A stretch of DNA of 64,000 nt. Source: Escherichia coli. GTDB taxonomy: Bacteria > Pseudomonadota > Gammaproteobacteria > Enterobacterales > Enterobacteriaceae. The notes under the pieces are model-generated. The model had not been told where the DNA came from. It was given only the letters and a program-made list of their open reading frames with translations, and made no database searches. Position numbers and translations under genes: made by a program. This document shows positions 1-64,000 of the stretch, in pieces; positions within the stretch are counted from its first letter, which is position 1, and the number at the start of each line of letters is the position of its first letter. The stretch is from assembly GCF_013315695.1 (NCBI RefSeq), contig NZ_CP054353.1. One strand, given 5' to 3'.

Positions 1-1
1 A

Positions 2-280
2 AAAACGCTCCACTCGCTGGCGCATGGGGCAGGGCGTAAATGGGGGCGCACCGAGTGTAAAGGGCGTCTGGCAGCGAAATACACGGCGACGCAACTCTCG
101 CGTACTGAACTTGGCAGTCGGGTAATTTGTCGCGATAAACAACTCATCTTTGAAGAAGCGCCACAAGCCTATAAATCGGCTGAAAGCGTGGTGCAATGTC
201 TGGTGCAGGCCGGTTTAATTATTCCTGTCGCGCGGCTGCGTCCGGTGCTAACGCTCAAAAACAATGGAGAAAAAGGATGA
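2..280 (+). CDS. RtcB-family RNA ligase, C-terminal part (5' end outside the window)
   Basis: The frame starting at base 2 is open from the window edge to TGA 278..280. It reads [23 protein letters not shown]..., which looks like an RtcB C-terminus. Its stop overlaps the prfH start (ATGA 277..280). Confidence 0.7.
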
Positions 281-891
281 TCTTGCTACAACTCTCCTCA
301 GCTCAGGGGCCGGAAGAATGTTGCCTGGCAGTGAAAAAGGCGCTGGACAGGTTGATTAAAGAAGCTACCCGACAAGACGTCGCGGTAACGGTGCTGGAAA
401 CAGAAACGGGTCGCTACTCTGACACACTGCGTTCGGCGCTGATTTCTCTGGATGGCGATAACGCATGGGCTCTAAGCGAAAGCTGGTGTGGCACTATCCA
501 GTGGATTTGTCCGAGTCCGTATCGGCCTCATCATGGGCGCAAAAACTGGTTTCTGGGCATTGGGCGTTTTACCGCTGATGAGCAGGAACAATCCGACGCG
601 ATCCGTTATGAGACGCTGCGTTCGTCGGGGCCGGGCGGTCAACATGTCAATAATACCGACTCGGCGGTACGCGCCACGCATCTGGCATCCGGTATTAGCG
701 TGAAGGTTCAGTCAGAGCGCAGTCAGCATGCTAACAAACGGCTGGCGCGATTACTGATTGCCTGGAAGCTGGAACAACAGCAACAGGAAAATAGCGCGGC
801 GCTGAAATCGCAGCGGCGAATGTTCCATCACCAGATTGAACGTGGCAACCCGAGACGGACATTTACAGGGATGGCTTTTATCGAAGGATAA
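277..891 (+). CDS. prfH: Peptide chain release factor homolog PrfH, full length
   Basis: ORF track 196..891. I place the start at ATG 277 ([16 protein letters not shown]), which follows GGAGAAAAAGG. The GGQ motif is present ([10 protein letters not shown]). Confidence 0.85.
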
Positions 892-903
892 TGAAGGATG
901 AAA

Positions 904-935
904 CTGCCGGAAGGCGATTAAACGCCATCCGGCAG
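904..935. terminator. Hairpin between convergent prfH and pepD
   Basis: ctgccgg (904..910) pairs with ccggcag (929..935). An inner ggcg/cgcc pair is also present. Confidence 0.4.
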
Positions 936-947
936 CAAATCAAATAA

Positions 948-2405
948 TTACTTCGCCGGAATTTCTTTCAGCAGTTCAGTCAGCAGTGTCCAGTAATGAC
1001 CTACGCTTTCGATATGAACTTGCTCATCCGGAGAGTGTGGACCGGTAATGGTTGGCCCGATAGAAACCATGTCCATTTCCGGATACGGTTTTTTGAACAG
1101 ACCACATTCCAGGCCCGCGTGAATAATCTGGATGTTCGGCGTCTTGTTGAACAGGCGCTGATAGGTTTCACGTACCAGATGCATCACCGGAGAATTAGCG
1201 TCCGGCTGCCAGCCAGGATATGCGCCTTTCGCTTCGGTTTTCGCGCCAGCCAGTTTACCCAGAGAATCCAGCATGCTCACCACGTAGTCTTTACCGCTGT
1301 CGATCAGAGAACGGATCAGGCAGTGAATTTCTACGTTATTGTCAGTCATGGTCACCACACCCACGTTCAGGGAGGTTTCGACCACGCCTTTTGCCACGTC
1401 GGAGTTGCGGATCACACCGTTCGGGGTGGCGTTCAGCAGACGAATAAAGGTATCGCGAGATTTCGCAATCAGGGCAGCTTTATCGTTCGCAACAGAGTCC
1501 AGCAGCAATGCCAGATTTTTCTCTTTCTCTGCCAGCTCGTTTTTCAGGATCTCCTGATAGGTATTCACCAGAGATTTCAGTGCGTCGACTTTATCAGCTG
1601 CGACAGCAATCGTCGCAAAGGCTTCACGCGGGATGGCGTTACGCAGTGTGCCACCGTTGAAATCGATAAGGCGCAGGTCCAGCTCTTCCGCATGACCCGC
1701 CAGGAAGCGCACCAGCAGTTTGTTGGCATTACCCAGGCCAACGTGGATTTCACCGCCGGAGTGACCGCCTTTCAGACCTTTTAAGGTTAACTTGAAGGTT
1801 TCAAAACCAGCTGGAACCGCTTCACGATCTAAATGCAGGTTGGAGGTGAAGTCGATACCCCCCGCACAACCCATGTAGATTTCACCTTCTTCTTCGGAGT
1901 CGGTGTTAATCAGAATATCAGCCTGCAACCAGTTGCTCTGTAAGCCAAAAGCACCGTCCATACCGGCTTCTTCGGTCATGGTCAGCAGCACTTCCAGCGG
2001 GCCGTGAACCACGTTTTCGTCAGCCAGAACCGCCAGTGCAGAGGCCATACCAATGCCGTTATCCGCACCCAGCGTGGTGCCGCGCGCTTTAACCCATTCG
2101 CCATCAATATAAGGCTGGATAGGATCTTTCGTGAAGTCATGCACGGTGTCGTTATTTTTCTGCGGCACCATATCGAGGTGGGCCTGCAAGACGACCGGTT
2201 TACGATTTTCCATACCTGCGGTGGCAGGTTTACGAATCAGGATATTACCCACCTGATCGCGTTCGACATGGAAACCTTTCTCTTTTGCCCAACCAACAAT
2301 GTATTCAGCGAGTTGCTCTTCATGATAGGACGGGTGAGGAATAGAACAGATTTTGGCAAAAATATCCCACAGCGGCTGTGGAGATAATTGAGACAGTTCA
2401 GACAC
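948..2405 (-). CDS. pepD: Aminoacyl-histidine dipeptidase (peptidase D, M20 family)
   Basis: 485-aa ORF starting MSELSQLSPQPLWDIFAKICSIPHPS. Recognised as E. coli PepD, in the expected position next to gpt. Confidence 0.97.
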   Translation of the reverse strand: MSELSQLSPQPLWDIFAKICSIPHPSYHEEQLAEYIVGWAKEKGFHVERDQVGNILIRKPATAGMENRKPVVLQAHLDMVPQKNNDTVHDFTKDPIQPYIDGEWVKARGTTLGADNGIGMASALAVLADENVVHGPLEVLLTMTEEAGMDGAFGLQSNWLQADILINTDSEEEGEIYMGCAGGIDFTSNLHLDREAVPAGFETFKLTLKGLKGGHSGGEIHVGLGNANKLLVRFLAGHAEELDLRLIDFNGGTLRNAIPREAFATIAVAADKVDALKSLVNTYQEILKNELAEKEKNLALLLDSVANDKAALIAKSRDTFIRLLNATPNGVIRNSDVAKGVVETSLNVGVVTMTDNNVEIHCLIRSLIDSGKDYVVSMLDSLGKLAGAKTEAKGAYPGWQPDANSPVMHLVRETYQRLFNKTPNIQIIHAGLECGLFKKPYPEMDMVSIGPTITGPHSPDEQVHIESVGHYWTLLTELLKEIPAK

Positions 2406-2665
2406 GTTAAGTCTCCTTGTCGATCACCCGCAAAACAGTATTGCAGGTCACAGGGTTAGCAGAAAATGTTGTCAACACAAGACAGGCTTGCGAGATATGT
2501 TTGAGAATACCACTTTATCCCGCGTCAGGGAGAGGCAGTGCGTAAAAAGACGCGGACTCATGTGAAATACTGGTTTTTAGTGCGCCAGATCTCTATAATC
2601 TCGCGCAACCTATTTTCCCCTCGAACACTTTTTAAGCCGTAGATAAACAGGCTGGGACACTTCAC

Positions 2666-3124
2666 ATGAGCGAAAAATACATCGTCACCTGGGACATGTT
2701 GCAGATCCATGCACGTAAACTCGCAAGCCGACTGATGCCTTCTGAACAATGGAAAGGCATTATTGCCGTAAGCCGTGGCGGTCTGGTACCGGGTGCGTTA
2801 CTGGCGCGTGAACTGGGTATTCGTCATGTCGATACCGTTTGTATTTCCAGCTACGATCACGACAACCAGCGCGAGCTTAAAGTGCTGAAACGCGCAGAAG
2901 GCGATGGCGAAGGCTTCATCGTTATTGATGACCTGGTGGATACCGGTGGTACTGCGGTTGCGATTCGTGAAATGTATCCAAAAGCGCACTTTGTCACCAT
3001 CTTCGCAAAACCGGCTGGTCGTCCGCTGGTTGATGACTATGTTGTTGATATCCCGCAAGATACCTGGATTGAACAGCCGTGGGATATGGGCGTCGTATTC
3101 GTCCCGCCAATCTCCGGTCGCTAA
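2666..3124 (+). CDS. gpt: Xanthine-guanine phosphoribosyltransferase
   Basis: 152-aa ORF starting [23 protein letters not shown]. The PRPP-binding motif [11 protein letters not shown] is present. Confidence 0.97.
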
Positions 3125-3131
3125 TCTTTTC

Positions 3132-3163
3132 AACGCCTGGCACTGCCGGGCGTTGTTCTTTTT
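3132..3163 (+). terminator. Rho-independent terminator after gpt
   Basis: aacgcc (3132..3137) pairs with ggcgtt (3149..3154). A T-rich run extends to 3163. Confidence 0.5.
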
Positions 3164-3215
3164 AACTTCAGGCGGGTTACAATAGTTTCCAGTAAGTATT
3201 CTGGAGGCTGCATCC

Positions 3216-4460
3216 ATGACACAGGCAAACCTGAGCGAAACCCTGTTCAAACCCCGCTTTAAACATCCTGAAACCTCGACGCTAGTCCGCCGCTTTAATC
3301 ACGGCGCACAACCGCCTGTGCAGTCGGCCCTTGATGGTAAAACCATCCCTCACTGGTATCGCATGATTAACCGTCTGATGTGGATCTGGCGCGGCATTGA
3401 CCCACGTGAAATCCTCGACGTCCAGGCGCGTATTGTGATGAGCGATGCCGAACGTACCGACGATGATTTATACGATACGGTGATTGGCTACCGCGGCGGC
3501 AACTGGATTTATGAGTGGGCTACCCAGGCGATGGTGTGGCAACAAAAAGCCTGTGCGGAAGAAGATCCGCAACTCAGCGGTCGACACTGGCTGCATGCGG
3601 CTACGTTGTACAACATTGCTGCCTATCCTCATCTGAAAGGAGATGACCTGGCCGAGCAAGCGCAGGCTTTGTCAAACCGCGCCTATGAAGAGGCCGCTCA
3701 GCGTCTGCCGGGCACGATGCGGCAGATGGAGTTTACCGTACCCGGCGGTGCGCCCATCACCGGCTTTTTGCATATGCCGAAAGGTGATGGCCCGTTCCCG
3801 ACAGTATTAATGTGTGGTGGTCTGGATGCGATGCAGACGGACTATTACAGCCTGTATGAACGTTATTTTGCGCCGCGCGGCATTGCGATGCTGACTATTG
3901 ATATGCCGTCGGTGGGCTTTTCTTCAAAATGGAAGCTCACCCAGGACTCCAGCCTGTTGCATCAGCACGTCTTAAAGGCGCTGCCTAACGTACCGTGGGT
4001 AGATCACACTCGCGTCGCGGCCTTTGGTTTCCGTTTCGGCGCTAACGTTGCCGTGCGTCTGGCATACCTTGAATCGCCGCGTCTGAAAGCGGTTGCCTGT
4101 CTTGGTCCGGTAGTTCATACCCTGTTGAGTGATTTTAAGTGCCAGCAACAGGTGCCGGAAATGTATCTTGACGTTCTGGCGAGCCGTTTGGGGATGCATG
4201 ATGCTTCCGACGAAGCGTTGCGCGTGGAGCTGAATCGCTATTCATTAAAAGTGCAAGGATTGCTGGGACGTCGCTGCCCAACGCCAATGTTATCAGGCTA
4301 CTGGAAGAACGATCCGTTCAGCCCGGAAGAGGACTCACGCTTAATCACCTCATCATCTGCTGACGGTAAATTGTTAGAGATCCCATTTAACCCGGTGTAT
4401 CGGAATTTTGACAAAGGTCTTCAGGAAATCACCGACTGGATCGAAAAACGATTGTGTTAA
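3216..4460 (+). CDS. frsA: Fermentation/respiration switch protein, alpha/beta hydrolase
   Basis: 414-aa ORF starting [27 protein letters not shown]. Recognised as FrsA, with conserved synteny. Confidence 0.95.
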
Positions 4461-4919
<459 letters not shown>

Positions 4920-4927
4920 GTGAAATG

Positions 4928-4950
4928 TGCCGGATGCATCACATCCGGCA
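4928..4950. terminator. Hairpin shared by convergent crl and phoE
   Basis: tgccggatg (4928..4936) pairs with catccggca (4942..4950). Confidence 0.5.
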
Positions 4951-4957
4951 ATATCCA

Positions 4958-6013
4958 TTAAAACTGATAGGTCATGCCAACCGCGACAATATCATCATTA
5001 TTGATGTTCAGCTTATTATCGCTATCCAGTTGGTTTATTTTATAATCAACAAATGCCGACATATTTTTGTTGAAATAATACGTAGCACCAACATCGATAT
5101 AATTGACCAGATCTTCATCACCGATGCCTTCAATATCTTTCCCTTTCGATAAGACATAACCCAGCGACGGACGCAGACCAAAGTCAAACTGGTATTGGGC
5201 GACCGCTTCAAAGTTCTGTGTCTTATTGGCAAAGCCGCCAGTTATTGGCGTCATTTTGCGTGTTTCAGAATAGAAAGTTGCCAGATAAATATTATTGGCA
5301 TCGTATTTCAGACCTGTTGCCCATGCTTCTGCACGCTTGCCTGTGCCACGGCTTTGCAGGTTCTGCTCGTTGGTGCGATCAGAGTTGGTATAGGCTCCAC
5401 TGATGGCGAAATCGCTGCCACCAAAGTCATATGTCAATGACGTGCCGAAGCCATCGCCGTTTTGCTTTTTAACGTCGCGGTTTTCGTTTTTCCCTTGATA
5501 TTGCAGGGTTAAGTTCAGACCATCGATAACGCCGAAGAAGTCGGTGTTCCTATACGTCGCCAGACCGCTGGCACGTTTGGTCATAAAGTTGTCGGTCTGT
5601 GCGGAGGAGTCGCCACCAAACTCCGGGAACATATCGGTCCAGGCTTCCACGTCATACAGCGCGCCCAGGTTACGACCATAATCGAAAGAACCCAAATCTT
5701 TATATTTCAACCCGGCAAAAGCGAGACGCGTTTTTTGCTGTGCAGTATCACTCTCCGCTTTATTACCGGCAAACTCTGCTTCCCACCGACCATAACCCGT
5801 CAGTTGATCGTTAATTTGTGTTTCGCCTTTAAAACCAAAACGGATATAACTTTGGTCGCCATCTTTACTGTCATTATCGCTCATATAATGCATGGCTTTA
5901 ACTTTGCCATAGACATCCAGTTTATTACCGTCTTTGTTATATATTTCTGCGGCCTGTACGGATGCCGATGCCACAATGCCCATCACCACTAATGCCAGAG
6001 TGCTCTTTTTCAT
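4958..6013 (-). CDS. phoE: Phosphoporin PhoE (outer membrane porin)
   Basis: ORF track 4958..6019. I start at the second Met ([21 protein letters not shown] signal peptide). The C-terminus ends in the porin-type ...MTYQF. Confidence 0.95.
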
Positions 6014-6300
6014 TTTCATTCCTGATTTTAATTAACGCGCGAATATTCAGCGGGAGAGCCCCGTTGAAAACAGGAAAGTTTTTAACCTGAGATTGTTAAA
6101 GATATATTACAGATTAATGATATTCTTAAAATGTGGTAATTTATTAAATCTGTAATAAAAGCGTAAACAACTGCCGCTACGCTTGCTGATCCCGCGCAAC
6201 AAAACGCCATGCTTTGCTTGCAGATGGTTGGCAACCGACGACAGTCCTGCTAAAACGTTCGTTTGATATCATTTTTCCTAAAATTGAATGGCAGAGAATC

Positions 6301-7404
6301 ATGAGTGACAGCCAGACGCTGGTGGTAAAACTCGGCACCAGTGTGCTAACAGGCGGATCGCGCCGCCTGAACCGTGCCCATATCGTTGAACTTGTTCGCC
6401 AGTGCGCGCAGTTACATGCCGCCGGGCATCGGATTGTTATTGTGACGTCGGGCGCGATCGCCGCCGGACGTGAGCACCTGGGTTACCCGGAACTGCCAGC
6501 GACTATCGCCTCGAAACAACTGCTGGCGGCGGTAGGGCAGAGTCGACTGATTCAACTGTGGGAACAGCTGTTTTCGATTTATGGCATTCACGTCGGGCAA
6601 ATGCTGCTGACCCGTGCTGATATGGAAGATCGTGAACGCTTCCTGAACGCCCGCGACACCCTGCGTGCGTTGCTCGATAACAATATCGTTCCGGTAATCA
6701 ATGAGAACGATGCTGTTGCTACGGCAGAGATTAAGGTCGGCGATAACGACAATCTTTCTGCGCTGGCGGCGATTCTGGCGGGTGCCGATAAACTGTTGCT
6801 GCTGACCGATCAAAAAGGTTTGTATACCGCTGACCCGCGCAGCAATCCGCAGGCAGAACTGATTAAAGATGTTTACGGCATTGATGACGCACTGCGCGCG
6901 ATTGCCGGTGACAGCGTTTCAGGCCTCGGAACTGGCGGCATGAGTACCAAATTGCAGGCCGCAGACGTGGCTTGCCGTGCGGGTATCGACACCATTATTG
7001 CCGCGGGCAGCAAGCCGGGCGTTATTGGTGATGTGATGGAAGGCATCTCCGTCGGTACGTTGTTCCATGCCCAGGCGACTCCGCTTGAAAACCGCAAACG
7101 CTGGATTTTCGGTGCGCCGCCGGCGGGGGAAATCACGGTAGATGAAGGGGCAACCGCCGCCATTCTTGAACGCGGCAGCTCCCTGTTGCCGAAAGGCATT
7201 AAAAGCGTGACTGGCAACTTCTCGCGTGGTGAAGTCATCCGCATTTGCAACCTCGAAGGTCGCGATATCGCCCACGGCGTCAGTCGTTACAACAGCGATG
7301 CATTACGCCGTATTGCCGGACACCACTCGCAAGAAATTGATGCAATACTGGGATATGAATACGGCCCGGTTGCCGTTCACCGTGATGACATGATTACCCG
7401 TTAA
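6301..7404 (+). CDS. proB: Glutamate 5-kinase
   Basis: ORF track 6214..7404. The canonical start [16 protein letters not shown] is at ATG 6301. Confidence 0.95.
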
Positions 7405-7415
7405 GGAGCTGGCCG

Positions 7416-8669
7416 ATGCTGGAACAAATGGGCATTGCCGCGAAGCAAGCCTCTTATAAATTAGCGCAACTCTCCAGCCGCGAAAAAAATCGTGTGCTGG
7501 AAAAAATCGCCGATGAACTGGAAGCACAAAGCGAAATCATCCTCAACGCTAACGCCCAGGATGTTGCTGACGCGCGTGCCAATGGCCTTAGCGAAGCGAT
7601 GCTTGACCGTCTGGCACTGACGCCCGCACGGCTGAAAGGCATTGCCGACGATGTGCGCCAGGTGTGCAATCTCGCCGATCCGGTGGGGCGGGTAATCGAT
7701 GGCGGCGTACTGGACAGTGGCCTGCGTCTGGAGCGTCGTCGCGTACCGCTGGGGGTTATTGGCGTGATTTATGAAGCGCGCCCGAACGTGACGGTTGATG
7801 TCGCTTCGCTGTGCCTGAAAACAGGTAACGCAGTGATCCTGCGCGGCGGCAAAGAAACCTGTCGCACTAACGCTGCAACGGTAGCGGTGATTCAGGACGC
7901 CCTGAAATCCTGCGATTTACCGGCAGGCGCAGTACAGGCGATTGATAATCCTGACCGCGCGCTGGTCAGTGAAATGCTGCGTATGGATAAATACATCGAC
8001 ATGCTGATCCCGCGCGGCGGGGCTGGTTTGCATAAACTGTGCCGCGAACAGTCGACAATCCCGGTGATCACTGGTGGTATAGGCGTATGCCATATTTACG
8101 TTGATGAAAGCGCAGAGATCGCTGAAGCATTAAAAGTGATCGTCAACGCGAAAACTCAGCGACCGAGCACATGTAATACGGTAGAAACCTTGCTGGTAAA
8201 TAAAAACATCGCCGATAGCTTCCTGTCCGCATTAAGCAAGCAAATGGCGGAAAGCGGCGTGACGTTACACGCAGATGCTGCTGCGCTGGCGCAGTTGCAG
8301 ACAGGCCCCGCGAAGGTGGTGGCGGTTAAAGCCGAAGAGTATGACGATGAGTTTCTGTCATTAGATTTGAACGTCAAAATCGTCAGCGATCTTGACGATG
8401 CCATCGCCCATATTCGTGAACACGGCACGCAACACTCCGATGCGATCCTGACCCGCGATATGCGCAACGCCCAGCGTTTTGTTAACGAAGTGGATTCGTC
8501 CGCTGTTTACGTTAACGCCTCTACGCGTTTTACCGACGGCGGCCAGTTTGGTCTGGGAGCGGAAGTGGCGGTAAGCACACAAAAACTCCACGCGCGTGGC
8601 CCGATGGGCCTGGAAGCACTGACCACTTACAAGTGGATCGGCATCGGTGATTACACCATTCGTGCGTAA
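7416..8669 (+). CDS. proA: Gamma-glutamyl phosphate reductase
   Basis: 417-aa ORF starting [25 protein letters not shown], immediately downstream of proB. Confidence 0.97.
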
Positions 8670-8783
8670 ATAAAACCGGGTGATGCAAAAGTAGCCATTT
8701 GATTCACAAGGCCATTGACGCATCGCCCGGTTAGTTTTAACCTTGTCCACCGTGATTCACGTTCGTGAACATGTCCTTTCAGG

Positions 8784-8859
8784 GCCGATATAGCTCAGTT
8801 GGTAGAGCAGCGCATTCGTAATGCGAAGGTCGTAGGTTCGACTCCTATTATCGGCACCA
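8784..8859 (+). tRNA. thrW: tRNA-Thr (anticodon CGU)
   Basis: 76 nt, gccgatatagctcagttggtagagcagcgcattCGTaatgcgaaggtcgtaggttcgactcctattatcggcacca. It folds as a cloverleaf with an encoded CCA end, downstream of proA as in E. coli. Confidence 0.95.
8841..8859 (+). other. attL core (thrW 3' end, actcctattatcggcacca)
   Basis: Near-identical copies occur in inverted orientation at 32590..32608 (18 of 19 nt) and, degenerate, at 39506..39523. Confidence 0.75.
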
Positions 8860-8971
8860 TTCAAACATCTCCCCAAGTCTACTAAAGTCTTTCAAAACCC
8901 CTTATAATCCGCGTATTAAAGCCCCGTTCGTCTTTTGACGTCTACTAAAGTCCCTCAAAATCTACGGTCAG

Positions 8972-8993
8972 ATGGGGGTACTTATGGGGGTAT
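8972..8993 (+). repeat. Putative integrase arm-type site (atgggggtacttatgggggtat)
   Basis: The inverse complement recurs with 21 of 22 identity at 39583..39604, about 60 nt from the degenerate att copy. A third half-site, gtaccccca, lies at 9015..9023. Two copies of gtctactaaagtc sit upstream at about 8877 and 8941. Confidence 0.55.
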
Positions 8994-9024
8994 TTGCTGT
9001 TCGGTTTAGTGGAGGTACCCCCAA

Positions 9025-10239
9025 GTGAAACTCAATGCCCGTCAAATAGACACAGCCAAGCCAAAAGAGAAGGCTTACAAGCTGGCCGATGGTGGCGGTT
9101 TGTATCTCTTGGTAAAACCTAATGGAGGTAAATACTGGCGACTTAAATATCGTGTAGCTGGTAAAGAGAAGCTATTGGCACTAGGTGTTTATCCTGAGGT
9201 TACTCTAGCCGATGCTCGGGCAAAACGTGAAGATGCGAAAAGAGGTATCGCTGGTGGTATCGAACCGATGGAAGCGAAACGAGAGGAAAAGATTGCCCGG
9301 GAAACGCAGTTAAACAACACCTTCAAAGATATTGCCCTTGAGTGGCACAGCAGCAAATTAAAAAAATGGTCTGCTGGTTATGCTTCAGACATCCTCGAAG
9401 CCTTCAACAAAGATGTGTTCCCTTACATTGGCAAAAAACCCATCGCCGAAATCAAACCACTTGAACTTCTGAATGTGCTGCGTCGCATCGAGGGGCGCGG
9501 TGCTACAGAAAAAGCCAAAAAAGTGAGGCAACGGTGCGGGGAAGTTTTCCGCTATGCAATAGTCACTGGTCGCGCAGAGTATAACCCTGCACCAGACCTT
9601 ACTAGCGCGATGCAAGGCCATGAATCTAATCATTACCCTTTCCTTACAGCCAAAGAATTACCTGATTTTTTCAAGGCATTGTCCAGTTACTCAGGAAGCG
9701 CATTGGTTGTTATGGCGGCTCGTCTACTGATTATCACCGGCTTGCGGACTGGCGAACTACGTGGCGCATTATGGGATGAAATTGATTTCAACAAGGCTAT
9801 CTGGGAGATACCCGCTTCACGTATGAAAATGCGGCGGCCTCATATTGTGCCATTGTCTGAGCAGGCTCTTTCGCTTATTGGGAAGATTAGAGAAATAACA
9901 GGCAATTACCCTCTTATGTTTCCCGGGCGCAATGATCCAAGGAAAACAATGAGCGAGGCCAGCATAAACCAAGTGTTTAAGCGCATTGGCTACGCTGGAC
10001 GTGTAACTGGTCATGGGTTCCGGCACACTATGAGTACGATTTTGCATGAGCAGGGCTATAACACTGCGTGGATAGAAACGCAGCTCGCTCACGTTGATAA
10101 GAACTCAATTCGTGGCACATACAACCATGCGCAATATCTGGATGGAAGGCGGGAGATGCTTCAATGGTATGCCGACTATATGGATTCTCTCGAGCATGGC
10201 GGAAATGTGGTGCATATGGTGTTTGAAAAACACGCATGA
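9025..10239 (+). CDS. Tyrosine recombinase, P4-family integrase
   Basis: 404-aa ORF with a GTG start. The N-terminus MKLNARQIDTAKPKEKAYKLADGGGLYLLVKPNGGKYWRLKYR is typical of P4-like integrases. The C-terminus has HGFRHT and a conserved Tyr region. It sits directly next to the tRNA. Confidence 0.9.
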   Translation: MKLNARQIDTAKPKEKAYKLADGGGLYLLVKPNGGKYWRLKYRVAGKEKLLALGVYPEVTLADARAKREDAKRGIAGGIEPMEAKREEKIARETQLNNTFKDIALEWHSSKLKKWSAGYASDILEAFNKDVFPYIGKKPIAEIKPLELLNVLRRIEGRGATEKAKKVRQRCGEVFRYAIVTGRAEYNPAPDLTSAMQGHESNHYPFLTAKELPDFFKALSSYSGSALVVMAARLLIITGLRTGELRGALWDEIDFNKAIWEIPASRMKMRRPHIVPLSEQALSLIGKIREITGNYPLMFPGRNDPRKTMSEASINQVFKRIGYAGRVTGHGFRHTMSTILHEQGYNTAWIETQLAHVDKNSIRGTYNHAQYLDGRREMLQWYADYMDSLEHGGNVVHMVFEKHA

Positions 10240-10491
10240 AACAACTGGACAAGTATACAGAGGTTTACTAAAGTATAAGGGAGTAGATTGATAAAAACTC
10301 ACAGAGGATTGCTATTTAACAGTTAGCCATGGAGAAGGGCAATCGCTCTTTTAACAACGAAGATGGAATCTTCTACGCAGCTGAAAAGCTGGATGCTCTT
10401 TAACAGCCTTTGGTGCTTTTCTGATGCAGGAAAGAATAGGGATACATGCACCTTTACAATGCATGTAATGATTCATCCATGAGGCTGCGGA

Positions 10492-10515
10492 GCGCTGACA
10501 AAGCGCAATTGCTCT
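10492..10515 (+). repeat. 24-nt exact direct repeat, copy 1 (gcgctgacaaagcgcaattgctct)
   Basis: Identical to 10605..10628. It lies in the int/alpA intergenic region. Confidence 0.8.
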
Positions 10516-10604
10516 TTAACATTGATGTGGGCGGGATGGTTCGTCCCGCAGTGACCGATAGATTTCTATCGGGAAACATACAATGATTCAAATATGAATC
10601 TACG

Positions 10605-10628
10605 GCGCTGACAAAGCGCAATTGCTCT
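10605..10628 (+). repeat. 24-nt exact direct repeat, copy 2
   Basis: Identical to 10492..10515, with 113 nt spacing. The two copies fall in different reading frames, so they are not coding repeats. Confidence 0.8.
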
Positions 10629-10890
10629 CTTGCCTGCCCACCATGCCCTGAAAAAGGGCGTTCTTTAAAACTACTGGATGTCACGCCTAATAGCGTGATC
10701 CTGCCGAAATGCAGGGTAGCTCTACCCTTGTGGAGCAAACAAACCAAAACAATCTGACTATCTTTTATAAAAGACCGCAATATGTTTTTCATATTGTGGT
10801 CTTTGGCGTATTCGACATTTGACGCAAATAAAACTCTCGCCATTCGTTGCAGGAGGGGGTTATTGCGTCATTAGTACAGGATATTAATAA

Positions 10891-11094
10891 ATGGCTAATT
10901 ACAATTCATTAATTCGTCTCTCTGAAGTTCAAAGGCGAACTGGTTATAGCAAAGCATGGATTTATCGTCTTATTAGTCAGGGGAGGTTCCCTAAACAGGT
11001 AAAAATTGGAAGTCGGGCAATTGCTTTTGTTGAGTCTGAAATAGATGAATGGATTGAGAAGTGTATATTAGAATCTAGAGACGAGGTGGCCTGA
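10891..11094 (+). CDS. AlpA-family (Xis/Vis-like HTH) regulator
   Basis: 67 aa, with ...IRLSEVQRRTGYSKAWIYRLISQGRFPKQVKIGSRAIAFVESEIDEWI, the AlpA/prophage CP4-57 regulatory pattern. Confidence 0.85.
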   Translation: MANYNSLIRLSEVQRRTGYSKAWIYRLISQGRFPKQVKIGSRAIAFVESEIDEWIEKCILESRDEVA

Positions 11095-11525
11095 TGGAAA
11101 AGAAAAACCGCCCATTACAGGCGGCTAATTCAGATATTCGTGTATCTGATGTTACGCCCCTTACAAAATCCCTTCAAGCACCAAAGCGCACACCGAAAAA
11201 GCATCGTGCCAGAGTCTATATGCTGCGTACTGGTATAGAGGGATGGACAGAAAATGACATTCTTCGCTACTGCCGTCTGTCTTCTGGTCGTAACTATGCA
11301 ACAGAGTTAGAACGCCAGCTTGGAATCACTCTGGAGCGTATCGACGAAAAGAATCCTGATGGTATCGGAACACACCTTCGCTACCGTTTCTCCTGCCGTG
11401 GTGATGTTCTGAAAGTGATCACTCATGTTAACCATCTTGCGAACATAAATGATCACAACGGACTTTCTCAGCAGGAAATTGCCGACATTCTGAAACTCTA
11501 CCCGGACGCGTTTAACGCCGCCTAA
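11094..11525 (+). CDS. Hypothetical protein (143 aa)
   Basis: Its start overlaps the alpA-like stop (TGATG). No family recognised. Confidence 0.55.
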   Translation: MEKKNRPLQAANSDIRVSDVTPLTKSLQAPKRTPKKHRARVYMLRTGIEGWTENDILRYCRLSSGRNYATELERQLGITLERIDEKNPDGIGTHLRYRFSCRGDVLKVITHVNHLANINDHNGLSQQEIADILKLYPDAFNAA

Positions 11526-11537
11526 CGGAGACTGAAA

Positions 11538-12371
11538 ATGAACATCGAAAAAAGCAGATTAATTTCTGAGGCCGCCCCTCATCTGAACGCCTCTCTGGGC
11601 ACAATTAACGGTAATGAATTTGCCGCAATTGTCCCGGTTATTCCTGGTCATATCGGTGGGCGTGAAACCAATATTGTTAGCGCAAAAGCGTTACACAAAG
11701 CGTTGGGCGTGGGAAAAGACTTCTCTACATGGATCACTGATCGCATCTCTGAATATGACTTCACCATTGGGCACGATTACTCAGTCCATAAAACAATTTC
11801 CCCAAATTTGGGGAAAAGCCCGAATGGCGCGGCTTACAGCAAGATAAAGCACTCTGGCAGACCCGGTAAAGACTATCTGTTAAGTGTCGGAATGGCGAAA
11901 GAACTGGCAATGATCGAACGCAATGATCAGGGTCGCGCTATCCGCCGTTATTTCATCCAGTGCGAGGAAGAATTACAGCGTAGCGTTCCTGAAATCGCCG
12001 CCCGCTATCGTCGCCAGCTAAAAGCCCGTCTCAGTGCCGCAAACAACTTTAAGCCAATGTGCGATGCGCTGAATATGGCCCGTGCCGAGATGGGTAAAAC
12101 GACGCAGCAACACCACTACACAAACGAGAGCAATATGATTTCTCGTATCGTTCTTGGTGGGCTAACTGCTAAGCAGTGGGCGCGGATAAATGGCTATTCT
12201 GGCGAACCTCGCGACCATATGAACGCAGAACAGCTTGAGCACCTCTCATATCTCGAAAGCACCAATATCACGTTAATTGATATGGGCATGGAATATGAGC
12301 AGCGCAAAGGAGAACTCACCCGCCTGTCGCAACGCTGGCTCGCCAAGCGTCTGGAGGCGGTCCATGTTTAA
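11538..12371 (+). CDS. AntA-type phage antirepressor-like protein
   Basis: 277 aa. The central region SAKALHKALGVGKDFSTWITDRISEYDFTIGHDY...DYLLSVGMAKELAMIERNDQGRAIRRYFIQCE matches the AntA/AntB antirepressor domain as I remember it. Confidence 0.65.
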   Translation: MNIEKSRLISEAAPHLNASLGTINGNEFAAIVPVIPGHIGGRETNIVSAKALHKALGVGKDFSTWITDRISEYDFTIGHDYSVHKTISPNLGKSPNGAAYSKIKHSGRPGKDYLLSVGMAKELAMIERNDQGRAIRRYFIQCEEELQRSVPEIAARYRRQLKARLSAANNFKPMCDALNMARAEMGKTTQQHHYTNESNMISRIVLGGLTAKQWARINGYSGEPRDHMNAEQLEHLSYLESTNITLIDMGMEYEQRKGELTRLSQRWLAKRLEAVHV

Positions 12372-12546
12372 GCCGACAGGAACACCACAACCTCAAAAAC
12401 GCTACAAAGATGCCCACGGAGCACTCGTTACTGTCGAAAGCGTGTCTCACAACCGAGTGACGTTTTATCGCGACGGGTATCAATCGCCATGCGTACAACC
12501 GCTGGCGCGCTTCATGAAGGAGTTCGCGGAGGTTAACAAATGCTAA
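12364..12546 (+). CDS. Small protein, DUF4222-like
   Basis: Internal ATG 12364 of ORF 12277..12546 overlaps the upstream stop. MFKPTGTPQPQKRYKDAHGALVTVESVSHNRVTFYRDGYQSPCVQPLARF resembles the DUF4222 prophage family. Confidence 0.5.
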   Translation: MFKPTGTPQPQKRYKDAHGALVTVESVSHNRVTFYRDGYQSPCVQPLARFMKEFAEVNKC

Positions 12547-13201
12547 CCGTCCAGAAGAAGATATTTTCACTGGCTGGTATGTCACCAAAATCCAGCAATA
12601 TGACAGCAAAGTCTGGCATTAATACAGCAGATACAAGCAAAGTTTATCATTTTCTGGTGGTAGGAGCGGATGCCTTAACTATGTCAGAAATTACGGTCGA
12701 TGGTGTTAGCGTTGAGAAGGTCAGCGGCTGCGCCAGAGAATTTCTGGTCGTAGATGGCTTTCTCTGCTCGCGTAGTGACTCCACAAAAACCTTCGTCCAT
12801 ACGCGCGACGTTAACGAAATGAGCGCGATGTATTGTGCATCTGGTGCTTCCAATACTGAGTTTTCGGAGTCCATAAAAAAGAGCTTGCCGTTATGCGGCA
12901 ACACGGTTTATGGTTATAAGGCACCTCATAAAACGGGTGCCGGGATTGGCGTCCTGAAAATTCTGAAGGCGACATATGACGCGCCGAGCGTCTTTTTTTA
13001 TGTCGTAGGTCTGACTCACCCATTTTTTGGGCGTTGGTGTATAATCCAGCGCCTTTGTCAATCAATGGTGGCTCAGGCGGGGGCTTCTTCGGAAGCGCCG
13101 GTATCCTTCAGAGCCGGTTACGCCAACCCTGTCTGGGCTACCACCAGCGAAATTGGCGTTTCCGGTGGTAGCGTAACCTGCTATCTGAAGGAGGCTGCCA
13201 C
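12540..13201 (+). CDS. 5' two-thirds of a 355-codon open frame, possibly an Ash-family-like protein. The true 3' end is unresolved.
   Basis: ATG 12540 overlaps the upstream stop (ATGCTAA). The frame stays open to 13607. From 13202 onward better-supported genes occupy the DNA, and 13068..13180 looks like structured RNA. Confidence 0.3.
13068..13180 (+). ncRNA. Candidate C4/CI-like antisense immunity RNA
   Basis: Three hairpins lie directly upstream of the icd-like gene. The first is a UUCG-loop stem at 13083..13096. The second is ccgg/ccgg at 13098..13117; its loop tccttcaga (13104..13112) is complementary to tctgaagga (13184..13192) across the icd-like Shine-Dalgarno. The third is a 9-bp stem, 13137..13145 with 13164..13172. 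The ends of the RNA are not defined. Confidence 0.35.
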
Positions 13202-13396
13202 ATGCTGGCTACTACCCCTACCCAAAAACCGCAATTTATCTGGATTATCGCCGCAGTTCGCCGCGATTGCCCGACAATTACCGCCAAAATTCATCATATT
13301 GCTGCCGAGTCTGAACGCGATGCTCGCCGTTCTCTGGTGCGCGATCACGTCTGCTTTTTTGCTGGTCGTATCCGCATGGAGGTGGCACATGATTAA
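13202..13396 (+). CDS. Icd-like (host cell division inhibitor-like) small protein
   Basis: 64 aa starting MLATTPTQKPQFIWIIAAVRRDCPT, recalled as the Icd-like family. A strong SD (gaaggagg) precedes ATG 13202. Confidence 0.6.
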   Translation: MLATTPTQKPQFIWIIAAVRRDCPTITAKIHHIAAESERDARRSLVRDHVCFFAGRIRMEVAHD

Positions 13397-13607
13397 AACC
13401 TACGATGTGCATATGGATCCCCTCGAACGCACAAGCCAGATCATCACACTGACAGAAGTGATTAACGACATTCTGGTGAGCAACTCTCCCTCACGAGACG
13501 AAAGGCTGAAGGCGTTACTCGCGATATTGGATCTCGCCGTTCGTGACGTTCATTTCCTGCTGGAAGGTGGCGAAATGCCAGGAAAAACGGGGGCAACCAA
13601 TGAATAA
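13389..13607 (+). CDS. Hypothetical small protein (72 aa)
   Basis: ATG 13389 overlaps the icd-like stop (ATGATTAA). It starts MIKTYDVHMDPLERTSQIITL. Confidence 0.5.
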   Translation: MIKTYDVHMDPLERTSQIITLTEVINDILVSNSPSRDERLKALLAILDLAVRDVHFLLEGGEMPGKTGATNE

Positions 13608-13794
13608 CTCAATTAATACCCCTCGCCTTACGTCCGCACTTCAATTAATCGAGCAAGCAGCGGCTGTCCTGGTTGCTGTCAGTCTTTCGGCTGAAGAAAT
13701 GGACGCTGCTGATGTCGTGGATGCGATTAAAGCGTGCTCATCTTTGGTTAACGATGCCCGTGCCGAGCTGGTAATTCTTGGGGGTGAAAAATGA
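13600..13794 (+). CDS. Hypothetical small protein (64 aa)
   Basis: Internal ATG 13600 of ORF 13543..13794 overlaps the upstream stop. It starts MNNSINTPRLTSALQLIEQAAA. Confidence 0.5.
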   Translation: MNNSINTPRLTSALQLIEQAAAVLVAVSLSAEEMDAADVVDAIKACSSLVNDARAELVILGGEK

Positions 13795-14054
13795 ATATCA
13801 ACTTAATTTATCGTCATCCGTGTGAGCTGGAAATTGAATCATTGCTGGGGCGTGAAGAGCCATATCCAGACTCATTCACTCCCGCAGATTGCGCGACTGA
13901 ACGGCTTACCAGAGCGCGCACAGGTCTGGTTCATGTGATGAATGAGATTGTTCCCTCGGTGGGAGGGGAACAGGCGACAGTAATCAATAGCTGGCTACAA
14001 AAAGTTACCTCCCTGATAGATATCGGTTTAATCGATGTGGAGAGTGCGAAATGA
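13791..14054 (+). CDS. Hypothetical small protein (87 aa)
   Basis: ATGA start/stop overlap with the upstream gene. It belongs to the coupled operon. Confidence 0.55.
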   Translation: MNINLIYRHPCELEIESLLGREEPYPDSFTPADCATERLTRARTGLVHVMNEIVPSVGGEQATVINSWLQKVTSLIDIGLIDVESAK

Positions 14055-14272
14055 CCAACATCCAGCTCATTGAAGCGCAATGTCGCATCGAACAGGTTCA
14101 GACTGTTTTAGGGTTCTGGCTTGAAGGGGCCAGCCCCAGCAACAGAGACAAGTTAATGATTGGCGCGGTTATGTCACTGCTCAATGGCGTACCAGAAGCT
14201 ATTCAGGAAGCGGACGAATTGTTGGGCAAATATGAGTTACAGAATCATTCAGGCGAGGCGAAACATGAATAA
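14051..14272 (+). CDS. Hypothetical small protein (73 aa)
   Basis: ATGA overlap with the upstream gene. Confidence 0.55.
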   Translation: MTNIQLIEAQCRIEQVQTVLGFWLEGASPSNRDKLMIGAVMSLLNGVPEAIQEADELLGKYELQNHSGEAKHE

Positions 14273-14867
14273 TTTCTTAACTTTCCATGCAGAAGCAACG
14301 CCTGACGGCGTAAACATCATGTACCGCAGCAACGATGGCATGACAGAACGCGTTGAGGCCGTCTCATATATTGATGCCGTAAATCGTCTGGATGCCGGGG
14401 ATTATGACGATAAACCAGATGAAGGTATGTCAATACATCTCGCTATTGCCGATGGCGGCAACCAGGGATATTTCGATTACACATCACAGCATAACGTCAT
14501 TATGTGGAGATGGCTGATCGCAACAGTATTCATGCTGGAAATGAGAGAGGAAAACGGCACTGTCAGCATCATTGATGATACTGGCAATCCTTCCGAAGTG
14601 GCTGTTTATTCCAACGGCATCGTCGCCATGCCGCTGTATCCAGTAGCAGAGCGCCTCGCTATGGCAAACAACATTGAGGGCGCGATGATAGAACGTTTTG
14701 GCATCGAGTCTGGCACAGAACGCGCCATCATTTTCTACAGAGCCATGATGGATGTGGAACAAGGAGCACTGACTCCATTTGGTCGTGAAACGCTTGCTGA
14801 ACTTCACAACAGCTTTATAGCTGAACTGAATGAAAACGGCATGCCAGCGGAACCAGTGACGCACTGA
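14265..14867 (+). CDS. Hypothetical protein (200 aa)
   Basis: ORF track 14160..14867. I use ATG 14265 (MNNFLTFHAEATPDG), which overlaps the upstream stop. Confidence 0.55.
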   Translation: MNNFLTFHAEATPDGVNIMYRSNDGMTERVEAVSYIDAVNRLDAGDYDDKPDEGMSIHLAIADGGNQGYFDYTSQHNVIMWRWLIATVFMLEMREENGTVSIIDDTGNPSEVAVYSNGIVAMPLYPVAERLAMANNIEGAMIERFGIESGTERAIIFYRAMMDVEQGALTPFGRETLAELHNSFIAELNENGMPAEPVTH

Positions 14868-14877
14868 GGATGGAGCC

Positions 14878-15219
14878 ATGATTACTAAAAATTTCCGACT
14901 GAATGCGCTGGCAAATAAGTATGCGTCGGCACTGTATAACCACATTACCTCCACCAGCGGCGGGGACTATTTCATGGTTGATGCGGACGGCGAGGCCGTA
15001 CGTGTGGAAATCGTCAATGGAGTAAAAGGCGTTCGCAGCCTGATCGATAGCTACACACTGGCAGCCATGAAAGTGTTCTACCCGCAGTGGGAAACCGTGG
15101 GGATCGAGCTTCTTGAGCGTTGCGTCACTAAGGACGGATTGACTGACGTCGGGCGTGAGATATGGCAAAGCATGGTTAATGACATGGGCGCAACTGTAGC
15201 GGGAGGTTCTCATGCGTGA
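14878..15219 (+). CDS. Hypothetical protein (113 aa)
   Basis: The SD ggatggag precedes the ATG. Its C-terminal motif DGLTDVGREIWQSMV is shared with both neighbouring genes. Confidence 0.55.
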   Translation: MITKNFRLNALANKYASALYNHITSTSGGDYFMVDADGEAVRVEIVNGVKGVRSLIDSYTLAAMKVFYPQWETVGIELLERCVTKDGLTDVGREIWQSMVNDMGATVAGGSHA

Positions 15220-15583
15220 AAATGCAGAAATGGCGCTTAGCTCCGCAATCGGAGAGCAGGTGGCAAAGATTGCTGGTGCTGTGTGGATTCATAACCTTCA
15301 TTCTACTGGTGAAGAGAAAATGGCAATTCAGACGCCAGAGGGACGCACCATTACTACATCTCTGAAGCCGTCAGATGTTTGTGATCTGATTTGCGCATTC
15401 ATGTACCCAGCAATGAGGACTGTCCACGGCGATAAGTGGAAACTTGCGACAACCGCTGAATTTGATATGTGGCTAAACAATGATGGCATGCTGACTGATT
15501 ACGGAATAACCAAGTGGCAGATGCTGGTTAGCCATATCGCAAACGCTATAGACCACGTGGGGTACGGTGATGCGAAACATTGA
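15212..15583 (+). CDS. Hypothetical protein (123 aa)
   Basis: It overlaps the upstream stop. Its C-terminal motif is DGMLTDYGITKWQMLV. Confidence 0.55.
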   Translation: MRENAEMALSSAIGEQVAKIAGAVWIHNLHSTGEEKMAIQTPEGRTITTSLKPSDVCDLICAFMYPAMRTVHGDKWKLATTAEFDMWLNNDGMLTDYGITKWQMLVSHIANAIDHVGYGDAKH

Positions 15584-18326
15584 TCTTATCCGTCAGGTTA
15601 TCAGTGCGTCTGAAAACAACTGGCCTCATGTGCTGGGCTGCCTGAACATAAATGTCCCTGACTCTCCGCGCCGTCATGCTCCCTGCCCTGCATGTGGGGG
15701 CAAAGATCGATTCCGGTTCGATGACAACGGGCGCGGTAGCTTCATCTGTAATCAGTGCGGCGCTGGTGATGGGCTGGATTTAATTAAACGCGTAAATAAC
15801 TGCGACACAACAGAGGCGGCGCTTCTTGCCGCTGATGTTCTGGGTATTGATTACCGGACAACGGAAACACCAGAAGCCACCAGCCAGAAACGGGAACAAC
15901 TGGAAACCGAGCGCCAGCGACGCGAACAGGAGCGCCTGAAAAGGGCAGAGAAGGACGAACAACAAAGACGGGATACGTTTTCCCGTCAGTTTGATGACAT
16001 GCGCAGAAAGGCTGTAAACGGCAAATCTGATTATCTGGTTGCGAAAGGGGTAGGTGATTTTACATTCCCCGTGTTGCCCGATGGATCTCTGTTGCTGGCG
16101 CTGGTGGATAAATCCGGCGCAGTCACAGCAGCACAGACTATTACATCACATGGTGAAAAAAGACTCCTGACAGGTTCAGCAAAGCGGGGGGCATATCACG
16201 CCATAAACGCGCCAGAAACAACACAGAGCATCTTAATCGCAGAAGGGCTGGCAACGGCATTATCTGCCCATTTAATTCGTCCAGAGGCGCTGACAGTGGC
16301 GGCGATTGATGCCGGGAACCTGTTATATGTCGCCCAGGTACTGCGGGATAAATTTCCTTCAGCACAAATCATCATTGCTGCGGATAACGACCACAGCGAA
16401 GGAAGACAAAACACGGGGAGAATAGCAGCAGAAAAAGCAGCTTTATCTGTTTCTGGATGGGTGGCATTACCCCCGACAGATCACAAAGCAGACTGGAATG
16501 ATTACCACCAAAAACACGGCATTAAATGCGCCACAGAAGCGTTCAATAAGTCAATGTACCAACCACAGGGTAATGGCGTGAAACATGAGCCACAGACCAT
16601 TGAGGGAAGCGATTTTAAGGTTATGGATACCGACCCACTGAAACCAAGAATAGAAAGCCGCGAGGATGGTATTTATTGGGTATCTCCGAGAGCTGACAGC
16701 CAGAGTGGAGAAATCATCAATAACGAAAGCTGGTTATGTTCTCCGTTAAGCGTTATCGGTACTGGCAGAGACGATAAAGACCAGTATCTCATTCTTCGCT
16801 GGCTGTCGTTTGGTTCTGAAACGCCGACAACCGCTGCCATTCCACTGGCTGATATTGGTGAACGTGAAGGATGGCGCACACTTAAAGCTGGTGGGGTAAA
16901 TGTCACGACCAAAAGCAGCCTCAGAGCAATACTGGCAGACTGGCTACAACGCAGTGGCTCTCGTGAATTGTGGCGTGTTGCTCATGCCACTGGCTGGCAA
17001 TGCGGAGCGTACATCATGCCTGATGGGGAAATCATCGGAACACCTGAAAATCCTGTGCTGTTCAGCGGGAGAAGCTCAGCCGCAGCCGGATATACCGTCT
17101 CAGGGAGCGCGAAAAGCTGGCGTGATAACGTGGCGCGTCTGGCCTTTGGTAACTATTCAATGATGACCGGGATCGGCGCAGCACTGGCAGCGCCATTGAT
17201 TGGGCTGGTGGGCGCTGACGGGTTCGGCATTCATTTCTATGAGCAGTCGAGCGCAGGTAAGACCACCACGGCAAACGTGGCGAGCAGCTTATACGGCAAC
17301 CCTGATTTACTGCGGCTGACGTGGTACGGAACCGCGCTGGGGCTGGCAAATGAGGCCGCCGCCCACAATGACGGACTAATGCCGCTTGATGAAGTTGGTC
17401 AGGGCGCTGATCCTGTCAGCGTTTCACAGTCTGCCTATGCGTTATTTAACGGTGTAGGGAAACTGCAAGGCGCTAAAGATGGTGGAAACCGGGATCTAAA
17501 ACGCTGGCGTACAGTGGCAATCAGCACCGGAGAAATGGATTTAGAAACATTTATCGCTACTTCCGGGCGAAAAACCAAAGCCGGGCAACTGGTGCGACTG
17601 CTGAATATTCCGTTGAGTAAAGCAGTACGCTTTCACGATTACCAGAACGGAAAACAGCACGCAGACGCACTGAAAGACGCTTACCAGCATCACCACGGCG
17701 CGTCCGGGCGTGAGTGGATTAAATGGCTGGCAGACCACCAGCAACAGGCTATTAAAACCGTTCGTGACTGCGAAAGCAGATGGAGAAGCCTGATCCCATC
17801 CGATTATGGTGAGCAGGTTCACCGTGTAGCCGCGCGATTTGCCATTCTGGAGGCCGCATTGTTGTTAGGCGAGGTTGTAACAGGCTGGGATGCTCAGACA
17901 TGCCGTGATGCGATACAGCACAGCTATAACGCATGGTTGCGCGAGTTCGGCACAGGTAACAAAGAGCATCAGCAGATTATTGAACAAACGGAGGCATTTC
18001 TTAATGCCTATGGGCTTAGCCGTTTTGCACCATTTCCATACAGCCCGGCAGATTTGCCCATCAAAGATTTAGCCGGATACCGTCAGCGTGGAGAACATGA
18101 CGAAAGCCCAATGATTTTCTACACATTCCCGGCCACATTTGAAAAGGAGATCGCATGTGGTTTCAACGCAAAACAGTTTGCTGAAGTGTTGAAAAAAGCC
18201 GGGATGCTAACCCCACCAAACAGCGGTCGTGGATACCAAAGAAAATCACCACGTATTCAGGGACGACAAATAAACGTTTATGTACTCAATTACCAGCCAG
18301 GAGATTATAACTCATCTGAAGAATGA
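15567..18326 (+). CDS. Primase-helicase (P4 alpha-like: Zn-ribbon, Toprim, DUF927-type NTPase)
   Basis: 919 aa. It has CPACGGKDRFRF...FICNQCG (Zn ribbon), IIAADNDHSEGRQNTG (Toprim acidic motif) and a Walker A-like YEQSSAGKTT. The start could be GTG 15567 or ATG 15570. Confidence 0.9.
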   Translation: MMRNIDLIRQVISASENNWPHVLGCLNINVPDSPRRHAPCPACGGKDRFRFDDNGRGSFICNQCGAGDGLDLIKRVNNCDTTEAALLAADVLGIDYRTTETPEATSQKREQLETERQRREQERLKRAEKDEQQRRDTFSRQFDDMRRKAVNGKSDYLVAKGVGDFTFPVLPDGSLLLALVDKSGAVTAAQTITSHGEKRLLTGSAKRGAYHAINAPETTQSILIAEGLATALSAHLIRPEALTVAAIDAGNLLYVAQVLRDKFPSAQIIIAADNDHSEGRQNTGRIAAEKAALSVSGWVALPPTDHKADWNDYHQKHGIKCATEAFNKSMYQPQGNGVKHEPQTIEGSDFKVMDTDPLKPRIESREDGIYWVSPRADSQSGEIINNESWLCSPLSVIGTGRDDKDQYLILRWLSFGSETPTTAAIPLADIGEREGWRTLKAGGVNVTTKSSLRAILADWLQRSGSRELWRVAHATGWQCGAYIMPDGEIIGTPENPVLFSGRSSAAAGYTVSGSAKSWRDNVARLAFGNYSMMTGIGAALAAPLIGLVGADGFGIHFYEQSSAGKTTTANVASSLYGNPDLLRLTWYGTALGLANEAAAHNDGLMPLDEVGQGADPVSVSQSAYALFNGVGKLQGAKDGGNRDLKRWRTVAISTGEMDLETFIATSGRKTKAGQLVRLLNIPLSKAVRFHDYQNGKQHADALKDAYQHHHGASGREWIKWLADHQQQAIKTVRDCESRWRSLIPSDYGEQVHRVAARFAILEAALLLGEVVTGWDAQTCRDAIQHSYNAWLREFGTGNKEHQQIIEQTEAFLNAYGLSRFAPFPYSPADLPIKDLAGYRQRGEHDESPMIFYTFPATFEKEIACGFNAKQFAEVLKKAGMLTPPNSGRGYQRKSPRIQGRQINVYVLNYQPGDYNSSEE

Positions 18327-18348
18327 GCTTCTTCATGTGCGTAGAAAA

Positions 18349-18455
18349 GGTGTTGGTTCAGTTGGTTCAATTTGTAAAGAGTATTGTTTTATAAGGATTT
18401 TATTCTTTTTATTGAACCAACACTGAACCAACAACACGGTATTTTGAACCAACAC
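18349..18455 (+). repeat. Iteron origin-like structure A
   Basis: Two direct gttggttca units, then atttgtaaaga and an AT-rich spacer, then three inverted units tgaaccaaca. It lies right after the primase-helicase gene. The same architecture occurs at 41538..41682. Confidence 0.6.
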
Positions 18456-18773
18456 AATGTGACTGAATTGATGCGCACAACACCTGGCTGGCATCAGAGA
18501 GTGTTTTACGAGACTTTCGTAAAATCCTGTGTACAAGGGCGTGACGTTTTTGAAAGTGAGCACTACGAAATTTTCGTAGTTCAGAAAACAGCCTCTGAGA
18601 AGTTGTTATGCCTGTTCAGCAAACCATCCGCATAGCTGATCGCGAATCAAATTACCAATGGAGCCAGAAGCAAGGGCAGAACTGAAAAGCGCCTGCCGTG
18701 AAGAGTAATGCGACACCATAAATATAGTTTTTAGAGTCCATAAAAAACCTGTCAAAACCTGACACACAGAACG

Positions 18774-18807
18774 ATGCCACCAGCTACTGAGCGGTGGCAT
18801 TTTTTTG
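18774..18807 (+). terminator. Rho-independent terminator
   Basis: atgccacc (18774..18781) pairs with ggtggcat (18793..18800). It is followed by ttttttt. Confidence 0.65.
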
Positions 18808-18901
18808 TGCTATTTGTTTCATATTTTGCAATTACGATGATGAATATTGCGATTTGTGAAACTATAATAACTGTTGTTTTATACAGTTCTAAGGGGGCGT
18901 T

Positions 18902-19063
18902 ATGGCTATTTCAGTAAAGCCGGTATTGATAAGTGAGAAGCAAATGGAAGCGATAAAGAAAATTCAGGAAGAGCAGCGTAAAAAATCAGGAATTGGAGTA
19001 GCGCCAACTCTGCATGAAATTGCACGAGGGTTAATAGATAAGGCGCTGGCAGGCTGTATGTGA
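18902..19063 (+). CDS. Small protein (53 aa), possibly a ribbon-helix-helix type
   Basis: Not in the ORF track because it is under 60 aa. A strong SD (aaggggg) lies 5 nt before the ATG. The sequence is MAISVKPVLISEKQMEAIKKIQEEQRKKSGIGVAPTLHEIARGLIDKALAGCM. Confidence 0.4.
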   Translation: MAISVKPVLISEKQMEAIKKIQEEQRKKSGIGVAPTLHEIARGLIDKALAGCM

Positions 19064-19079
19064 AAATGGATGGCATCGC

Positions 19080-19541
19080 ATGGAACTAAAATTTATTGAT
19101 AACCCTGTGCGATTACAGGCCTTTCTTAACGAGCCAGGCAATACCGAAAATATTGTTGAGCCGGGGCACACGTACTACATCAAGCCTGATGCGGTATATC
19201 TCGGCATCTACGAAGGATTAGTGCTGGCTGGCGTTCATGAAGTGCGTAACTTCTGGCATAGCGTTGTTGAATGCCATGCGGTGTACGACCCCGGATTCCG
19301 TGGTGAATATGCACTGCAAGGACATCGATTATTCTGCAAATGGCTTCTCGAAAACTCACCATTCCTTAACAGCATTACCATGGTTCCTGACACCACGAAA
19401 TACGGACGGGCAATTATCCGTTTGCTTGGCGCTACCCGTGTTGGTCATCTTGATGATGCTTATATCAGATGTGGTAAACCCGTCGGCGTAACGCTTTATC
19501 AGTTAACTCGGCAACAATATAAGGAATTCAGCGAATGTTAA
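19080..19541 (+). CDS. P22 gp14-like protein (ejection-protein assembly factor family)
   Basis: 153 aa. The assignment rests on its position directly upstream of the gp7/gp20/gp16-like genes, its size, and a recollection that gp14 belongs to a DUF2824-type family. Confidence 0.45.
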   Translation: MELKFIDNPVRLQAFLNEPGNTENIVEPGHTYYIKPDAVYLGIYEGLVLAGVHEVRNFWHSVVECHAVYDPGFRGEYALQGHRLFCKWLLENSPFLNSITMVPDTTKYGRAIIRLLGATRVGHLDDAYIRCGKPVGVTLYQLTRQQYKEFSEC

Positions 19542-20212
19542 TTACCCATATAGCTTATAAACATCTCAATCGTGCCGTATACGAAAAAGGCGGTGATGGT
19601 GGTGCCTCTAAAGCTCAGGCGAAGGCCCAGCAGCAGGCAATTGATTTGCAGCGCGAGCAGTGGAATACGGTGATGAATAATCTCAAGCCGTATGCAGAAG
19701 TCGGATTGCCTGCTTTACAACAACTACAAGGACTGATGACTCTGGAAGGGCAGAATAAAGCCGCGAATGATTTCTTTGGTTCTGGTTTATATAAAACACA
19801 GGCAGATCAGGCCCGTTATCAGAACCTTGTCTCAGCAGAAGCTACCGGGGGGCTTGGCTCAACAGCTACCAGTAACCAGTTATCTTCCATTGCGCCCATG
19901 CTTTATAACAATTGGCTCAGTGGGCAAATGCAAAATTATGGAAACCTGCTAAATGTCGGGATGAATGCGGCATCAGGGCAGGCAACAGCAGGGCAAAACT
20001 ACGCCAATAATACCGGACAACTCTTGCAGGGGCTTGGCGCTATTCGTGCAGGTCAGGCGCAGCAGCCATCCAGTCTTGCGCGTGGTATTGGTGGGGCGGC
20101 ATCAGGCGCTTTAGCGGGTGCGCAACTTGGTTCCGTTGTTCCGGGTATAGGTAATGTCGCCGGGGCTATTGGTGGTGGGCTTATTGGTCTTGTTGGGGGG
20201 CTTGGATTCTAA
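19535..20212 (+). CDS. P22 gp7-like ejection (DNA transfer) protein
   Basis: 225 aa. It has YEKGGDGGASKAQAKAQQQAIDLQREQW...KPYAEVGLPALQQLQ and a Gly-rich C-terminus, as in podovirus gp7-type DNA transfer proteins. Its start overlaps the upstream stop. Confidence 0.65.
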   Translation: MLITHIAYKHLNRAVYEKGGDGGASKAQAKAQQQAIDLQREQWNTVMNNLKPYAEVGLPALQQLQGLMTLEGQNKAANDFFGSGLYKTQADQARYQNLVSAEATGGLGSTATSNQLSSIAPMLYNNWLSGQMQNYGNLLNVGMNAASGQATAGQNYANNTGQLLQGLGAIRAGQAQQPSSLARGIGGAASGALAGAQLGSVVPGIGNVAGAIGGGLIGLVGGLGF

Positions 20213-21630
20213 TGGCGACATGGCAACTTGGCGGGCTGCCTAGCATGGCACCGCAAAATGATAATGCTCCTCGTTCTTCCGTTCCTCAGCCTGTGCAGTA
20301 TCAGCAGCAGCCAAACGTAGGTTTAATGGCGCTACAGGGGCTAAGAGGCGTTGCTGAGATTAATCAGCAGGCACGTCAACAACAGCGTAAAGCAGAGTTT
20401 CAGAAAGCATATGCCGGGGCTTTTGAGTCTGGAGACAGAAACAAAATGCGCAGTCTTATTTCTGAGTATCCAGAAGAATTTGAAAGCGTTCAGAAAGGGA
20501 TGGGCTTTATTGATGACGACCAGAGAAATTCTATTGGTCATCTTGCGACTAGTGCTCAAATCGCATCTTCGCTCGGAACTGGGGCATTTGGAAAATTCAT
20601 AGCAGATAACGAAGATGAAATGCGTCGTTTGGGAATTTCTCCTGAGTCTGTTGCCGAAATGCATGTTAATGATCCACAGGGATTCCAGCGGCTTGCTGGT
20701 AGTATGGCACTGTTTTCTCTCGGTCATGAGAAGTACTTCGATATCAAAGATCGAATGGAAGGTCGGGATATTGAGCGTGGCAAGTTGGCAGAGACGATCC
20801 GCAGCAATCAAGCCGGAGAAGCACTTCAGGCGAGAGGGCAGGATATTAGCCGAGCAAATGCGTTAACGTCAGCATATGCACCAACAGCCGCAATGCAGAA
20901 TTACAATCAATACGCGCAAATGTTAAAGGCGGATCCAGAGGGGGCTGCGGCATTTGCGGCAGCGGCTGGAATTAATACAAACGCCAAAAAATTAATGAGT
21001 GTTAGAGAAAACGATGATGGCACTGTCACAAAATACTACACAGACGGAAGTGAAGAGCAGGGAAAACTAAACCAGCCAATATCTGGAGATGGGTTTCGTC
21101 CAATAGCTTTGCCAACAGCCCAAAAGATCATGGAAAAGTCGCCAGAAGGGGCTAAAAAAGCTGCTGGATTTGCATACAGAGTTAGGGATGCTCTTGATTC
21201 AATAGATACACTGAAAGACCAGCTTAGCCCACAGCGAGTGGCGATCATTAATAATGCTTTGGGTAATGGGACGCTGGCTAACTTAACGCTCAGCCCAACA
21301 GAGCAGCAATACGTTGTTAATGCTAATGACGCAATAATGGCAATACTCCGTCAGGAAACAGGGGCATCTATCCTACCAGCTGAAATGTCCAAATATTATC
21401 AAATGTATTTCCCTCAGCCTGGTGATTCCACAAAAACCATTGATACCAAGCGTAGGAAGATGGAAAACCAGTTCAATTCGCTGAAAGCTGCTTCTGGTCG
21501 AGCTTATGATGCTTTGCGGGTTATTTCAGCAGTTGACAGAGGAACTTCTTCTTCGTCGCAGACATTGCCGCAATCTGAGCAGGTATCACAGCCAGCAGTA
21601 ATTTTTCTTCACTATGGGGTGATTAGGTAA
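20212..21630 (+). CDS. P22 gp20-like ejection protein; last codons replaced by IS1 sequence
   Basis: 472 aa (P22 gp20 is about 471 aa from memory). TAATG overlap with the gp7-like gene. IS1 starts at 21626. The reconstructed ancestral end is ...HYGVING-stop. Confidence 0.6.
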   Translation: MATWQLGGLPSMAPQNDNAPRSSVPQPVQYQQQPNVGLMALQGLRGVAEINQQARQQQRKAEFQKAYAGAFESGDRNKMRSLISEYPEEFESVQKGMGFIDDDQRNSIGHLATSAQIASSLGTGAFGKFIADNEDEMRRLGISPESVAEMHVNDPQGFQRLAGSMALFSLGHEKYFDIKDRMEGRDIERGKLAETIRSNQAGEALQARGQDISRANALTSAYAPTAAMQNYNQYAQMLKADPEGAAAFAAAAGINTNAKKLMSVRENDDGTVTKYYTDGSEEQGKLNQPISGDGFRPIALPTAQKIMEKSPEGAKKAAGFAYRVRDALDSIDTLKDQLSPQRVAIINNALGNGTLANLTLSPTEQQYVVNANDAIMAILRQETGASILPAEMSKYYQMYFPQPGDSTKTIDTKRRKMENQFNSLKAASGRAYDALRVISAVDRGTSSSSQTLPQSEQVSQPAVIFLHYGVIR

Positions 21631-21640
21631 TGACTCCAAC

Positions 21641-22144
21641 TTATTGATAGTGTTTTATGTTCAGATAATGCCCGATGACTTTGTCATGCAGCTCCACCGA
21701 TTTTGAGAACGACAGCGACTTCCGTCCCAGCCGTGCCAGGTGCTGCCTCAGATTCAGGTTATGCCGCTCAATTCGCTGCGTATATCGCTTGCTGATTACG
21801 TGCAGCTTTCCCTTCAGGCGGGATTCATACAGCGGCCAGCCATCCGTCATCCATATCACCACGTCAAAGGGTGACAGCAGGCTCATAAGACGCCCCAGCG
21901 TCGCCATAGTGCGTTCACCGAATACGTGCGCAACAACCGTCTTCCGGAGCCTGTCATACGCGTAAAACAGCCAGCGCTGGCGCGATTTAGCCCCGACATA
22001 GCCCCACTGTTCGTCCATTTCCGCGCAGACGATGACGTCACTGCCCGGCTGTATGCGCGAGGTTACCGACTGCGGCCTGAGTTTTTTAAGTGACGTAAAA
22101 TCGTGTTGAGGCCAACGCCCATAATGCGGGCTGTTGCCCGGCAT
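21641..22144 (-). CDS. insB: IS1 InsB' frame (made as an InsAB' fusion by -1 frameshift)
   Basis: 167-aa ORF identical in all complete IS1 copies in the window. Confidence 0.9.
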
Positions 22145-22338
22145 CCAACGCCATTCATGGCCATATCAATGATTTTCTGGTGCGTACCGGGTTGAGAAGC
22201 GGTGTAAGTGAACTGCAGTTGCCATGTTTTACGGCAGTGAGAGCAGAGATAGCGCTGATGTCCGGCGGTGCTTTTGCCGTTACGCACCACCCCGTCAGTA
22301 GCTGAACAGGAGGGACAGCTGATAGAAACAGAAGCCAC
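22063..22338 (-). CDS. insA: IS1 InsA
   Basis: 91 aa starting [30 protein letters not shown]. Confidence 0.92.
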
Positions 22339-22611
22339 TGGAGCACCTCAAAAACACCATCATACACTAAATCAGTAAGTTGGCAGCATCACCGAATAAA
22401 CGTATCCTCACGATTGCGCCATTCTTCTTACCGATATTCTGACACACATCATTAACTTTCTATTTTACTCTTTTCTCCACCATAAAATCAATAAAAGCAC
22501 TAACAGTAATTATAAATAAAAACAAAGCCAAAAATCTTGGTTCCAAAACTGGTAACAACTAACCAGTTTAAATATACGCATCAAAATCAGATAAACATTT
22601 GAGGTATTGTC

Positions 22612-22854
22612 ATGACAAAAAAACACCTATCACTGTTTTCTCCTTTTATGCTGACAGAAAAAATAAAGCCATGTAATCGTATCGTTATGGCTCCTATGAC
22701 GACCTGGTCAGCTAATCCTGATGGAACCATCTCTGAGCAAAAACTCGAATATTATAAATGTCGCTCACAAAATATTGGTTTAGTAATTACAGGATATACC
22801 TATGTCACGCCAAGGAAATTCAGGCATCGAAAGGAACTGGCTGGTTTCCGTTAA
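22612..22854 (+). pseudogene. N-terminal fragment of an Old Yellow Enzyme-type NADH:flavin oxidoreductase
   Basis: 80-aa ORF, ...LFSPFMLTEKIKPCNRIVMAPMTTWSANPDGTISEQKLEYY..., which is an OYE N-terminal pattern. The frame then collapses and no continuation was found. Confidence 0.5.
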
Positions 22855-23322
22855 TAGATTAAATATCTATTACTCTCCCGAGAGTAAAACTATCAAATCA
22901 ATGAGTAACCGATACAGCCTCACAAATTCTTTCAGATAATTAACCCGTCACTGCGGCACGTTCTCTCGTAAGGCGTGCCTGCAGTGTAATCCAGTATGTG
23001 TCCGGCATAGTTGACGGTTTAATAGAACTCAATTCCTCTCCCAGGTCACCAACAACGATATCTTGTATAACACCCCAGGAGATACAACATTATGATGAGA
23101 TGCGATATGCTCCTCAGCGCCAATCAATGCCAGGGCTGGGCCAGTCTTGAGATCAGACTCATTCCCGAAACTGACTTCAGGCGACATATATCAATGACGT
23201 TGGTGCAATAAAAGATAGCCGATGTAATACATCTATTCAAATTTGTGATACATGTCAAAAAATTGGTTGACCAAACTCGTTATTTATATAAGTGCACTCT
23301 TTTTTAAAGCGAGGAAGTACCA

Positions 23323-23424
23323 ATGAAAGAGAATAAAGTACAGCAAATCAGTCATAAACTGATTAATATCGTTGTTTTTGTCGCAATTGTAGAATACGCC
23401 TATTTATTTCTCCATTTCTATTAA
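23323..23424 (+). CDS. ykgR: Small membrane protein YkgR
   Basis: 33 codons, MKENKVQQISHKLINIVVFVAIVEYAYLFLHFY, with SD gaggaag. Recalled as ykgR, just upstream of ykgM. Confidence 0.6.
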   Translation: MKENKVQQISHKLINIVVFVAIVEYAYLFLHFY

Positions 23425-23759
23425 TAACGGCAATAAACTGTTCACTTCAGTGATATTTAAAATATGCATCCTCTCCCTTTTTTGTAAGTAATTATTATAT
23501 CCGTGGGAGAGGAATATACGCTGTCAGGTAATCAATCAAACTGCGATAAATCATCGGCCAGTAAAGTGGAGATAGCCTCCATTCTCGAAAAATCCATACT
23601 CTCAGCGAAACCATCATCAATCACTCATCCAGGCGTTTATGGGAGCGTAGCCAATGGCTGCTAACAATGCCAGACTTCCCCGTTGCGGAAATTCCACATC
23701 CCACAAATAGTCACAGGGATTGGGTGTTGAAATGATCCGGATGAGCATGTATCTTTATG

Positions 23760-23777
23760 GTTATGTTATAACATAAC
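23760..23777. promoter_or_regulatory. Zur box (perfect 18-bp palindrome GTTATGTTATAACATAAC)
   Basis: It lies 11 bp upstream of the ykgM start. ykgM-ykgO is a known Zur-repressed operon. Confidence 0.65.
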
Positions 23778-23788
23778 AGGTAAAAATG

Positions 23789-24052
23789 ATGAAGCCCAAT
23801 ATCCATCCTGAGTATCGTACTGTGGTGTTCCACGACACCAGTGTTGATGAGTACTTTAAAATCGGCTCGACTATCAAAACAGACCGTGAGATTGAGCTGG
23901 ATGGCGTAACGTATCCGTACGTAACAATTGATGTCTCTTCAAAATCGCACCCGTTCTATACAGGGAAGCTGAGAACAGTGGCATCAGAAGGAAATGTTGC
24001 ACGATTCACCCAACGTTTTGGTCGTTTTGTTAGCACGAAAAAGGGGGCATGA
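23789..24052 (+). CDS. ykgM: Zinc-independent ribosomal protein L31 paralog
   Basis: [32 protein letters not shown]... It lacks the Cys zinc motif. The ORF track starts one Met earlier, at 23786. Confidence 0.93.
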
Positions 24053-24192
24053 TGAAAGTCCTTAACTCTCTGCGTACCGCAAAAGAACGCCATCCAGACT
24101 GTCAGATTGTGAAGCGAAAAGGACGGCTGTATGTGATTTGTAAATCTAATCCACGTTTTAAGGTCGTTCAGGGTCGTAAGAAAAAACGTTGA
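24052..24192 (+). CDS. ykgO: Zinc-independent ribosomal protein L36 paralog
   Basis: 46 codons, [46 protein letters not shown]. The ATG overlaps the ykgM stop. It is too short for the ORF track. Confidence 0.9.
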
Positions 24193-24242
24193 TTTAAAAT
24201 TCGACGAATTAACGATATTTGTCTGATTAATAATCAGACCTG

Positions 24243-24281
24243 ATTAATGTTGGTGTATTTATTACACCAGCATTAATTTTC
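24243..24281 (+). terminator. Terminator after ykgMO
   Basis: attaatgttggtgta pairs with tacaccagcattaat (one G-U pair) and is followed by tttt. A second palindrome, gtctgattaataatcagac, lies at 24221..24239. Confidence 0.5.
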
Positions 24282-25143
24282 CTGGGGATGTATCTTCCTG
24301 TTCATTTAAGGTCAACTGCCTGACGTTTCTCTCCGAATATTCCATTATATTAATGTTGACTTGTTGACCAGCTTCGCCCTGTATGCTGGCATCAACTCTA
24401 TTTTAGACTGAACACGTCACTCAGTTTCCTCCCTTTGCGACGCAGCCTGCATTTACACTCAAACTATTAAGATGATAAATGTGGTAAATCTGTTGGTACT
24501 GGCATAAAAACGTTTACGCCACAGGAACGGCCTGATCCATCGGTAACCCCATCGCCGACGTTCGAGTGCCAGTTAGAGTAACGCGCACAGATGACTGAAT
24601 GCAGTGCCCTGGCAAAGAGGCCATCGTTCCTGTGACAACTGGCAGTCTTCGTTTAACTTCACTTAATTTGGCTCTTAGGGGGCTTACCGGACATGATGAC
24701 GTACTTACACCTGTTTAATTTTTCATCACTTATTGGAGTGAACACCCATAACCATTTTGTGCGGCATGTTAACCCATTAAAACACCTTACTGATTGGCAA
24801 ATCATCTTTAATTATGACTCATGATAGTTTTATATTCTATTTCTTATCATTTAAACTTGTTTTTTTACTAGTCCATTACACAACACATTAAGACTATTCC
24901 TAACACCTCAGGGCAAAGTTCCTGGCTAATATAAAATGCAAGTAAGAATTGAACGTTATATTGCCAATAACCTTATGAAACTGAATGTCTTTTTCTTCTT
25001 ATCAAAAAAGCAATATTTTCATTTTTTGTAAATATTGACTTAACCATGGAATTCATTTTCTGTTCACATATTGACACTCATCAGGAAAAAAACATAAATT
25101 TAAACCTAATCGAAATAATTAAAACTTAGGTAATGACTCCAAC

Positions 25144-25647
25144 TTATTGATAGTGTTTTATGTTCAGATAATGCCCGATGACTTTGTCATGCAGCTCCAC
25201 CGATTTTGAGAACGACAGCGACTTCCGTCCCAGCCGTGCCAGGTGCTGCCTCAGATTCAGGTTATGCCGCTCAATTCGCTGCGTATATCGCTTGCTGATT
25301 ACGTGCAGCTTTCCCTTCAGGCGGGATTCATACAGCGGCCAGCCATCCGTCATCCATATCACCACGTCAAAGGGTGACAGCAGGCTCATAAGACGCCCCA
25401 GCGTCGCCATAGTGCGTTCACCGAATACGTGCGCAACAACCGTCTTCCGGAGCCTGTCATACGCGTAAAACAGCCAGCGCTGGCGCGATTTAGCCCCGAC
25501 ATAGCCCCACTGTTCGTCCATTTCCGCGCAGACGATGACGTCACTGCCCGGCTGTATGCGCGAGGTTACCGACTGCGGCCTGAGTTTTTTAAGTGACGTA
25601 AAATCGTGTTGAGGCCAACGCCCATAATGCGGGCTGTTGCCCGGCAT
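25144..25647 (-). CDS. insB: IS1 InsB' frame
   Basis: Identical 167-aa ORF. Confidence 0.9.
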
Positions 25648-25841
25648 CCAACGCCATTCATGGCCATATCAATGATTTTCTGGTGCGTACCGGGTTGAGA
25701 AGCGGTGTAAGTGAACTGCAGTTGCCATGTTTTACGGCAGTGAGAGCAGAGATAGCGCTGATGTCCGGCGGTGCTTTTGCCGTTACGCACCACCCCGTCA
25801 GTAGCTGAACAGGAGGGACAGCTGATAGAAACAGAAGCCAC
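25566..25841 (-). CDS. insA: IS1 InsA
   Basis: Identical 91-aa ORF. Confidence 0.92.
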
Positions 25842-25896
25842 TGGAGCACCTCAAAAACACCATCATACACTAAATCAGTAAGTTGGCAGCATCACC

Positions 25897-28180
25897 GGAT
25901 GATGGACAGCTACGCATCCGGAAAATACAGCTGGAAGAGAGTGAAGATAACGCCAGTGTCAGCGAACAAACTCGACAGCAACTGATGACTCTGGCCAACG
26001 CCCCGTTCAATGAGGCCCTTACCATCCCCCTGACTGACAACGCGCAGCTGGATCTCAGCTTGCGCCAACTGCTGCTGCAGCTGGTGGTCAAGCGCGAAGC
26101 GCTGGGCACCGTACTACGCTCACGTAGCGAAGACATCGGGCAGTCCAGTGTTAACACCCTCAGCAGTAATCTGAGCTATAACTTCGGCGTCTATAACAAC
26201 CAGTTGCGTAACGGCGGGAGCAACACATCCAGCTATCTGTCGCTGAATAACGTTACTGCACTGCGCGAACATCATGTGGTGCTCGACGGCTCGCTGTACG
26301 GGATCGGTAGCGGTCAACAGGACAGTGAATTATATAAAGCGATGTATGAACGCGATTTTGCCGGTCACCGATTTGCCGGTGGAATGCTCGACACCTGGAA
26401 CTTGCAGTCCTTAGGGCCGATGACCGCCATTTCAGCAGGGAAGATTTACGGCCTTTCCTGGGGAAACCAGGCCAGCTCCACCATCTTCGACAGCAGCCAG
26501 TCAGCCACGCCAGTGATCGCCTTTTTACCGGCGGCGGGCGAAGTACATCTCACCCGTGATGGGCGGTTACTAAGCGTTCAGAACTTCACCATGGGCAATC
26601 ATGAAGTGGATACCCGGGGTCTACCGTACGGTATTTACGATGTGGAAGTTGAGGTCATCGTTAACGGTCGCGTGATTAGCAAACGCACTCAACGGGTCAA
26701 TAAGCTGTTTAGCCGGGGGCGCGGCGTCGGTGCACCACTGGCGTGGCAGATATGGGGCGGTAGCTTTCATATGGATCGCTGGTCGGAAAACGGGAAAAAG
26801 ACGCGACCAGCTAAAGATAGTTGGCTGGCAGGTGCCTCGACCTCCGGCTCACTGAGTACGCTTAGCTGGGCGGCAACGGGATATGGATACGATAATCAGG
26901 CGGTGGGTGAAACCCGTCTGACGCTGCCGCTTGGGGGAGCGATCAACGTTAACCTGCAAAATATGCTGGCCAGTGACAGCTCATGGAGCAACATCGCCAG
27001 CATCAGCGCCACTCTACCGGGAGGCTTTAGTTCGCTGTGGGTTAACCAGGAAAAAACCCGCATTGGCAATCAATTGCGACGTAGCGATGCCGACAACCGT
27101 GCAATCGGCGGCACACTCAACCTGAACTCACTGTGGTCGAAGCTGGGCACATTCAGCATCAGCTACAATGATGACCGCCGTTACAACAGCCATTATTACA
27201 CGGCAGATTACTATCAAAGTGTCTACAGCGGTACCTTTGGTACGCTTGGCCTGCGGGCCGGTATTCAGCGCTATAACAACGGCGACAGCAGCGCCAATAC
27301 AGGAAAATATATCGCTCTCGATCTCTCGCTACCACTGGGCAACTGGTTTAGCGCAGGGATGACCCATCAAAACGGCTACACCATGGCAAACCTGTCAGCA
27401 CGCAAACAGTTTGATGAAGGGACCATTCGCACTGTTGGTGCCAATCTGTCACGAGCCATCTCCGGCGATACCGGTGATGACAAAACTCTCAGTGGTGGGG
27501 CGTATGCACAGTTCGACGCTCGTTACGCCAGCGGAACGCTGAACGTCAATAGCGCGGCGGACGGCTACATCAATACTAATTTGACCGCCAACGGCAGCGT
27601 CGGCTGGCAGGGTAAAAACATCGCTGCCAGCGGGCGGACCGATGGCAACGCTGGGGTGATATTCGACACTGGCCTGGAGAACGATGGTCAGATCAGCGCC
27701 AAAATCAACGGGCGGATTTTCCCGCTTAACGGCAAGCGTAACTATCTCCCGCTCTCTCCCTATGGAAGATATGAGGTGGAGTTACAGAACAGCAAAAACT
27801 CACTCGACAGTTACGATATCGTCAGCGGTCGCAAAAGTCATCTGACTCTCTATCCAGGCAATGTCGCTGTCATTGAGCCAGAGGTGAAGCAGATGGTTAC
27901 CGTCTCCGGTCGTATCCGTGCGGAAGACGGCACACTGCTGGCTAACGCACGGATTAACAACCATATCGGCCGAACCCGAACCGATGAAAACGGCGAGTTT
28001 GTCATGGACGTGGATAAGAAATACCCCACTATCGATTTTCGCTACAGTGGCAATAAAACCTGCGAAGTGGCACTGGAACTCAACCAGGCGCGCGGTGCCG
28101 TCTGGGTCGGTGATGTGGTCTGCAGCGGCCTCTCATCGTGGGCGGCGGTGACGCAGACAGGAGAAGAGAATGAGAGTTAA
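25897..28180 (+). pseudogene. ecpC: E. coli common pilus usher EcpC, 5'-truncated by IS1
   Basis: The first codons of ORF 25883..28180 are IS1 sequence. The remainder (...[20 protein letters not shown]... to the C-terminus) is followed by ecpD and ecpE. No ecpR, ecpA or ecpB is present. Confidence 0.85.
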
Positions 28181-29813
28181 CTTACTGATAGCGATGATAA
28201 TCTTTGCGCTAATCTGGCCTGCAACCGCGCTCAGAGCGGCAGTGAGCAAAACAACCTGGGCGGATGCTCCGGCACGCGAGTTTGTGTTTGTCGAAAACAA
28301 CTCAGACGACAACTTTTTCGTCACGCCTGGCGGGGCGCTGGATCCGCGCCTGACCGGTGCCAACCGCTGGACCGGTTTAAAATACAATGGTTCAGGAACC
28401 ATCTATCAGCAAAGCCTCGGCTACATTGATAACGGTTACAACACCGGCCTTTATACCAACTGGAAGTTTGATATGTGGCTGGAAAATTCACCAGTTTCAT
28501 CTCCTTTAACTGGCTTGCGCTGCATCAACTGGTACGCTGGGTGTAATATGACCACCAGTCTTATCCTGCCGCAAACCACCGACGCCAGTGGATTTTATGG
28601 CGCGACGGTGACCAGCGGCGGCGCGAAGTGGATGCACGGCATGTTGTCAGACGCGTTTTACCAGTATCTGCAACAAATGCCCGTCGGCAGCAGCTTTACA
28701 ATGACCATCAATGCCTGCCAGACCTCTGTGAACTATGATGCCAGCAGCGGCGCACGCTGTAAGGATCAGGCCTCCGGCAACTGGTATGTTCGCAACGTCA
28801 CCCATACGAAAGCAGCAAATCTGCGGTTGATAAATACCCACTCGCTGGCGGAAGTATTTATCAACAGCGACGGAGTACCGACTCTGGGCGAAGGGAACGC
28901 CGACTGCCGGACGCAAACCATCGGCAGCCGTTCAGGATTAAGTTGTAAGATGGTTAACTATACCCTGCAAACAAACGGGCTCAGCAACACCTCAATCCAT
29001 ATCTTCCCGGCGATCGCCAACTCGTCGTTAGCCTCGGCCGTCGGGGCGTACGATATGCAGTTCAGTCTGAATGGCAGTTCATGGAAACCGGTGAGCAATA
29101 CCGCCTATTACTACACCTTCAACGAGATGAAGAGCGCAGACTCGATCTATGTTTTCTTCTCGAGCAACTTCTTTAAGCAGATGGTGAACCTGGGGATCAG
29201 CGATATCAACACCAAAGATCTGTTCAACTTTCGCTTTCAGAACACCACATCACCGGAGTCTGGCTGGTATGAATTTTCTACCTCCAACACGCTGATTATC
29301 AAACCCCGTGATTTCAGCATCAGTATTATCTCCGATGAATATACTCAGACACCGTCGCGGGAGGGATATGTTGGCAGCGGCGAGTCGGCACTCGATTTCG
29401 GCTATATCGTAACCACCAGCGGTAAAACAGCTGCCGACGAAGTGCTGATCAAGGTGACCGGACCCGCGCAGGTGATTGGCGGGCGCTCCTATTGTGTCTT
29501 CAGCTCCGATGACGGTAAGGCGAAAGTACCGTTCCCGGCGACACTTTCCTTTATTACCCGCAACGGAGCTACAAAAACCTACGATGCCGGGTGCGATGAT
29601 AGCTGGCGGGATATGACCGATGCGCTGTGGTTGACCACACCGTGGACTGATATCTCTGGCGAAGTGGGGCAGATGGATAAGACCACAGTCAAATTTTCGA
29701 TTCCAATGTATAACGCCATTTCTCTGCGTACGGTAGATGATAACGGCTGGTTTGGCGAAGTCAGCGCTTCAGGAGAGATTCATGTTCAGGCGACGTGGCG
29801 TAACATTAACTAA
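28170..29813 (+). CDS. ecpD: E. coli common pilus tip adhesin EcpD
   Basis: 547 aa with a signal peptide, [23 protein letters not shown]. Its position matches the yagW/ecpD locus. Confidence 0.9.
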
Positions 29814-30492
29814 GGCCCTGCTGACAGTGGTCTGTATGCTGGCGGCACCTTTGACACAGGCGATTTCGGTCGGTAATCTGACATTTTCGCTGCCGTCCGA
29901 GACTGACTTTGTCAGCAAACGTGTAGTGAATAACAACAAAAGCGCGCGGATATACCGTATTGCCATCAGTGCTATCGATAGCCCGGGCAGCAGTGAATTG
30001 CGCACTCGACCGGTGGATGGTGAACTGCTTTTCGCCCCCCGCCAGCTGGCGTTGCAGGCTGGTGAGAGCGAGTATTTTAAATTTTACTATCATGGTCCAC
30101 AGGATAACCGCGAGCGCTACTACCGGGTCTCATTTCGCGAGGTCCCCACTCGCAACCAGACAAGACGTAGCCCAACCGGCGGCGAGGTCAGCACAGAGCC
30201 GGTGGTGGTGATGGATACCATTCTGGTAGTACGACCACGTCAGGTTCAGTTTAAATGGTCCTTCGATCAGGTGACCGGAGCGGTAAGTAACACCGGCAAC
30301 ACGTGGTTTAAGCTACTGATTAAACCAGGATGTGATTCGACCGAAGAGGAAGGCGATGCCTGGTATCTACGTCCGGGAGACGTGGTTCATCAGCCTGAGT
30401 TACGTCAGCCGGGGAATCACTATCTGGTCTATAACGACAAATTCATTAAGATTAGCGATTCCTGTCCGGCTAAGCCCCCTTCGGCGGACTAA
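29782..30492 (+). CDS. ecpE: E. coli common pilus chaperone EcpE
   Basis: ORF track 29737..30492. The canonical start [15 protein letters not shown] is at ATG 29782, after the SD aggagag. Confidence 0.9.
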
Positions 30493-30804
30493 GACTTATC
30501 CATCAGACGAGGGAAGAATTCTACCTCAGAGACTCAAAAATCGTTTAAATGATGTGGAAGCGATCGTCAATGTCACCTGTAACGATGAGCTTTCTCATAT
30601 GCACACCACAGTGTTCAGGAGACACGGAAAGGTACCAGGCGGCCTGCTAACGAGTGGTTTCTTCACGAATTAGGACGTAAAATCGGTAACGGCTGGAAAT
30701 CATTCAATACTCACACTATCGAAAGTACACCAGCCAACCGCGATACGTCCCTGCATACGACGTACCGCAGTTCTCTTTACGATTTATAGCTGTACTGGTG
30801 AATT

Positions 30805-31134
30805 ATGAGCAATCTGAATCCATGCATGACGTGTGGTGCCTGTTGTGCATTTTTCCGCGTCTCTTTTTACTGGGCCGAAGCCGACGATGCTGGCGGTACC
30901 ATTCCCGCCAGGCTTACTGAACAAATATCCCCTTTTCACCGATGCATGAGCGGTACCAATCAGAAAAACCCCCGATGTATTGCCCTTGCAGGAACACCGG
31001 GCAAAAATGCCTGTTGCACGATATATAAAAATCGATCGTCCACGTGCAGAGAATTCGCCATGTCTGGTGAGAACGGAGTCGTCAATGAGGCTTGCAATCG
31101 TGCAAGAGCTAAATACGGGCTGACACCGTTATAA
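30805..31134 (+). CDS. ykgJ: YkgJ-family cysteine-cluster (Zn/Fe-binding) protein
   Basis: 109 aa starting [25 protein letters not shown]. Confidence 0.9.
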
Positions 31135-31155
31135 ATATGCAATAATTAATTGCAC

Positions 31156-31189
31156 TGCCCCGCCAGCTATAATCGCGGGGCCTCGTTTT
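31156..31189 (+). terminator. Possible terminator after ykgJ
   Basis: gccccgc (31156..31162) pairs with gcggggc (31174..31180). The sequence ctcgttttt follows. Confidence 0.45.
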
Positions 31190-31340
31190 TCAGGGATAAC
31201 AAACCCCGAAACTTCTTCCATCTGCCAGCAACAATGCCTCTTCCTCTATAGTGTTCTCCGGATCTACAGCATCCTGAAGTAGCGCGATGTACTCACTGGC
31301 TATCTGCATCAGAAAGTTAAAAACAATGTTTTTAACCTAT

Positions 31341-31369
31341 AAAAATGGCGCTGTATTTGCGCCATTTTT
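31341..31369. terminator. Bidirectional hairpin downstream of yagU
   Basis: aaaaatggcg (31341..31350) pairs with cgccattttt (31360..31369). A/T runs flank it on both sides. Confidence 0.6.
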
Positions 31370-31382
31370 ATCATTCAATGCA

Positions 31383-31997
31383 TTATCTGTTTGAGCCTAA
31401 AGGGATCTCAGGGTCTGGCTCATGAGTAATTCTGTTTCGTAAATCTCTGCGAATAATTTCAATGGACCAGAACCAGACTAAATGTCCAAAAATTTCAGAA
31501 ACATTCTCATACCACGGGAGATCAAACAGAGGTGGCGTCAGTCCCATGAGAGGGAATGAAATCATATGAACAAAAAGTTGGGCTAAAGCACCTGCCAGTA
31601 AGCCCTGCCAGAGTTTAATTTTTGGAAATACTTCAGCGACCACACAATAACCGACAGCAAACACTATCGAAAAGATAATGTGCGTAACACCAACCCAGTT
31701 AAAGACATGCCCGGCAAAGGTATAAACAGCCGCATTGGGATCTGTCAGCCCCAGCCAGTCTCGAAGAAAAATATACGGAGGATTGAGAAAATTACGGGAG
31801 CAATCAATTTGCCCAGCAGCCCTGATTAATGATTCCGGACCACACGCTGCATTAAACATATCCACCGGGCTACGTGGCGGCAATGGAACTTCAGCCCCCC
31901 ACTTCACAAATGCGGAAACAACGCCAGCAATCAGCCCAATGAATGCAGCAAGACCATAACGTCTGCGGTTCGGTGGAGTTTGTTCAAATATATTCAT
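31383..31997 (-). CDS. yagU: Inner membrane protein YagU (DUF1440)
   Basis: 204 aa starting [34 protein letters not shown]. Confidence 0.93.
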
Positions 31998-32385
31998 ATT
32001 TACCCTGTTTGTTTAATTATGTTGTACACCTCTTCAGGAGTATTCATAAAACAAGGCAAATGTAAAGAACTGTATTGTTTTGTATAACCACATGGTTACC
32101 TAATCGCCAATTAATATAAGCTCCATTATTTCTCCATATTTTTATGTTAGAAGTGACAAGGAGAAATGTAATGTTTCTCTCAGAGAATATAAATCATTCC
32201 TTTTGCACACCTTAATGGTGGGCTTTTTTATGCAAAACCTGAACGTCCTGTGGTATTACTCTGGCATAATGATTTTCGCGATTAACCAACAACCAGACCA
32301 GCAAAGACGCCACCACAAGCACAGCAACATCCATCAGGCTTGCCACACCCCATATGTGCGGCTCAAAGCCGCCATGGCATATTAA

Positions 32386-32583
32386 TCCGCTTGCCATTTT
32401 CGAACAGCTGATTGGTTTAGTCCGGTGTTTCCCTGCTTGCACTTAAAAATGAGCGGATGGGAAACTCTCGAAATGGTTCGTCGATATGCTCACCTTTCAG
32501 TCAGGCATTTCACCGCGCACGCGAGCAAAATCAAAGGCACAAGAGGAGAACGTAGTTTACTTAAATGTGAGATAACTTATTGA
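32386..32583 (+). pseudogene. 3' fragment of a lambdoid/P22-type tyrosine integrase
   Basis: It reads ...CHFRTADWF...MSGWETLEMVRRYAHLSVRHFTAHASKI, carrying the HxxR and catalytic Tyr box. The frame is closed by a stop at 32383..32385. The fragment ends 7 nt before the att repeat, which is the attL-int geometry of a lambdoid prophage when viewed in the ancestral orientation. Confidence 0.55.
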
Positions 32584-32589
32584 TTTAAA

Positions 32590-32608
32590 TGGTGCCGATA
32601 AGAGGAGT
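32590..32608 (-). other. thrW 3'-end repeat (att copy), inverted in the present arrangement
   Basis: tggtgccgataagaggagt is the reverse complement of actcctCttatcggcacca. This matches thrW 8841..8859 at 18 of 19 positions. Confidence 0.75.
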
Positions 32609-32751
32609 AAAACACTCGATTAATCTCGTGTTAATGCCATCACCTACGACCATTACTAATTGATTGAATCTTATAGAAAAAATTATCATTTTCTATGCGT
32701 TACAATCAATTTTCACATTACAAACGCTCCGACACTTTAGCCGGGGAGTTT

Positions 32752-34029
32752 ATGAGATACAAGCCCAATCAATACATAATCTGTGATTCTTACGGTAACT
32801 ACTATTTGAGGATCACGTTGCCTGTGTATATGCAGCCCTTTTTTGAAGGAAAAAGGACGTTTGTCAGAAGTCTGCACACAAGTAGTCTTCGTGTTGCACG
32901 TAGAAAGCGTGATCAGATTGCAGATGAATACCATTGTCTACGGGAGAGTGTCGCCCCTGTAAACAGCACAATAGAGAACACGCTGGAACTGTTACGCAGT
33001 AAGGCTAAATACGCCAAAACAGCTACCAGAATGCAAGATACAGCGTCTTCGTGTCCGTCATTGCTTAAAATTCTTGAAATCTACCTGACAATTAACAGCA
33101 CGAAGAAGAAGCCAGCCACTTTAGCTAAGGCAAGAAAAGCGGTAGAGATGTTTCTCTCCTACCGTAAAAAGCCTGATATTGCATTGCAAGATGTAAGCCG
33201 CACCACTGTTACAGGCTGGATAGAACACATGCAAAAAACCCTTTCACAACAATCAATTGCAAATTATATCAGCCCAATGGCCCAGCTATGGGAGTTAGCT
33301 TCATCACGTTACCACGATGCGCCAGAAAGGGCGCTCTCCCCCTGGCGAGGGCATAGGCTTGATGTGGCACAAAGTAGAGAGAGCTACGAGGCATTTTCTA
33401 ACAAAGAGCTATTGCAGGTGTTGCAAGTATTTTCCGGTGATTCAGCAGAAAACAAAGAAATGATGGCTTTGTGTCTTATCGGTGCTTATACAGGTATGCG
33501 GATCAATGAGATAGCAAGTCTCACAATAGACGATGTGAAAGAGATCGAAGGTGTGCTGTGTTTTGAAATCACACAGGGAAAAACGAAAGCTGCGGCACGT
33601 CTTGTGCCTGTGCATAGCCTTATCACTCCGTTGGTGTTGTCGCTGCGTGAAAAGCCTCATAATGGCTTTTTGTTCTATCACGCCAGCATTACAGAGCGTG
33701 CTGATGGTAAACGTTCCACGTGGCACACGCAGAGATTTACAAGAGCTAAACGAAAGGCTTTAGGGGAAAAGGGAACAGAAAGGAAGGTGTTTCATTCTCT
33801 GAGACACGGAGTAGCACAGCTTCTTGATCGAAATCAAATTCCAGAAGACAGGATCGCCCTTCTCCTGGGCCATACACGCGGCAATACAGAGACATTCCGC
33901 ACATATAGCAAGAATGCAGCTTCTCCAGTAGAGCTTAAAAACTATATTGAGCTTCTACGCTACCCTGAAATAGAGAAAGGCTTATCAATCAATAAAAAAT
34001 CAAATTTAATGCGCAAAACAACGCCATAG
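32752..34029 (+). CDS. Tyrosine recombinase/integrase
   Basis: ORF track 32695..34029. I prefer ATG 32752 (MRYKPNQYIICDSYGNYYLRITLP), which follows the SD ggggag. The C-terminus has HSLRHG...LLGH...Y motifs. Confidence 0.85.
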   Translation: MRYKPNQYIICDSYGNYYLRITLPVYMQPFFEGKRTFVRSLHTSSLRVARRKRDQIADEYHCLRESVAPVNSTIENTLELLRSKAKYAKTATRMQDTASSCPSLLKILEIYLTINSTKKKPATLAKARKAVEMFLSYRKKPDIALQDVSRTTVTGWIEHMQKTLSQQSIANYISPMAQLWELASSRYHDAPERALSPWRGHRLDVAQSRESYEAFSNKELLQVLQVFSGDSAENKEMMALCLIGAYTGMRINEIASLTIDDVKEIEGVLCFEITQGKTKAAARLVPVHSLITPLVLSLREKPHNGFLFYHASITERADGKRSTWHTQRFTRAKRKALGEKGTERKVFHSLRHGVAQLLDRNQIPEDRIALLLGHTRGNTETFRTYSKNAASPVELKNYIELLRYPEIEKGLSINKKSNLMRKTTP

Positions 34030-34110
34030 ACGCAATAAAGAGGCTTCAACATAGATTGGTAGCCTCTTTTATAATTACATCGTTACAGAGCGTTTTAGAG
34101 GCATTTACGG

Positions 34111-34824
34111 CTATTCCTGTTTAAAGGCAGGAGTAATAGTGTCTTCACCTTCACTACTTGATTTTTCAGTGTTAACACGTTTTTTCATATTCGCCCCGAT
34201 GTTCTTAGATGGCTGTGTTTTGATAGCTACAGTGTTTACAGTACCATAAGAAACTAATCTTATTTGTTCAAAGCTAAGATCAAATACCAGGGATTCGCTT
34301 GCCTCTTCTGTGTATTCGATGCCTGTTAAAACAACGTTCTCAAAAGTTTTATTTTCTGTAACAAGAAGAAAAGGCTGTCTACTGTCCATAATCTGATTCA
34401 AGTAGTCTATAGCTAATGATCTTCTGTTCCCGTTCACCCCTGCACTCTTTAACAAGCCAGGATCGCTTTTAATCGGTGTTTCAGTGATACGCCCTTTAAG
34501 AGAGAACTTATTGTTTTTAATTTGAACGTGATCAGACACAGTAGCACCATTTTCTACGGGGTAGCTTGTGACATCTGCCGAACGTCTCACGTTCACATCG
34601 TCAACACTATCAAAGGCCAGTGCCATATAATTTTCATAAACGTCATTACCAGAAGATGCCAAGCCACTGGTAACAATAGCAAATCCGTTCTCTCCTTTTG
34701 TTTTATTAGCTTTGCTATTTTCGTTTTTTGTAGAATTTATATCTTGTTCTGCTTTGTAAACAGCCTGAACGTGTTGTTCTGGAGTATTTGCTGCACGTAT
34801 GGTTAAAATCCCGGCGGTCGCCAT
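34111..34824 (-). CDS. Phage tail protein, Dit-like (distal tail / baseplate N-terminal domain)
   Basis: 237 aa. ...RSADVTSYPVENGATVSDHVQIKNNKFSLKGRITETP...FLLVTENKTFENVVLTGIEYTE...LVFDLSFEQIR resembles Dit-like tail proteins. It follows a tape-measure-like ORF. Confidence 0.45.
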   Translation of the reverse strand: MATAGILTIRAANTPEQHVQAVYKAEQDINSTKNENSKANKTKGENGFAIVTSGLASSGNDVYENYMALAFDSVDDVNVRRSADVTSYPVENGATVSDHVQIKNNKFSLKGRITETPIKSDPGLLKSAGVNGNRRSLAIDYLNQIMDSRQPFLLVTENKTFENVVLTGIEYTEEASESLVFDLSFEQIRLVSYGTVNTVAIKTQPSKNIGANMKKRVNTEKSSSEGEDTITPAFKQE

Positions 34825-34846
34825 AATAATAATTTTCCTTGTAATG

Positions 34847-35799
34847 TTATGGCGGGAATTCCCCGCCGTTGGATTGTCCTGATAAGCTGGTTAATGTTAA
34901 TGATTTCAAGAAGCTATCCCGACTTGCTCTCGCTGTAAAATCCACATAATCGCTCAATCGTCCGGTGTCTGATTCGATAGTTAGCGGCACTTCTGTTACC
35001 ACTTCAAATGTAGGATTCAGATTAAACACAGGAGATAAATTATAAGCTGGAGTTGTCATTGCAAGATTATTTAAAGCACCCTGTTTGAGATTGGTTATCG
35101 GTGCTTCATTGACTGACATTTTTACATCTGACACAGAAGAATTATCATCGAAAAGCAATCCCTTAATTGTGTTAAAGAGAGAATGACTATTATCAGGTGT
35201 AGTTGTTGCAGTGCCAGCGCCTTTATATTGATTAGGAACGAGATTAGAAAGATTCTGTTTCATCCCTTCATTGCTTAATGGCGGTGCATCACCCATATTT
35301 TTCTGAATAGCATCTGTCTTATCATCATTACGATTAAACCAGTTTACAATCTTCATAATAGCTTCAAAGAGACTTCCTGTAGCTTCTCCCAGCTTCGTAA
35401 AATACGGAGTGAGATTAGAAAGGTTTTTCATAAACTCTTCCGTTACTTTTGGATCGAGAGATTTCATAAAGCCGTCTACGAATGCTACTTGTCTTGCATC
35501 AGAAAGCTGTGAAAGCTGTCTGTTTAGTTCTCTGAATTTAACAATAGAGTCTTGCTGTGTTTCTGTTAGCCATTTTCCAGAGGCTTTTTGCTGATTAATA
35601 CTTTCTTGTACATCTTTAACGGAACGTTGCCAATATTTTGACGTAAGCATCAAATCATCGCCCAGGTCTTCTAAACGTTGTCCAATTTGGGAGTCTGAAA
35701 ACCCTTTTTTCATCATTCCATTAACAGCCTTAGAAATTAATCCAGCCGGATTATCAGCAAATTTTTTAAGGTCGCTTTTGTTAATAACACCGATGTTTA
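34847..35799 (-). pseudogene. C-terminal part of a tape-measure-like tail protein, cut by IS2
   Basis: The first residues (MSGDSGGQS) of ORF 34847..35827 are encoded by the IS2 end. The rest is Gln/Asn/Ser-rich and helical. No upstream half is found beyond IS2. Confidence 0.4.
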
Positions 35800-35890
35800 T
35801 AGACTGGCCCCCTGAATCTCCAGACAACCAGTATCACTTATTTAAGTGATAGTCTTAATACTAGTTTTTAGACTAGTCATTGGAGAGCAG

Positions 35891-36256
35891 ATGATTGATG
35901 TCTTAGGACCGGAGAAACGCAGACGGCGTACCACACAGGAAAAGATCGCAATTGTTCAGCAGAGCTTTGAACCGGGGATGACGGTCTCCCTCGTTGCCCG
36001 GCAACATGGTGTAGCAGCCAGCCAGTTATTTCTCTGGCGTAAGCAATACCAGGAAGGAAGTCTTACTGCTGTCGCCGCCGGAGAACAGGTTGTTCCTGCC
36101 TCTGAACTTGCTGCCGCCATGAAGCAGATTAAAGAACTCCAGCGCCTGCTCGGCAAGAAAACGATGGAAAATGAACTCCTCAAAGAAGCCGTTGAATATG
36201 GACGGGCAAAAAAGTGGATAGCGCACGCGCCCTTATTGCCCGGGGATGGGGAGTAA
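35891..36256 (+). CDS. insC: IS2 OrfA (InsC)
   Basis: Starts [33 protein letters not shown] at ATG 35891. The ORF track begins upstream at 35846. Confidence 0.92.
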
Positions 36257-37119
36257 GCTTAGTCAGCCGTTGTCTCCGGGTGTCGCGTGCGCAGTTGCAC
36301 GTCATTCTCAGACGAACCGATGACTGGATGGATGGCCGCCGCAGTCGTCACACTGATGATACGGATGTGCTTCTCCGTATACACCATGTTATCGGAGAGC
36401 TGCCCACGTATGGTTATCGTCGGGTATGGGCGCTGCTTCGCAGACAGGCAGAACTTGATGGTATGCCTGCGATCAATGCCAAACGTGTTTACCGGATCAT
36501 GCGCCAGAATGCGCTGTTGCTTGAGCGAAAACCTGCTGTACCGCCATCGAAACGGGCACATACAGGCAGAGTGGCCGTGAAAGAAAGCAATCAGCGATGG
36601 TGCTCTGACGGGTTCGAGTTCTGCTGTGATAACGGAGAGAGACTGCGTGTCACGTTCGCGCTGGACTGCAGTGATCGTGAGGCACTGCACTGGGCGGTCA
36701 CTACCGGCGGCTTCAACAGTGAAACAGTACAGGACGTCATGCTGGGAGCGGTGGAACGCCGCTTCGGCAACGATCTTCCGTCGTCTCCAGTGGAGTGGCT
36801 GACGGATAATGGTTCATGCTACCGGGCTAATGAAACACGCCAGTTCGCCCGGATGTTGGGACTTGAACCGAAGAACACGGCGGTGCGGAGTCCGGAGAGT
36901 AACGGAATAGCAGAGAGCTTCGTGAAAACGATAAAGCGTGACTACATCAGTATCATGCCCAAACCAGACGGGTTAACGGCAGCAAAGAACCTTGCAGAGG
37001 CGTTCGAGCATTATAACGAATGGCATCCGCATAGTGCGCTGGGTTATCGCTCGCCACGGGAATATCTGCGGCAGCGGGCTTGTAATGGGTTAAGTGATAA
37101 CAGATGTCTGGAAATATAG
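36214..37119 (+). CDS. insD: IS2 OrfB transposase (InsD)
   Basis: 301 aa starting [30 protein letters not shown], with a DDE integrase core. Confidence 0.92.
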
Positions 37120-37432
37120 GGGCAAATCCATTAACACATAAGCAATCAGTATGATTGGTTAGGTGATTACTCTTACTGCGCACAGCGCAATAGATTTCTT
37201 CGTGGGCGTTACCGCCAACGAAGTTACACGAAGAAAGTAACGCTTTGCTTTCGGTGTGAGCGGAACGGGCCAGCCACGAAGCCCGAAAGGTAGCGGAGTA
37301 AGGCTGCTTGCCAGAGAGTGAAGCTAACGCCGGAAGGCAAAAGATCATATATATAGATATAAAGAATATTATTATTATGATCTAATTAATAATCTAATAT
37401 AGTTTTATTAATAGTCTTATTGTAGTTCACAG

Positions 37433-38274
37433 TGACCTACCCCCTAGCTCACTATGACCTACCGTTACTACCAATCATCACATAGCACTCACTCTGTGTA
37501 ATGCCTTTCTATGTGTGTGCCATAATCCCCTATATTCCCTGTGTAAATCATAGAATATCCCTAACTTATTCCTGTGTAATTCCATACTAAAAATTCAATG
37601 AAAAGTAGCTTAAAAGTGCAATTCTTACTTTCTTCACTTTTACATCACTTTCGCAAATCCTTGTGTAGTGCGGCCTACAGAGCACCATCAGAAATTGTTG
37701 GCTAAAAATTGTTCTGCTTGTTTCTTAACGAGTTTTCTCGTTTGTGCAAATTTTAAAATTTATTTTGTTTTTACAGCCTTATTTCGTGTAATGCGTGGCA
37801 TAGCAAGCCCTTTTCTTGTGTTGTCAAGACATTTGGCAACGTTCAAACATCTGTTTAGAAATGCCAAATTGTTGATCTAACAAATAAACCTGTATAAACA
37901 GAACACCATTTAATCTATTCCCCTGTGTAATCCACTACATCACACAATAAAAACAAAAAAACCTTTAATTATGTTTCATAGCATACAAAAGTCAACAGAA
38001 GCCCTCTCGTGCTCCTACGTAAAAAATCCATCACTTTTCCCCTGATACATCAACTCAAGGCGTTCTATGTGTTCCTTAGTGCATATTACGTTTATTATGT
38101 TAAATTGATTTTGGCCTATATTTTGACCTGCACCCGCATAAACACTGGTTTCATCGCTTACACTCCTTGTGAGACGTGGTGCTGTTTCTAGCATCTGATC
38201 CGACATAAAACCGATCATTCTCGTGTTTAGTGAAAGTTTAGTGAGAGACATTACAGAAAGGCTTTCTGTGTAAT
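37433..38274 (+). repeat. Field of dispersed short direct repeats (consensus YCCTGTGTAAT, plus TGACCTACC x2)
   Basis: ctgtgtaat-type copies occur at 37494, 37539, 37572, 37923 and 38266. Degenerate copies are at 37661 and 37784, and one inverted copy at 38944..38952. tgacctacc occurs at 37433 and 37455. The DNA is AT-rich with no credible ORF across 37350..38014. Confidence 0.6.
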
Positions 38275-38398
38275 GATTTAATAGGTAAAAACGATGTTGA
38301 TTACGCAAGAAAATTCCTTGCTGATATTTGGGGATTCTGGATTTTCCAGATCGGGGGGCGCTGAAAATCGCGTTAAGCACCTCTCGCAATCTAGCCAT
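38015..38398 (-). CDS. Hypothetical protein (127 aa)
   Basis: This is the only sizeable ORF in the AT-rich field. No family was recognised, and it contains one ctgtgtaat copy. Confidence 0.3.
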   Translation of the reverse strand: MARLREVLNAIFSAPRSGKSRIPKYQQGIFLRNQHRFYLLNHYTESLSVMSLTKLSLNTRMIGFMSDQMLETAPRLTRSVSDETSVYAGAGQNIGQNQFNIINVICTKEHIERLELMYQGKSDGFFT

Positions 38399-38414
38399 AA
38401 GGGAAGGGATATAG

Positions 38415-38580
38415 GTATTTAGATGTATTTATAGCTATTTATGGCTATTTATTTTTTATTTGCCTTTATTTAAAAATAACCTTATAAATCAATAAGATAC
38501 ACAACTATCTGTTTATATTTTAATCAATTAAATCAAGTTTAATACCCTTAAATCACCTGAAAATACCCTTAAATACCCCA
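38415..38580 (+). repeat. AT-rich tract with tatttat/gctatttat units and aatacccttaaat x2
   Basis: gtatttatagctatttatggctatttatttttt lies at 38425..38457. aatacccttaaat occurs at 38541..38553 and 38562..38574. The layout resembles a DNA-unwinding element next to iterons. Confidence 0.45.
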
Positions 38581-38742
38581 ATAATTAATTTTAAGGTTTT
38601 CCGTGTTCTCTTCTGCATTATGAAAATGCAAAATAAGGCACAAAACAAGCGCACAGACGCATTAAACACACATCACCTATACATCCCTATACCAAGCAAT
38701 GAAAATAGCGTTAGAATGCGTCCTGTTGCGTTCTGGAGATTT

Positions 38743-38901
38743 TCAGAAATCCTCTCTAAGCCATTTCAACTCATTAAGGAGTTTTCTTTCTTCGTTCTCT
38801 CTCTGTTTACGCTCTAGCCAGGCTTTTCCTTCTGGCGTAGACAGGAACTTACGAGCGTGAATCTTGCGGTTATTACGTTTGATAGCTGCAATGTTTTTCA
38901 T
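38743..38901 (-). CDS. Possible small basic protein (52 aa)
   Basis: MKNIAAIKRNNRKIHARKFLSTPEGKAWLERKQRENEERKLLNELKWLREDF. It is below the ORF-track cut-off and no homology was recognised. Confidence 0.25.
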   Translation of the reverse strand: MKNIAAIKRNNRKIHARKFLSTPEGKAWLERKQRENEERKLLNELKWLREDF

Positions 38902-39505
38902 CGTGTGCCTCTGTATTCATATGAAAATTAACAAGTTACATACTACACAGGGAGACTACGCATAAAACACAATACAAGTAAAGATACATTTTCAAGACAA
39001 TAGGAGCCATAAAGCGCCTTTGATGGGCTACCCCAAAAAATAAGCGCCGTAGGCGTATCCACTAAAAGGGCTTTTTCACAAAAGCTATGAAGTCTTAGCA
39101 GTTCTTCTCTTATCAGGCACCCGTTGTACTCCGGTGGACGAAACCGTGCTAGAGCTTGATTCTTTCCCGATCAAGTTAGGTTTTGAAGAGGTGGGCTTTG
39201 ATCCACTATTGCACTTAAAACTCTTCCCATCATTTAGCCTGTTTATCCTCTGCAACGTCTCACGACGTGTAGCATCATTGGACACCGCGCCAGGTGTGGA
39301 ACATCTTGCTAAGAGTTTTGGTAGAAGGTTTAGAGACGGTGGCACGTCTTCCAGCTTCAAAGGAACTTGTTACGAGGTTGAGCCTGGGAACTACTCGCCC
39401 ATACGTGTTACACTACCAAAGCCCATAACAACGTATAGGCGTTTGTAAGTGATAACAGAAGATACAATTTCTTAGAGAAGTTAAGCTAAGTTATTGATTT
39501 TCTTG

Positions 39506-39523
39506 ATTGTGCGATAATAGGAA
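39506..39523 (-). other. Degenerate thrW 3'-end repeat (att copy between E1 and E2)
   Basis: ttgtgcgataataggaac compared with tggtgccgataataggagt, the reverse complement of the thrW end. The 11-nt core cgataatagga matches exactly. An arm-type repeat lies 60 nt away. Confidence 0.5.
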
Positions 39524-39582
39524 CAATACACATAGGCGATAAGCTTTGTTTTTGTTGCCTTTTTTATTGTTCATTTTTTATA

Positions 39583-39604
39583 GATACCCCCAAAAGTACC
39601 CCCA
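39583..39604 (-). repeat. Putative integrase arm-type site, second copy
   Basis: atacccccaaaagtacccccat is the reverse complement of atgggggtacttttgggggtat. It matches 8972..8993 at 21 of 22 positions. Confidence 0.55.
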
Positions 39605-39723
39605 TATCTTTTTCCGCCCCTGAAATTTGGTTGTTATTCATACAGCATATCAGGCGGTAACGCTCTCCCTTTAACCCACTTATTGTATGATAGTGCTATC
39701 CCACAATAAGGAATCAGCCAGCC

Positions 39724-40083
39724 ATGAGAATGACCAGCCGCAAAAAAGAGATACTTAGCTACTTTGAACCGGATAACCTCGAATGGGTGACTGGTGAGAT
39801 TGGTGCGCCGCCGTTCGATGTGTCGGGTGTGGCCTACCTGCTTCATGGCATGGTGTCGTTCGATAAGCGTCACCAGCTCGAATCAACCCGGCGCACACTG
39901 GAAAGCATGGTTGCTGGTGGACTGCTTGAGCGGGTGACAGTGTATGAATCGCGCCAGATACGGCGCGGCGGTGATACTAACGCAACGGTCGTGCGCTACG
40001 GTTTACCCGGTCAGTGCGCTGTTATGCGCGATACTGGCGGCGCTGACAACGCAATATCAGGTGAATACATGCGGGTCAGTTAA
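39724..40083 (+). CDS. Hypothetical protein (119 aa)
   Basis: This ORF converges on the PRiA4_ORF3-like gene and overlaps it by 8 nt. No family recognised. Confidence 0.45.
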   Translation: MRMTSRKKEILSYFEPDNLEWVTGEIGAPPFDVSGVAYLLHGMVSFDKRHQLESTRRTLESMVAGGLLERVTVYESRQIRRGGDTNATVVRYGLPGQCAVMRDTGGADNAISGEYMRVS

Positions 40084-40618
40084 TAGCCTGCAATCTGTCG
40101 TTGATGCGGCTCAGGTCGTAAACCCGGCGTTCAATATCCAGCATCAGGAAATTGTGGATCTCGGCCTGCTCAGGATTATCAGACTCTCTGGCCTGTAATA
40201 GCAATTCATTGTAACCATGCAAGCCGCCTGAGTTTTCCGCCGGGGTGGTGCCTTTCCCACGCAGGCAGCTAATGGGCTGATTACTCGTATCGTGTGTTTG
40301 CTTCTCCAGCACAATGACGCAATCCCACCAGTCGCCAAAGTCATACGTGTAAACCAGCTTGTCACCCTCATTCTGGAGCGCCGCCCATAGTGGCGTGATT
40401 GCCGCGTTACCCATGCTTTCATCCTCACCCCATACGCGATACTCGCTACCTGGATCACCTTTACGCCCTTTCTCGAACATATACAGGTGTTCGTCATTCC
40501 AGCCAAAAGCTAACTGGATCACGGCATGAAGTTTACTAAAGGGGATTTGCTCTGGAACCAGCACACGCCGCCATATAGGTGGTTTGCTGTCTCGGATGGT
40601 TATCTTTAGCTGGTACAT
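40076..40618 (-). CDS. PRiA4b ORF-3-like (MM3350-like) domain protein
   Basis: 180 aa. YQLKITIRDSKPPIWRRVLVPEQIPFSKLHAVIQLAFGWNDEHLYMF...YTYDFGDWWDCVIVLEK...GGLHGYNELL is the family signature as I recall it. Confidence 0.75.
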   Translation of the reverse strand: MYQLKITIRDSKPPIWRRVLVPEQIPFSKLHAVIQLAFGWNDEHLYMFEKGRKGDPGSEYRVWGEDESMGNAAITPLWAALQNEGDKLVYTYDFGDWWDCVIVLEKQTHDTSNQPISCLRGKGTTPAENSGGLHGYNELLLQARESDNPEQAEIHNFLMLDIERRVYDLSRINDRLQAIN

Positions 40619-40738
40619 GCAAATCCTGAATAAATGCGAATCGGAAGGATAACGATACTGACGTACTCACAATTCTGTAAAGGTGAATAAAGGAAATTTG
40701 CTTAATACGCATAAGTTACATGTGGAATAATCCCATAT

Positions 40739-40924
40739 CTACCTGCGCGGCGCTGGCTTCTTCCACTGATAGGCAGGTGCTCGCATCATTTCGCGGAACC
40801 TGTCGCGCCGGGCTATATCGGCATTAACTGATCGTTCTATCTCCCGTTGATCTGCCTGTGTAAGCTGGTGGCCTCCGTGCTCAAGTTTGGCGATGGTCAA
40901 TAAGGCTATTTCGCGTGGTGTCAT
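40739..40924 (-). CDS. Hypothetical small protein (61 aa)
   Basis: ORF only. No family recognised. Confidence 0.35.
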   Translation of the reverse strand: MTPREIALLTIAKLEHGGHQLTQADQREIERSVNADIARRDRFREMMRAPAYQWKKPAPRR

Positions 40925-41150
40925 ACGTCATACCCTCTGGAAGAATGAAACACGCCCGGATTAAATTTCATTTTTCGCGGGTATAAAAAAACGATGGGGC
41001 GGGCAGTCCCGGATAGTCAGGGCTGTAGAGATTTGACTACCCCCTCCCCACTGGATTCAGGTTACTGCTATTCCGTTAAGCGCTGCTTACGGGGATAGCT
41101 GCGTTGTGATTTTGACCATTCAGGTCGCCGCTATTTCCTCACCGATTGGG

Positions 41151-41185
41151 TGCTACGCGCGCGCGTACTTGTCCCGAAATACCAG
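41151..41185 (+). repeat. (CG)n-palindrome repeat, copy A (tgctacgcgcgcgcgtacttgtcccgaaataccag)
   Basis: It contains the 14-bp palindrome tacgcgcgcgcgta. It is closely similar to 42561..42593. Confidence 0.7.
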
Positions 41186-41221
41186 AAACCGCCAGCCAGA
41201 GGATGATTTCCCTCTGGTGGT

Positions 41222-41503
41222 CTACCTTTGCCTCTTGCCGCCATTTAACCGGAAGGCGTTACCGTTCGGTTGCGCTATCCCCATGCGGTGTTGCGTTTCG
41301 GTAACAGCTTTATGCAGGTCGCCAAATTCCTCAACCTTCACGGGCGGGCGCTTCACGTTCTCCAGACACGTTTCACGGCGGCGCTTTATCCATTCCCGAT
41401 CATCGTCCTCGGTGCATAACAGCATGACTTCCATCCATCGTGCGGCAGCTCTCCGGTATAGCCCTTTTGACTCCAGCTCTTCAGCTTTCCTGTCCCTTAT
41501 CAT
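41222..41503 (-). CDS. PerC-family transcriptional activator
   Basis: 93 aa. MIRDRKAEELESKGLYRRAAARWMEVMLL matches the PerC/Pch N-terminal signature. Confidence 0.75.
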   Translation of the reverse strand: MIRDRKAEELESKGLYRRAAARWMEVMLLCTEDDDREWIKRRRETCLENVKRPPVKVEEFGDLHKAVTETQHRMGIAQPNGNAFRLNGGKRQR

Positions 41504-41537
41504 TTCTGCCTCTCAGATTATATAGATAAGCAAAAAG

Positions 41538-41682
41538 GTGTTGGTTCAGTTGGTTCAGTTGGTTCAGTTGGTTCAGTTGGTTCAATTTGTAAAGATTGTT
41601 GTTTTTATTGTGTTTTTTCTGAAATATTGAACCAACATCAACTCATTTTGAACCAACACAGCCCAGCTCTGAACCAACAACA
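41538..41682 (+). repeat. Iteron origin-like structure B
   Basis: Five tandem gttggttca units (41540..41584), then atttgtaaaga and an AT-rich spacer, then three inverted tgaaccaaca units. This is the same architecture as 18349..18455. Confidence 0.6.
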
Positions 41683-41780
41683 CAGCGATAGATTTGTGAT
41701 TGGTCCGTTATTTTCTGGCTGATATTTGAGCGTATAACAGTGTTATACAGTGGTATACTGTATGGATATTACTCACTGAT

Positions 41781-42236
41781 ATGGTCTTTGCAATGAGCAA
41801 ATCTAATCTGGTCGCGTTCCGCATCCCATCTGAATTGCAGGATGAGTTTAATCGGTCTGTTCTCGCTTCTGGAGGAGATAAAACCTCCTGGCTTGTTGAT
41901 GCGATTCGCATGAAGCTGGGGCAGCCGGAAAAGTCTATTGATTCACGAATGCTTGGGCTGGTGGAGCGCATGGAAAAAGCCGCTGCGTCGCTTATTGCCG
42001 GAAAGCCGAACATCCCACCAAAACCATATAACGAAACGGCAGTTATAAAGATCATTGCCGATACCATCCAACAGGGATTTGATAATGGGCGTGTGATAGC
42101 TGAACGGATCAATGAAGCAGGCTATCAAACAAAAGCTGGTAAAGCGTGGGATAAAGATATTTACAGCGCGTGGAAGCGTCAGGGAAGCAATGCTGAAAAG
42201 CTAAAAGCAGTGATTGATTGTAAGGTCAGCGTATAA
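41781..42236 (+). CDS. Putative DNA-binding protein (N-terminal ribbon-helix-helix, C-terminal HTH-like)
   Basis: 151 aa. SNLVAFRIPSELQDEFNRSVLASGGDKTSWLVDAIRMKL is CopG/Arc-like. An inverted repeat, atacagt-ggtat-actgtat, lies just upstream (about 41738..41756). Confidence 0.5.
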   Translation: MVFAMSKSNLVAFRIPSELQDEFNRSVLASGGDKTSWLVDAIRMKLGQPEKSIDSRMLGLVERMEKAAASLIAGKPNIPPKPYNETAVIKIIADTIQQGFDNGRVIAERINEAGYQTKAGKAWDKDIYSAWKRQGSNAEKLKAVIDCKVSV

Positions 42237-42315
42237 ACATGAGTGCCCATTGGAAAGTTGCTTGGGCCAATACCTTTATACACCAGCAGGTAGTGACGAT
42301 AGGTGAGGATCAGAT

Positions 42316-42537
42316 ATGAAAGGCAGAACGCCACACATTGAACATCAAGCCAACCACTTCCCTGATGTTCGCAATGAGATGATTGCCATTCGCGGTGATA
42401 TGCACGGATTGGAGCGTCGAATTATTGATAAGATTGATGAAAATAGAGATAAGGCCAGTGAAAATCAAAAGTGGATCATCGGCCTGTTGATTTTATCAAT
42501 TCTTATCCCGCTACTTATCGCATTGGTCACAAAATGA
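42316..42537 (+). CDS. XhlA-like small membrane protein
   Basis: 73 aa. It has a coiled-coil N-terminus and a single C-terminal TM helix (WIIGLLILSILIPLLIALV), as in the XhlA family. Confidence 0.5.
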   Translation: MKGRTPHIEHQANHFPDVRNEMIAIRGDMHGLERRIIDKIDENRDKASENQKWIIGLLILSILIPLLIALVTK

Positions 42538-42560
42538 ATATCCAATGTGTATGCTGTCGA

Positions 42561-42593
42561 TGCTACGCGCGCGTACTTGTCGCAAAATATCAG
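42561..42593 (+). repeat. (CG)n-palindrome repeat, copy B (tgctacgcgcgcgtacttgtcgcaaaatatcag)
   Basis: It contains the 12-bp palindrome tacgcgcgcgta, 24 nt after the XhlA-like stop. Confidence 0.7.
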
Positions 42594-42800
42594 GCAAAGG
42601 CCAGATTCAGAAAGTCGTGATAACCACCAGCACAACATGAGAGGTCATGTAACGCGATTTATCACACCAGATACATGTGATTGGTGTACCCGCATAAAAC
42701 ATCGTCATAGCGCGTCCTGTGCGCATATACGCCGATAATCAACACATCACCACCACTCTGTCTCATGTAGAGAACAGTTTTATGGTATCCCCCGCCATCG

Positions 42801-42948
42801 TGTGCGTACTGGTCGGACGCAGTTGCAAAAAATTTTGCAACTGATACCCCTCGCGCGCGTACTGGTCACGAAATTGGTGTTTTGCTGTGGCAGTGATATC
42901 AGAAAAATCTTCCTGTTTCACATAAAGCGGATATGCGCGTACTGTAAC
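42801..42948 (+). repeat. Three further GYGCGTACTKGT copies plus a 10-bp inverted repeat
   Basis: The copies are gtgcgtactggtc (42802), gcgcgtactggtc (42854) and gcgcgtactgtaa (42935). The inverted repeat agttgcaaaa-aa-ttttgcaact lies at 42821..42842. Confidence 0.6.
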
Positions 42949-43058
42949 GGCCCCATCAACTGGGAGCGGACTTGAAATCCCGACCCAAGCTATGTACCAA
43001 ATGCCATGTCTTGGATATATGATGATTGCCATTCTAAACAACGCTAAAGGGGGTTGGT

Positions 43059-43673
43059 GTGAGCAGAAAAGATACTAAAGAATTGCTAACTATCTGCATG
43101 GTGTACTTTTCAATTTATTTTTGTGCATACATGATAGTCCCAGATGAGTTTGAACATGGCAGTATTATTTATTCCATAACATTCTATTTTTTAGAGCTAA
43201 CACCAATTTTGGCTATCCTTTTGGGAATACATATTTATTTTTCCTTAAAAAAAGAATCGACTAATTGGGAGAAGGTATGGAGAGACAGAGGATTTCTAAC
43301 ATCACCTAAAGATGATGCATATGAGAGTGATTTTTCTGACTTTATAACAAACTACTACTCCAGCGAACAATTCAAAAATAGACTGTCTGATGTTTGGGAA
43401 ACAGCAATGTATTCCATAGGGATTATATTATTGATACTTACTGGTATTGCTCAATATGTTTTTAACATTGACTTATCATTAAATCCTGAAAATTTAATAT
43501 CGCCATTGATTTTTGGTGAGATATTGATCTTCTCATTCGGAATTTTCTTGAGTGTTGTTCTCTGCTCATTATGCAAGCTACTGACTAACAGGTATCCGGG
43601 TGAAGCAAGGAGAGCAAGAAAGGCAAATCCATATTATCTTTTATTTCCTAATGGAGACAGCAGAGATATCTAA
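43059..43673 (+). CDS. Four-TM membrane protein, moron-like (sits where P22 carries sieA)
   Basis: 204 aa with a GTG start after a strong SD (aaaggggg). It has four hydrophobic segments and is visibly AT-rich. It is divergent from the gp16-like gene in the ancestral orientation. Confidence 0.6.
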   Translation: MSRKDTKELLTICMVYFSIYFCAYMIVPDEFEHGSIIYSITFYFLELTPILAILLGIHIYFSLKKESTNWEKVWRDRGFLTSPKDDAYESDFSDFITNYYSSEQFKNRLSDVWETAMYSIGIILLILTGIAQYVFNIDLSLNPENLISPLIFGEILIFSFGIFLSVVLCSLCKLLTNRYPGEARRARKANPYYLLFPNGDSRDI

Positions 43674-43692
43674 GCCATCCATGGCTAACCAG

Positions 43693-45798
43693 TTATTGAG
43701 CTTCTTTTTGTGATGCCTGTGCGACTCTGGTGAGCGATTGTGTGACCGTACTGATCGCTCTGTCATATGCTGTGCTACCTTTTGGCGTATTTGCCAGACG
43801 TAACAAGGCATTTCGTATAACAGGGCTTTCGTATGCCTTCGCTGCTCCGCCTACGGCACCAGCAGCAGGAACAACAAACGCAGCCGTTTTTAGCATCCCC
43901 GCTAATACTGCTGCGTTTATGATGCCACCACCAACTAACAATCCATAAAGCTGCTGACCATTTAAGTTTTGAACGTTCGCTTTTGCCGCGTGTCTTGTAT
44001 CGTTGAGGTATTTAATAACGCCGTCCAGTTCCTTTCCATGTACGCCTTTAAAGAAAGTTGCTGATTGCTTCCTGTTCCGGTGTAACGCATTAATAAACTT
44101 CTCAACACTGATATTTCCAGACGGATCAGTCGCCTTATCTACAGCATTCTGAACTATGGCTGCTCGTGCGTTTTGCCTACCATTGTCATCCAGAAGCCTG
44201 TAAAGCTGAGAACGTTCTGATGGGCTTTGGCTAAAAACGAGTTTTGTTACATCCTCAGGCGTGGCCTTACCGCTGGCTATTGCCTTTTGAACGCGCGTTC
44301 TTCCCATCATGTCATTGAATTTAGACCATGACCGATCAACCCTTGCCATATTAATGGCTTCGTCTGCTCCAAGATTTTTGGCTACGGCTTTTTTCATATC
44401 CGCCGTATATGCCTTGTAGATAATATCGCTGGCTTTCTGGAGCGTATCTTTATCAACAGTGTCAGATGACGCCATAAATCGCTTTCGAAGATCGGTTCTG
44501 TTTTCCCTCGCCAGACGCAGGTCATTTGGTCCGCTGGTGATATCGTCTTTAAATTGCTGCAAGACTTTTACCGCGGCTCTATCCTGAGATTTGCCCGGGC
44601 GGCTTAACACGGCAATCTGATTGTCGATAGCTTTTACCGTGTTTGAGAGATCGACAGGGGTATCCCCCATAGCGTCAATTATGCGGTTATATCGCTTTCC
44701 TGCTGCCTCAATGAATTTTTGTTGCCCTTTAGTCGCAGATTCATAAAGCTGTTTATCAGAAATGCCACCCAGACCATCGCTAAATGTTCTGACTAAATTT
44801 TCTCGTGCTTGTTGTTGATTCAGCCGATTCTTACCGGTTCCAAAAAAAGGAACTCTTTCGCCTAATGTCTGAGCCTGACTCTGCATAAAGGTTTTATCTT
44901 TCAGCATGTCACTGGTCATTAACGGCAGATTTCTTTCCGATGCAAAGTTGACAGCAGCCTTTGCTTCAGGCGACATATCACCACGAACAGCCCTCGAAAC
45001 CGCACTCGCTGTATTTTCCAGCCCCTTACCAATACCACCAATGCCAGCAGAAATTACCGTTTGTAACGGATCAATATCTTCTCCACCAGCAAGGCTGGTG
45101 GCTCCCTGTAGTGCTAAATCTGTAGCTGCTGATTTTCCTATGGCACCAAGCACCGTTCCAGCCCTGCCCGCTGGTGTAAACGCCAGCGCATTAGCCAGAA
45201 ACGATGCCACGTCTTGCGGCGATAAACCCGGCTTGTTCAGAGCATAATCACCGGATGGCAGGGAAACGATAGTGTTACCCTTCTCATCCTGCCTTAATTT
45301 CGCTCCCATGCTCTGAAGAATCTTTTCCTGAGATGCGTCAGAGCCGAAAAGTTGAGACCATCGAGCTTTTAGAGCACCCATGCTGAGTGAGGTTAACTCT
45401 GGGGCAAGGTCGACATTTTGCAGTCTCTCCATCTCTGGAGTCATTCGGCTTTCGCCTGTTATAGCATCGCGCATCGCAGCCCCAAGACTGGCTCCCTGTT
45501 CTGCTGAACGCTCAAGCCCCTCTCTTTGCTGAGTAGCTAACTTTGCATACCCTGACGCAAGAGAATTATCAGATGATGTATGTTGAATATTTTGAGTTGC
45601 TGATTGGGATCGGTCTATTTCATTCGTTGATGGTAGTGGATAGGCAGCATAAAAAGCCTGCTTAGCCTGCGCTACACTTTCTCCGGCTTGCGGGGCCACG
45701 ACTTCATTGAAGTATTGCTCCTGAGCCTGCGCTTTTTGTTCTGGTGCTAACGCCTGATACTGTGGAGAGGCGATAACATCTTTCCATGCTTTAGCCAT
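43693..45798 (-). CDS. P22 gp16-like ejection protein
   Basis: 701 aa starting MAKAWKDVIASPQYQALAPEQKAQAQEQYFNEVV. It is Ala/Gln/Gly-rich. In the reconstructed ancestral sequence its ATG overlaps the gp20-like stop (ATGGCTAA). Confidence 0.55.
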   Translation of the reverse strand: MAKAWKDVIASPQYQALAPEQKAQAQEQYFNEVVAPQAGESVAQAKQAFYAAYPLPSTNEIDRSQSATQNIQHTSSDNSLASGYAKLATQQREGLERSAEQGASLGAAMRDAITGESRMTPEMERLQNVDLAPELTSLSMGALKARWSQLFGSDASQEKILQSMGAKLRQDEKGNTIVSLPSGDYALNKPGLSPQDVASFLANALAFTPAGRAGTVLGAIGKSAATDLALQGATSLAGGEDIDPLQTVISAGIGGIGKGLENTASAVSRAVRGDMSPEAKAAVNFASERNLPLMTSDMLKDKTFMQSQAQTLGERVPFFGTGKNRLNQQQARENLVRTFSDGLGGISDKQLYESATKGQQKFIEAAGKRYNRIIDAMGDTPVDLSNTVKAIDNQIAVLSRPGKSQDRAAVKVLQQFKDDITSGPNDLRLARENRTDLRKRFMASSDTVDKDTLQKASDIIYKAYTADMKKAVAKNLGADEAINMARVDRSWSKFNDMMGRTRVQKAIASGKATPEDVTKLVFSQSPSERSQLYRLLDDNGRQNARAAIVQNAVDKATDPSGNISVEKFINALHRNRKQSATFFKGVHGKELDGVIKYLNDTRHAAKANVQNLNGQQLYGLLVGGGIINAAVLAGMLKTAAFVVPAAGAVGGAAKAYESPVIRNALLRLANTPKGSTAYDRAISTVTQSLTRVAQASQKEAQ

Positions 45799-45862
45799 TA
45801 ATCACCCGGTGATGCTGCCAACTTACTGATTTAGTGTATGATGGTGTTTTTGAGGTGCTCCA

Positions 45863-46138
45863 GTGGCTTCTGTTTCTATCAGCTGTCCCTCCTGTTCAGC
45901 TACTGACGGGGTGGTGCGTAACGGCAAAAGCACCGCCGGACATCAGCGCTATCTCTGCTCTCACTGCCGTAAAACATGGCAACTGCAGTTCACTTACACC
46001 GCTTCTCAACCCGGTACGCACCAGAAAATCATTGATATGGCCATGAATGGCGTTGGATGCCGGGCAACAGCCCGCATTATGGGCGTTGGCCTCAACACGA
46101 TTTTACGTCACTTAAAAAACTCAGGCCGCAGTCGGTAA
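45863..46138 (+). CDS. insA: IS1 InsA
   Basis: Identical 91-aa ORF. Confidence 0.92.
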
Positions 46139-46560
46139 CCTCGCGCATACAGCCGGGCAGTGACGTCATCGTCTGCGCGGAAATGGACGAACAGTGGGGC
46201 TATGTCGGGGCTAAATCGCGCCAGCGCTGGCTGTTTTACGCGTATGACAGGCTCCGGAAGACGGTTGTTGCGCACGTATTCGGTGAACGCACTATGGCGA
46301 CGCTGGGGCGTCTTATGAGCCTGCTGTCACCCTTTGACGTGGTGATATGGATGACGGATGGCTGGCCGCTGTATGAATCCCGCCTGAAGGGAAAGCTGCA
46401 CGTAATCAGCAAGCGATATACGCAGCGAATTGAGCGGCATAACCTGAATCTGAGGCAGCACCTGGCACGGCTGGGACGGAAGTCGCTGTCGTTCTCAAAA
46501 TCGGTGGAGCTGCATGACAAAGTCATCGGGCATTATCTGAATATAAAACACTATCAATAA
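46057..46560 (+). CDS. insB: IS1 InsB' frame
   Basis: Identical 167-aa ORF. The frameshift A-run ttaaaaaac lies within the insA/insB overlap. Confidence 0.9.
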
Positions 46561-46608
46561 GTTGGAGTCATTACCCGTTTATTCATAATAAATCTCCTGA
46601 AAGTTTAG

Positions 46609-49532
<2,924 letters not shown>

Positions 49533-49993
49533 TTATCGTTCATGAGAAGCATAACGTAAAGGGAAAAGCTCGATTAGACGGCAGGATTTGTCAGGGGTTA
49601 TGAACGAAATTCATAAATCTGTTTGAGTGTTGCGATGAGTCGTGCAAGTTCGATATCCCTGCAATTCACAGTCTGATGAAGGAAAATGAATATCCATAAA
49701 AAATATATCGGTTTATCCTGGCGTATATACCTACTTCGACGTATTTCCAATAGTTGCTAATTAAAGGCAGGTCATTATTATTCACTCTGAATAATGAATT
49801 ATTCACTGTCCGCAGAGTAAGAAATATAACTTAGGTATCTATTTAATGACTTGCACAAAAAGCTAAATTTTCACCCATAAATAAAAATATAATCCCGCGC
49901 CCAACCACCTGATGAGTGGCTACAGGCACTGGATATATTAGGTGGCGGTGTACTTTCTTACATAAAGGTATTTCCTTTTCTGCGGAAAAGGAA

Positions 49994-50015
49994 ACCGGGA
50001 AATCCCCGGTTTTTC
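49994..50015 (+). terminator. Intrinsic-terminator-like hairpin in the eaeH leader
   Basis: accggg (49994..49999) pairs with cccggt (50005..50010) and is followed by ttttt. A second hairpin, ccttttc/gaaaagg, lies at 49974..49991. The structure is 68 nt upstream of the eaeH ATG. Confidence 0.4.
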
Positions 50016-50082
50016 TGACAAGCAGACGCCATTATTTGTGTCTGCCTATGTTCGTTAATTCGTTCATCAGGAAATTATCTCA

Positions 50083-53000
50083 ATGTCACGTTATAAAATA
50101 GGTCATAAACAACCACAATTTCGTTATTCAGTTCTGGCCCGCTGCGTGGCGTGGGCAAATATCTCTGTTCAGGTTCTTTTTCCACTCGCTGTCACCTTTA
50201 CCCCAGTAATGGCGGCACGTGCGCAGCATGCGGTTCAGCCACGGTTGAGCATGGGAAATACTACGGTAACTGCTGATAATAACGTGGAGAAAAATGTCGC
50301 GTCGTTTGCCGCAAATGCCGGGACATTTTTAAGCAGTCAGCCAGATAGCGATGCGACACGTAATTTTATTACCGGAATGGCCACCGCTAAAGCTAACCAG
50401 GAAATACAGGAGTGGCTCGGGAAATATGGTACAGCGCGCGTCAAACTGAATGTCGATAAAGATTTCTCGCTGAAGGATTCTTCGCTGGAAATGCTTTATC
50501 CGATTTATGATACGCCGACAAATATGTTGTTCACTCAGGGGGCAATACATCGTACAGACGATCGTACTCAGTCAAATATTGGTTTTGGCTGGCGTCATTT
50601 TTCAGGAAATGACTGGATGGCGGGGGTGAATACTTTTATCGATCATGATTTATCCCGTAGTCATACCCGCATTGGTGTTGGTGCGGAATACTGGCGCGAT
50701 TATTTGAAACTGAGCGCCAATGGTTATATTCGGGCTTCTGGCTGGAAAAAATCGCCGGATATTGAGGATTATCAGGAACGCCCGGCGAATGGTTGGGATA
50801 TCCGCGCAGAGGGCTATTTACCTGCCTGGCCGCAGCTTGGCGCAAGCCTGATGTATGAACAGTATTATGGCGATGAAGTCGGGCTGTTTGGTAAAGATAA
50901 ACGCCAGAAAGACCCGCATGCTATTTCTGCCGAGGTAACCTATACACCAGTGCCTCTTCTGACACTGAGCGCCGGGCATAAGCAGGGCAAGAGCGGTGAG
51001 AATGACACTCGCTTTGGCCTGGAAGTTAACTACCGAATTGGCGAACCTTTGGCGAAACAACTCGATACGGATAGCATTCGCGAGCGTCGAATGCTGGCAG
51101 GCAGCCGCTATGACCTGGTTGAGCGTAATAACAACATCGTTCTTGAGTATCGCAAATCTGAAGTGATCCGTATTGCTCTGCCTGACCGTATTGCAGGTAA
51201 GGGCGGGCAGACGGTTTCCCTGGGACTTGTGGTGAGTAAAGCAACTCACGGTCTGAAAAATGTTCAATGGGAAGCGCCGTCTTTGCTGGCCGCAGGCGGA
51301 AAAATTACGGGGCAGGGTAATCAGTGGCAAGTGACGCTCCCGGCTTACCAGGCAGGCAAAGACAATTATTATGCGATTTCTGCGGTTGCCTACGATAACA
51401 AAGGCAATGCCTCAAAACGCGTGCAGACAGAGGTGGTCATTACCGGAGCAGGTATGAGTGCCGAGCGCACGGCGTTAACGCTTGACGGTCAGAGCCGTAT
51501 TCAAATGCTTGCTAACGGTAGTGAGCAAAAGCCACTGGTGCTTTCTCTGCGCGACGCCGAGGGGCAGCCAGTCACGGGCATGAAAGATCAGATCAAGACT
51601 GAGCTGACGTTCAAGCCAGCTGGAAATATTGTGACTCGTACCCTGAAGGCCACTAAATCACAGGCACAGCCAACACTGGGTGAGTTCACCGAAACTGAAG
51701 CAGGGGTGTATCAGTCTGTCTTTACTACCGGAACGCAGTCAGGTGAGGCAACGATTACTGTTAGCGTTGATGACATGAGCAAAACTGTCACTGCAGAACT
51801 GCGGGCCACGATGATGGATGTGGCAAACTCCACCCTGAGCGCTAACGAGCCGTCAGGTGATGTGGTTGCTGATGGTCAGCAAGTCTACACGCTGACACTG
51901 ACAGCGGTGGACTCCGAGGGTAATCCGGTGACGGGAGAAGCCAGCCGCCTGCGACTTGTTCCGCAAGACACTAATGGTGTAACCATTGGTGCCATTTCGG
52001 AAATAAAACCAGGGGTTTACAGCGCCACGGTTTCTTCGACCCGTGCCGGAAACGTTGTTGTGCGTGCCTTTAGCGAGCAGTATCAGTTGGGCTCATTACA
52101 ACAAACGCTGAAGTTTGTCGCCGGGCCGCTTGATGCAGCACATTCGACCATCGCCCTGAATCCGGATAAACCGGTGGTTGGTGGTACGCTTACGGCAATC
52201 TGGACGGCAAAAGATGCCAATGGCAACCCTGTAATTGGCCTCAATCCAGATGCACCGTCATTATCTGGCGCAGCCGCTGCGGGGTCTATGGCATCAGGCT
52301 GGACGGATAATGGCGACGGGACCTGGACTGCGCAGATTACTCTCGGCACTACGGCGGGGGAATTAGAGGTTATGCCGAAGCTCAATGGGCAGGACGCGGC
52401 AGCGAATGCGGCTAAAGTGACCGTGGTGGCTGATGCGTTATCTTCAGGCCAGTCGACAGTCTCTGTAGCCGCAGACCGCGTAAAAGCAGGCGAAAGCACA
52501 ACCGTGACGCTTATTGCAAAAGATGCGCATGGCAACGCTATCAGTGGCCTTTCCCTGTCGGCAAGCCTGACGGGTGCTGCGTCTGAAGGGGCGACGGTAT
52601 CCAACTGGACCGAGCAGGGCGATGGTTCCTATGTCGCTACGCTGACCACAGGGGGAAAGACGGGTGAGCTTCTCGTTATGCCGCTATTCAACGGTCAGCC
52701 AGCAGCCACCGATGCTGCGCGGTTGACTGTCGTTGCGGGGGAGATGTCATCAGCGAACTCTACGCTTGTTGCTGACAATGAGTCTCCGACCGTCAAAACG
52801 ACGACGAAACTCACCTTCACCGTGAAGGATGCGTACGGGAACCTTGTCACCGGGCTGAAGCCAGATGCACCGCAGTTTAGTGGTGCCGCCAGCACGGGGA
52901 CAGAGCGACCTTCAGCAGGAGACTGGACAGAAACAAGTAATGGGGTCTACGTGGCGACCTTAACGCTGGGATCTGCCGCGGGTCAGCTGTCTGTGATGCC

Positions 53001-54336
53001 GCGCGTGAACGGCCAAAATGCCGTTGCTCAACCACTGGTGCTGAATGTTGCAGGTGACGCTTCCCGGGCAGTGATCAGTGATATGGCGGTGAAGGTGAAT
53101 AACCAACTGGCAAATGGACAGTCTGCTAACCAGGTAACCCTGACCGTCGTGGACAGCTATGGTAACCCGTTGCAGGGGCAAGAAGTTACGCTGACTTTAC
53201 CGCAGGGTGTGACCAGCAAGACGGGGAATACAGTAACAACCAATGCGGCAGGTAAAGCGGATATTGAGTTGATATCAACCGTTGCAGGGGAACTTGAAAT
53301 CGCGGCCGCGGTGAAAAACTCTCAGAAGACGGTCACGGTGAAATTCAACGCGGATGCCAGCACCGGTCAGGCAAACCTGCAGGTAGACACCGCCGTTCAA
53401 AAAGTGGCAAACGGCAAAGATGCCTTTACGCTGACGGCGACCGTTGAGGATAAAAATGGTAACCCTGTTCCAGGGAGCCTGGTGACCTTTAATCTGCCCC
53501 GGGGTGTCAAGCCGCTTACAGGCGATAATGTCTGGGTGAAAGCCAACGATGAGGGGAAAGCAGAGTTGCAGGTGGTTTCAGTGACTGCCGGAACGTATGA
53601 GATCACGGCATCGGCAGGGAATAGCCAGCCTTCGAATACGCAGACTATAAGGTTTGTAGCCGATAAGACTACCGCAACCGTCTCCGGTATTGAGGTGATT
53701 GGCAACTATGCGCTGGCGGACGGCAAAGCCAAACAGACGTATAAAGTTACGGTGACTGATGCCAATAACAACCTGTTGAAAGATAGCGAGGTGACGCTGA
53801 CTGCCAGCCCGGCAAATTTAGCTCTGGATCCCGATGGGACGGCGAAAACTAATGAGCAAGGGCAGGCTATTTTCACCGCCACGACCACTGTCGCAGCGAA
53901 ATATACACTCACGGCGAAAGTGGAACAGGCCAACGGTCAGGAATCGACGAAAACTGCTGAATCTAAATTCGTCGCGGATGATAAAAACGCGGTGCTCGCC
54001 GCATCATCTGATGTGACTTCTCTGGTGGCGGATGGGGTACAGACCGCAACAATGACGGTTACCCTGTTCTCGGCAAATAACCCTGTTGGGGGGAATGTGT
54101 GGGTCGACATTGAGGCTCCGGAAGGAGTGACGGAGAAGGATTATCAATTCCTGCCGTCGAAAAATGACCATTTCGTGAGCGGAAAAATCACGCGTACATT
54201 TAGTACCAGCAAGCCTGGTGTCTATACGTTCACATTTAACGCCCTGACCTATGGCGGGTACGAAATGAAGCCAGTGACGGTGACCATAACCGCGGTGGAT
54301 GCCGATACGGCAAAGGGCGAGGAGGCGATGAAATAA
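50083..54336 (+). CDS. eaeH: Intimin/invasin-family adhesin EaeH (FdeC), full length
   Basis: 1417 aa. It has an N-terminal beta-barrel region followed by many Big-type repeats (...VTLTAVDSEGNPVTG..., ...VTLIAKDAHGNAISG...). Confidence 0.9.
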   Translation: MSRYKIGHKQPQFRYSVLARCVAWANISVQVLFPLAVTFTPVMAARAQHAVQPRLSMGNTTVTADNNVEKNVASFAANAGTFLSSQPDSDATRNFITGMATAKANQEIQEWLGKYGTARVKLNVDKDFSLKDSSLEMLYPIYDTPTNMLFTQGAIHRTDDRTQSNIGFGWRHFSGNDWMAGVNTFIDHDLSRSHTRIGVGAEYWRDYLKLSANGYIRASGWKKSPDIEDYQERPANGWDIRAEGYLPAWPQLGASLMYEQYYGDEVGLFGKDKRQKDPHAISAEVTYTPVPLLTLSAGHKQGKSGENDTRFGLEVNYRIGEPLAKQLDTDSIRERRMLAGSRYDLVERNNNIVLEYRKSEVIRIALPDRIAGKGGQTVSLGLVVSKATHGLKNVQWEAPSLLAAGGKITGQGNQWQVTLPAYQAGKDNYYAISAVAYDNKGNASKRVQTEVVITGAGMSAERTALTLDGQSRIQMLANGSEQKPLVLSLRDAEGQPVTGMKDQIKTELTFKPAGNIVTRTLKATKSQAQPTLGEFTETEAGVYQSVFTTGTQSGEATITVSVDDMSKTVTAELRATMMDVANSTLSANEPSGDVVADGQQVYTLTLTAVDSEGNPVTGEASRLRLVPQDTNGVTIGAISEIKPGVYSATVSSTRAGNVVVRAFSEQYQLGSLQQTLKFVAGPLDAAHSTIALNPDKPVVGGTLTAIWTAKDANGNPVIGLNPDAPSLSGAAAAGSMASGWTDNGDGTWTAQITLGTTAGELEVMPKLNGQDAAANAAKVTVVADALSSGQSTVSVAADRVKAGESTTVTLIAKDAHGNAISGLSLSASLTGAASEGATVSNWTEQGDGSYVATLTTGGKTGELLVMPLFNGQPAATDAARLTVVAGEMSSANSTLVADNESPTVKTTTKLTFTVKDAYGNLVTGLKPDAPQFSGAASTGTERPSAGDWTETSNGVYVATLTLGSAAGQLSVMPRVNGQNAVAQPLVLNVAGDASRAVISDMAVKVNNQLANGQSANQVTLTVVDSYGNPLQGQEVTLTLPQGVTSKTGNTVTTNAAGKADIELISTVAGELEIAAAVKNSQKTVTVKFNADASTGQANLQVDTAVQKVANGKDAFTLTATVEDKNGNPVPGSLVTFNLPRGVKPLTGDNVWVKANDEGKAELQVVSVTAGTYEITASAGNSQPSNTQTIRFVADKTTATVSGIEVIGNYALADGKAKQTYKVTVTDANNNLLKDSEVTLTASPANLALDPDGTAKTNEQGQAIFTATTTVAAKYTLTAKVEQANGQESTKTAESKFVADDKNAVLAASSDVTSLVADGVQTATMTVTLFSANNPVGGNVWVDIEAPEGVTEKDYQFLPSKNDHFVSGKITRTFSTSKPGVYTFTFNALTYGGYEMKPVTVTITAVDADTAKGEEAMK

Positions 54337-54370
54337 TATTAAGAGTATGAAAGTAACATTCTAATAAACA

Positions 54371-54405
54371 ATAATGGCGTTGACATCTTCAACGCCATTA
54401 TTTAT
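54371..54405. terminator. Bidirectional terminator between eaeH and ykgA
   Basis: ataatggcgttga (54371..54383) pairs with tcaacgccattat (54389..54401). T/A runs flank it. Confidence 0.6.
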
Positions 54406-54456
54406 TGAATTGCCTGACAGTAGTCTCGTTATAAATTCATTTAGATATAGCGATAA

Positions 54457-55347
54457 CTAAACCGGACGAACAGGGATAAATATTTCGCAAACAACATCAT
54501 TGCTATCCTTTTCTACGAAATCTTCATTGTAATAAAATCGCTCAATATCACTGCCGTTCACTCTGGCTAACCCCCTGGCAGGTAATTCCATCAGATAGAG
54601 GTTTCGCGCCCATTCAGGGTAGTGCTCCCACTCACCTTCATAGCGGAAAGAGGCATACAGTCCTCGGTTAATTATCCACTCTTTTGGCATCTCTGAATCG
54701 GTTTGTTTACATACCGTACCGGCAAAAGTTTCAACTGTGAGCAAATCGACTGATTTTGTTGAGGGTTCGAACGTGGAGACGAAATAGATATCCGTCTTAA
54801 AATTCTTCATACATCTGGCTAAATGATGACGTCGCAGTTTGACTTCTTCATCCGGTGATTTATTCGACACTTCAATATCATATTTAAATGAATTGCCAAA
54901 AATAGGTGTCTCAGGAAAGTTGACTAATCTACACTCCGTCTTTTGCTGTTGACGTATTAAAAAAGAAGGGAAGATATTTGCGAGATCCCAATAATCACGG
55001 TGGCGGTATTCACGGGGAGAGCAGCCGAATAACTTTTTAAATTCGCGGCTGAATGATTGCTGTGAATCAAAATGCAAAGAGAGTGCAATATCAAGCATAG
55101 ATTTCGCGGAGAGCCGGACAAGAATGGCGGCACGACAAAGCCTTCGTTTGCGAATGTATTCTCCCAAAGGCACATGCATGAAATTTCGGAACAGAAGCTG
55201 GATGTTGCGTCTGCTGTAGCCAGATTTCTGTGCGATATCTTCGATTGAAATAGGGTGCTCAAGATTACACTCAATCCACTCCAGGAGCTGCTGTAGAATC
55301 TTCTGCCTGATCATCACATACTCCGTTAATTCTTTGTCATATCGCAC
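54457..55347 (-). CDS. ykgA: AraC-family regulator with GyrI-like effector domain
   Basis: 296-aa ORF with the HTH region ISIEDIAQKSGYSRRNIQLLFRNFMHVPLGEYIRKRRL. The start may be the internal Met at 55314. Confidence 0.8.
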   Translation of the reverse strand: MRYDKELTEYVMIRQKILQQLLEWIECNLEHPISIEDIAQKSGYSRRNIQLLFRNFMHVPLGEYIRKRRLCRAAILVRLSAKSMLDIALSLHFDSQQSFSREFKKLFGCSPREYRHRDYWDLANIFPSFLIRQQQKTECRLVNFPETPIFGNSFKYDIEVSNKSPDEEVKLRRHHLARCMKNFKTDIYFVSTFEPSTKSVDLLTVETFAGTVCKQTDSEMPKEWIINRGLYASFRYEGEWEHYPEWARNLYLMELPARGLARVNGSDIERFYYNEDFVEKDSNDVVCEIFIPVRPV

Positions 55348-55546
55348 ATTTTCGTTATGTCCTGGGCCCTAAGTGTATCAAAAACAGCAAGTCCCAAGGC
55401 AAAAGCACTGATAGCGTCTGCTTCATTGCCCCAAAAATAGAGAGGTTTCAGTCCTACATTATTAATGAATTTTTTGCATAAGTGATATCAAAATCCACAT
55501 ACTAATTTGAGGTTACGTTTTAACGTAGACTCATTGTTCATACCTA

Positions 55547-56431
55547 ATGGAGGGACTGACAGTGGAATTTTCCGTATTAAGTAACAATCTGAAAATGCCG
55601 ATGATGGGATTTGGTGTTTTTCAGGTTACCGATAAAGACGTGTGCAAACAGTCAGTGTTGAATGCTATCCGCACGGGTTATCGACTCATCGACACTGCAG
55701 CGGTATACGGTAATGAAGATGCCGTCGGTGAAGCCGTTCGTGAAGCTATATCTGAAGGTTTATGTACCCGAGATGAGTTATTTATAACGTCTAAATTGTG
55801 GGTGCAGGATATGTTGAATCAGGATACGGCAAAAGCAGGTATTGAAGCGTCATTAAAAAAATCGGGACTAGAATACTTCGACCTCTATTTATTGCACCAG
55901 GCCATGCGCGATTATTTTAGTGCGTGGCGTGCACTCGAAGATGCCTATGAAGAGGGCAAATTAAAAGCGATTGGGGTTTCCAATTTCTACCCTCATGTTC
56001 TGGCGAACTTTTGTGAAACGGTAAGAGTTAAACCGATGGTCAACCAGGTCGAGTTGCATCCCTATTTTGCCCAACCAGAGGCGCTGGCAACCATGAAGTA
56101 TTATAACGTGCAGCCTGAAGCATGGGCTCCGTTAGGTGGTGGACGACATAAACCCTTTGAAAATAATCTGCTTCAGAGTATTGCAGATGCCCATCAAAAA
56201 TCGATTTCTCAAGTCATTCTGCGTTGGAATATTCAACGGGGAGTGGTCGTTATTCCGAAATCGACACATCAACAGCGTATCGAAGAAAATTTTGCTATCT
56301 GGGATTTCTCACTGACAGAGAAAGAAATGGCGCAAATTAGTTCGCTAGATTTGGGTTATGTTGGCGAATCGGTAAAACATTTTAATCCTGAGTTTGTTCG
56401 TGGTTGTCTTGCTGTAAAAACACATGGTTGA
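55547..56431 (+). CDS. Aldo-keto reductase
   Basis: It has ...NNLKMPMMGFGVFQVTDKDVC...[14 protein letters not shown]. The likely true start is GTG 55562, because the ATG at 55547 lies inside the SD-like ggaggg. Confidence 0.85.
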   Translation: MEGLTVEFSVLSNNLKMPMMGFGVFQVTDKDVCKQSVLNAIRTGYRLIDTAAVYGNEDAVGEAVREAISEGLCTRDELFITSKLWVQDMLNQDTAKAGIEASLKKSGLEYFDLYLLHQAMRDYFSAWRALEDAYEEGKLKAIGVSNFYPHVLANFCETVRVKPMVNQVELHPYFAQPEALATMKYYNVQPEAWAPLGGGRHKPFENNLLQSIADAHQKSISQVILRWNIQRGVVVIPKSTHQQRIEENFAIWDFSLTEKEMAQISSLDLGYVGESVKHFNPEFVRGCLAVKTHG

Positions 56432-56592
56432 TATTAATCACTTATTTTACCTGAGATGACATAAATGTTTTAATAAGGGAGTTATATTGAACCTTACATT
56501 GTCCTGTTTCAGGTAATATGGCGTCAGGCTTCACCCATTAGCAAGGAAAGCCTGACGCCTGAAAAAGTGAACAACAGACAGTGTTCGGATTA

Positions 56593-57186
56593 TCAATATT
56601 CAGTTTTTAACGTTGAACTGGATTCATTACTGCGTTGTTTAAGAATGTCCCGCGCCGAATCTGCCATTATCATGACAGCTCCTGCCAGCATCAGAGTATC
56701 TTTCAATACCAGACGACCAGCACCGGATAAATAAGGGAAACCATGATGAGCATCACCCAATGCGGGTACCCATGCTTCCGGAGTGGTGATTAAAAATGAG
56801 AGTGTTACCAGCGGCGTGGTAAATGCCATCAGCCCACCCAATAAACCTAACCAGCGATTGACAGGATTAGCCAAAACCAGCAGAGCAATAATCACCTCCA
56901 CGACGCCAAGACCGTTGGAAAAACCATAGGTATTATTAGCCGTTTGCCATGCTCTTGCTTCTGGTTTGTATTCGCCTTCGTGAGTCAGATACTGTTTATA
57001 GTCTTCCGGGTGTTCATAAAAGAACGACATTAGTGGACTGTTTGCGACGAATGGTGTAATGCTGTCTGCCTCGTAAGGGACAAACTTTAATAACCCAATC
57101 CACATAAAAACAATCGCAATACTCAGACGAATCAATGTCAGGCCAATTTTATCTCCCCGACTTAACAGGTGCAGGTATTTCTCCAT
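56593..57186 (-). CDS. rclC: Reactive chlorine resistance inner membrane protein RclC
   Basis: Starts MEKYLHLLSRGDKIGLTLIRLSIAIVFMWIG. The ORF track begins 3 codons earlier. Confidence 0.9.
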   Translation of the reverse strand: MEKYLHLLSRGDKIGLTLIRLSIAIVFMWIGLLKFVPYEADSITPFVANSPLMSFFYEHPEDYKQYLTHEGEYKPEARAWQTANNTYGFSNGLGVVEVIIALLVLANPVNRWLGLLGGLMAFTTPLVTLSFLITTPEAWVPALGDAHHGFPYLSGAGRLVLKDTLMLAGAVMIMADSARDILKQRSNESSSTLKTEY

Positions 57187-57197
57187 TGTAAACATCC

Positions 57198-57434
57198 TTA
57201 TTTATACAATACTGCTGTTGCGGTTGAATTATTATCAATTCGCATCGATGTGACTTTCCAGGATGAAGCATTATATTTTCTGGCCATATCAGCAATGGCA
57301 TCCTCCAGAACTGTCGGTGATGCTGATACTGACGAGACGCTGATATGTTTCAGAATTATTTTATCATCTGCATTGGTGGAAAATGCCATAACGCCAGATA
57401 ATAGTGTTGCAAATAAAACAGGTTTTTTAAACAT
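57198..57434 (-). CDS. rclB: Reactive chlorine resistance periplasmic protein RclB
   Basis: Starts with the signal peptide MFKKPVLFATLLSGVMAFSTNA. The ORF track begins 5 codons earlier. Confidence 0.88.
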   Translation of the reverse strand: MFKKPVLFATLLSGVMAFSTNADDKIILKHISVSSVSASPTVLEDAIADMARKYNASSWKVTSMRIDNNSTATAVLYK

Positions 57435-57542
57435 ATAAAATACCATCAATGAAGTGATTAAGAAGTTATATAATAACAGGGAATTAATAAGATTATTTTC
57501 TCTGAGACGCCAGAATATTTGTTCTGGCGTCTGATTTTGAGT

Positions 57543-58868
57543 TTATTTGACTAATGAAAATAGATCATTGAGTGATTCGCTCATCGACGGATGAGTAAAT
57601 ATCTGATCGCGTAATATGCTATAAGGCAGCCCGGCATCCATCACCATTTTCACTATATTGATCATCTCGTGGGAGTCAACACACAGCAGTGATGCCCCTA
57701 ATATACGTTGGGTTTTATTATCAACAATCGCTTTTAATACCCCACGGGTATCGTTCATCACTCTGGCGCGCGGAATTGCAGCTACAGGCAATGTCACCAC
57801 CTGAATATCAGCACCACTCTCTCTGGCTTGTTCTTCTGTCATACCAACCCTGGACAGTGGCGGTGTCATAAATACGGAATAAGGCACATTTTTCCGATCA
57901 TCAGTACTACGTTTGCCTTCACCCAGTAACTCATCACGTACAATGCGGTAATCATCTAGTGATATGTAAGTAAATTGCAGCCCGCCGGTAACATCTCCCA
58001 TCGCCCAAATATTGTCTGCGGTGGTATGTAATCGCTTGTCAACGACAATTGCCCCGCGCTCGTTTACTGCGATACCGGCATTTTCTGGATGTAAAGAAGC
58101 GGTAGCCGGTTGACGACCGGAAGCTATTAACAGTGCATCCACCGCCAGTTGGGCGTGCTCGCTATGCACTTGCACTTGATTTTCATGGTGACTGATTCGC
58201 TCCACATGGGCATTGAGGATAATATCGACGCCCTGATCGCGTAAAATCGTCGCGATGTTATCAGCAATATCCCGATCTTCCCGAGGCAAAAACAGCGAAG
58301 CTGCTTCTAAAATGGTTACCTTGCTGCCAAAATTAGCGAACATAGAGGCGAACTCAACGCCAATATATCCGCCGCCCAAAATACCTAAATGCCCAGGCAA
58401 TTCTTTTAGATGAAGTAATCCGGTGCTGTCATATACACCAGGCGTGGTGGTAATTCCAGGAATTGGCGGAACCACGGTTTGTGCACCGGTATTAATAAAA
58501 ATTTTCTCGCCATGAATTTCCAGATTTCCCTCAGGCCGATGAACACGCAGGCTATGATTATTGATAAACTCCGCCTGGCCGTCGATCACGTCGATATTGG
58601 GCATATCCGCAAGATTATGAAAATTCTTATTACGTAAAAAATTAACCACTTCATTTTTACGCTGTATGGCACGGACAAAATCTGTGTGCTGCTGTGCGTC
58701 ATGAACCAATGTTTTGGTTGGGATACAGCCGATATTAATACAGGTCCCGCCATACATTGCATTTGATTGTTCGATGAGAGCCACACGCCAACCTGCTTTT
58801 GCCAGCGTGACGGCTAATGTTTTTCCAGCCTTGCCAAAACCAATAATAACTGCCTGATATTTATTCAT
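57543..58868 (-). CDS. rclA: Reactive chlorine resistance flavoprotein disulfide reductase RclA
   Basis: It has MNKYQAVIIGFGKAGKTLA...GGTCINIGCIPTK (redox-active CxxxxC). The ORF track begins 9 codons earlier. Confidence 0.92.
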   Translation of the reverse strand: MNKYQAVIIGFGKAGKTLAVTLAKAGWRVALIEQSNAMYGGTCINIGCIPTKTLVHDAQQHTDFVRAIQRKNEVVNFLRNKNFHNLADMPNIDVIDGQAEFINNHSLRVHRPEGNLEIHGEKIFINTGAQTVVPPIPGITTTPGVYDSTGLLHLKELPGHLGILGGGYIGVEFASMFANFGSKVTILEAASLFLPREDRDIADNIATILRDQGVDIILNAHVERISHHENQVQVHSEHAQLAVDALLIASGRQPATASLHPENAGIAVNERGAIVVDKRLHTTADNIWAMGDVTGGLQFTYISLDDYRIVRDELLGEGKRSTDDRKNVPYSVFMTPPLSRVGMTEEQARESGADIQVVTLPVAAIPRARVMNDTRGVLKAIVDNKTQRILGASLLCVDSHEMINIVKMVMDAGLPYSILRDQIFTHPSMSESLNDLFSLVK

Positions 58869-59094
58869 GATGATTTCCTGTCGAAACGCGTTCATTTGAC
58901 ATCATGACTATAGACGCAAAAGAGCAAATAACATTTCTTCACAACGCTTGATATTTTGTCTTATCGTCTGGTATTTTCTTTTTCTTAATCAGAATCACAA
59001 AACAAAAATCATGATTAACTATTTGATGGTATTAGATTAATTATTGACTAAGATTGTTGGTGTTTGTAATCAAAAAACCACTCAGGAGTCTGAT

Positions 59095-59949
59095 ATGGAT
59101 GCTCTTAGCCGTTTGTTGATGCTTAACGCTCCACAAGGAACGATCGATAAGAATTGCGTGTTAGGAAGTGACTGGCAACTTCCACATGGTGCCGGGGAAT
59201 TGTCGGTTATTCGTTGGCATGCGTTAACGCAAGGAGCGGCGAAGCTGGAAATGCCGACGGGAGAGATTTTTACATTACGCCCGGGAAATGTGGTCCTGCT
59301 ACCACAAAATTCAGCTCATCGCCTGAGTCATGTCGATAATGAATCGACCTGTATTGTCTGTGGCACTCTTCGGCTGCAACATTCGGCGCGTTATTTTTTA
59401 ACGTCTTTGCCGGAAACGCTGTTTGTAGCGCCAGTGAACCATAGCGTGGAATATAACTGGCTGAGGGAGGCGATCCCGTTTTTACAACAGGAATCCAGAT
59501 CGGCAATGCCGGGAGTGGATGCTCTGTGTAGCCAGATCTGCGCTACATTCTTTACCCTCGCGGTGCGTGAGTGGATTGCACAGGTTAATACAGAGAAAAA
59601 CATTCTCAGTTTGCTTCTGCATCCACGTCTTGGTGCGGTAATACAGCAAATGCTGGAAATGCCAGGACACGCCTGGACCGTCGAATCGCTGGCCAGCATC
59701 GCCCACATGTCCCGGGCAAGTTTTGCCCAGCTTTTCCGTGATGTTTCCGGAACCACGCCGCTGGCTGTATTAACAAAGTTGCGTCTACAAATAGCGGCCC
59801 AGATGTTTTCCCGGGAAATGCTCCCTGTTGTGGTGATCGCTGAGTCAGTAGGCTATGCCAGTGAATCATCTTTTCACAAGGCGTTTGTCCGCGAGTTTGG
59901 TTGTACTCCGGGAGAATATCGGGAAAGGGTGAGACAGCTTTCACCCTGA
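59095..59949 (+). CDS. rclR: Reactive chlorine-responsive AraC-family activator RclR
   Basis: Starts MDALSRLLMLNAPQGTIDKNCVLGSDWQLPHG at ATG 59095. It is divergent from rclABC. Confidence 0.9.
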   Translation: MDALSRLLMLNAPQGTIDKNCVLGSDWQLPHGAGELSVIRWHALTQGAAKLEMPTGEIFTLRPGNVVLLPQNSAHRLSHVDNESTCIVCGTLRLQHSARYFLTSLPETLFVAPVNHSVEYNWLREAIPFLQQESRSAMPGVDALCSQICATFFTLAVREWIAQVNTEKNILSLLLHPRLGAVIQQMLEMPGHAWTVESLASIAHMSRASFAQLFRDVSGTTPLAVLTKLRLQIAAQMFSREMLPVVVIAESVGYASESSFHKAFVREFGCTPGEYRERVRQLSP

Positions 59950-60476
59950 ATAAAACCGCCAGAAATCAGGACAAAGATAATCCGCATTCCGGGAGTTGTG
60001 AGCCTTTCAACTATTTCTATTTCCAACGGTGGTTTTGGGTTTTATATATTTTTTTTGATGGACTCTAGCTCAGTTTTTAAATAAAAATGCAAACTAAATT
60101 TCTTCAATTAAATAAAATCCCGACTATTACTTGATACGTGATTATTGTCGGTGATTTTTTTTGTGCACCATCAGTGTATATCTCAATAACCCCTGAATAA
60201 GTAGCTCTGAATAGGTATAAGGGGTGTAGCCTTTTTAAATGGATTTCTTATGCCAAAAATGATCGTCGATTTCCCTATAAAATGTGAGCGATGCCGAAAG
60301 AAATAAAATTAGTTATTGCATTTGAAGTTTAGATGAAAGATTATCATTTGTCATACAAATGAGGGGTGGTATGTTGCTAGCCAATTAAAAAAGAACGCCA
60401 TATTTATTGATGATTGATCCCCCGGAAGGGGGGAACCATCGGGCATAAATGGGCATGAAGTAATGGAGTATTAGTT

Positions 60477-61196
60477 GTGAATGTCAATTTCTTTGTCACC
60501 TGTATTGGTGACGCCCTGAAATCAAGAATGGCACGAGACTCCGTGCTGCTACTGGAAAAACTCGGCTGTCGCGTAAATTTCCCGGAGAAACAGGGATGCT
60601 GCGGTCAGCCTGCGATCAATAGTGGTTATATCAAAGAAGCGATTCCAGGGATGAAAAATCTGATCGCCGCACTGGAGGATAACGACGATCCCATTATTTC
60701 ACCGGCTGGCTCTTGCACCTATGCCGTAAAAAGTTACCCGACGTATCTGGCGGATGAACCTGAATGGGCATCACGTGCCGAAAAGGTTGCCGCGCGTATG
60801 CAGGATCTCACCTCTTTTATTGTTAATACATTAGGGGTAGTCGATGTAGGTGCCAGTTTGCAAGGGAGAGCGGTGTATCACCCATCTTGTAGCCTGGCCC
60901 GTAAGCTGGGGGTGAAGGACGAACCACTTACGCTGCTGAAAAATGTGCGTGGACTAGAGTTGTTGACCTTTGCTGAACAGGATACCTGCTGCGGATTTGG
61001 CGGCACGTTCTCGGTCAAAATGGCCGAAATATCCGGCGAGATGGTGAAAGAAAAGGTTGCGCACCTGATGGAAGTCCGCCCTGAGTATTTAATAGGTGCT
61101 GACGTGAGTTGCCTGCTGAACATCAGTGGGCGATTACAACGGGAAGGGCAGAAAGTCAAAGTGATGCATATTGCTGAAGTGTTGATGAGCCGCTGA
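60477..61196 (+). CDS. ykgE: LutA-like Fe-S oxidoreductase subunit
   Basis: 239 aa with a GTG start, MNVNFFVTCIGDAL...CCGQP...CCGFGG. Confidence 0.92.
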   Translation: MNVNFFVTCIGDALKSRMARDSVLLLEKLGCRVNFPEKQGCCGQPAINSGYIKEAIPGMKNLIAALEDNDDPIISPAGSCTYAVKSYPTYLADEPEWASRAEKVAARMQDLTSFIVNTLGVVDVGASLQGRAVYHPSCSLARKLGVKDEPLTLLKNVRGLELLTFAEQDTCCGFGGTFSVKMAEISGEMVKEKVAHLMEVRPEYLIGADVSCLLNISGRLQREGQKVKVMHIAEVLMSR

Positions 61197-61206
61197 GGAT
61201 ATAAAG

Positions 61207-62634
61207 ATGTCGATCAAAACCAGTAATACAGATTTTAAGACACGCATCCGTCAGCAAATTGAAGATCCGATCATGCGCAAAGCGGTGGCAAACGCGCAGC
61301 AGCGTATCGGGGCAAATCGGCAAAAAATGGTCGATGAATTGGGGCACTGGGAGGAGTGGCGCGATCGGGCCGCCCAGATACGTGATCATGTTCTGAGTAA
61401 TCTCGACGCTTATCTGTACCAGCTCTCAGAAAAAGTGACGCAAAACGGCGGTCACGTCTATTTTGCAAAAACCAAAGAAGACGCTACCCGCTACATTTTA
61501 CAGGTTGCCCAACGCAAAAATGCCCGGAAGGTGGTGAAATCTAAATCGATGGTGACCGAAGAGATTGGTGTCAATCATGTGTTGCAGGATGCTGGCATTC
61601 AGGTGATTGAAACCGATCTGGGTGAATACATTCTCCAGCTGGATCAAGATCCGCCCTCTCATGTTGTGGTCCCGGCAATTCATAAAGATCGCCATCAGAT
61701 CCGTCGGGTGCTACACGAACGTCTGGGCTATGGGGGGTCGGAAACGCCTGAAGCAATGACCTTATTCATCCGGCAAAAAATCCGCGAAGATTTCCTCAGT
61801 GCTGAAATAGGTATTACCGGCTGTAATTTCGCGGTGGCAGAGACCGGTTCGGTATGCCTGGTGACCAATGAAGGTAATGCGCGAATGTGTACCACGCTGC
61901 CTAAAACGCATATTGCAGTGATGGGAATGGAGCGTATTGCCCCCACGTTTGCCGAGGTAGATGTATTGATCACCATGCTGGCGCGCAGTGCCGTTGGTGC
62001 ACGTTTGACGGGATACAACACCTGGCTGACAGGACCGCGCGAAGCGGGGCACGTTGATGGTCCTGAAGAGTTTCATCTGGTTATTGTCGATAACGGGCGT
62101 TCTGAGGTGCTGGCCTCTGAATTTCGGGATGTGCTGCGCTGTATTCGCTGCGGGGCTTGTATGAATACTTGTCCGGCATATCGCCATATTGGCGGTCATG
62201 GATATGGCTCTATTTATCCAGGGCCAATTGGTGCGGTGATTTCCCCGTTACTTGGCGGCTATAAAGATTTTAAAGATTTACCCTACGCCTGCTCTTTATG
62301 CACTGCTTGTGACAGCGTGTGTCCGGTGCGTATTCCGCTGTCAAAACTGATTTTGCGTCATCGTCGGGTGATGGCTGAAAAAGGGATCACCGCAAAAGCA
62401 GAGCAACGGGCGATAAAAATGTTTGCTTATGCCAATAGTCATCCAGGATTGTGGAAAGTTGGGATGATGGCCGGCGCTCATGCGGCAAGCTGGTTTATCA
62501 ATGGCGGCAAAACACCACTCAAATTTGGCGCGATTAGCGACTGGATGGAAGCACGCGATCTTCCTGAAGCTGACGGAGAGAGTTTCCGTAGTTGGTTTAA
62601 GAAACATCAGGCGCAGGAGAAAAAGAATGGATAA
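61207..62634 (+). CDS. ykgF: LutB-like 4Fe-4S subunit
   Basis: 475 aa with the ferredoxin motifs CIRCGACMNTCP and CSLCTACDSVCP. Confidence 0.92.
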   Translation: MSIKTSNTDFKTRIRQQIEDPIMRKAVANAQQRIGANRQKMVDELGHWEEWRDRAAQIRDHVLSNLDAYLYQLSEKVTQNGGHVYFAKTKEDATRYILQVAQRKNARKVVKSKSMVTEEIGVNHVLQDAGIQVIETDLGEYILQLDQDPPSHVVVPAIHKDRHQIRRVLHERLGYGGSETPEAMTLFIRQKIREDFLSAEIGITGCNFAVAETGSVCLVTNEGNARMCTTLPKTHIAVMGMERIAPTFAEVDVLITMLARSAVGARLTGYNTWLTGPREAGHVDGPEEFHLVIVDNGRSEVLASEFRDVLRCIRCGACMNTCPAYRHIGGHGYGSIYPGPIGAVISPLLGGYKDFKDLPYACSLCTACDSVCPVRIPLSKLILRHRRVMAEKGITAKAEQRAIKMFAYANSHPGLWKVGMMAGAHAASWFINGGKTPLKFGAISDWMEARDLPEADGESFRSWFKKHQAQEKKNG

Positions 62635-63322
62635 TCGGAGCGAATTTTTGAATAACGTTGCTCAGGCACTGGGTCGCCCGTTGCGACTTGAACCGCAAGC
62701 AGAAGATGCGCCGCTTAACAACTATGCTAACGAGCGGCTTACCGCACTTAACCAACAGCAGCGCTGTGACGCGTTTATTCAGTTTGCCAGCGATGTTATG
62801 TTGACGCGCTGTGAACTGACCAGCGAGGCGAAGGCGGCAGAAGCTGCAATACGTCTGTGTAAAGAGCTGGGAGATCAGTCGGTCGTGATTAGTGGTGACA
62901 CGAGGCTGGAGGAATTGGGGATTAGCGAACGTTTGCAGCAGGAATGCAATGCCGTTGTTTGGGAGCCGGCGAAAGGTATTGAGAACATATCACAAGCAGA
63001 GCAGGCTAAAGTGGGCGTCGTATATGCTGAATATGGTTTAACCGAATCGGGAGGCGTGGTTCTTTTTTCCGCCGCCGGGCGCGGGCGTTCATTGAGCCTG
63101 CTCCCGGAATCTTCTCTTTTTATCCTGCGTAAAAGCACAATCCTGCCGCGTGTAGCGCAACTCGCAGAAAAATTGCATCAGAAAGCGCAGGCCGGTGAAC
63201 GAATGCCGTCATGTATTAACATCATCAGTGGTCCCAGTTCAACGGCGGACATTGAGCTTATCAAAGTCGTCGGGGTTCATGGTCCGGTGAAAGCGGTGTA
63301 TCTGATTATTGAGGATTGCTGA
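62627..63322 (+). CDS. ykgG: LutC-like subunit
   Basis: ATG 62627 (MDNRSEFLNNVAQALGRPLRLEP) overlaps the ykgF stop. The ORF track starts upstream at 62480. Confidence 0.9.
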   Translation: MDNRSEFLNNVAQALGRPLRLEPQAEDAPLNNYANERLTALNQQQRCDAFIQFASDVMLTRCELTSEAKAAEAAIRLCKELGDQSVVISGDTRLEELGISERLQQECNAVVWEPAKGIENISQAEQAKVGVVYAEYGLTESGGVVLFSAAGRGRSLSLLPESSLFILRKSTILPRVAQLAEKLHQKAQAGERMPSCINIISGPSSTADIELIKVVGVHGPVKAVYLIIEDC

Positions 63323-63549
63323 GAGAGATATGAAGTCTGGACATAAACCTGAAGTCGGCATACGAGGTTGTGAATAGCGTTAAGGACAACCTGACTTAAC
63401 CCTGTTCCGTCATGGTTATGCTGCTCTTCTGTAAATATCCTGACATTAATAATGCCAGGATATTTACAGTGAAAAAGACAGGAATCCATTCCTGGGTGAT
63501 GCTGCCAACTTACTGATTTAGTGTATGATGGTGTTTTTGAGGTGCTCCA

Positions 63550-63825
63550 GTGGCTTCTGTTTCTATCAGCTGTCCCTCCTGTTCAGCTACTGACGGGGTG
63601 GTGCGTAACGGCAAAAGCACCGCCGGACATCAGCGCTATCTCTGCTCTCACTGCCGTAAAACATGGCAACTGCAGTTCACTTACACCGCTTCTCAACCCG
63701 GTACGCACCAGAAAATCATTGATATGGCCATGAATGGCGTTGGATGCCGGGCAACAGCCCGCATTATGGGCGTTGGCCTCAACACGATTTTACGTCACTT
63801 AAAAAACTCAGGCCGCAGTCGGTAA
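63550..63825 (+). CDS. insA: IS1 InsA
   Basis: Identical 91-aa ORF. Confidence 0.92.
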
Positions 63826-64000
63826 CCTCGCGCATACAGCCGGGCAGTGACGTCATCGTCTGCGCGGAAATGGACGAACAGTGGGGCTATGTCGGGGCTA
63901 AATCGCGCCAGCGCTGGCTGTTTTACGCGTATGACAGGCTCCGGAAGACGGTTGTTGCGCACGTATTCGGTGAACGCACTATGGCGACGCTGGGGCGTCT
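63744..64000 (+). CDS. insB: IS1 InsB' frame (3' end outside the window)
   Basis: It has the same offset from the IS end (249 nt) as in copy 3. Confidence 0.85.

Follow-up and report, generated by a model that had tools for sequence, protein, structure and literature searches.

Three unrelated integrative elements very probably accumulated at the thrW tRNA gene of Escherichia coli MSB1_4I before an IS1-mediated inversion split their array

Introduction

[quoted passage not shown] The thrW gene is a known integration hot spot (PMC7545054), and in O157 Sakai it is occupied by both Sp1 and Sp2 (PMC8190617). One of its described occupants is EcCIMP1, a published phage-inducible chromosomal island with the core sequence TCCTATTATC; its excision, replication and packaging are induced by the helper phage Kapi1, and helper-induced excision requires int and alpA (PMC11773190). 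Other elements with this target are CP4-6 of K-12, which extends from thrW to ptwF, and the phages HK542, HK75, mEpX2 and SfX, in which attP is annotated as thrW-like.

The stretch of 64,000 nucleotides analysed here (the window), from E. coli MSB1_4I, carries a thrW-linked array of mobile elements. The array is an ordinary case of a well-known pattern: its element family, its att core and the formation of such tandem arrays have each been described in the literature.

Order of the array

In its present form the array is broken by an inverted segment (22394..45807) bounded by two IS1 copies, copy A (21626..22393, minus strand) at the gp20/gp16 junction of the first element, E1, and copy C (45808..46575, plus strand) in a flavin oxidoreductase gene. 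The target duplication GGGTGATTA (21617..21625) recurs as its reverse complement at 45799..45807, as does GAATAAACG (22394..22402) at 46576..46584. Because the 9-bp target duplications of the two copies are split in this manner, a single inversion of 22394..45807 is proven, and the inversion assumed in the original prediction is confirmed by them together with the order in the sister strain AF3, which carries the same array uninverted. In WP2-W18, the sequence is collinear across the IS1 junction. IS1 inserted between gp20 and gp16 of E1 and in the distant oxidoreductase gene, and homologous recombination of the two copies then inverted 23.4 kb.

When the inversion is undone, the order becomes thrW, E1, a middle att copy, E2, a right att copy, a lambdoid integrase scar (E3) and yagU, and all att copies are direct, as had been predicted and as AF3 displays natively. 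By domain and identity comparison, the integrases of E1, E2 and E3 are mutually unrelated save for the catalytic fold. It is therefore very probable that thrW accumulated three unrelated tyrosine-integrase elements by site-specific integration and that a later IS1-mediated inversion split the array. Each integrase would have recombined the attP core of its element with the 3′ end of thrW, so that on every integration the tRNA gene stayed intact to the left of the new element and a fragment of it was displaced to the right.

The elements also occur independently at thrW: E1 alone in WP2-W18 and CP53, E2 alone in OkiPb01701, and neither in 2021CK-00607, an "empty-site" strain in which thrW directly adjoins the integrase scar. 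E1 is also paired with other partners at thrW in other genomes. These separate occurrences contradict the view that E1 and E2 form one inseparable unit and, with the att copies, bear out the prediction that at least three elements used this gene in succession. As in the Islander arrays, the window has an intact tRNA gene at one end, since thrW is a complete tRNA-Thr(CGT); E1 and E2, once un-inverted, have their own displaced tDNA 3′ fragments distally and in direct orientation (the middle and right copies, respectively) and their own full-length integrase genes (404 and 425 aa) with different domain sets, and members are found independently at the same site elsewhere (E1, E2 and the scar each alone, and other pairings). 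Unlike in those arrays, the third member is an integrase fragment without a distal tDNA fragment, and E3 is for that reason a scar and not a countable member.

thrW and its att copies

The thrW gene (8784..8859, plus strand; anticodon CGU) is called as tRNA-Thr(CGT) by ARAGORN and is annotated in RefSeq, and the array has its attL core in the 3′ end of this gene (ACTCCTATTATCGGCACCA, 8841..8859). At up to three mismatches, this 19-mer has a single other match in the window, against a chance expectation of 0.01, namely the inverted 18/19 copy noted originally at 32590..32608 (minus strand, one mismatch). This right copy, ACTCCTCTTATCGGCACCA, is at once the attR of E2 and the attL of the E3 scar.

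The middle copy (39507..39523, minus strand) reads TTCCTATTATCG-CACAA with a 1-nt gap and constitutes attR of E1, adjoining the left end of E2, which begins TCAAGAAAATC. The 11-mer TCCTATTATCG occurs in the window only at 8843..8853 and, on the minus strand, at 39512..39522 (chance expectation 0.00), and the published direct repeat TCCTATTATC lies at 8843..8852 and 39522..39513. The middle copy had been described as degenerate; a shortened copy is indeed present, but it does not reflect decay, as the form that is one G short is found in nearly every one of ~280 E1 right ends sampled, beside varied neighbours. The GG form was seen in one attP-type junction and one attR. Elsewhere, the right end of E1 consists of a 22-mer, ~60 nt and then TTCCTATTATCG-CACCA. 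Genomes in which thrW adjoins the left end of E2 and genomes with the right end of E1 overlap exactly at 39522..39506 of the window, and related genomes thus have an element boundary exactly at the middle copy, which is not a fortuitous match.

E1, an island of the EcCIMP1 type

The left part of E1 (8860..21625, plus strand), which ends at the IS1 target duplication GGGTGATTA, contains the P′ arm, int, alpA, an antirepressor gene, ash, a primase gene and P22-like gp14, gp7 and gp20, according to Pfam and PHROG matches. Its P4-type integrase gene (9025..10239, plus strand; Pfam Arm-DNA-bind_3, Phage_int_M and Phage_integrase) encodes a protein identical at 403/404 residues to EcCIMP1 IntS_1, and the AlpA-family regulator or excisionase (10891..11094, plus strand; Pfam Phage_AlpA, 7e-20) has the same protein accession as that of strain MP1. 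The right part (39524..45798, minus strand) holds a gp16-like ejection protein gene, accessory genes, the genes for PerC and a PRiA4_ORF3 protein and the P arm, again by PHROG matches.

Nucleotide identity to EcCIMP1 of MP1 is 98% over 8023..20372 and 99.7% over 41572..39509. The two share the site (thrW, between proA and yagU), the gene order, many identical protein accessions, and the core TCCTATTATC and 22-mer arms, which are identical. In MP1, the distance from direct repeat to direct repeat is 19,963 bp, in agreement with the published length of EcCIMP1. Judged by this close sequence identity, the int-alpA-primase gene order of Gram-negative phage-inducible chromosomal islands and the direct repeat in thrW, E1 (~19 kb) is classed as a variant of EcCIMP1. 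Unlike EcCIMP1, E1 is split by IS1 with its halves inverted relative to each other, and its gp20/gp16 and accessory region is divergent. EcCIMP1 in MP1 likewise belongs to a tandem array, where its companions are the vat island and the same lambdoid integrase scar, whereas the partner here is E2. An attP-type junction of an E1 relative, comprising right end, core, left end and int, is present in an IMG/VR contig.

The P′-arm 22-mer ATGGGGGTACTTATGGGGGTAT (8972..8993, plus strand) contains two arm-type TGGGGGTA repeats, and a third, inverted octamer at 9016..9023 ends two bases before the GTG start of int at 9025. The P-arm 22-mer ATGGGGGTACTTTTGGGGGTAT (minus strand), 60 nt from the core of the middle att copy, is the single recurrence of the former in the window; the predicted inverted recurrence at 21/22 identity holds, and its position is 39584..39605, one base from the predicted 39583..39604. 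All five TGGGGGTA octamers in the window fall within the two arms (1.3 expected), and they are presumably bound by the arm domain of the integrase, given its Arm-DNA-bind_3 match. The 22-mer is not a generic repeat: of 5,426 E. coli genomes, 558 have a 34-nt stretch that includes it, at a median of two places per genome. The P-arm 22-mer and the core are arranged as here in MP1, WP2-W18, O111:H8, NC101 and Ec-U7.

E2, a reduced phage-like island

E2 (32609..39506, minus strand), an island at thrW, measures 6,898 bp with its IS2. It retains genes for an integrase and a Dit-like protein, the part of a gene that encodes the C-terminal half of a tape-measure-like protein, and an AT-rich left end. 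The integrase gene (32752..34029, plus strand; Pfam DUF6538, SAM-like and Phage_integrase) reads inward from the right att copy, and its product is identical at 419/425 residues to that of OkiPb01701, in which E2 is alone at thrW between exact 19-bp direct repeats; in E2-alone strains, the left boundary of E2 is exactly the middle att copy of the window. The IS2 (35800..37130, plus strand), recognized by its terminal repeats, is flanked by GTTTA and TTAAC without a target duplication, and relative to AF3 ~6.4 kb is deleted beside it.

Fuller forms of 12-13 kb in AF3 and MRE162 encode an integrase of the DUF6538 type, a Rep-like HTH protein, a major capsid protein resembling lambda gpE, a tape-measure-like protein of 610 aa and a Dit-like distal tail protein; terminase, portal and lysis genes could not be recognised in either copy. 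It is conceivable, albeit rather doubtful, that E2 is a truncated representative of a hitherto undescribed family of compact (~12 kb) phage-like elements specific to thrW, which might then be phage satellites of a new type, contributing some virion components themselves.

CP4-6 resembles E2 in its tRNA target and in that intF, at its right end, reads inward from attR, with a short lambdoid integrase remnant coming next. Its repeat is 47 bp, however, against 19 bp in E2; over 136 residues, IntF is 24% identical to the E2 integrase (which is ~24% identical to both IntF and the E1 integrase over the catalytic domain); the gene contents are unrelated; and the yagP-pao genes that come next in K-12 are not in the window. 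With neither an IntF-type integrase nor the 47-bp thrW repeat (ptwF), E2 was rejected as a member of the CP4-6 family.

E3, a lambdoid integrase scar

The scar (32279..32589, plus strand) has two parts: a temperate-phage gene fragment (32279..32406; 128 nt, 82% identical to a hypothetical phage gene) and, fused to it, the 3′ end of an integrase gene of the lambdoid, thrW-specific type. The integrase part spans ~32406..32575, homology to phage integrase genes beginning near 32406, and is 75% identical at the nucleotide level to the int 3′ ends of HK542, HK75, mEpX2 and SfX; a 65-codon open reading frame (32386..32583) contains the catalytic-tyrosine motif GWETLEMVRRYAHL. The fragment first reported at 32386..32583 is therefore real, but its supposed end 7 nt from the att copy is a TGA (32581..32583) in a shifted frame downstream of a ~30-nt internal deletion. 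The stop that corresponds to that of the phage genes is the TAA at 32573..32575, which lies 14 nt from the att copy at 32590, the same spacing as in HK542 (stop at locus positions 1699..1701, core from 1716).

This geometry, with the integrase end 14 nt from a thrW-identical attP core, is identical to the P22-type int-attP module of those phages. Unlike them, E3 keeps ~170 nt of the integrase gene, with an internal deletion, and has no xis or other prophage genes except the 128-nt fragment; it lacks a complete integrase and a prophage body with attR. E3 is thus best interpreted as the remnant of a lambdoid prophage of the HK542/SfX/P22 type, and it is regarded as an integrated element on the grounds of homology and position, its own attR being absent. 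With ~310 nt of phage-derived sequence remaining, the third element is almost wholly gone, as had been proposed. The scar is common to many lineages (by sampled rows, they make up most of the ~1,450 records in the bands of at least 95% identity) and is accordingly not a recent event in MSB1_4I.

Alternative readings and order of arrival

The middle copy is short, with 11 exact nucleotides, and imperfect, and it might be argued that this copy and the nearby 22-mer are fortuitous and that the stretch from thrW to 32608 is a single composite island bounded by just two ends. This reading is scarcely tenable, because the chance expectation for the middle core and the 22-mer is ~0, because the module of 22-mer and core ends E1 beside five other neighbours in other genomes (the scar with yagU, the HNH/Dcm and vat islands, another remnant, and yagP-pao; the window adds a sixth context), because E2 begins at exactly the same point next to thrW in other strains, and because the boundary published for EcCIMP1 and verified by Sanger sequencing is this middle att copy (PMC11773190). 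It is also very improbable that the integrase fragment is a degraded second integrase of E2 or native backbone instead of a third element. The fragment does lie immediately beside the att copy of E2, with no att copy on its far side, but it directly adjoins thrW in the strain without E1 and E2 and directly follows E1 in WP2-W18; in OkiPb01701 and MRE162, E2 occurs without it, and what comes after E2 is another, shorter remnant of a lambdoid integrase and, beyond that, yagP; and the fragment has both 75% identity to phage integrase genes and the attP spacing of the phages themselves.

Accumulation of three elements leaves their order to be considered. If each newcomer used the intact tRNA gene, the order of arrival would be E3, E2 and then E1. 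A later arrival of E2, in which E1 came first, taking the position beside the scar that it has in WP2-W18, before E2 entered the attR of E1 rather than thrW, is unlikely. Both junction sequences are compatible with this course, which implies that the E2 integrase used TTCCTATTATCGCACCA, and an attR serving as a secondary attB is documented for prophage Sp10, which used the attR of Rac (PMC2669165). However, the middle copy, with five differences from the 19-bp core of E2, would be a poor target while thrW was intact, E1 is the member nearest thrW in each of six arrays or sites that were compared, irrespective of its partner, and in MRE162 E2 is distal, behind a CP4-6-like island. An appreciable possibility, although not the favoured one, is that yagP-paoABCD never existed in this lineage and was gained in K-12-type lineages, with no backbone deletion accompanying the loss of E3. 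Among 80 species, the PaoA motif was found beside yagU only in E. coli and Shigella loci (an exact motif search, and as such a weak test), and the sequence upstream of yagU in E. albertii matches neither arrangement (a short contig, and likewise a weak test). On the other side, the lambdoid integrase remnant in K-12-type genomes adjoins a 5′-truncated yagP, which shows prophage-to-host deletions at this junction, and the joining of the scar to an unrelated phage gene fragment implies that internal deletions occurred.

Consequences of the inversion

The array is a clean example of how a tRNA hot spot layers mobile DNA and IS elements then freeze the layers. Islands of the EcCIMP1 type pair at thrW with several partners (E2, the vat island and the HNH/Dcm island), and this variety bears on the shuffling of virulence and defence cargo in E. 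coli. Unlike the catalogued arrays, the present one is broken by the IS1 inversion, and an orientation filter of the Islander type would reject it in this form; island-finding software that demands direct tDNA fragments would miss it or place its bounds wrongly.

E2 is probably locked in, because its direct-repeat att sites differ at five positions and most of its genes were lost with IS2. The attL and attR of E1 are now ~30.6 kb apart in inverted orientation, and E1 should be immobilised as a result, since from this geometry integrase action would flip the intervening segment and not excise the island. As a lesser possibility, the E1 integrase may flip, via the inverted att sites, this 30-kb segment, which bears the ecp fimbrial genes.

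Organization of the thrW Region

In reverse complement, the window corresponds to part of the chromosome (NZ_LR898874.1) of E. coli MSB1_4I, which was isolated from a human rectal swab. Backbone genes (prfH, pepD, gpt, frsA, crl, phoE, proB, and proA; 1..8670) precede thrW (8784..8859), which has served as the integration site of E1, a phage-inducible chromosomal island (PICI) of the EcCIMP1 type; E2, a compact phage-like island; and E3, the scar of a lambdoid integrase. The array contains three integrase families and three cores, and occupancy of the site is independent, E1, E2, and the scar each being found separately at thrW in other E. coli, in agreement with the original prediction that at least three elements had used this tRNA gene. 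Several of the locus comparisons described here are direct readings of the sequence rather than BLAST alignments.

The predicted recurrence of the 3′-terminal 19-mer of thrW is borne out at 32590..32608 on the minus strand (att-right, the right att site of E2), with one mismatch; this is its sole other match in the window, against 0.01 expected from shuffled sequences. The 11-mer TCCTATTATCG, regarded as the exact core of a degenerate third copy, is confined within the window to thrW and 39512..39522 (minus strand), in att-mid (39507..39523), the right att site of E1. The inverted copy of the arm-type 22-mer ATGGGGGTACTTATGGGGGTAT, which lies in the P′ arm of E1 at 8972..8993, does exist once, in the P arm, with one mismatch, its true position being 39584..39605, one base from that first reported. 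The 64-kb window contains five TGGGGGTA octamers, compared with 1.3 expected, and every one of them falls in these two arms. The 22-mer is not a generic repeat: its region is present in 558 of 5,426 E. coli genomes, typically in two copies.

The stretch of the P′ arm that separates the core from the 22-mer holds a 21-nt sequence, GTCTACTAAAGTCYYTCAAAA, twice in direct orientation (8877..8897 and 8940..8960). These repeats may be sites for an accessory recombination protein, and the vat island of NC101 has a similar sequence at its left end.

Tandem arrays at tRNA genes are already known, 125 with at least two members and four with at least three having been found by Islander (PMC4383910), and thrW is a listed integration hot spot (PMC7545054) at which both Sp1 and Sp2 reside in O157 Sakai (PMC8190617). 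EcCIMP1, its att core, and its neighboring island have also been published. What is added here is another case of a tandem thrW array, together with an IS1 inversion.

The Boundary of E1 and its Crossover

The middle att site is a genuine element boundary, as had been proposed, rather than a fortuitous match. The right-end module of E1, which consists of the 22-mer, about 60 nt, and tgtattgTTCCTATTATCG-CACCA, has a variable neighbor among the genomes examined: an integrase scar and yagU in WP2-W18, an HNH/Dcm island in O111:H8 8234 (sequence read) and OkiPb01689, the vat island in NC101 and MP1, another remnant in Ec-U7, yagP-pao in CP53, and E2 in this window. With a junction-spanning 421-nt probe, E. 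coli genomes fall into two classes, those in which E1 is matched as far as window 39513..39494 and those in which thrW is followed by the left end of E2, from 39522, and the core is the sole overlap of the two. In addition, the attP-type junction that would be predicted is present in an IMG/VR contig, in which the right end of E1 is joined through the core to its left end and int.

One G of the thrW GG is missing in nearly all of about 280 E1 right ends of E. coli, whatever the neighbor, so that they read TTCCTATTATCG-CACCA, and the same G is missing in four IMG/VR right ends, two of them behind diverged P arms. These short forms suggest that the shortened core derives from attP. However, the GG is present in the IMG/VR attP-type junction and in attR of strain CP53 (positions compared: L014, 9680..9704, and L019 of CP53, about 20040..20060), and the crossover of E1 may therefore lie either inside TCCTATTATC or in CACCA.

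E1 and EcCIMP1

Excluding IS1, E1 (8860..21625 and 45798..39524) measures about 19.06 kb, and it codes for a P4-type integrase with an arm-binding domain, AlpA, an antirepressor, an Ash protein, a TOPRIM/DUF927 primase, homologs of P22 gp14, gp7, gp20, and gp16, PerC, and a PRiA4_ORF3 protein. As judged from sequence, E1 is EcCIMP1, the published island of E. coli MP1, a 19,963-bp PICI at tRNA-Thr between proA and yagU, which is flanked by the repeat TCCTATTATC, adjoins a second island, and is excised upon induction of the helper phage Kapi1 in a manner dependent on int and alpA (PMC11773190). In the MP1 record the distance between the two repeats is exactly 19,963 bp. The window and this record are 98% identical over 8023..20372 and 99.7% over 41572..39509, and the integrases are identical at 403 of 404 residues.

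The P22-like ejection-protein cassette (gp14, gp7, gp20, and gp16; 19080..21630 and 43693..45798) is complete in this PICI, which is consistent with a helper resembling P22, such as Kapi1. Iteron-like repeats, with units of GTTGGTTCA and, on the opposite strand, TGAACCAAC, form two sets, one directly downstream of the primase gene and the other upstream of perC (18352..18456 and 41540..41683). The sets are mutually inverted in the restored order and are candidates for the replication origin of the PICI. An exact 24-nt direct repeat, GCGCTGACAAAGCGCAATTGCTCT (10492..10515 and 10605..10628, 113 nt apart), lies between int and alpA inside a minus-strand ORF of 129 aa. PADLOC returned no hits to defense genes among the accessory ORFs of E1 and E2.

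E2, a Compact Phage-Like Island

E2 (39506..32609) occupies 6,898 bp, including a 1,331-bp IS2 with no target duplication, and it has lost about 6.4 kb relative to AF3. In OkiPb01701, E2 occupies thrW by itself, bounded by exact 19-bp repeats (ACTCCTATTATCGGCACCA) and followed by yagP-paoD, and the integrases of the two copies are identical at 419 of 425 residues. The E2 integrase, composed of DUF6538 and a catalytic domain, is encoded at the distal end and directed inward, an arrangement shared with IntF of CP4-6. Its identity to IntF is only about 24%, on which ground membership of E2 in CP4-6 was rejected; identity to the E1 integrase is likewise only about 24%. Fuller copies of 12–13 kb in AF3 (L020, 10990..24300) and MRE162 (L021, about 7200..19230) encode the DUF6538 integrase, a Rep-like HTH protein, a lambda gpE-like capsid protein, a 610-aa tape-measure-like protein, and a Dit-like protein, and no terminase, portal, or lysis gene was recognized in the full-length element. 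The full-length form of E2, about 12 kb, is conserved at thrW and could represent a phage satellite not yet described; a full-text literature search for DUF6538 returned no papers, and IMG/VR yielded no attP junction of a circular form. A fourth integrase relic at the left end of E2 (…AAATCAATAACTTAGC…, resembling the integrase end AAATCAATAAGTTA) was rejected, because its translation contains stops throughout past the last six codons.

The E3 Scar and yagP-pao

The predicted integrase fragment (32386..32583) is real: its terminal sequence, GWETLEMVRRYAHL…, is that of a tyrosine recombinase around the catalytic tyrosine. It is about 75% identical in nucleotides to the integrase 3′ ends of HK542, HK75, mEpX2, mEp213, and SfX, several of which have an attP annotated as thrW-like; in HK542 the stop codon is followed by 14 nt and the core, the same geometry as in the E3 fragment. 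Since 32279..32406 is 82% identical to a different temperate-phage gene, the scar itself arose by internal deletion. The same scar directly adjoins thrW and precedes yagU in 2021CK-00607, and part of it lies behind the vat island in Nissle 1917 and MP1. After attR, K-12 and OkiPb01701 carry another allele of about 70 nt that shares roughly 77% identity with that of the window and is followed by a 5′-truncated yagP and the pao operon. From these distinct alleles it follows that lambdoid phages used thrW repeatedly, each scar being fused to host DNA by deletion.

The yagP-paoABCD genes were either lost from the lineage of the window, as originally predicted, or never present in it. An exact PaoA-motif scan, a weak test by its nature, of 80 yagU loci from other species gave matches in E. 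coli and Shigella only, and the sequence upstream of yagU in E. albertii, which discriminates weakly between loss and gain, is unlike both arrangements.

Array Formation and the IS1 Inversion

The elements would have been inserted successively into the intact tRNA gene, the newest being closest to thrW, an order that fits the proximal position of E1 with every partner seen. The inverted segment is bounded by IS1-A (21626..22393, minus strand) and IS1-C (45808..46575, plus strand). By direct reading, the left flank of IS1-A terminates in GGGTGATTA and that of IS1-C is its reverse complement, with GAATAAACG to the right of IS1-A and its complement to the right of IS1-C. Because these flanks are complementary, it follows that two normal IS1 insertions, both with 9-bp target duplications, recombined and inverted 22394..45807. 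Rejoining 21625 to 45798 gives a contiguous gp20-gp16 junction, and WP2-W18-ESBL-08 is collinear with the restored order at 99.2% identity from window 10660 through the junction to 43673. The order predicted with the inversion undone (thrW, E1, att-mid, E2, att-right, integrase fragment, and yagU) is found in AF3 (NZ_OZ547117.1), a sister strain with identical protein accessions. Comparison with these two strains confirms the inversion. Presumably, E1 is immobilized by the inverted orientation of its att sites, which now lie 30.6 kb from each other, and E2 is probably immobilized by mismatched cores (TTCCTATTATCG-CACAA vs. ACTCCTCTTATCGGCACCA) and gene loss.

Matches extending a few bases beyond IS1 in pairs I1 and I3 were rejected, as only the target duplications of IS1-A and IS1-C proved real on direct reading. 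IS1 lies exactly at the gp20/gp16 boundary in the window and immediately upstream of gp16 in AF3 (L020, 3954..4716), where it has deleted about 10.8 kb of E1 (alpA through gp20) rather than caused an inversion; the two arrangements may be two outcomes of one IS1 insertion. A fourth IS1 copy starts at 63495 (plus strand). IS1-B (25129..25896, minus strand) has no target duplication and adjoins a 5′-truncated ecpC; compared with other strains, the 5′ end of ecpC, ecpB, ecpA, ecpR, and ykgL are absent there, which inactivates the operon for the E. coli common pilus.

Follow-up and report, generated by a model that had tools for sequence, protein, structure and literature searches.

Introduction

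Nut sites and the antitermination directed by phage N proteins are textbook knowledge: the sites are cis-acting RNA signals, read by N together with host Nus factors. In the nutL and nutR sites of lambdoid phages (lambda, P22, H-19B/933W, phage 21/Kapi1), a boxA, a spacer that sometimes contains a hairpin, and a boxB follow each other on the transcribed strand, downstream of a promoter and upstream of terminators, with one nut site per operon. A host relative of this arrangement is found in the leaders of rrn operons, which are ordered boxB-boxA-boxC, and in boxA-protected CRISPR arrays, where a long untranslated RNA is shielded from Rho. The boxA consensus, UGCUCUUUA, is bound by NusB/NusE (PMC6614797). 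Nut sites are portable, as reporter fusions that contain them become N-responsive in trans (PMC3526286).

Phage satellites couple their cycle to the lytic programme of a helper phage by responding to one of its regulators, as in the SaPI Stl/phage antirepressor pairs and the P4/P2 Cox/Ogr system, and PICIs embedded in their helper are read through from its late operon (PMC10111431). In PICI-type satellites, AlpA is the master activator (PMC6092414, PMC11773190). [quoted passage not shown] A close described relative of the locus treated here is EcCIMP1, the PICI of E. coli MP1, which is located at tRNA-Thr between proA and yagU and whose induction and transfer by the helper phage Kapi1 have been shown (PMC11773190). 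In this work, we analyze the spacer between int and alpA of an island of the same kind, which contains a tandem array of nut elements.

The island and its setting

The window, that is, the whole 64-kb stretch of E. coli DNA that was analyzed, has the gene order proB, proA, tRNA-Thr, int, a 651-bp gap, and alpA. The tRNA-Thr(CGT) gene (8784–8859) comes after proBA, the tyrosine integrase gene int occupies 9025–10239 on the + strand, and alpA occupies 10891–11094 on the same strand (Pfam Phage_AlpA, E = 7e-20). An antirepressor gene, DUF4222, and an "ash family" ORF lie 3′ of alpA, and the downstream region also includes a large primase gene (15567–18326) and head-morphogenesis and ejection genes of P22 type. 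Further down the alpA operon, Rfam matches locate isrK (12921–12998) and a C4 antisense RNA (13061–13148), which together are an RNA immunity module in the style of P1/P4.

Judged by its sequence, the island belongs to the EcCIMP1 family of PICIs, with the tRNA-Thr by proA followed by int, alpA, antirepressor, primase, and P22-like morphogenesis and ejection genes. It shares with EcCIMP1 the integration site, the gene set, and an identical AlpA protein (WP_000035054.1). The two differ in the leader, which in MP1 has a short form of 427 bp, whereas the window has the long 651-bp form, with extra modules of 933W-nutL and lambda type. In a PDB sequence search, the AlpA of the window matched only 8C3T ("AlpA family phage regulatory protein", E = 1e-5) and, weakly, TorI; on these matches, a likening to a structurally characterised antiterminator AlpA was dropped.

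A tandem array of boxA and boxB elements

The repeats of the int-alpA spacer are, as far as their sequence tells, the boxA and boxB elements of lambdoid-phage nut sites. All of them are on the + strand, in the sense of alpA, and the − strand of the block has none. The series begins at 10308–10321 with the boxA-like ATTGCTATTTAACA, which has one mismatch in the 11-nt core. Module 1 (10344–10391) has the architecture of a P22-like/H-19B-like nutR, and is formed by boxA CGCTCTTTTAACAA (10344–10357), a spacer hairpin GAAGAT-GGA-ATCTTC (10359–10373) that is followed by UACG, and boxB CAGCU-GAAA-AGCUG (10378–10391). Another boxA, TGCTCTTTAACA (10394–10405), follows it. In module 2 (10492–10521), the order is boxB GCGCUGACAAAGCGC (10492–10506), AAU, and boxA UGCUCUUUAACA (10510–10521). 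Two small hairpins come next (10531–10572), within a 113-bp segment that is exclusive to the long variant of the spacer. Module 3 (10575–10622) is a copy of a nutL of 933W/H-19B type, with a spacer hairpin GATTC-AAATAT-GAATC (10585–10600) and a second GCGCUGACAAAGCGC boxB (10605–10619). A degenerate boxA, TTGCTCTCTTGCC (10622–10634), 10 nt, and boxB GCCCUGAAAAAGGGC (10645–10659) make up module 4 (10622–10659). Module 5 (10660–10699), of phage-21/Kapi1 type, comprises a boxA-like GUUCUUUAAAA (10660–10670), 9 nt, and a hairpin with a 7-bp stem and a CUAAUA hexaloop (10680–10699). Two conserved and covarying hairpins stand behind it, CCUGC-CGAAAU-GCAGG (10700–10715) and GCUCUAC-CCUU-GUGGAGC (10719–10736), which may be further boxB types; as a pair (10700–10736) they give a fold z of −3.65, and in the diverged locus L005 the first stem has C-G in place of U-A.

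Measured against CGCUCUU(U)A and UGCUCUUUA, boxA is present as an exact TGCTCTTTA at 10394 and 10510 and as CGCTCTTTTA at 10344, with weaker copies at 10311, 10622, and 10660. The layout of a nut site, with boxA at a short distance 5′ of boxB in the same RNA, is also found. The gap is 20 nt in module 1, spacer hairpin included, compared with 17 nt in the nutR of prophages, 10 nt in module 4, and 9 nt in module 5, compared with 9–10 nt in Kapi1. The nearest boxA upstream of the boxB of modules 2 and 3 is 83–86 nt away, and module 3 equals a phage nutL over 48 nt.

A reading of the block from its sequence alone had already called attention to a repeat- and hairpin-rich character, and what it described is there, apart from slight shifts in coordinates. 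The 24-nt exact direct repeat GCGCTGACAAAGCGCAATTGCTCT is present at 10492–10515 and 10605–10628, each copy with the hairpin GCGC-TGACAAA-GCGC and then AATTGCTCT; the copies begin with the boxB of modules 2 and 3, respectively. The GCTCT(T)TTAACA motifs are located at 10345–10357 and 10395–10405, and two more were found at 10311–10321 and 10511–10521. As for the two small hairpins, the GCGGGA/TCCCGC stem exists, a few bases to the left of where it had been placed (10531–10549), and CCGATA/TATCGG is found at 10555–10572. The long hairpin near alpA is real too, with a stem of 15 bp instead of 14 (arms at 10770–10784 and 10790–10804). The 129-aa minus-strand ORF (10454–10843), which had been suspected of not encoding a protein, is indeed spurious: it has no Pfam match and is open in the long variant only, the spacer variants having open minus-strand stretches of just 76–79 aa. 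It is therefore ruled out as a gene and taken as an annotation artefact.

Correspondence with phage nut sites

The boxB forms of the array are of types bound by known N proteins, namely those of P22, of lambda nutR, of phage SI8 with its GAAA loop, and of Kapi1 with its CUAANN hexaloop. The boxB within the 24-mer, GCGCUGACAAAGCGC, is identical to that of P22 in 15 of 15 positions (P22 sequence from PMC11480772), and the boxB of module 4 is identical, also at 15/15, to the one in an annotated lambda nutR. Module 3 goes beyond single elements, as 10575–10622 has 94–98% identity over 45–48 nt with hundreds of lambdoid prophages and Stx phages. Its counterpart is annotated as nutL in records of 933W-type phages (e.g., GQ499361), and in prophages it is situated about 45 nt 3′ of a lambda-like PL/OL, between the cI operon and the N gene. 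The N gene downstream of the 933W-type nutL carries the arginine-rich motif of H-19B, RSRRRER. Most of the genomes that carry the island have no second copy of the 933W-type nutL, and thus no resident matching prophage, which counts against the N-sensor reading proposed below.

Module 1 aligns with the nutR of 933W-type prophages and with that of Salmonella phage SI8, whose boxB is TCGCTGAAAAGCGA (GAAA loop). Its homologue in a Yokenella island (locus L023) matched 184 phage records, with annotated nutR boxA/boxB in mEp234 and HK106. BLAST of 10300–10440 and 10436–10576 against phages gave no meaningful match; an extended phage homology of modules 1 and 2 is thereby rejected, and what they share with phages are the short elements and the architecture.

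Module 5 follows the grammar of nutR and nutL of Kapi1: GCTCTTTAACA, 9–10 nt, a 7-bp stem, and a CUAACC loop. The loop in the window is CUAAUA, which differs from the CUAACC of Kapi1/phage 21 at the last two positions. Applied jointly, the elements of this phage-21-type pattern were found eight times in sense and never in antisense orientation in 990 kb, always within these leaders, and in the Kapi1 genome the same pattern picks only nutR and nutL. Residues 8–29 of the Kapi1 N protein, encoded by Kapi1_020, are 100% identical to the N peptide of PDB 1NYB ("Probable regulatory protein N"), an entry that we take to be the phage-21 N-peptide/boxB complex. These matches indicate that Kapi1 carries an N of phage-21 type with nut sites that correspond to module 5, to which an N of this type could bind.

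Strand bias, covariation, and spread

The boxB-type pattern GCSCTGAMAAAGSGC occurs three times in the window, compared with 0.02 expected, all within 170 bp and on the + strand, and GCTCTTTAACA, allowing at most one mismatch, occurs five times, compared with 1.17 expected, with three of the five in the block. We defined an array as at least two boxB and at least two boxA within 300 bp, and we scanned 160 loci encoding AlpA relatives. An array was found in ten of them, always in sense and never in antisense orientation; the phage loci in this set have no array. Therefore, the array is not a general feature of alpA leaders, and most islands of Xenorhabdus, Serratia, Pantoea, and similar genera lack it. 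A scan for nut elements in EcCICFT073 and in CP4-57 of K-12 found none in either, so the array is lineage-specific and not general for Gram-negative PICIs. The alpA gene of EcCICFT073 is induced by lambda and phi80 (PMC6092414), which must work differently given that no nut elements are present there.

Checking homologous int-alpA spacers for covariation, as the sequence-only reading had proposed, was rewarding: loops are constant and stems covary, a pattern that marks RNA hairpins and not DNA operators. Across the arrays there are 12 different boxB stem/loop combinations that keep the pairing and loops of GNRA type, with stems GCGC, CAGC, CUGC, UCGC, GUGC, ACCC, GCCC, and GGC. The spacer hairpin of module 1 has compensatory double changes in four of its five pairs. 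In module 5, L005 retains the pairing through a G-C to G-U change, and in locus L018 the counterpart differs in its stem and has CUAAGU as its loop.

In E. coli, the spacer variants differ by whole modules, with borders at boxB or boxA. The short form contains module 1, one P22-type boxB, and the phage-21-type module; in a tRNA-Gly island, a lambda-type module is added to these; and the form in the window has an additional 113 bp ending in the 933W-nutL copy, through which the 24-nt repeat arises. In otherwise near-identical leaders, the boxB of module 1 swaps between a GAAA and a GACAA form. The whole 651-bp spacer is present in 28 complete E. coli genomes, the 427-bp form being far commoner. 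Across 5,426 E. coli genomes, the 3′ portion of the leader was found in 291, and 42 of these 291 have the lambda-type module 4. The arrays of Enterobacter and Yokenella islands differ in sequence, one of their elements being a lambda-nutL-like ACCCUGAAGAAGGGU, and they too come directly after int and a TGGACA-N17-TAnnnT box.

Predicted start and end points of the leader transcript

A consensus scan predicts a promoter-like box on the + strand, TGGACA-N17-TAAAGT (P_nut, 10246–10274), 7 nt past the stop codon of int, which fits the consensus at 9 of 12 positions and is a candidate start for the leader transcript. A TGGACA-N17-TAnnnT box precedes all ten nut arrays, in two sequence families, and in the Yokenella locus L023 it is the sole + strand promoter-like match upstream of the array. 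Short repeats ACAGAGG..T.CTA were also observed near the promoter box, at 10257 and 10301.

Between the array and alpA, two features could stop the polymerase. The tract at 10720–10769 (+ strand) is C-rich, G-poor, and largely unstructured (C 25–30%, G 8–12%), with an extra CCAACC in L005, and is a candidate Rho-utilisation region. Next to it, at 10770–10804, is the terminator-like hairpin, with its 15-bp stem and 5-nt loop (dG −20.8 kcal/mol, z = −6.4). Its 3′ arm ends in UUU, only three U residues; the counterpart in L005 keeps the stem by compensatory changes and continues with UUUUUGU. Folding thus predicts a terminator at this place. No canonical + strand intrinsic terminator was found after the arrays of L023 and L018, where termination would have to be Rho-dependent.

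A conserved box, TTGACGCAAATAAAACTCT (10818–10836, + strand), is located between the terminator-like hairpin and alpA, about 80 nt upstream of the gene, and is 100% conserved between the window and L005. It is a candidate for an alpA-proximal promoter or for a site of AlpA autoregulation. It is present only in loci with this alpA allele, which rules it out as a general alpA promoter.

A proposed sensor for the N protein of helper phages

We think that the array is, with somewhat better than even chances, a multi-specificity sensor of N through which transcription is antiterminated and reaches alpA; the satellite probably listens in on the N protein of its helper as a wake-up signal. The proposal is as follows. 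The spacer would serve the alpA operon as an untranslated leader of about 610 nt, carrying nut sites of several specificities in tandem, with its transcription driven by the weak promoter at 10246–10274, just past int. When no helper is present, the polymerase would halt before alpA, either because of Rho acting on the long untranslated RNA, or at the hairpin 10770–10804, or by both. Once a lambdoid helper is induced or infects the cell, its N would bind the matching boxB in the nascent RNA of the satellite and, together with host Nus factors at boxA, would turn the polymerase into a termination-resistant form. The modified polymerase would read into alpA, which we take as the gene under control of the leader, and would probably continue along the operon beyond the C4-RNA immunity region, whose action it might override. 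AlpA would then boost its own expression and start the satellite cycle. With boxB of the lambda, P22/933W, P22-like nutR, and phage-21 classes on the same RNA, one island could answer many helpers.

The source of N must be another genome, as the island itself has no N-like gene: a PHROGs search of the island for such a gene returned no antiterminator, and ORF143 compared with the N of H-19B gave E = 0.99, on which a self-encoded N was rejected. In this, the locus departs from the nut sites of lambdoid phages, which are part of early operons in phages that have the cognate N gene themselves; here, the sites are in a PICI-type satellite. The elements are the same, and partly identical at the nucleotide level, and for them, too, a promoter on the 5′ side and a terminator on the 3′ side are predicted. 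However, up to five modules are arranged in tandem within about 400 nt, in place of one per operon, and several N specificities are mixed in a single leader. The proposal also differs from SaPIs, P4, and helper-embedded PICIs. There is again coupling to the lytic programme through a regulator of the helper, but the signal would be an RNA-binding, processive antiterminator caught in trans by cis-acting RNA sites, and it would involve neither protein-protein derepression, nor a DNA-binding activator, nor embedding in the helper.

The experiments published on EcCIMP1 can be read in this light. The alpA reporter used there extends from −449 to +50 (PMC11773190), and hence covers the entire 427-bp leader of MP1, in which the outer base pair of the P22-type boxB is a mismatch. 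The reporter is switched on upon induction of Kapi1 and not by mitomycin C alone, and it is still induced by Kapi1 in a delta-alpA background (PMC11773190). A trans-acting factor encoded by Kapi1 thus acts on the leader fragment, and AlpA is not needed for it. The authors name no inducing factor or mechanism, and nut sites or antitermination are not mentioned (PMC11773190). This factor could be other than N.

Alternative explanations

Among the other explanations, the one that survives best, although we regard it as unlikely, is an antitermination of rrn type by host factors only, in which boxA would recruit NusB/NusE, SuhB, and NusG, the leader would always be shielded from Rho, boxB would be dispensable, and no N would take part. 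The locus has features that fit: the boxA at 10394 and 10510 match the rrn consensus UGCUCUUUA exactly, modules 2 and 3 have boxB immediately 5′ of boxA, which is the rrn order, and a GU-rich stretch, TTGATGTGGGCGGG, follows boxA at 10522–10535, suggestive only as a boxC. Moreover, antitermination through boxA is common among non-coding RNAs (PMC7665894). Nevertheless, the boxB of rrn leaders has no consensus and is not required (PMC6614797), whereas the hairpins of the window reproduce exactly the N-binding boxB of three or four classes of phage, their loops being conserved and their stems covarying, and module 3 holds 48 nt of a phage nutL. Neither several types of module nor the swapping of boxB types at one position would be needed for host factors. 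Besides, the array precedes a protein-coding regulatory operon, and the reporter with the homologous leader of EcCIMP1 is dependent on the helper and not constitutive (PMC11773190).

Interference with the helper is a second way of using N, which we consider quite improbable. The transcribed array would act as a decoy that soaks up N and Nus factors, so as to damp or delay the early genes of the helper, to the possible advantage of the satellite or as a defence, the control of alpA being secondary. Excess nut or boxA RNA does compete for host factors, satellites commonly interfere with their helpers, and many sites of several specificities on a single RNA would suit this role. But the action of N is mostly in cis, directed at the very polymerase that made the nut RNA, and the predicted promoter, with 9 of 12 consensus positions, is a weak one. 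The array is, in addition, always in sense orientation at the head of the alpA operon, and a terminator-like hairpin comes after it, as in a readthrough switch.

There is little to be said for the array being a non-functional scar, left by exchanges between satellites and lambdoid phages that deposited fragments of phage early regions. Such an origin would account for the 48 nt near-identical to a phage nutL, for variants that differ by indels bounded by repeats, and for imperfect copies such as the degenerate boxA at 10622 or the mismatched stem in MP1. It would hardly account for the retention of nut elements alone, never with flanking phage genes or operators, for one orientation in all cases (10 sense versus 0 antisense), for stems that covary, for the same grammar written in different sequences in the Enterobacter and Yokenella islands, or for a leader kept in 291 of 5,426 E. 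coli genomes.

As for the initial idea of a non-coding block acting at the level of RNA or of binding sites, that general part holds, but its two specific versions, DNA repeats for AlpA/Xis-type proteins or integrase and a free-standing structured sRNA, can very nearly be set aside: despite the autoregulation of AlpA in EcCICFT073 (PMC6092414), the short repeats close to the promoter box, and a folding that is better than that of shuffled sequences, the repeats consist of exact boxB and boxA elements, their stems covary and pairing is a property of RNA, the att arm beside int is on the opposite side of int from the spacer, next to the tRNA, an Rfam covariance-model search of 8500–12000 at E ≤ 1 returned nothing except the tRNA, which rules out a known RNA family within 10240–10890, and the EcCIMP1 reporter is induced by the helper even without AlpA (PMC11773190). 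Even so, AlpA may bind at some place within the spacer, the promoter box and the conserved box 10818–10836 being two examples.

Implications

A search of the literature, with subscription-only papers outside its scope, found no earlier description of a nut array in a PICI or other satellite, and a tandem multi-specificity nut array in a phage satellite appears to be undescribed. Our broader proposal is that a family of enterobacterial satellites has a modular and evolvable "universal N sensor", in which a nut array gathered from several lambdoid phages heads the alpA operon, and any helper with a matching N switches the satellite on, N being the inducer. We would put the chances of this at about one in two.

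If the array is functional, the inducer for the EcCIMP1 family is the N protein of the helper, caught by RNA sites copied from phages. A Kapi1-like prophage is present in only 2 of 21 strains that carry EcCIMP1 (PMC11773190), and the array would explain how one island makes use of multiple helpers. Compact natural antitermination switches with multiple inputs would also be of use in synthetic biology. For the satellites themselves, the helper range would become predictable from the boxB classes present in their sequence, and the satellite, itself a parasite of a virus, would be spying on that virus in a new manner.

Antitermination and the leader in related elements

The helper phage of EcCIMP1, Kapi1, carries a gene at 7145-7450 (minus strand) of its genome (L174, MT813197) whose product, Kapi1_020, is recorded as a "hypothetical protein". 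Over its residues 8-29 this product has the same sequence as the PDB 1NYB N peptide, and by sequence Kapi1_020 is the N antiterminator of Kapi1. The nutL and nutR sites of the phage are likewise without annotation in the MT813197 record.

In locus L091 (NZ_OZ547117.1, 20719-21416), the spacer is 100% identical to that of the window, with an IS1 directly after the leader, and the genes from alpA through the primase are absent. This shows an island that has decayed with its nut leader remaining. The islands of Yokenella and Enterobacter have additional genes between the nut array and alpA, such as that for a DUF6387 protein (Pfam E = 3e-38) at 1919-2812 of the Yokenella island L023, in which the nut array heads a longer operon. 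A conserved element other than that of the window lies directly upstream of alpA (by about 35 nt) in many other alpA relatives, among them those of L023, L018, L011 and L100. It is a small inverted repeat, CGTAAACCGCAATAGACGTTACGAGG, that abuts the ribosome-binding site, and in part it resembles the 5' stem arm (AGACCGCAATA) of the terminator-like hairpin in the window.

Runs of GAACAAC/GGAACAAC repeats are found just 3' of int in EcCICFT073 (L089, 13185-13245), L023 (~905-1040) and L018 (~620-665). They occur in islands both with and without nut arrays, and a single copy of this type is left in the window (AACAAC at ~10240). These repeats may be where a regulator, or else the integrase, binds. 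The window has, in addition, a direct repeat, ACAGAGG(T/A)TT(A/G)CTA, at 10257-10270 and 10301-10314, overlapping both the promoter-like box and the first of the boxA-like elements. One possible function is that of an operator through which a regulator acts on the leader promoter; the repeat is also a candidate AlpA site.

Downstream genes and RNAs of the island

Downstream of alpA, Rfam matches to isrK (12921-12998, 67.8 bits) and the C4 antisense RNA (13061-13148, 79.9 bits), both on the plus strand, lie within a 355-aa ORF (12540-13607) annotated in RefSeq as an "ash family protein". This ORF is probably a mis-call that covers an immunity RNA region of the P1/P4 type. In this RNA element, the GNRA hairpin shows covariation across many AlpA-relative loci (GCGGAGAAATCCGC, CAGCCGAAAGGCTG, CTTCCGAAAGGAAG and others). 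A separate Rfam match, to IS009 (193 bits), is located outside the int-alpA leader at 31177-31377 on the minus strand.

The island also encodes P22-type head-morphogenesis (phrog_651) and DNA-ejection (phrog_598, phrog_917) proteins (19080-21630, plus strand), for which homologous genes are present in the P22-like helper Kapi1. Their presence is consistent with a lambdoid helper that has a short tail; it also suggests that ejection proteins are supplied by the satellite itself.

Follow-up and report, generated by a model that had tools for sequence, protein, structure and literature searches.

A 64,000-nucleotide stretch of Escherichia coli DNA (the window) contains an unannotated copy of the well-known P4/P1 antisense-RNA switch. 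The switch represents no new mechanism. As judged from its sequence, it is homologous to the seqA-CI-seqC-kil/eta region of P4, to the immI locus of P1/P7 and to isrK-orf45 of Gifsy-1. It very probably serves as the immunity and replication control of a P4/PICI-type satellite located at the tRNA-Thr gene thrW. An earlier note on this DNA had proposed a C4/CI-type RNA whose loop is directed against the ribosome-binding site of the first, Icd-like gene in a coupled primase operon. That proposal is borne out by Rfam matches, by stem covariation and by co-variation of loop and targets over ~40 specificity types. Table 1 lists the features of the switch and of the surrounding island.

Table 1. Features of the antisense-RNA switch and its island (positions in the 64,000-nt window)
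Feature	Position	Strand	Basis
tRNA-Thr(CGU) attachment site	8784..8859	+	
Integrase	9025..10239	+	
AlpA-type regulator (PF05930)	10891..11094	+	
Hypothetical gene	11094..11525	+	
AntA/AntB-family protein	11538..12371	+	Pfam
DUF4222	12364..12546	+	
355-codon 'Ash family' ORF, proposed P4 eta counterpart	12540..13607	+	Frame, coupling, Pfam Phage_ASH
Candidate sigma-70 promoter of the leader/C4 transcript	12885..12914	+	TTGCCG, 18 nt, TATGGT; predicted start G12921
Leader RNA, isrK / P4 seqA / c4-a1b1 type	12921..12998	+	Rfam isrK, terminator scan
Spacer hairpin GGCGTTGG / CCAGCGCC	13027..13056	+	Fold; loop holds TATAAT 13040-13045
C4/CI-type antisense RNA	13061..13148	+	Rfam C4 match, fold, stem covariation
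Downstream target (counterpart of P1 a2/b2 and P4 seqC)	13153..13194	+	Loop complement, co-variation
Icd-like / P4 Kil-like gene, 64 aa	13202..13396	+	NCBIfam NF033153; P4 Kil homology
Operon proposed to be gated	13389..18326	+	RefSeq annotation of identical/near-identical DNA; Pfam on primase
Seven small ORFs	13389..13607, 13600..13794, 13791..14054, 14051..14272, 14265..14867, 14878..15219, 15212..15583	+	
Primase (Zn-ribbon + Toprim + DUF927)	15570..18326	+	Pfam

The antisense RNA was recognized by covariance-model search, structure prediction and comparison with relatives. The Rfam C4 model (RF01695) matched over its full length (model positions 1-87 of 87) with 79.9 bits. This score exceeds the gathering score of 45, so the covariance-model scan proposed in the earlier note gave a positive result. 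The region folds at -46.4 kcal/mol (z = -4.1 vs shuffles) into the C4 architecture, in which a closing stem of 17 bp surrounds two hairpins. One hairpin consists of GCCGG (13097-13101), the 12-nt loop UAUCCUUCAGAG (13102-13113) and CCGGU (13114-13118); it is the 12-nt loop in which tccttcaga had been pointed out. The loop forms one pairing element, b', and the junction provides a second single-stranded element, a' (ACGCCAA, 13120-13126). Compensatory changes among relatives, which had been suggested as a check, are present in the stems. Across 33 distinct C4 sequences, paired cells made up 99.9%, and 13 of the 27 pairs showed compensatory changes on both sides, the five pairs of the second hairpin being uninformative because they were fixed by the search pattern. 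The C4 stem is followed by ACCA, as it also is in C4 and CI, which are known to be substrates of RNase P.

Both pairing elements of the C4 RNA have complements immediately downstream. For the loop sequence tccttcaga (13104-13112) it is tctgaagga (13184-13192), without a mismatch. This site overlaps the Shine-Dalgarno sequence GGAGG (13190-13194) located 7 nt before the ATG at 13202. The reported complementarity between the loop and the Icd-like Shine-Dalgarno sequence is exact over 9 nt, and these two sites are the sole exact occurrences of the 9-mer on both strands of the 64-kb window. A second element, absent from the earlier note, is the complementarity of a' to TTGGCGT at 13153-13159. The downstream target comprises this sequence and TCTGAAGGA at 13184-13192. 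Both target elements are repeated upstream, inside the isrK match, as a1 (TTGGCGT, 12946-12952, in a hairpin loop) and b1 (TCTGAAGG, 12962-12969, in a linker).

To see whether loop and targets co-vary, we examined 105 related modules from viral contigs. These carry 66 different loops and represent one branch of the family, as the search pattern by which they were gathered had GCCGG, CCGGT and CCAACCC as constant parts. A downstream complement to the loop of at least 8 nt was present at its own locus in 72 of the 105 modules, compared to 9 of 2100 loop-swapped controls. The corresponding upstream complement was present in 60 of the 105 modules and in 25 of 2100 swapped controls. The downstream complement lies at a constant offset of ~+47..+57 nt in the related modules. 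Over ~40 loop types, it merges into a GGAG sequence that precedes a start codon by 5-10 nt. Co-variation with both targets was also seen for the a' element, in one related module (L103) and in P4. About 20 of 120 pattern matches, which have GC-rich loops and lack targets, look like chance; they were kept in the 105-module comparison and left out of the open-frame analysis described below (target match <7 nt). P4, which has a different a' element, was not captured by the pattern and was compared through Rfam alignments. We also calculated duplex energies by a method that ignores intramolecular structure, and for this reason we do not rely on them. Pairing of C4 with the downstream target gave -52.1 kcal/mol compared to -36.5 +/- 4.4 for shuffled targets, and pairing with the leader gave -51.8 compared to -44.5 +/- 5.4, which is not distinguishable from the shuffled sequences.

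The region upstream of C4 contains a leader RNA of the isrK type. The Rfam isrK model (RF01394), which also matches P4 seqA and SfV, scored 67.8 bits against a gathering score of 50. The leader carries two hairpins, and the terminator scan placed an intrinsic-terminator-like hairpin (12978-12992) and a T-run extending to 12999 at its end. A second model, c4-a1b1 (RF03163), scored 19.1 bits at 12908..12960, below its gathering score of 46.7. Despite this sub-threshold score, the c4-a1b1 function is likely shared because the a1 and b1 sequences are present.

A candidate sigma-70 promoter precedes the leader and sits inside the 355-codon ORF. The TTG of its -35 element and the TA..T of its -10 element are conserved in an alignment of 13 modules, and its position corresponds to that of PLE in P4 and PisrK in Gifsy-1. 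Because the promoter scan did not list this candidate, whose 8 of 12 consensus matches fall below the scan cut-off, we infer its role in leader/C4 transcription from its position and partial conservation. The earlier note had drawn attention instead to a TATAAT hexamer, and this hexamer is present at 13040-13045, in the loop of the spacer hairpin. It does not hold up as a general promoter: it belongs to a ~29-nt insert of some subtypes, is unconserved within them and is accompanied by no recognizable -35 element. SfV-type modules lack the spacer segment, and the hexamer shows no conservation in modules L042, L053 and L043. The promoter scan found no promoter at 13027..13056. We rejected TATAAT as the module promoter on the grounds of absent conservation and the lack of a scan match; it could still act as a secondary promoter specific to some subtypes. 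The spacer hairpin is probably not part of the switch core.

The gene whose ribosome-binding site carries the downstream target encodes an Icd-like protein. This protein matches NCBIfam NF033153 with 71.7 bits (cut-off 25) and is 44% identical to P4 Kil (E = 4e-11). Mismatches fall 23/12/80 on the three codon positions, a third-position bias that is a coding signature; these are pairwise counts on close relatives with some pseudo-replication, as L042 and L099 are nearly identical. We judge the Icd-like gene to be a real coding gene because of the NCBIfam match and the codon-position bias. On transcripts from the internal promoter it would be the first gene translated, with its ribosome-binding site as the predicted C4 target. 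The genes that follow form an operon whose reading frames overlap, by 4-14 nt, at five of the seven junctions. The earlier note had placed eight small ORFs before a primase-helicase. RefSeq has seven, and the large gene does code for a TOPRIM/DUF927 primase. We sampled ten other specificity types and found replication-type domains in the largest gene just downstream in six of them.

We propose a model for the switch whose steps are borrowed from P4, P1/P7 and Gifsy-1, our own contribution here being the sequence features. Transcription from the promoter at ~12885-12914 would start near 12921, and the leader terminator at ~12998 would stop much of it to yield a ~77-nt IsrK-like RNA. Transcripts that read through would serve as precursors and be processed to a ~80-nt C4 RNA (13061-13148). 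The b' and a' elements of this RNA would pair with TCTGAAGGA and TTGGCGT in 13153-13194 and cover the Icd-like Shine-Dalgarno sequence. If icd is not translated, the coupled small ORFs would also remain untranslated, and Rho would presumably end transcription before the primase gene. The island would stay non-replicating because the block of icd silences the coupled chain ahead of the primase. The same two targets in the leader (12946-12969) would offer a second site of action; in P4, action at the leader targets leads to termination at seqA. The variable 3' half of the loop is predicted to set immunity specificity.

The leader RNA could also act positively. Free IsrK of Gifsy-1 competes for complementary sequences in the C4-like orf45 region and activates expression, and IsrK provided in trans raised downstream translation >100-fold (PMC4825925). 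We consider it possible, if somewhat unlikely, that a switch of this type dominates in the island. A stress-made IsrK-like RNA (12921-12998) would then open the C4 region in trans, free the ribosome-binding site and activate icd and the replication operon, leaving C4 repression secondary. The isrK match, the leader terminator and the presence of both C4-complementary sequences in the leader are consistent with this possibility. However, the Gifsy-1 ORF overlaps the C4-like RNA and its cargo is an antirepressor, whereas the island resembles P4 and P1 in having the regulated ribosome-binding site downstream of C4. Positive control by the leader is compatible with repression of icd by C4, and the two do not exclude each other.

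The switch is located in an island with the layout of a Gram-negative PICI, in which tRNA-Thr, integrase, AlpA, AntA and the Toprim/DUF927 primase all lie on the + strand. The AntA-like gene that the earlier note had recognized upstream was confirmed by Pfam. Annotation of two RefSeq records lists none of the P4-type capsid-size and late-control genes (psu, delta, sid) between the integrase and the IS elements. An att-site search found no second copy of the last 25 nt of the tRNA, and a search with an 18-mer found only an inverted copy with one mismatch (32590-32607). Beyond the primase, the right side of the island is rearranged and carries IS1 and IS2 copies, P22-like ejection-gene fragments and truncated integrase genes. 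It is possible that the element is defective and its switch unused. In that case the switch would be an intact-looking but inactive relic of a decayed island with no current regulatory role, as the IS copies, the truncated ejection and integrase genes and the inverted att-like site might suggest. We regard a relic as unlikely. The module parts and the block from integrase to primase are intact and at least 99.3% identical in many unrelated strains, and the 1.4-kb region of the switch is matched in 1391 of 5426 complete E. coli genomes (about a quarter).

We also considered whether C4 controls an antirepressor directed against the repressor of a helper or resident phage, as opposed to replication. 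C4 controls icd-ant in P1/P7 immI, an AntA/AntB-family gene is present in the same island, and one sampled module (L010) contains a Bro-N protein directly downstream. In the island, however, no ant gene lies downstream of icd and coupled to it, and all of the genes that are coupled downstream lead to the primase. The C4 pairing at 13153-13194 cannot gate AntA because AntA is upstream of both the leader promoter and C4. An immI-type circuit is thus very improbable.

The 355-codon ORF spans the promoter, leader, terminator, C4 RNA, targets and, in a different frame, icd. Its ends are coupled to neighboring genes. A Shine-Dalgarno sequence (GGAGG, 12528-12532) precedes the ATG at 12540, which overlaps the DUF4222 stop (12544-12546), so that the upstream operon feeds into this bridging ORF. 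The stop at 13605-13607 overlaps the next ATG at 13600, and the small gene 13389..13607 is nested in frame and shares the same end. Pfam Phage_ASH (PF10554) matches residues 124-232 with 117.5 bits. These residues correspond to DNA 12909..13235, the stretch that holds the two RNAs and the downstream targets. Pairwise mismatches in the RNA part of the ORF are distributed 134/151/156 over the codon positions and show no third-position bias, and the N-terminal segment gave 14/5/17 with a single relative. Since the Phage_ASH stretch lacks the codon bias seen in icd, the conservation of the 'Ash' family appears to be driven by RNA. An analysis of column-entropy periodicity over 46 divergent modules was uninformative because icd, the positive control, showed no periodicity at that divergence; it was replaced by the pairwise counts, for which the control worked.

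The reading frame itself is maintained among relatives. It is open across the RNAs in 49 of 53 related modules, whereas the two alternative phases are open in 13 and 17 of them, and its start and stop are coupled to the stop and start of neighboring genes in most of 51 modules. The N-terminal parts of the ORF are unrelated between modules. The icd start (13202) is not in frame with the ORF, and the in-frame nesting of kil in eta is not found here. The earlier suggestion that the ORF is an Ash annotation artefact therefore applies to the domain, which is a translated RNA region without a coding signature, and does not extend to the frame, which is kept open and has stop/start overlaps like those of P4 eta.

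These features suggest how the RNA block might be overcome. Transcription from the alpA-antA-DUF4222 operon would allow ribosomes to enter the ORF at 12540 by coupling. The ribosomes would cross the terminator, C4 and the targets and hand over at 13600, bypassing the RNA block and turning replication on, which is the role described for P4 eta. A more doubtful extension of this model is that PF10554 'Ash' could represent nothing but translated RNAs and targets, with the frame kept open only for ribosome override. In this subtype, a small register change between the Shine-Dalgarno sequence and the ATG would have moved icd out of frame, and override might then start replication without the Icd/Kil division inhibitor, unlike in P4, where Eta contains the Kil sequence.

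The annotation of two RefSeq records that we inspected includes no RNA genes; the only names given to the region are 'ash family protein' or those of small hypothetical genes. That a 355-aa Ash-family regulatory protein is the functional product and the RNA-model matches reflect its coding sequence would agree with the 'ash family protein' label, the Pfam score and the open frame in most relatives, but it is highly implausible given that the domain covers the two RNAs and their targets without the codon periodicity of icd, that stem pairs are compensatory, that the loop co-varies with its targets, that N-terminal parts are unrelated, and that the P4 'cI/ash' ORF is the CI RNA locus (PMC4825925, PMC10111431).

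The value of these observations lies mainly in annotation and interpretation. Recognizing the switch helps explain the way in which these satellite islands hold off their replication, and by what route induction could take place. The loop and the two copies of its target provide a simple sequence read-out of immunity type. The analysis also draws attention to a protein family in Pfam and NCBI in which the conserved core is RNA.

We compared the island switch to known systems. The 'immunity region' modules of SfV (orf37-orf38-orf39)/Stx-type lambdoid prophages also have isrK and C4 matches inside a long ORF (orf37), followed by an Icd-like start (MATV...) and a replication protein. Unlike the island, these belong to complete temperate phages with cI and cro. 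Leader and C4 are separated by 24 nt in the SfV type and by 62 nt in the island, and icd is in frame with the long ORF in the SfV type and out of frame in the island.

The isrK-orf45 (STnc1160)-anrP region of Salmonella Gifsy-1 resembles the island in that an Rfam isrK leader ending in a terminator precedes a stretch of conserved nucleotides and variable protein. IsrK is a structural homolog of P4 seqA, a ~80-nt RNA is processed from orf45, and there is translational coupling to the downstream gene (PMC4825925). The cargo of Gifsy-1 is AnrP, an antirepressor-like protein that switches on the antiterminator AntQ, and the effect that was studied is activation by IsrK in trans (PMC4825925). In contrast to our reading of the island, orf45 was not interpreted in that study as a C4 RNA that targets the ribosome-binding site of a downstream icd.

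Like the island, the immI locus of P1/P7 has a C4 RNA that carries a' and b', targets on both sides of it (a1 b1 upstream; a2 b2 downstream, over the icd ribosome-binding site) and a first gene of the Icd family. The two differ in what follows icd, which is ant in P1/P7 and the replication operon in the island, where the AntA gene lies upstream and is not controlled by C4. At the DNA level, the leader was the only part of the island matched by P1-like phages in the database.

Homologs of CI and seqA occur in the Bro genes of PICIs, including those of E. coli, and of HE-PICIs (the 'Bro zone') and have been suggested to function in immunity (Mageeney et al. 2023, PMC10111431). The island resembles a Gram-negative PICI with a 'Bro zone' in its integrase, alpA, Bro-network genes (here AntA) and replication zone. 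The thrW island is apparently not covered in that work (PMC10111431). Fragments of P22-like ejection genes and IS elements have replaced or interrupted the late zone of this island.

The earlier note had described the arrangement as a hybrid. This description is not supported, as P4 has the same order of isrK/seqA, C4/CI, Kil, small ORFs and alpha primase. The immunity region of the phage-plasmid P4 runs PLE-seqA-cI (CI RNA)-seqC-kil/eta-eps-orf151-alpha primase. All parts have the same order and orientation in P4 and in the island, and this common order, comprising the isrK match, the C4 match, Kil/Icd, the small ORFs and the primase, is the basis for proposing homology. The eta gene of P4, which like the 355-codon ORF starts upstream of the internal promoter, begins just 3' of an AlpA-type gene. 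In P4, as here, the two antisense elements and their targets co-vary (UCUCAC with GUGAGA). The logic of P4 eta, kil, CI and seqA, in which eta is translated and bridging, is taken here from a secondary summary (PMC10111431), the primary P4 work being that of Forti et al. (1999). The systems also differ. P4 kil is nested in frame in eta, whereas the Icd/Kil gene of the island is out of frame and the ORF continues to the stop of the next gene; thus, the picture of kil nested in eta is not exactly transferable. The primase is of the alpha D5 type in P4 and of the DUF927 type in the island, and the island, unlike P4, has AntA and DUF4222 genes between alpA and the long ORF. Finally, the loop sequences differ, and we therefore expect the island to represent an immunity type distinct from that of P4.

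The RNA module upstream of the Icd-like gene contains a recognizable C4 RNA. An Rfam covariance-model scan, proposed in an earlier note on this DNA, returned a full-length C4 (RF01695) match that scored 79.9 bits (gathering score 45), and folding gave the C4 shape (-46.4 kcal/mol, z = -4.1). The hairpin, its loop and the complementarity to the Shine-Dalgarno (SD) region are as the note described them. The stem bears a 12-nt loop (b'), UAUCCUUCAGAG, whose core is the exact reverse complement of a site that overlaps the SD 7 nt before the Icd-like ATG; exact copies of this 9-mer occur only at these two sites on both strands of the 64-kb window. A second single-stranded C4 element (a') has its complement both downstream and upstream. 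The second hairpin of the leader holds the upstream copy in its loop, and the loop complement is present again upstream as well.

Gene order of the island and features of the RNA module
Feature	Position	Details
tRNA-Thr(CGU)		first in order
Integrase	9025..10239	
AlpA-type regulator	10891..11094	
Hypothetical gene	11094..11525	
AntA/AntB-family protein	11538..12371	
DUF4222	12364..12546	stop TAA 12544-12546
RNA module		between DUF4222 and Icd-like gene
Long ORF, SD	12528-12532	GGAGG
Long ORF	12540..13607	ATG 12540; stop TAA 13605-13607
Candidate promoter	12885-12890, 12909-12914	TTGCCG, TATGGT; 18-nt spacer
isrK match (leader)	12921..12998	
Upstream a' target	12946-12952	TTGGCGT
Upstream loop complement	12962-12969	TCTGAAGG
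TATAAT hexamer	13040-13045	
C4 match	13061..13148	
C4 stem	13097-13101, 13114-13118	GCCGG, CCGGU
Loop core	13104-13112	tccttcaga
a' element	13120-13126	ACGCCAA
Downstream a' target	13153-13159	TTGGCGT
Downstream loop target	13184-13192	tctgaagga
Icd-like SD	13190-13194	GGAGG
Icd-like gene	13202..13396	NF033153, 71.7 bits
Seven small ORFs		overlap of 4-14 nt at five of seven junctions
Zn-ribbon/Toprim/DUF927 primase	15570..18326	

We compared the loop and its targets across related modules. A scan of viral contigs with GCCGG, CCGGT and CCAACCC fixed and the loop left free returned 120 loci. Of these, 105 proved to be unique modules complete with flanks; they contain 66 different loops and represent only one branch of the family, the one fitting these three short motifs. 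The longest match between the loop complement and the sequence 15-160 nt downstream averaged 7.8 nt at a module's own locus and 4.6 nt when loops were swapped. Downstream matches of at least 8 nt were found at 72/105 own loci versus 9/2100 swaps between loci, and upstream matches of this length at 60/105 versus 25/2100. The downstream site lies at a near-constant offset (+47 to +57) and merges into GGAG, and a start codon follows 5-10 nt past it, often opening the MAT... of an Icd-like N-terminus. Within the loop, a conserved 5' part (UCC, anti-SD) is followed by a hypervariable 3' part, and the loop therefore constitutes a specificity code. The a' element co-varies with its targets: GTTCCAA accompanies TTGGAAC at both targets in one related module (L103), and UCUCAC accompanies GUGAGA in P4. 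Among 33 distinct sequences of the 12-nt-loop class, 99.9% of cells in the C4 stems pair, and 13 of the 27 pairs show compensatory changes on both sides. Because loop and target, a' and stems all co-vary, these comparisons show that the antisense-target relation is real and under selection.

One viral contig (L035, IMGVR_UViG_2671181028_000005) holds two C4 modules about 650 nt apart, 9728..9760 and 10384..10416 (-), with different loops (GTTCTATGTTGA vs TTTCCGTATGCG). The pair may represent tandem immunity types within one element.

Directly 5' of the C4 RNA, the leader matches Rfam isrK (RF01394) at 67.8 bits (gathering score 50), and this match closes with a terminator-like hairpin and a T-run. 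The Rfam model of the C4 a1/b1 (upstream) targets matched the leader weakly, at a below-threshold 19.1 bits. The TATAAT hexamer singled out in the earlier note is present but does not stand as the general promoter of the module: the loop that holds it belongs to a spacer hairpin within an insert of ~29 nt confined to some subtypes, it has no usable -35, and in the module alignment it is unconserved in L042, L053 and L043 and missing from SfV-type modules. The TTGCCG/TATGGT pair is partly conserved in the alignment and is a better candidate; transcription from it would begin with the first base matched by isrK. Since a consensus promoter scan did not include this pair among its listed sites, we regard the promoter as putative.

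The 355-codon ORF across this region had been suspected of being an Ash-family annotation artefact, and in part this holds. The Pfam Phage_ASH domain (residues 124-232, DNA 12909..13235) corresponds to the leader, the C4 RNA and the downstream targets. In pairwise comparisons of close relatives, mismatches in this stretch are even over Ash codon positions (134/151/156), whereas the adjacent icd shows a coding pattern in its own frame (23/12/80). The N-terminal parts of Ash ORFs are of unequal length and unrelated between modules. The open frame and its coupling, however, argue against a mere artefact. Of 53 modules whose loops are 12 nt long, 49 have no stop in the Ash phase between the 5' end of C4 and the target, compared with 13 and 17 for the other two phases, and the open stretch typically reaches hundreds of nt further in each direction. 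For most of 51 modules, an SD precedes the Ash start codon, which overlaps the stop of the gene before it (ATGA), and the Ash stop overlaps the next gene's start. The window ORF likewise has an SD, its ATG overlaps the DUF4222 stop, and its own stop overlaps an ATG at 13600. This architecture fits the description of P4 eta, which starts upstream of a constitutive internal promoter, is translationally coupled to the alpA homolog and is translated solely from the upstream late promoter, its translation preventing termination (PMC10111431). The long ORFs of P4 and SfV-type modules enclose kil/icd in their own frame, whereas in the window subtype icd is out of frame because the register between the SD and a conserved GCTACT differs. 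The window ORF shares its stop with the following gene (13389..13607), and it is this gene that is nested in frame.

The AUG at 13065..13067 belongs to the AUGG that the Rfam consensus shows as conserved at the C4 5' end; it is also a Met codon in frame with the long ORF, and translated orf45 of Gifsy-1 begins in the corresponding region. Two RefSeq annotations of 12540..13607 are incompatible. One gives a single 355-aa 'ash family protein'; the other gives a truncated 'ash family' pseudogene (12828..13175), the Icd-like gene and a 72-aa hypothetical gene, along with a hypothetical gene at 12684..12800 on the minus strand. Neither record annotates a C4 or isrK RNA in this DNA.

The gene order in the table comes from RefSeq annotation of identical or near-identical DNA and from Pfam and NCBIfam scans. 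RefSeq gives seven small ORFs after icd rather than the eight counted earlier. An 87-aa ORF at 13791..14054 (NZ_LR898874.1 4085783..4086046) is called 'nicotinic acetylcholine receptor subunit beta' in one RefSeq record, evidently a spurious name, and 'hypothetical' in another. A 129-aa ORF without a Pfam match, unannotated in RefSeq, runs on the opposite strand (10454..10843 (-)) in the gap from integrase to alpA, where a repressor gene would be located in some islands.

The right side of the island is rearranged and its boundary was not located; searching the window with the tRNA-Thr end did not reveal a direct att repeat that would belong to the first island. The final 18 nt of tRNA-Thr recur in inverted form, with one mismatch, at 32590..32607 (-), with a frameshifted fragment of an integrase on one side and another, intact tyrosine integrase on the other (32420..32574, 32751..34028). 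This copy resembles the att site of another thrW-type element, inverted by an IS1-associated rearrangement. A full-length match to Rfam IS009 (RF02111; 31177..31377 (-), 193.4 bits) lies in the rearranged region near ykgM/ykgO and IS1 copies. Directly 3' of the primase (about 18900..21630), a DUF2824 gene, which we take to be P22 gp14-like, precedes phage DNA-ejection genes, the last of which is frameshifted and abuts IS1. This segment is either what is left of a P22-like prophage integrated at the same thrW site or a satellite 'late zone' of an unusual kind.

As far as sequence analysis allows, these features support the proposal that a C4/CI-type RNA gates icd and the replication operon; the steps that connect them we infer from P4, P1 and Gifsy-1. 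In a silent mode, transcripts from the internal promoter would stop mostly at the leader terminator, and read-through would supply the C4 precursor. Mature C4 bound to 13153-13194 would block icd translation, the untranslated coupled operon would be exposed to Rho-dependent polarity, and primase would not be made. The target copies in the leader could serve as a second point of action (termination in P4); alternatively, the leader may compete for C4, by analogy with activation by IsrK in Gifsy-1. In an override mode, transcripts of the upstream alpA operon would be translated without a break through the long ORF, bypassing the block and passing ribosomes on to the ORF at 13600.

The element belongs to a known family that has already been surveyed; it is carried, without annotation, by a P4/PICI-type satellite island. 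Four points deserve to be retained: the origin of the Ash 'protein family' in RNA, a bridging-ORF architecture that is conserved, a variant in which icd is out of frame, and a clean specificity code formed by loop and target. IsrK has been described as a structural homolog of P4 seqA, and an RNA of ~80 nt, STnc1160, is processed from orf45, next after IsrK, with conserved nucleotides and a variable protein (PMC4825925). The logic of P4 has been summarised, and CI and seqA homologs have been placed in Bro-zone genes of E. coli PICIs (PMC10111431).

The window shares the layout of P1, a1 b1 - c4 (a' b') - a2 b2, which corresponds to seqA, CI and seqC in P4. P4 also has the same order as the window: Vis (AlpA-like), an isrK-model match (seqA), a C4-model match (CI) and a 65-aa ORF, then eps, orf151, orf106 and the alpha primase. 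Its position and length identify the 65-aa ORF as Kil, and its product shares 44% identity with the Icd-like protein of the window (E = 4e-11). SfV-type lambdoid prophages place the same module between cro and a replication gene. In ten further specificity types, the largest gene a short way downstream codes for a DnaB-type helicase (L017), a P4 alpha-like primase (L031), D5-type primase-helicase domains without primase domains (L053), an AAA_25 ATPase domain of the kind found in RepA/DnaB-type helicases (L038, L111), an HTH_36 protein (L004), a Bro-N antirepressor (L010), a terminase (L092), a C5-epimerase-like domain unrelated to replication (L044) or a protein without a Pfam match (L109). 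With P4 order identical, Kil similar to the Icd-like protein and replication cargo common, the arrangement is not the 'hybrid' that the earlier note saw. P4, the SfV-type prophages and this sample therefore establish a C4/CI RNA ahead of replication genes as the common arrangement.

Follow-up and report, generated by a model that had tools for sequence, protein, structure and literature searches.

The replication origins of PICI and SaPI elements are described as one compact block of iterons placed around an AT-rich region by the rep gene, and this arrangement was proposed as a hallmark of the family. Gram-negative PICIs were defined by Fillol-Salom et al. 2018, and a PICI-encoded PerC, a typical accessory gene of such islands, has been described (PMC6092414). 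In the SaPI system, the C-terminal winged helix of the Rep hexamer reads iterons located immediately 3' of rep; these iterons flank the AT-rich region on both sides, and Rep melts this region without ATP (PMC9371898). The rep-ori segment of EcCICFT073 was demonstrated to drive plasmid replication (PMC6092414). In its origin (L081:7005-7240), two tandem CTGGCTACC-type units (sequence CTGTCTACC) are separated by an AT-rich stretch from inverted units, and a GC-rich hairpin spacer lies between these and a further tandem pair in inverted orientation.

Origins composed of parts which act at a distance are also known. Replication of P4 requires both ori and crr in cis, and in R6K the iteron array bound by the pi protein acts over kilobases, by looping, on distant sites bearing the same iterons (gamma / alpha / beta). 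According to the annotated P4 record (X51522), crr (4291-4590) starts 46 bp past the stop codon of alpha, and in each of its 120-bp units a tandem pair of iterons, repeated every 9 bp, is joined through an AT-rich spacer of 35 nt (31% GC) to inverted iterons. At a distance of 4.7 kb, the iterons of ori (9310-9413) show this module layout again, with a spacer of 17% GC. A limited literature search yielded no published description of a mirror-symmetric two-module origin, or of its splitting, which is the arrangement considered here.

The DNA analysed (the window) is a stretch of 64 kb from an Escherichia coli chromosome at thrW, near-identical to strain MSB1_4I. It contains an island with the following left part:

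8784-8859, plus strand: tRNA-Thr gene (thrW), the left end of the island (found by ARAGORN)
9025-10239, plus strand: P4-type tyrosine integrase (Pfam Arm-DNA-bind_3, Phage_int_M and Phage_integrase)
10891-11094, plus strand: AlpA (Pfam Phage_AlpA, PF05930, E = 7e-20)
15567..18326, plus strand: Pri-Rep, a 919-aa primase-helicase-initiator (Zn ribbon and Toprim, DUF927, C-terminal domain)
18342..18493, plus strand: locus A, the probable left origin module (matched by sequence and position to the left modules of compact origins)
19080..21625, plus strand: P22-type ejection genes gp14-like (DUF2824), gp7 and gp20 (Pfam DUF2824, P22_gp7 and Inj_translocase)

Genes for AntA/B, DUF4222 and Ash, together with several small ORFs, are located between AlpA and Pri-Rep on the same strand. 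The integrase, AlpA and pri-rep genes thus lie on one strand (plus) at a specific site, thrW, as in PICIs, and siblings of this island reside at yicC-dinD, which is a listed PICI attachment site. The iterons also occur where a PICI origin would be expected. Counted from the final base of the Pri-Rep stop codon, the first unit of locus A begins 25 nt downstream, and two tandem and three inverted units surround a 43-nt spacer of 16% GC. What departs from the PICI description is that the origin is not a single contiguous block next to pri-rep, as a second iteron cluster, locus B, lies farther to the right. The elements of the two loci are as follows:

18352-18369, locus A: two tandem GTTGGTTCA units
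18370-18412, locus A: spacer of 43 nt, 16% GC, beginning with ATTTGTAAAGA
18413-18421, 18424-18432 and 18445-18453, locus A: inverted units, spaced by 11 and 21 nt
18484-18493, locus A: conserved centre motif CTGGCTGGCA, beyond which the sequence diverges from compact origins
41504..41678, minus strand: locus B, the probable right origin module (the minus strand is its ancestral orientation relative to Pri-Rep)
41504-41539, minus strand, locus B: ACCTTTTTGCTTATCTATATAAT, adjoining the PerC start codon
41540-41584, locus B: five tandem units
41585-41627, locus B: spacer of 43 nt, 19% GC, ending on the minus strand with TCTTTACAAAT
41628-41636, 41649-41657 and 41670-41678, locus B: inverted units, spaced by 21 and 21 nt

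These coordinates, and the 13 exact copies of the unit, confirm the layout and the unit counts given in the earlier note. All 13 perfect GTTGGTTCA matches in the 64-kb window fall inside loci A and B, while by our own arithmetic about 0.5 exact 9-mer would be expected by chance in 64 kb of both strands; thus, chance similarity is ruled out. Matches with one mismatch outside both loci (13) are dispersed and single, and shuffled sequence gives an expectation of 16 for all matches with at most one mismatch. Both spacers are far below the GC content of the whole window (48%). Locus A opens with an AAAAGGT lead-in, and in both loci ATTTGTAAAGA directly follows the tandem array. The similarity between A and B extends from AAAAGGT through the third inverted unit, and the flanks beyond these limits are unrelated, as had been claimed before. 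The difference in spacing of the inverted units (11/21 nt in A and 21/21 nt in B) is the same as that between the left and right modules of relatives in which the two are contiguous. A megablast search of both loci against a phage collection gave essentially no matches.

The protein encoded next to locus A combines features of two initiator types. Residues 8-362 of Pri-Rep share 33% identity with the primase domain of P4 alpha (E = 3e-41), and no similarity to alpha was found beyond them. Over residues 404-814 Pri-Rep can be aligned with 8TCH, the replication initiator of SaPI (E = 1.5e-11), and, as a weak match, with the SCCmec Cch helicase 5DGK, so that the DUF927 MCM-like ATPase core is homologous to the solved Rep/Cch structures. 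When residues 601-919 were modelled with AlphaFold, confidence was high for the final ~100 residues, and the C-terminal domain (approximately residues 815-912) is putatively winged-helix-like. Identity in the C-terminal domain tracks the iteron word just loosely: lineages with ACGGGTTA are the lowest and some same-word lineages are equally low; this comparison was not counted as evidence.

Relatives of the 919-aa protein at 77 loci, taken from species-representative genomes, indicate what the complete origin may look like. An iteron cluster is found 24-60 nt past the Pri-Rep stop codon in nearly all of about 55 relatives, and at least 22 loci carry, in the 300-400 bp after this codon, a compact composite origin built on one mirror-symmetric plan. 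Its left module consists of 2-3 tandem iterons, ATTTGTAAAGA with a spacer of ~45 nt rich in AT, and 3-4 inverted iterons spaced by 11 and 21 bp. The centre of ~35 bp includes CTGGCTGGCAG and is followed by 0-2 more iterons. The right module begins with 1-3 direct iterons at 21-bp spacing and continues with a second spacer, which is either AT-rich and ends with TCTTTACAAAT or GC-rich, then with three tandem inverted iterons and a TTTTGCTTATATATA (TATATA) box. The next gene always begins shortly past this box. At least seven iteron words are in use (TTGGTTCA, TTGTCTCA, CGGTTCA, ACGGGTTA, GTCGGGTA, GTGGGTTA and TGGGATAA), and within each lineage both modules share one of them. Co-variation of this kind is classically expected when sites are read by a single protein encoded on the element. 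The proposal of the earlier note that the two loci are binding sites of the neighbouring primase-helicase is therefore strongly supported by the co-variation across lineages, and we infer that Pri-Rep would be the protein that reads them.

Locus A is equivalent to the left module of nine compact origins (L024, L004, L040, L005, L006, L033, L046, L050 and L036) and shares their 11/21 spacing and centre motif. Reverse-complemented locus B corresponds to the right module in its 21/21 spacing, TCTTTACAAAT, tandem array and TATA box. When 16 right modules from compact and split origins were aligned, the iterons, AAAACAA..TCTTTACAAAT, the tandem array and TTTTGCTTATATATA were found to be conserved, and the upstream flanks to be unrelated; the TTTTGCTTAT(A/C)TATA box was present past the tandem array in every one of the 16. 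A scan of IMG/VR added about 16 further compact origins and seven contigs on which an A-type module occurs together with a B-type one. Whole contigs of this collection (12-15 kb) showed no terminal overlap and thus provide no evidence of circularity.

Since A and B differ exactly as left and right modules do, they appear to be halves of one origin and not duplicates. We consider it quite probable that A, as the left module, and B, as the right one, make up one Rep-iteron origin, which belongs to a PICI-like island at thrW and was split by cargo. The earlier description of a duplicated cis element should accordingly be abandoned in favour of two non-identical halves, which are contiguous in most relatives.

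The present distance between the loci results from a later rearrangement, whose traces are found in the right part of the island:

21626..22394, plus strand: IS1, which interrupts the ejection cassette and forms one end of an inversion (window self-BLAST, MSB1_4I annotation)
25129-25897, plus strand: a further IS1 copy
41222..41503, minus strand: PerC-family regulator (Pfam PerC, E = 3.7e-30)
41781..42236, plus strand: p151, a 151-aa protein of unknown function (outside any Pfam family; a weak function-unknown PHROG)
42316..45806, minus strand: remaining ancestral cargo, now inverted (PHROGs, collinearity with L003 and cq9)
42316-42537, plus strand: p73 (PHROGs)
43059-43673, plus strand: weakly SieA-like ORF of 204 aa (PHROGs)
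43693-45798, minus strand: gp16-like DNA-transfer/transglycosylase protein (PHROGs)
45807..46575, minus strand: IS1 in inverted orientation, at the opposite end of the inversion (window self-BLAST)

The block at 19080..21625 constitutes the first part of the cargo between the modules, and IS1 truncates the 3' end of gp20 in it. Two relatives, L003 and cq9, are collinear with this block up to window position 21625 and then run straight into position 45807 and downwards from there. The two collinear blocks overlap by 9 bp, which is consistent with an IS1 target-site duplication, and the order of chromosomal genes between the IS1 copies is reversed relative to strain DLI.6n. Collinearity and reversed gene order thus indicate that the reconstruction of an inversion between IS1 copies, put forward previously, is correct. 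Besides ykgR/M/O, ecpC'DE, ykgJ and yagU, the inverted segment holds a second integrase region together with the right part of the island. Before the inversion B was inverted relative to A at about 7.3-7.4 kb from it, in agreement with the ~7.4 kb estimated earlier, and the P22-type ejection genes lay within the ancestral ~7.3 kb between the halves. Now B is located 23 kb from A in direct orientation. Because IS1 breaks the island, the A/B pair is probably a fossil in the present strain.

Intact siblings of this broken island are common. The A junction occurs as in the window in about 330 of 5,426 complete E. coli genomes, and A and B are found in one island with one integrase in strains DLI.6n, cq9, CRE1540, AH25, 04-00955 and ARS-C301. 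Nine E. coli copies were sampled for co-occurrence of the two modules. Both modules, with perfect units, are present in all nine, which occupy two attachment sites (thrW and yicC-dinD) with different integrases. In the eight other copies, which are not inverted, the modules are separated by 1.8-12 kb. We also considered EcCIRM13514, a PICI at yicC-dinD, as a published example of this island, and rejected it because it encodes a different Pri-Rep of 607 aa. Exactly 3+3 perfect units stand at each module in 7/9 copies, and the near-identical MSB1_4I has four tandem units at B; hence, the two and five units of the window would be slippage variants. This agrees with one of the explanations offered earlier for the unequal arrays; the other, tuning of copy number, gained no support beyond the variation in array length itself.

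One relative is a closed circular record of 12,152 bp (NZ_CP148430.1), whose Pri-Rep is identical to that of the window at 914 of 919 residues (99.5%). It bears both modules with the same junction sequences, 1.8 kb apart and without the ejection cassette. The short gap free of ejection genes suggests that the origin was split first and that the ejection cassette was added later. The closed record also indicates that this type of island can be recovered as a circle. For the autonomous replication by pri-rep and ori that is expected of a PICI, which relies on a helper phage for induction and packaging, this circle and the related origins on IMG/VR contigs are circumstantial signs.

Splitting of the origin is not confined to E. 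coli. Origins whose two modules share one word but stand 0.2 to 10 kb apart were found in Lonsdalea, Rosenbergiella, Chimaeribacter, Pantoea, Cedecea, Serratia, Leclercia and Limnobaculum, where in the case of Limnobaculum the word is GGTCGGTT. When distance was measured from the stop codon to the mirrored tandem array, using each locus's own iteron word, the array of compact origins was placed at +255 to +345. In other relatives it lies at +437 (L049), +665 (L042, word GGTCGGTT), +1224 (L062) and +2343 (L061), and in seven more (L035, L013, L060, L020, L055, L021 and L026) at +4.9 to +9.1 kb. In the Pri-Rep tree split states are dispersed among compact ones, with sister pairs L013/L046, L020/L040 and the window/L004. 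The left junctions vary as well, as some keep CTGGCTGGCA and others break directly past the third inverted iteron. This scatter, together with the differing junctions, argues for several independent events of splitting of a composite origin, or for modular reshuffling.

In 14 relatives the right module was not seen within the available DNA (10 kb or less), so it may be dispensable or located farther off. The right module found in L057 is an orphan, as its iterons differ from those at the origin of the Pri-Rep encoded there, which suggests that right modules can persist or travel without a cognate initiator. The right module may thus be non-essential, or mobile with the cargo.

How the two modules would work together can be envisaged in several ways. 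In an obligate bipartite origin of the P4 type, one module would be the ori and the other a crr-like enhancer in cis, with the cargo looped out by Pri-Rep. The similar placement and module layout of crr and ori in P4 speak for this arrangement, as does the homology of the primase domains. Moreover, in 9/9 E. coli copies and in many genera the iterons of both modules stay perfect, even at distances of as much as 10 kb, which suggests selection on both modules. However, the helicase and origin-binding part of Pri-Rep is not alpha-like, each module alone has the full SaPI-type layout of opposed iterons around an AT-rich region, and the 14 relatives mentioned above have no right module within 10 kb; hence, we regard an obligate bipartite origin as possible but somewhat doubtful. 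Alternatively, the modules could be two independent, redundant origins placed back to back, each self-sufficient and of the SaPI type, which might load one helicase per fork direction. In the window, each module has a 43-nt spacer with 16-19% GC and, on its two sides, iteron sets that face each other, and the mirror symmetry of those compact origins in which the spacers are of the AT-rich type (L036, L050 and L024) fits opposed loading sites. On the other hand, the right spacer is GC-rich and hairpin-like, a poor site for melting, in many compact origins, so melting would not be plausible at every right module. The modules are also consistently non-identical, with 11/21 against 21/21 spacing and the TATA box in the right one only, and such consistency suggests different roles. 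Redundancy of this kind could be true, yet we do not find it likely.

A different role for the right module could be mainly regulatory, with its tandem iterons serving as a Rep-controlled operator for the PerC operon and its phased iterons lying beside the p151 promoter, so that expression of accessory genes would follow the level of Rep. PerC and p151 are divergent around B: PerC is transcribed away from the tandem-iteron side and p151 from the other side. The last tandem unit lies 36 nt from the PerC ATG. A PerC or SSB-like gene comes next after the right module in relatives, and a p151 homolog adjoins this module in most split origins examined (L013, L020, L021, L026, L060, L061 and L062). 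The box conserved in 16/16 right modules, and the gene that always starts soon after it in compact origins, are in line with such control. Nevertheless, a consensus scan revealed no sigma-70-like promoter at locus A or B, so a promoter role of the TATATA box stays presumptive, and regulation would be compatible with an origin function, as origins typically show both 21-bp phasing of iterons and a conserved AT-rich spacer. We therefore hold a mainly regulatory role to be unlikely. That the pair arose through a recent segmental duplication, as a leftover of a second, tandem island, or by chance is highly improbable, and these readings were rejected on the comparative data. The thrW region is heavily rearranged and contains a second integrase, and orphan right modules such as that of L057 do exist, but A and B differ exactly as the left and right modules of compact origins do, and they occur together inside the one-integrase islands of six strains and in one circle of 12.2 kb; chance is contradicted by the 13 exact 9-mers against ~0.5 expected.

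The reading of A and B as halves of one split origin has to be set against the described systems. [quoted passage not shown] It further concerns the predicted architecture of the initiator, with a DUF927/MCM-like helicase, a C-terminal winged-helix-like domain and a fused primase, and the order int, alpA, pri-rep, ori and PerC, transcribed one way. The experimentally active origin of EcCICFT073 follows the same two-module logic, but its 584-aa Pri-Rep gave no BLASTP similarity to the 919-aa protein, so that the latter represents a dissimilar allele. The island also differs from PICIs in that its modules are 1.8-10 kb apart by cargo, in the E. coli lineage and in several other genera, and in that it carries P22-type ejection-protein genes.

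The analogy to P4 ori and crr suggested in the earlier note is apt in layout and, for the primase domain, in homology. In both systems iterons are found at two cis sites separated by kilobases, of which one lies just past the stop codon of the primase-helicase gene, and in both a module consists of tandem iterons with a period of 9-10 bp, an AT-rich spacer of 35-43 nt and inverted iterons. They also share an integrase of the P4 type, a regulator similar to AlpA/Vis and, at the N terminus of the initiator, a homologous primase domain with Zn ribbon and Toprim. The part that does not stand is an initiator of alpha type: the similarity is confined to the primase (residues 8-362), whereas the helicase and origin-binding part resembles DUF927, SaPI Rep and Cch proteins. 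The iterons differ (GTTGGTTCA in the island and TGTTCACC in P4), and P4 crr is a direct repeat of 2 x 120 bp, in each unit of which the tandem pair is distal to alpha, whereas the island has a single mirrored module. Moreover, no relatives of P4 with a contiguous origin are known among those examined. R6K provides a precedent for an iteron origin with parts working at a distance, although its pi protein is an unrelated, non-helicase initiator of the Rep_3 type that needs host DnaA and DnaB, and the mirrored two-module design is absent there. Judged from its sequence, the element belongs with the Rep-iteron origins of the known PICI/SaPI class, of which it shows a split form, and as such it connects the PICI origin design with the ori/crr arrangement of P4.

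The following course of events may be proposed for the split origin. In the usual state of the family the two mirror-image modules would stand side by side, 300-400 bp past the pri-rep stop codon. Accessory DNA would then have been inserted between the centre motif CTGGCTGGCA and the right module, amounting to ~1.8 kb in the circular sibling and, after gain of the P22-type ejection cassette, to ~7.3 kb in the ancestor of the window. The later inversion between IS1 copies would have carried the right module to 23 kb, in direct orientation, and broken the island. As for replication itself, by homology to SaPI and PICI Rep, hexameric Pri-Rep may be assumed to bind the 9-bp iterons via its C-terminal winged-helix domain, to melt the 43-nt AT-rich spacer between the opposed iteron sets and to load itself as the replicative helicase. 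Primers would be made by its primase domain, the homolog of that of alpha.

A more tentative proposal, which we put forward with considerable doubt, is that cargo genes have a recurrent and tolerated point of insertion at the centre of the origin, and that the halves cooperate over 1-10 kb through looping by Pri-Rep. If this were true, a single ancestral design would underlie both the contiguous PICI origin and P4 ori/crr, as two of its states, and cargo genes, those of the P22-type ejection cassette among them, would be placed topologically inside an origin.

For the window itself the value of these results is mostly explanatory, because its island copy is broken by IS1. For the large Pri-Rep family of Enterobacterales, they point to an origin more elaborate than the compact block described so far, mirror-symmetric and composed of two modules, which cargo of up to ~10 kb appears to have split repeatedly while both halves stayed intact. 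In the annotation of such islands it should be taken into account that the origin can occupy two places, and that the genes between them, including those for P22-type ejection proteins, are island genes. The relatives constitute a natural series of separations (0, 0.2, 0.4, 1.2, 1.8, 2.3 and 5-10 kb), which bears on what the minimal PICI origin is and on whether its halves are independent or cooperate at a distance. The same series bears on whether the long-known ori/crr arrangement of P4 arose in a similar way.

Length of the tandem iteron array, the row of 9-bp origin repeats, is labile. At locus B, the right origin module of the island (41504-41678, minus strand), the array (41540-41584) consists of five units in the window versus four in MSB1_4I, a near-identical E. 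coli strain, the two sequences being 100% identical over the 601-bp locus-A region and 98.5% identical over the locus-B region. Three tandem units were found at B in seven other E. coli copies, and the left module of L062, one of the loci encoding Pri-Rep relatives in other genomes, bears seven.

The spacer of the right module occurs in two forms, as was found in the compact origins, where both modules are contiguous, of L004, L005, L006, L008, L022, L033, L040, L046 and the PICI EcCICFT073. The AT-rich form, ...AAAACAA..TCTTTACAAAT, is the one present in the window, and the GC-rich form is aaacccagtgctggcgcgg...; in EcCICFT073 the latter (L081:7175-7220) has the potential to form a hairpin (ttactggc / gccagtaa). 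These forms may correspond to different functions of the right module. The Serratia oryzae locus L057 has its own compact origin, built on TGGGATAA iterons. About +6185 after the Pri-Rep stop codon it also carries a right-type module as an orphan; the iterons there are TTGGTTCA, and the module is almost the same in sequence as its L035 counterpart. The specificity of the L057 initiator does not match this resident iteron module, a discrepancy that points to recombination as the way in which right modules pass from one island to another.

Another short repeat, distinct from the iterons, is TATAACAGTGTTATACAGTGGTATACTGTATGG at 41733-41765, immediately upstream of the gene for the 151-aa protein p151 (41781-42236, plus strand) that adjoins locus B. 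It also occurs in the relatives L013, L020, L021, L022, L024, L026, L040 and L060, in most of which it reads GTAAGACAnnGTAAGACA, and it accompanies p151 both where iterons adjoin it and where they do not; it looks like an operator for a different DNA-binding protein.

Inverted IS1 copies bound an inversion of about 24 kb (21626-46575), which contains ykgR/M/O, truncated ecpC with ecpDE, ykgJ and yagU. A third IS1 (25129-25897) marks the site of a deletion, with ecpBAR and ykgL lost, and a fourth, partial copy is found at the window end (63495-64000). The region from yagU to the right end of the island (about 32200-39700) contains the following gene:

32695-34029, second tyrosine integrase with DUF6538 and Phage_integrase domains, unrelated to the first

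It is accompanied by integrase fragments, a 'phage baseplate protein', a truncated ORF and IS2. Together they replace the pao operon, which occupies this place in DLI.6n, an E. coli strain devoid of the inversion, and they are probably the remnant of another element.

Between the left and right origin modules lies a conserved centre motif, CTGGCTGGCA(G), at 18484-18493 in the window, which in some relatives (L035, L061, L004) is GCTGGTGG, the E. coli Chi sequence. In the window's lineage this motif marks the breakpoint of cargo insertion, and both origin halves flank a cassette carried by the island:

19080-21625 (plus strand) and 43059-45798, P22-type ejection-protein cassette

The P22-type set is complete (gp14-like DUF2824, gp7, gp20 and a gp16-like transglycosylase / DNA-transfer protein), with an ORF weakly similar to SieA next after it; siblings that lack the cassette include the circular 12.2-kb record NZ_CP148430.1. 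The supply of its own ejection proteins by a PICI-like island would be unusual, and these genes hint at a P22-like helper phage.
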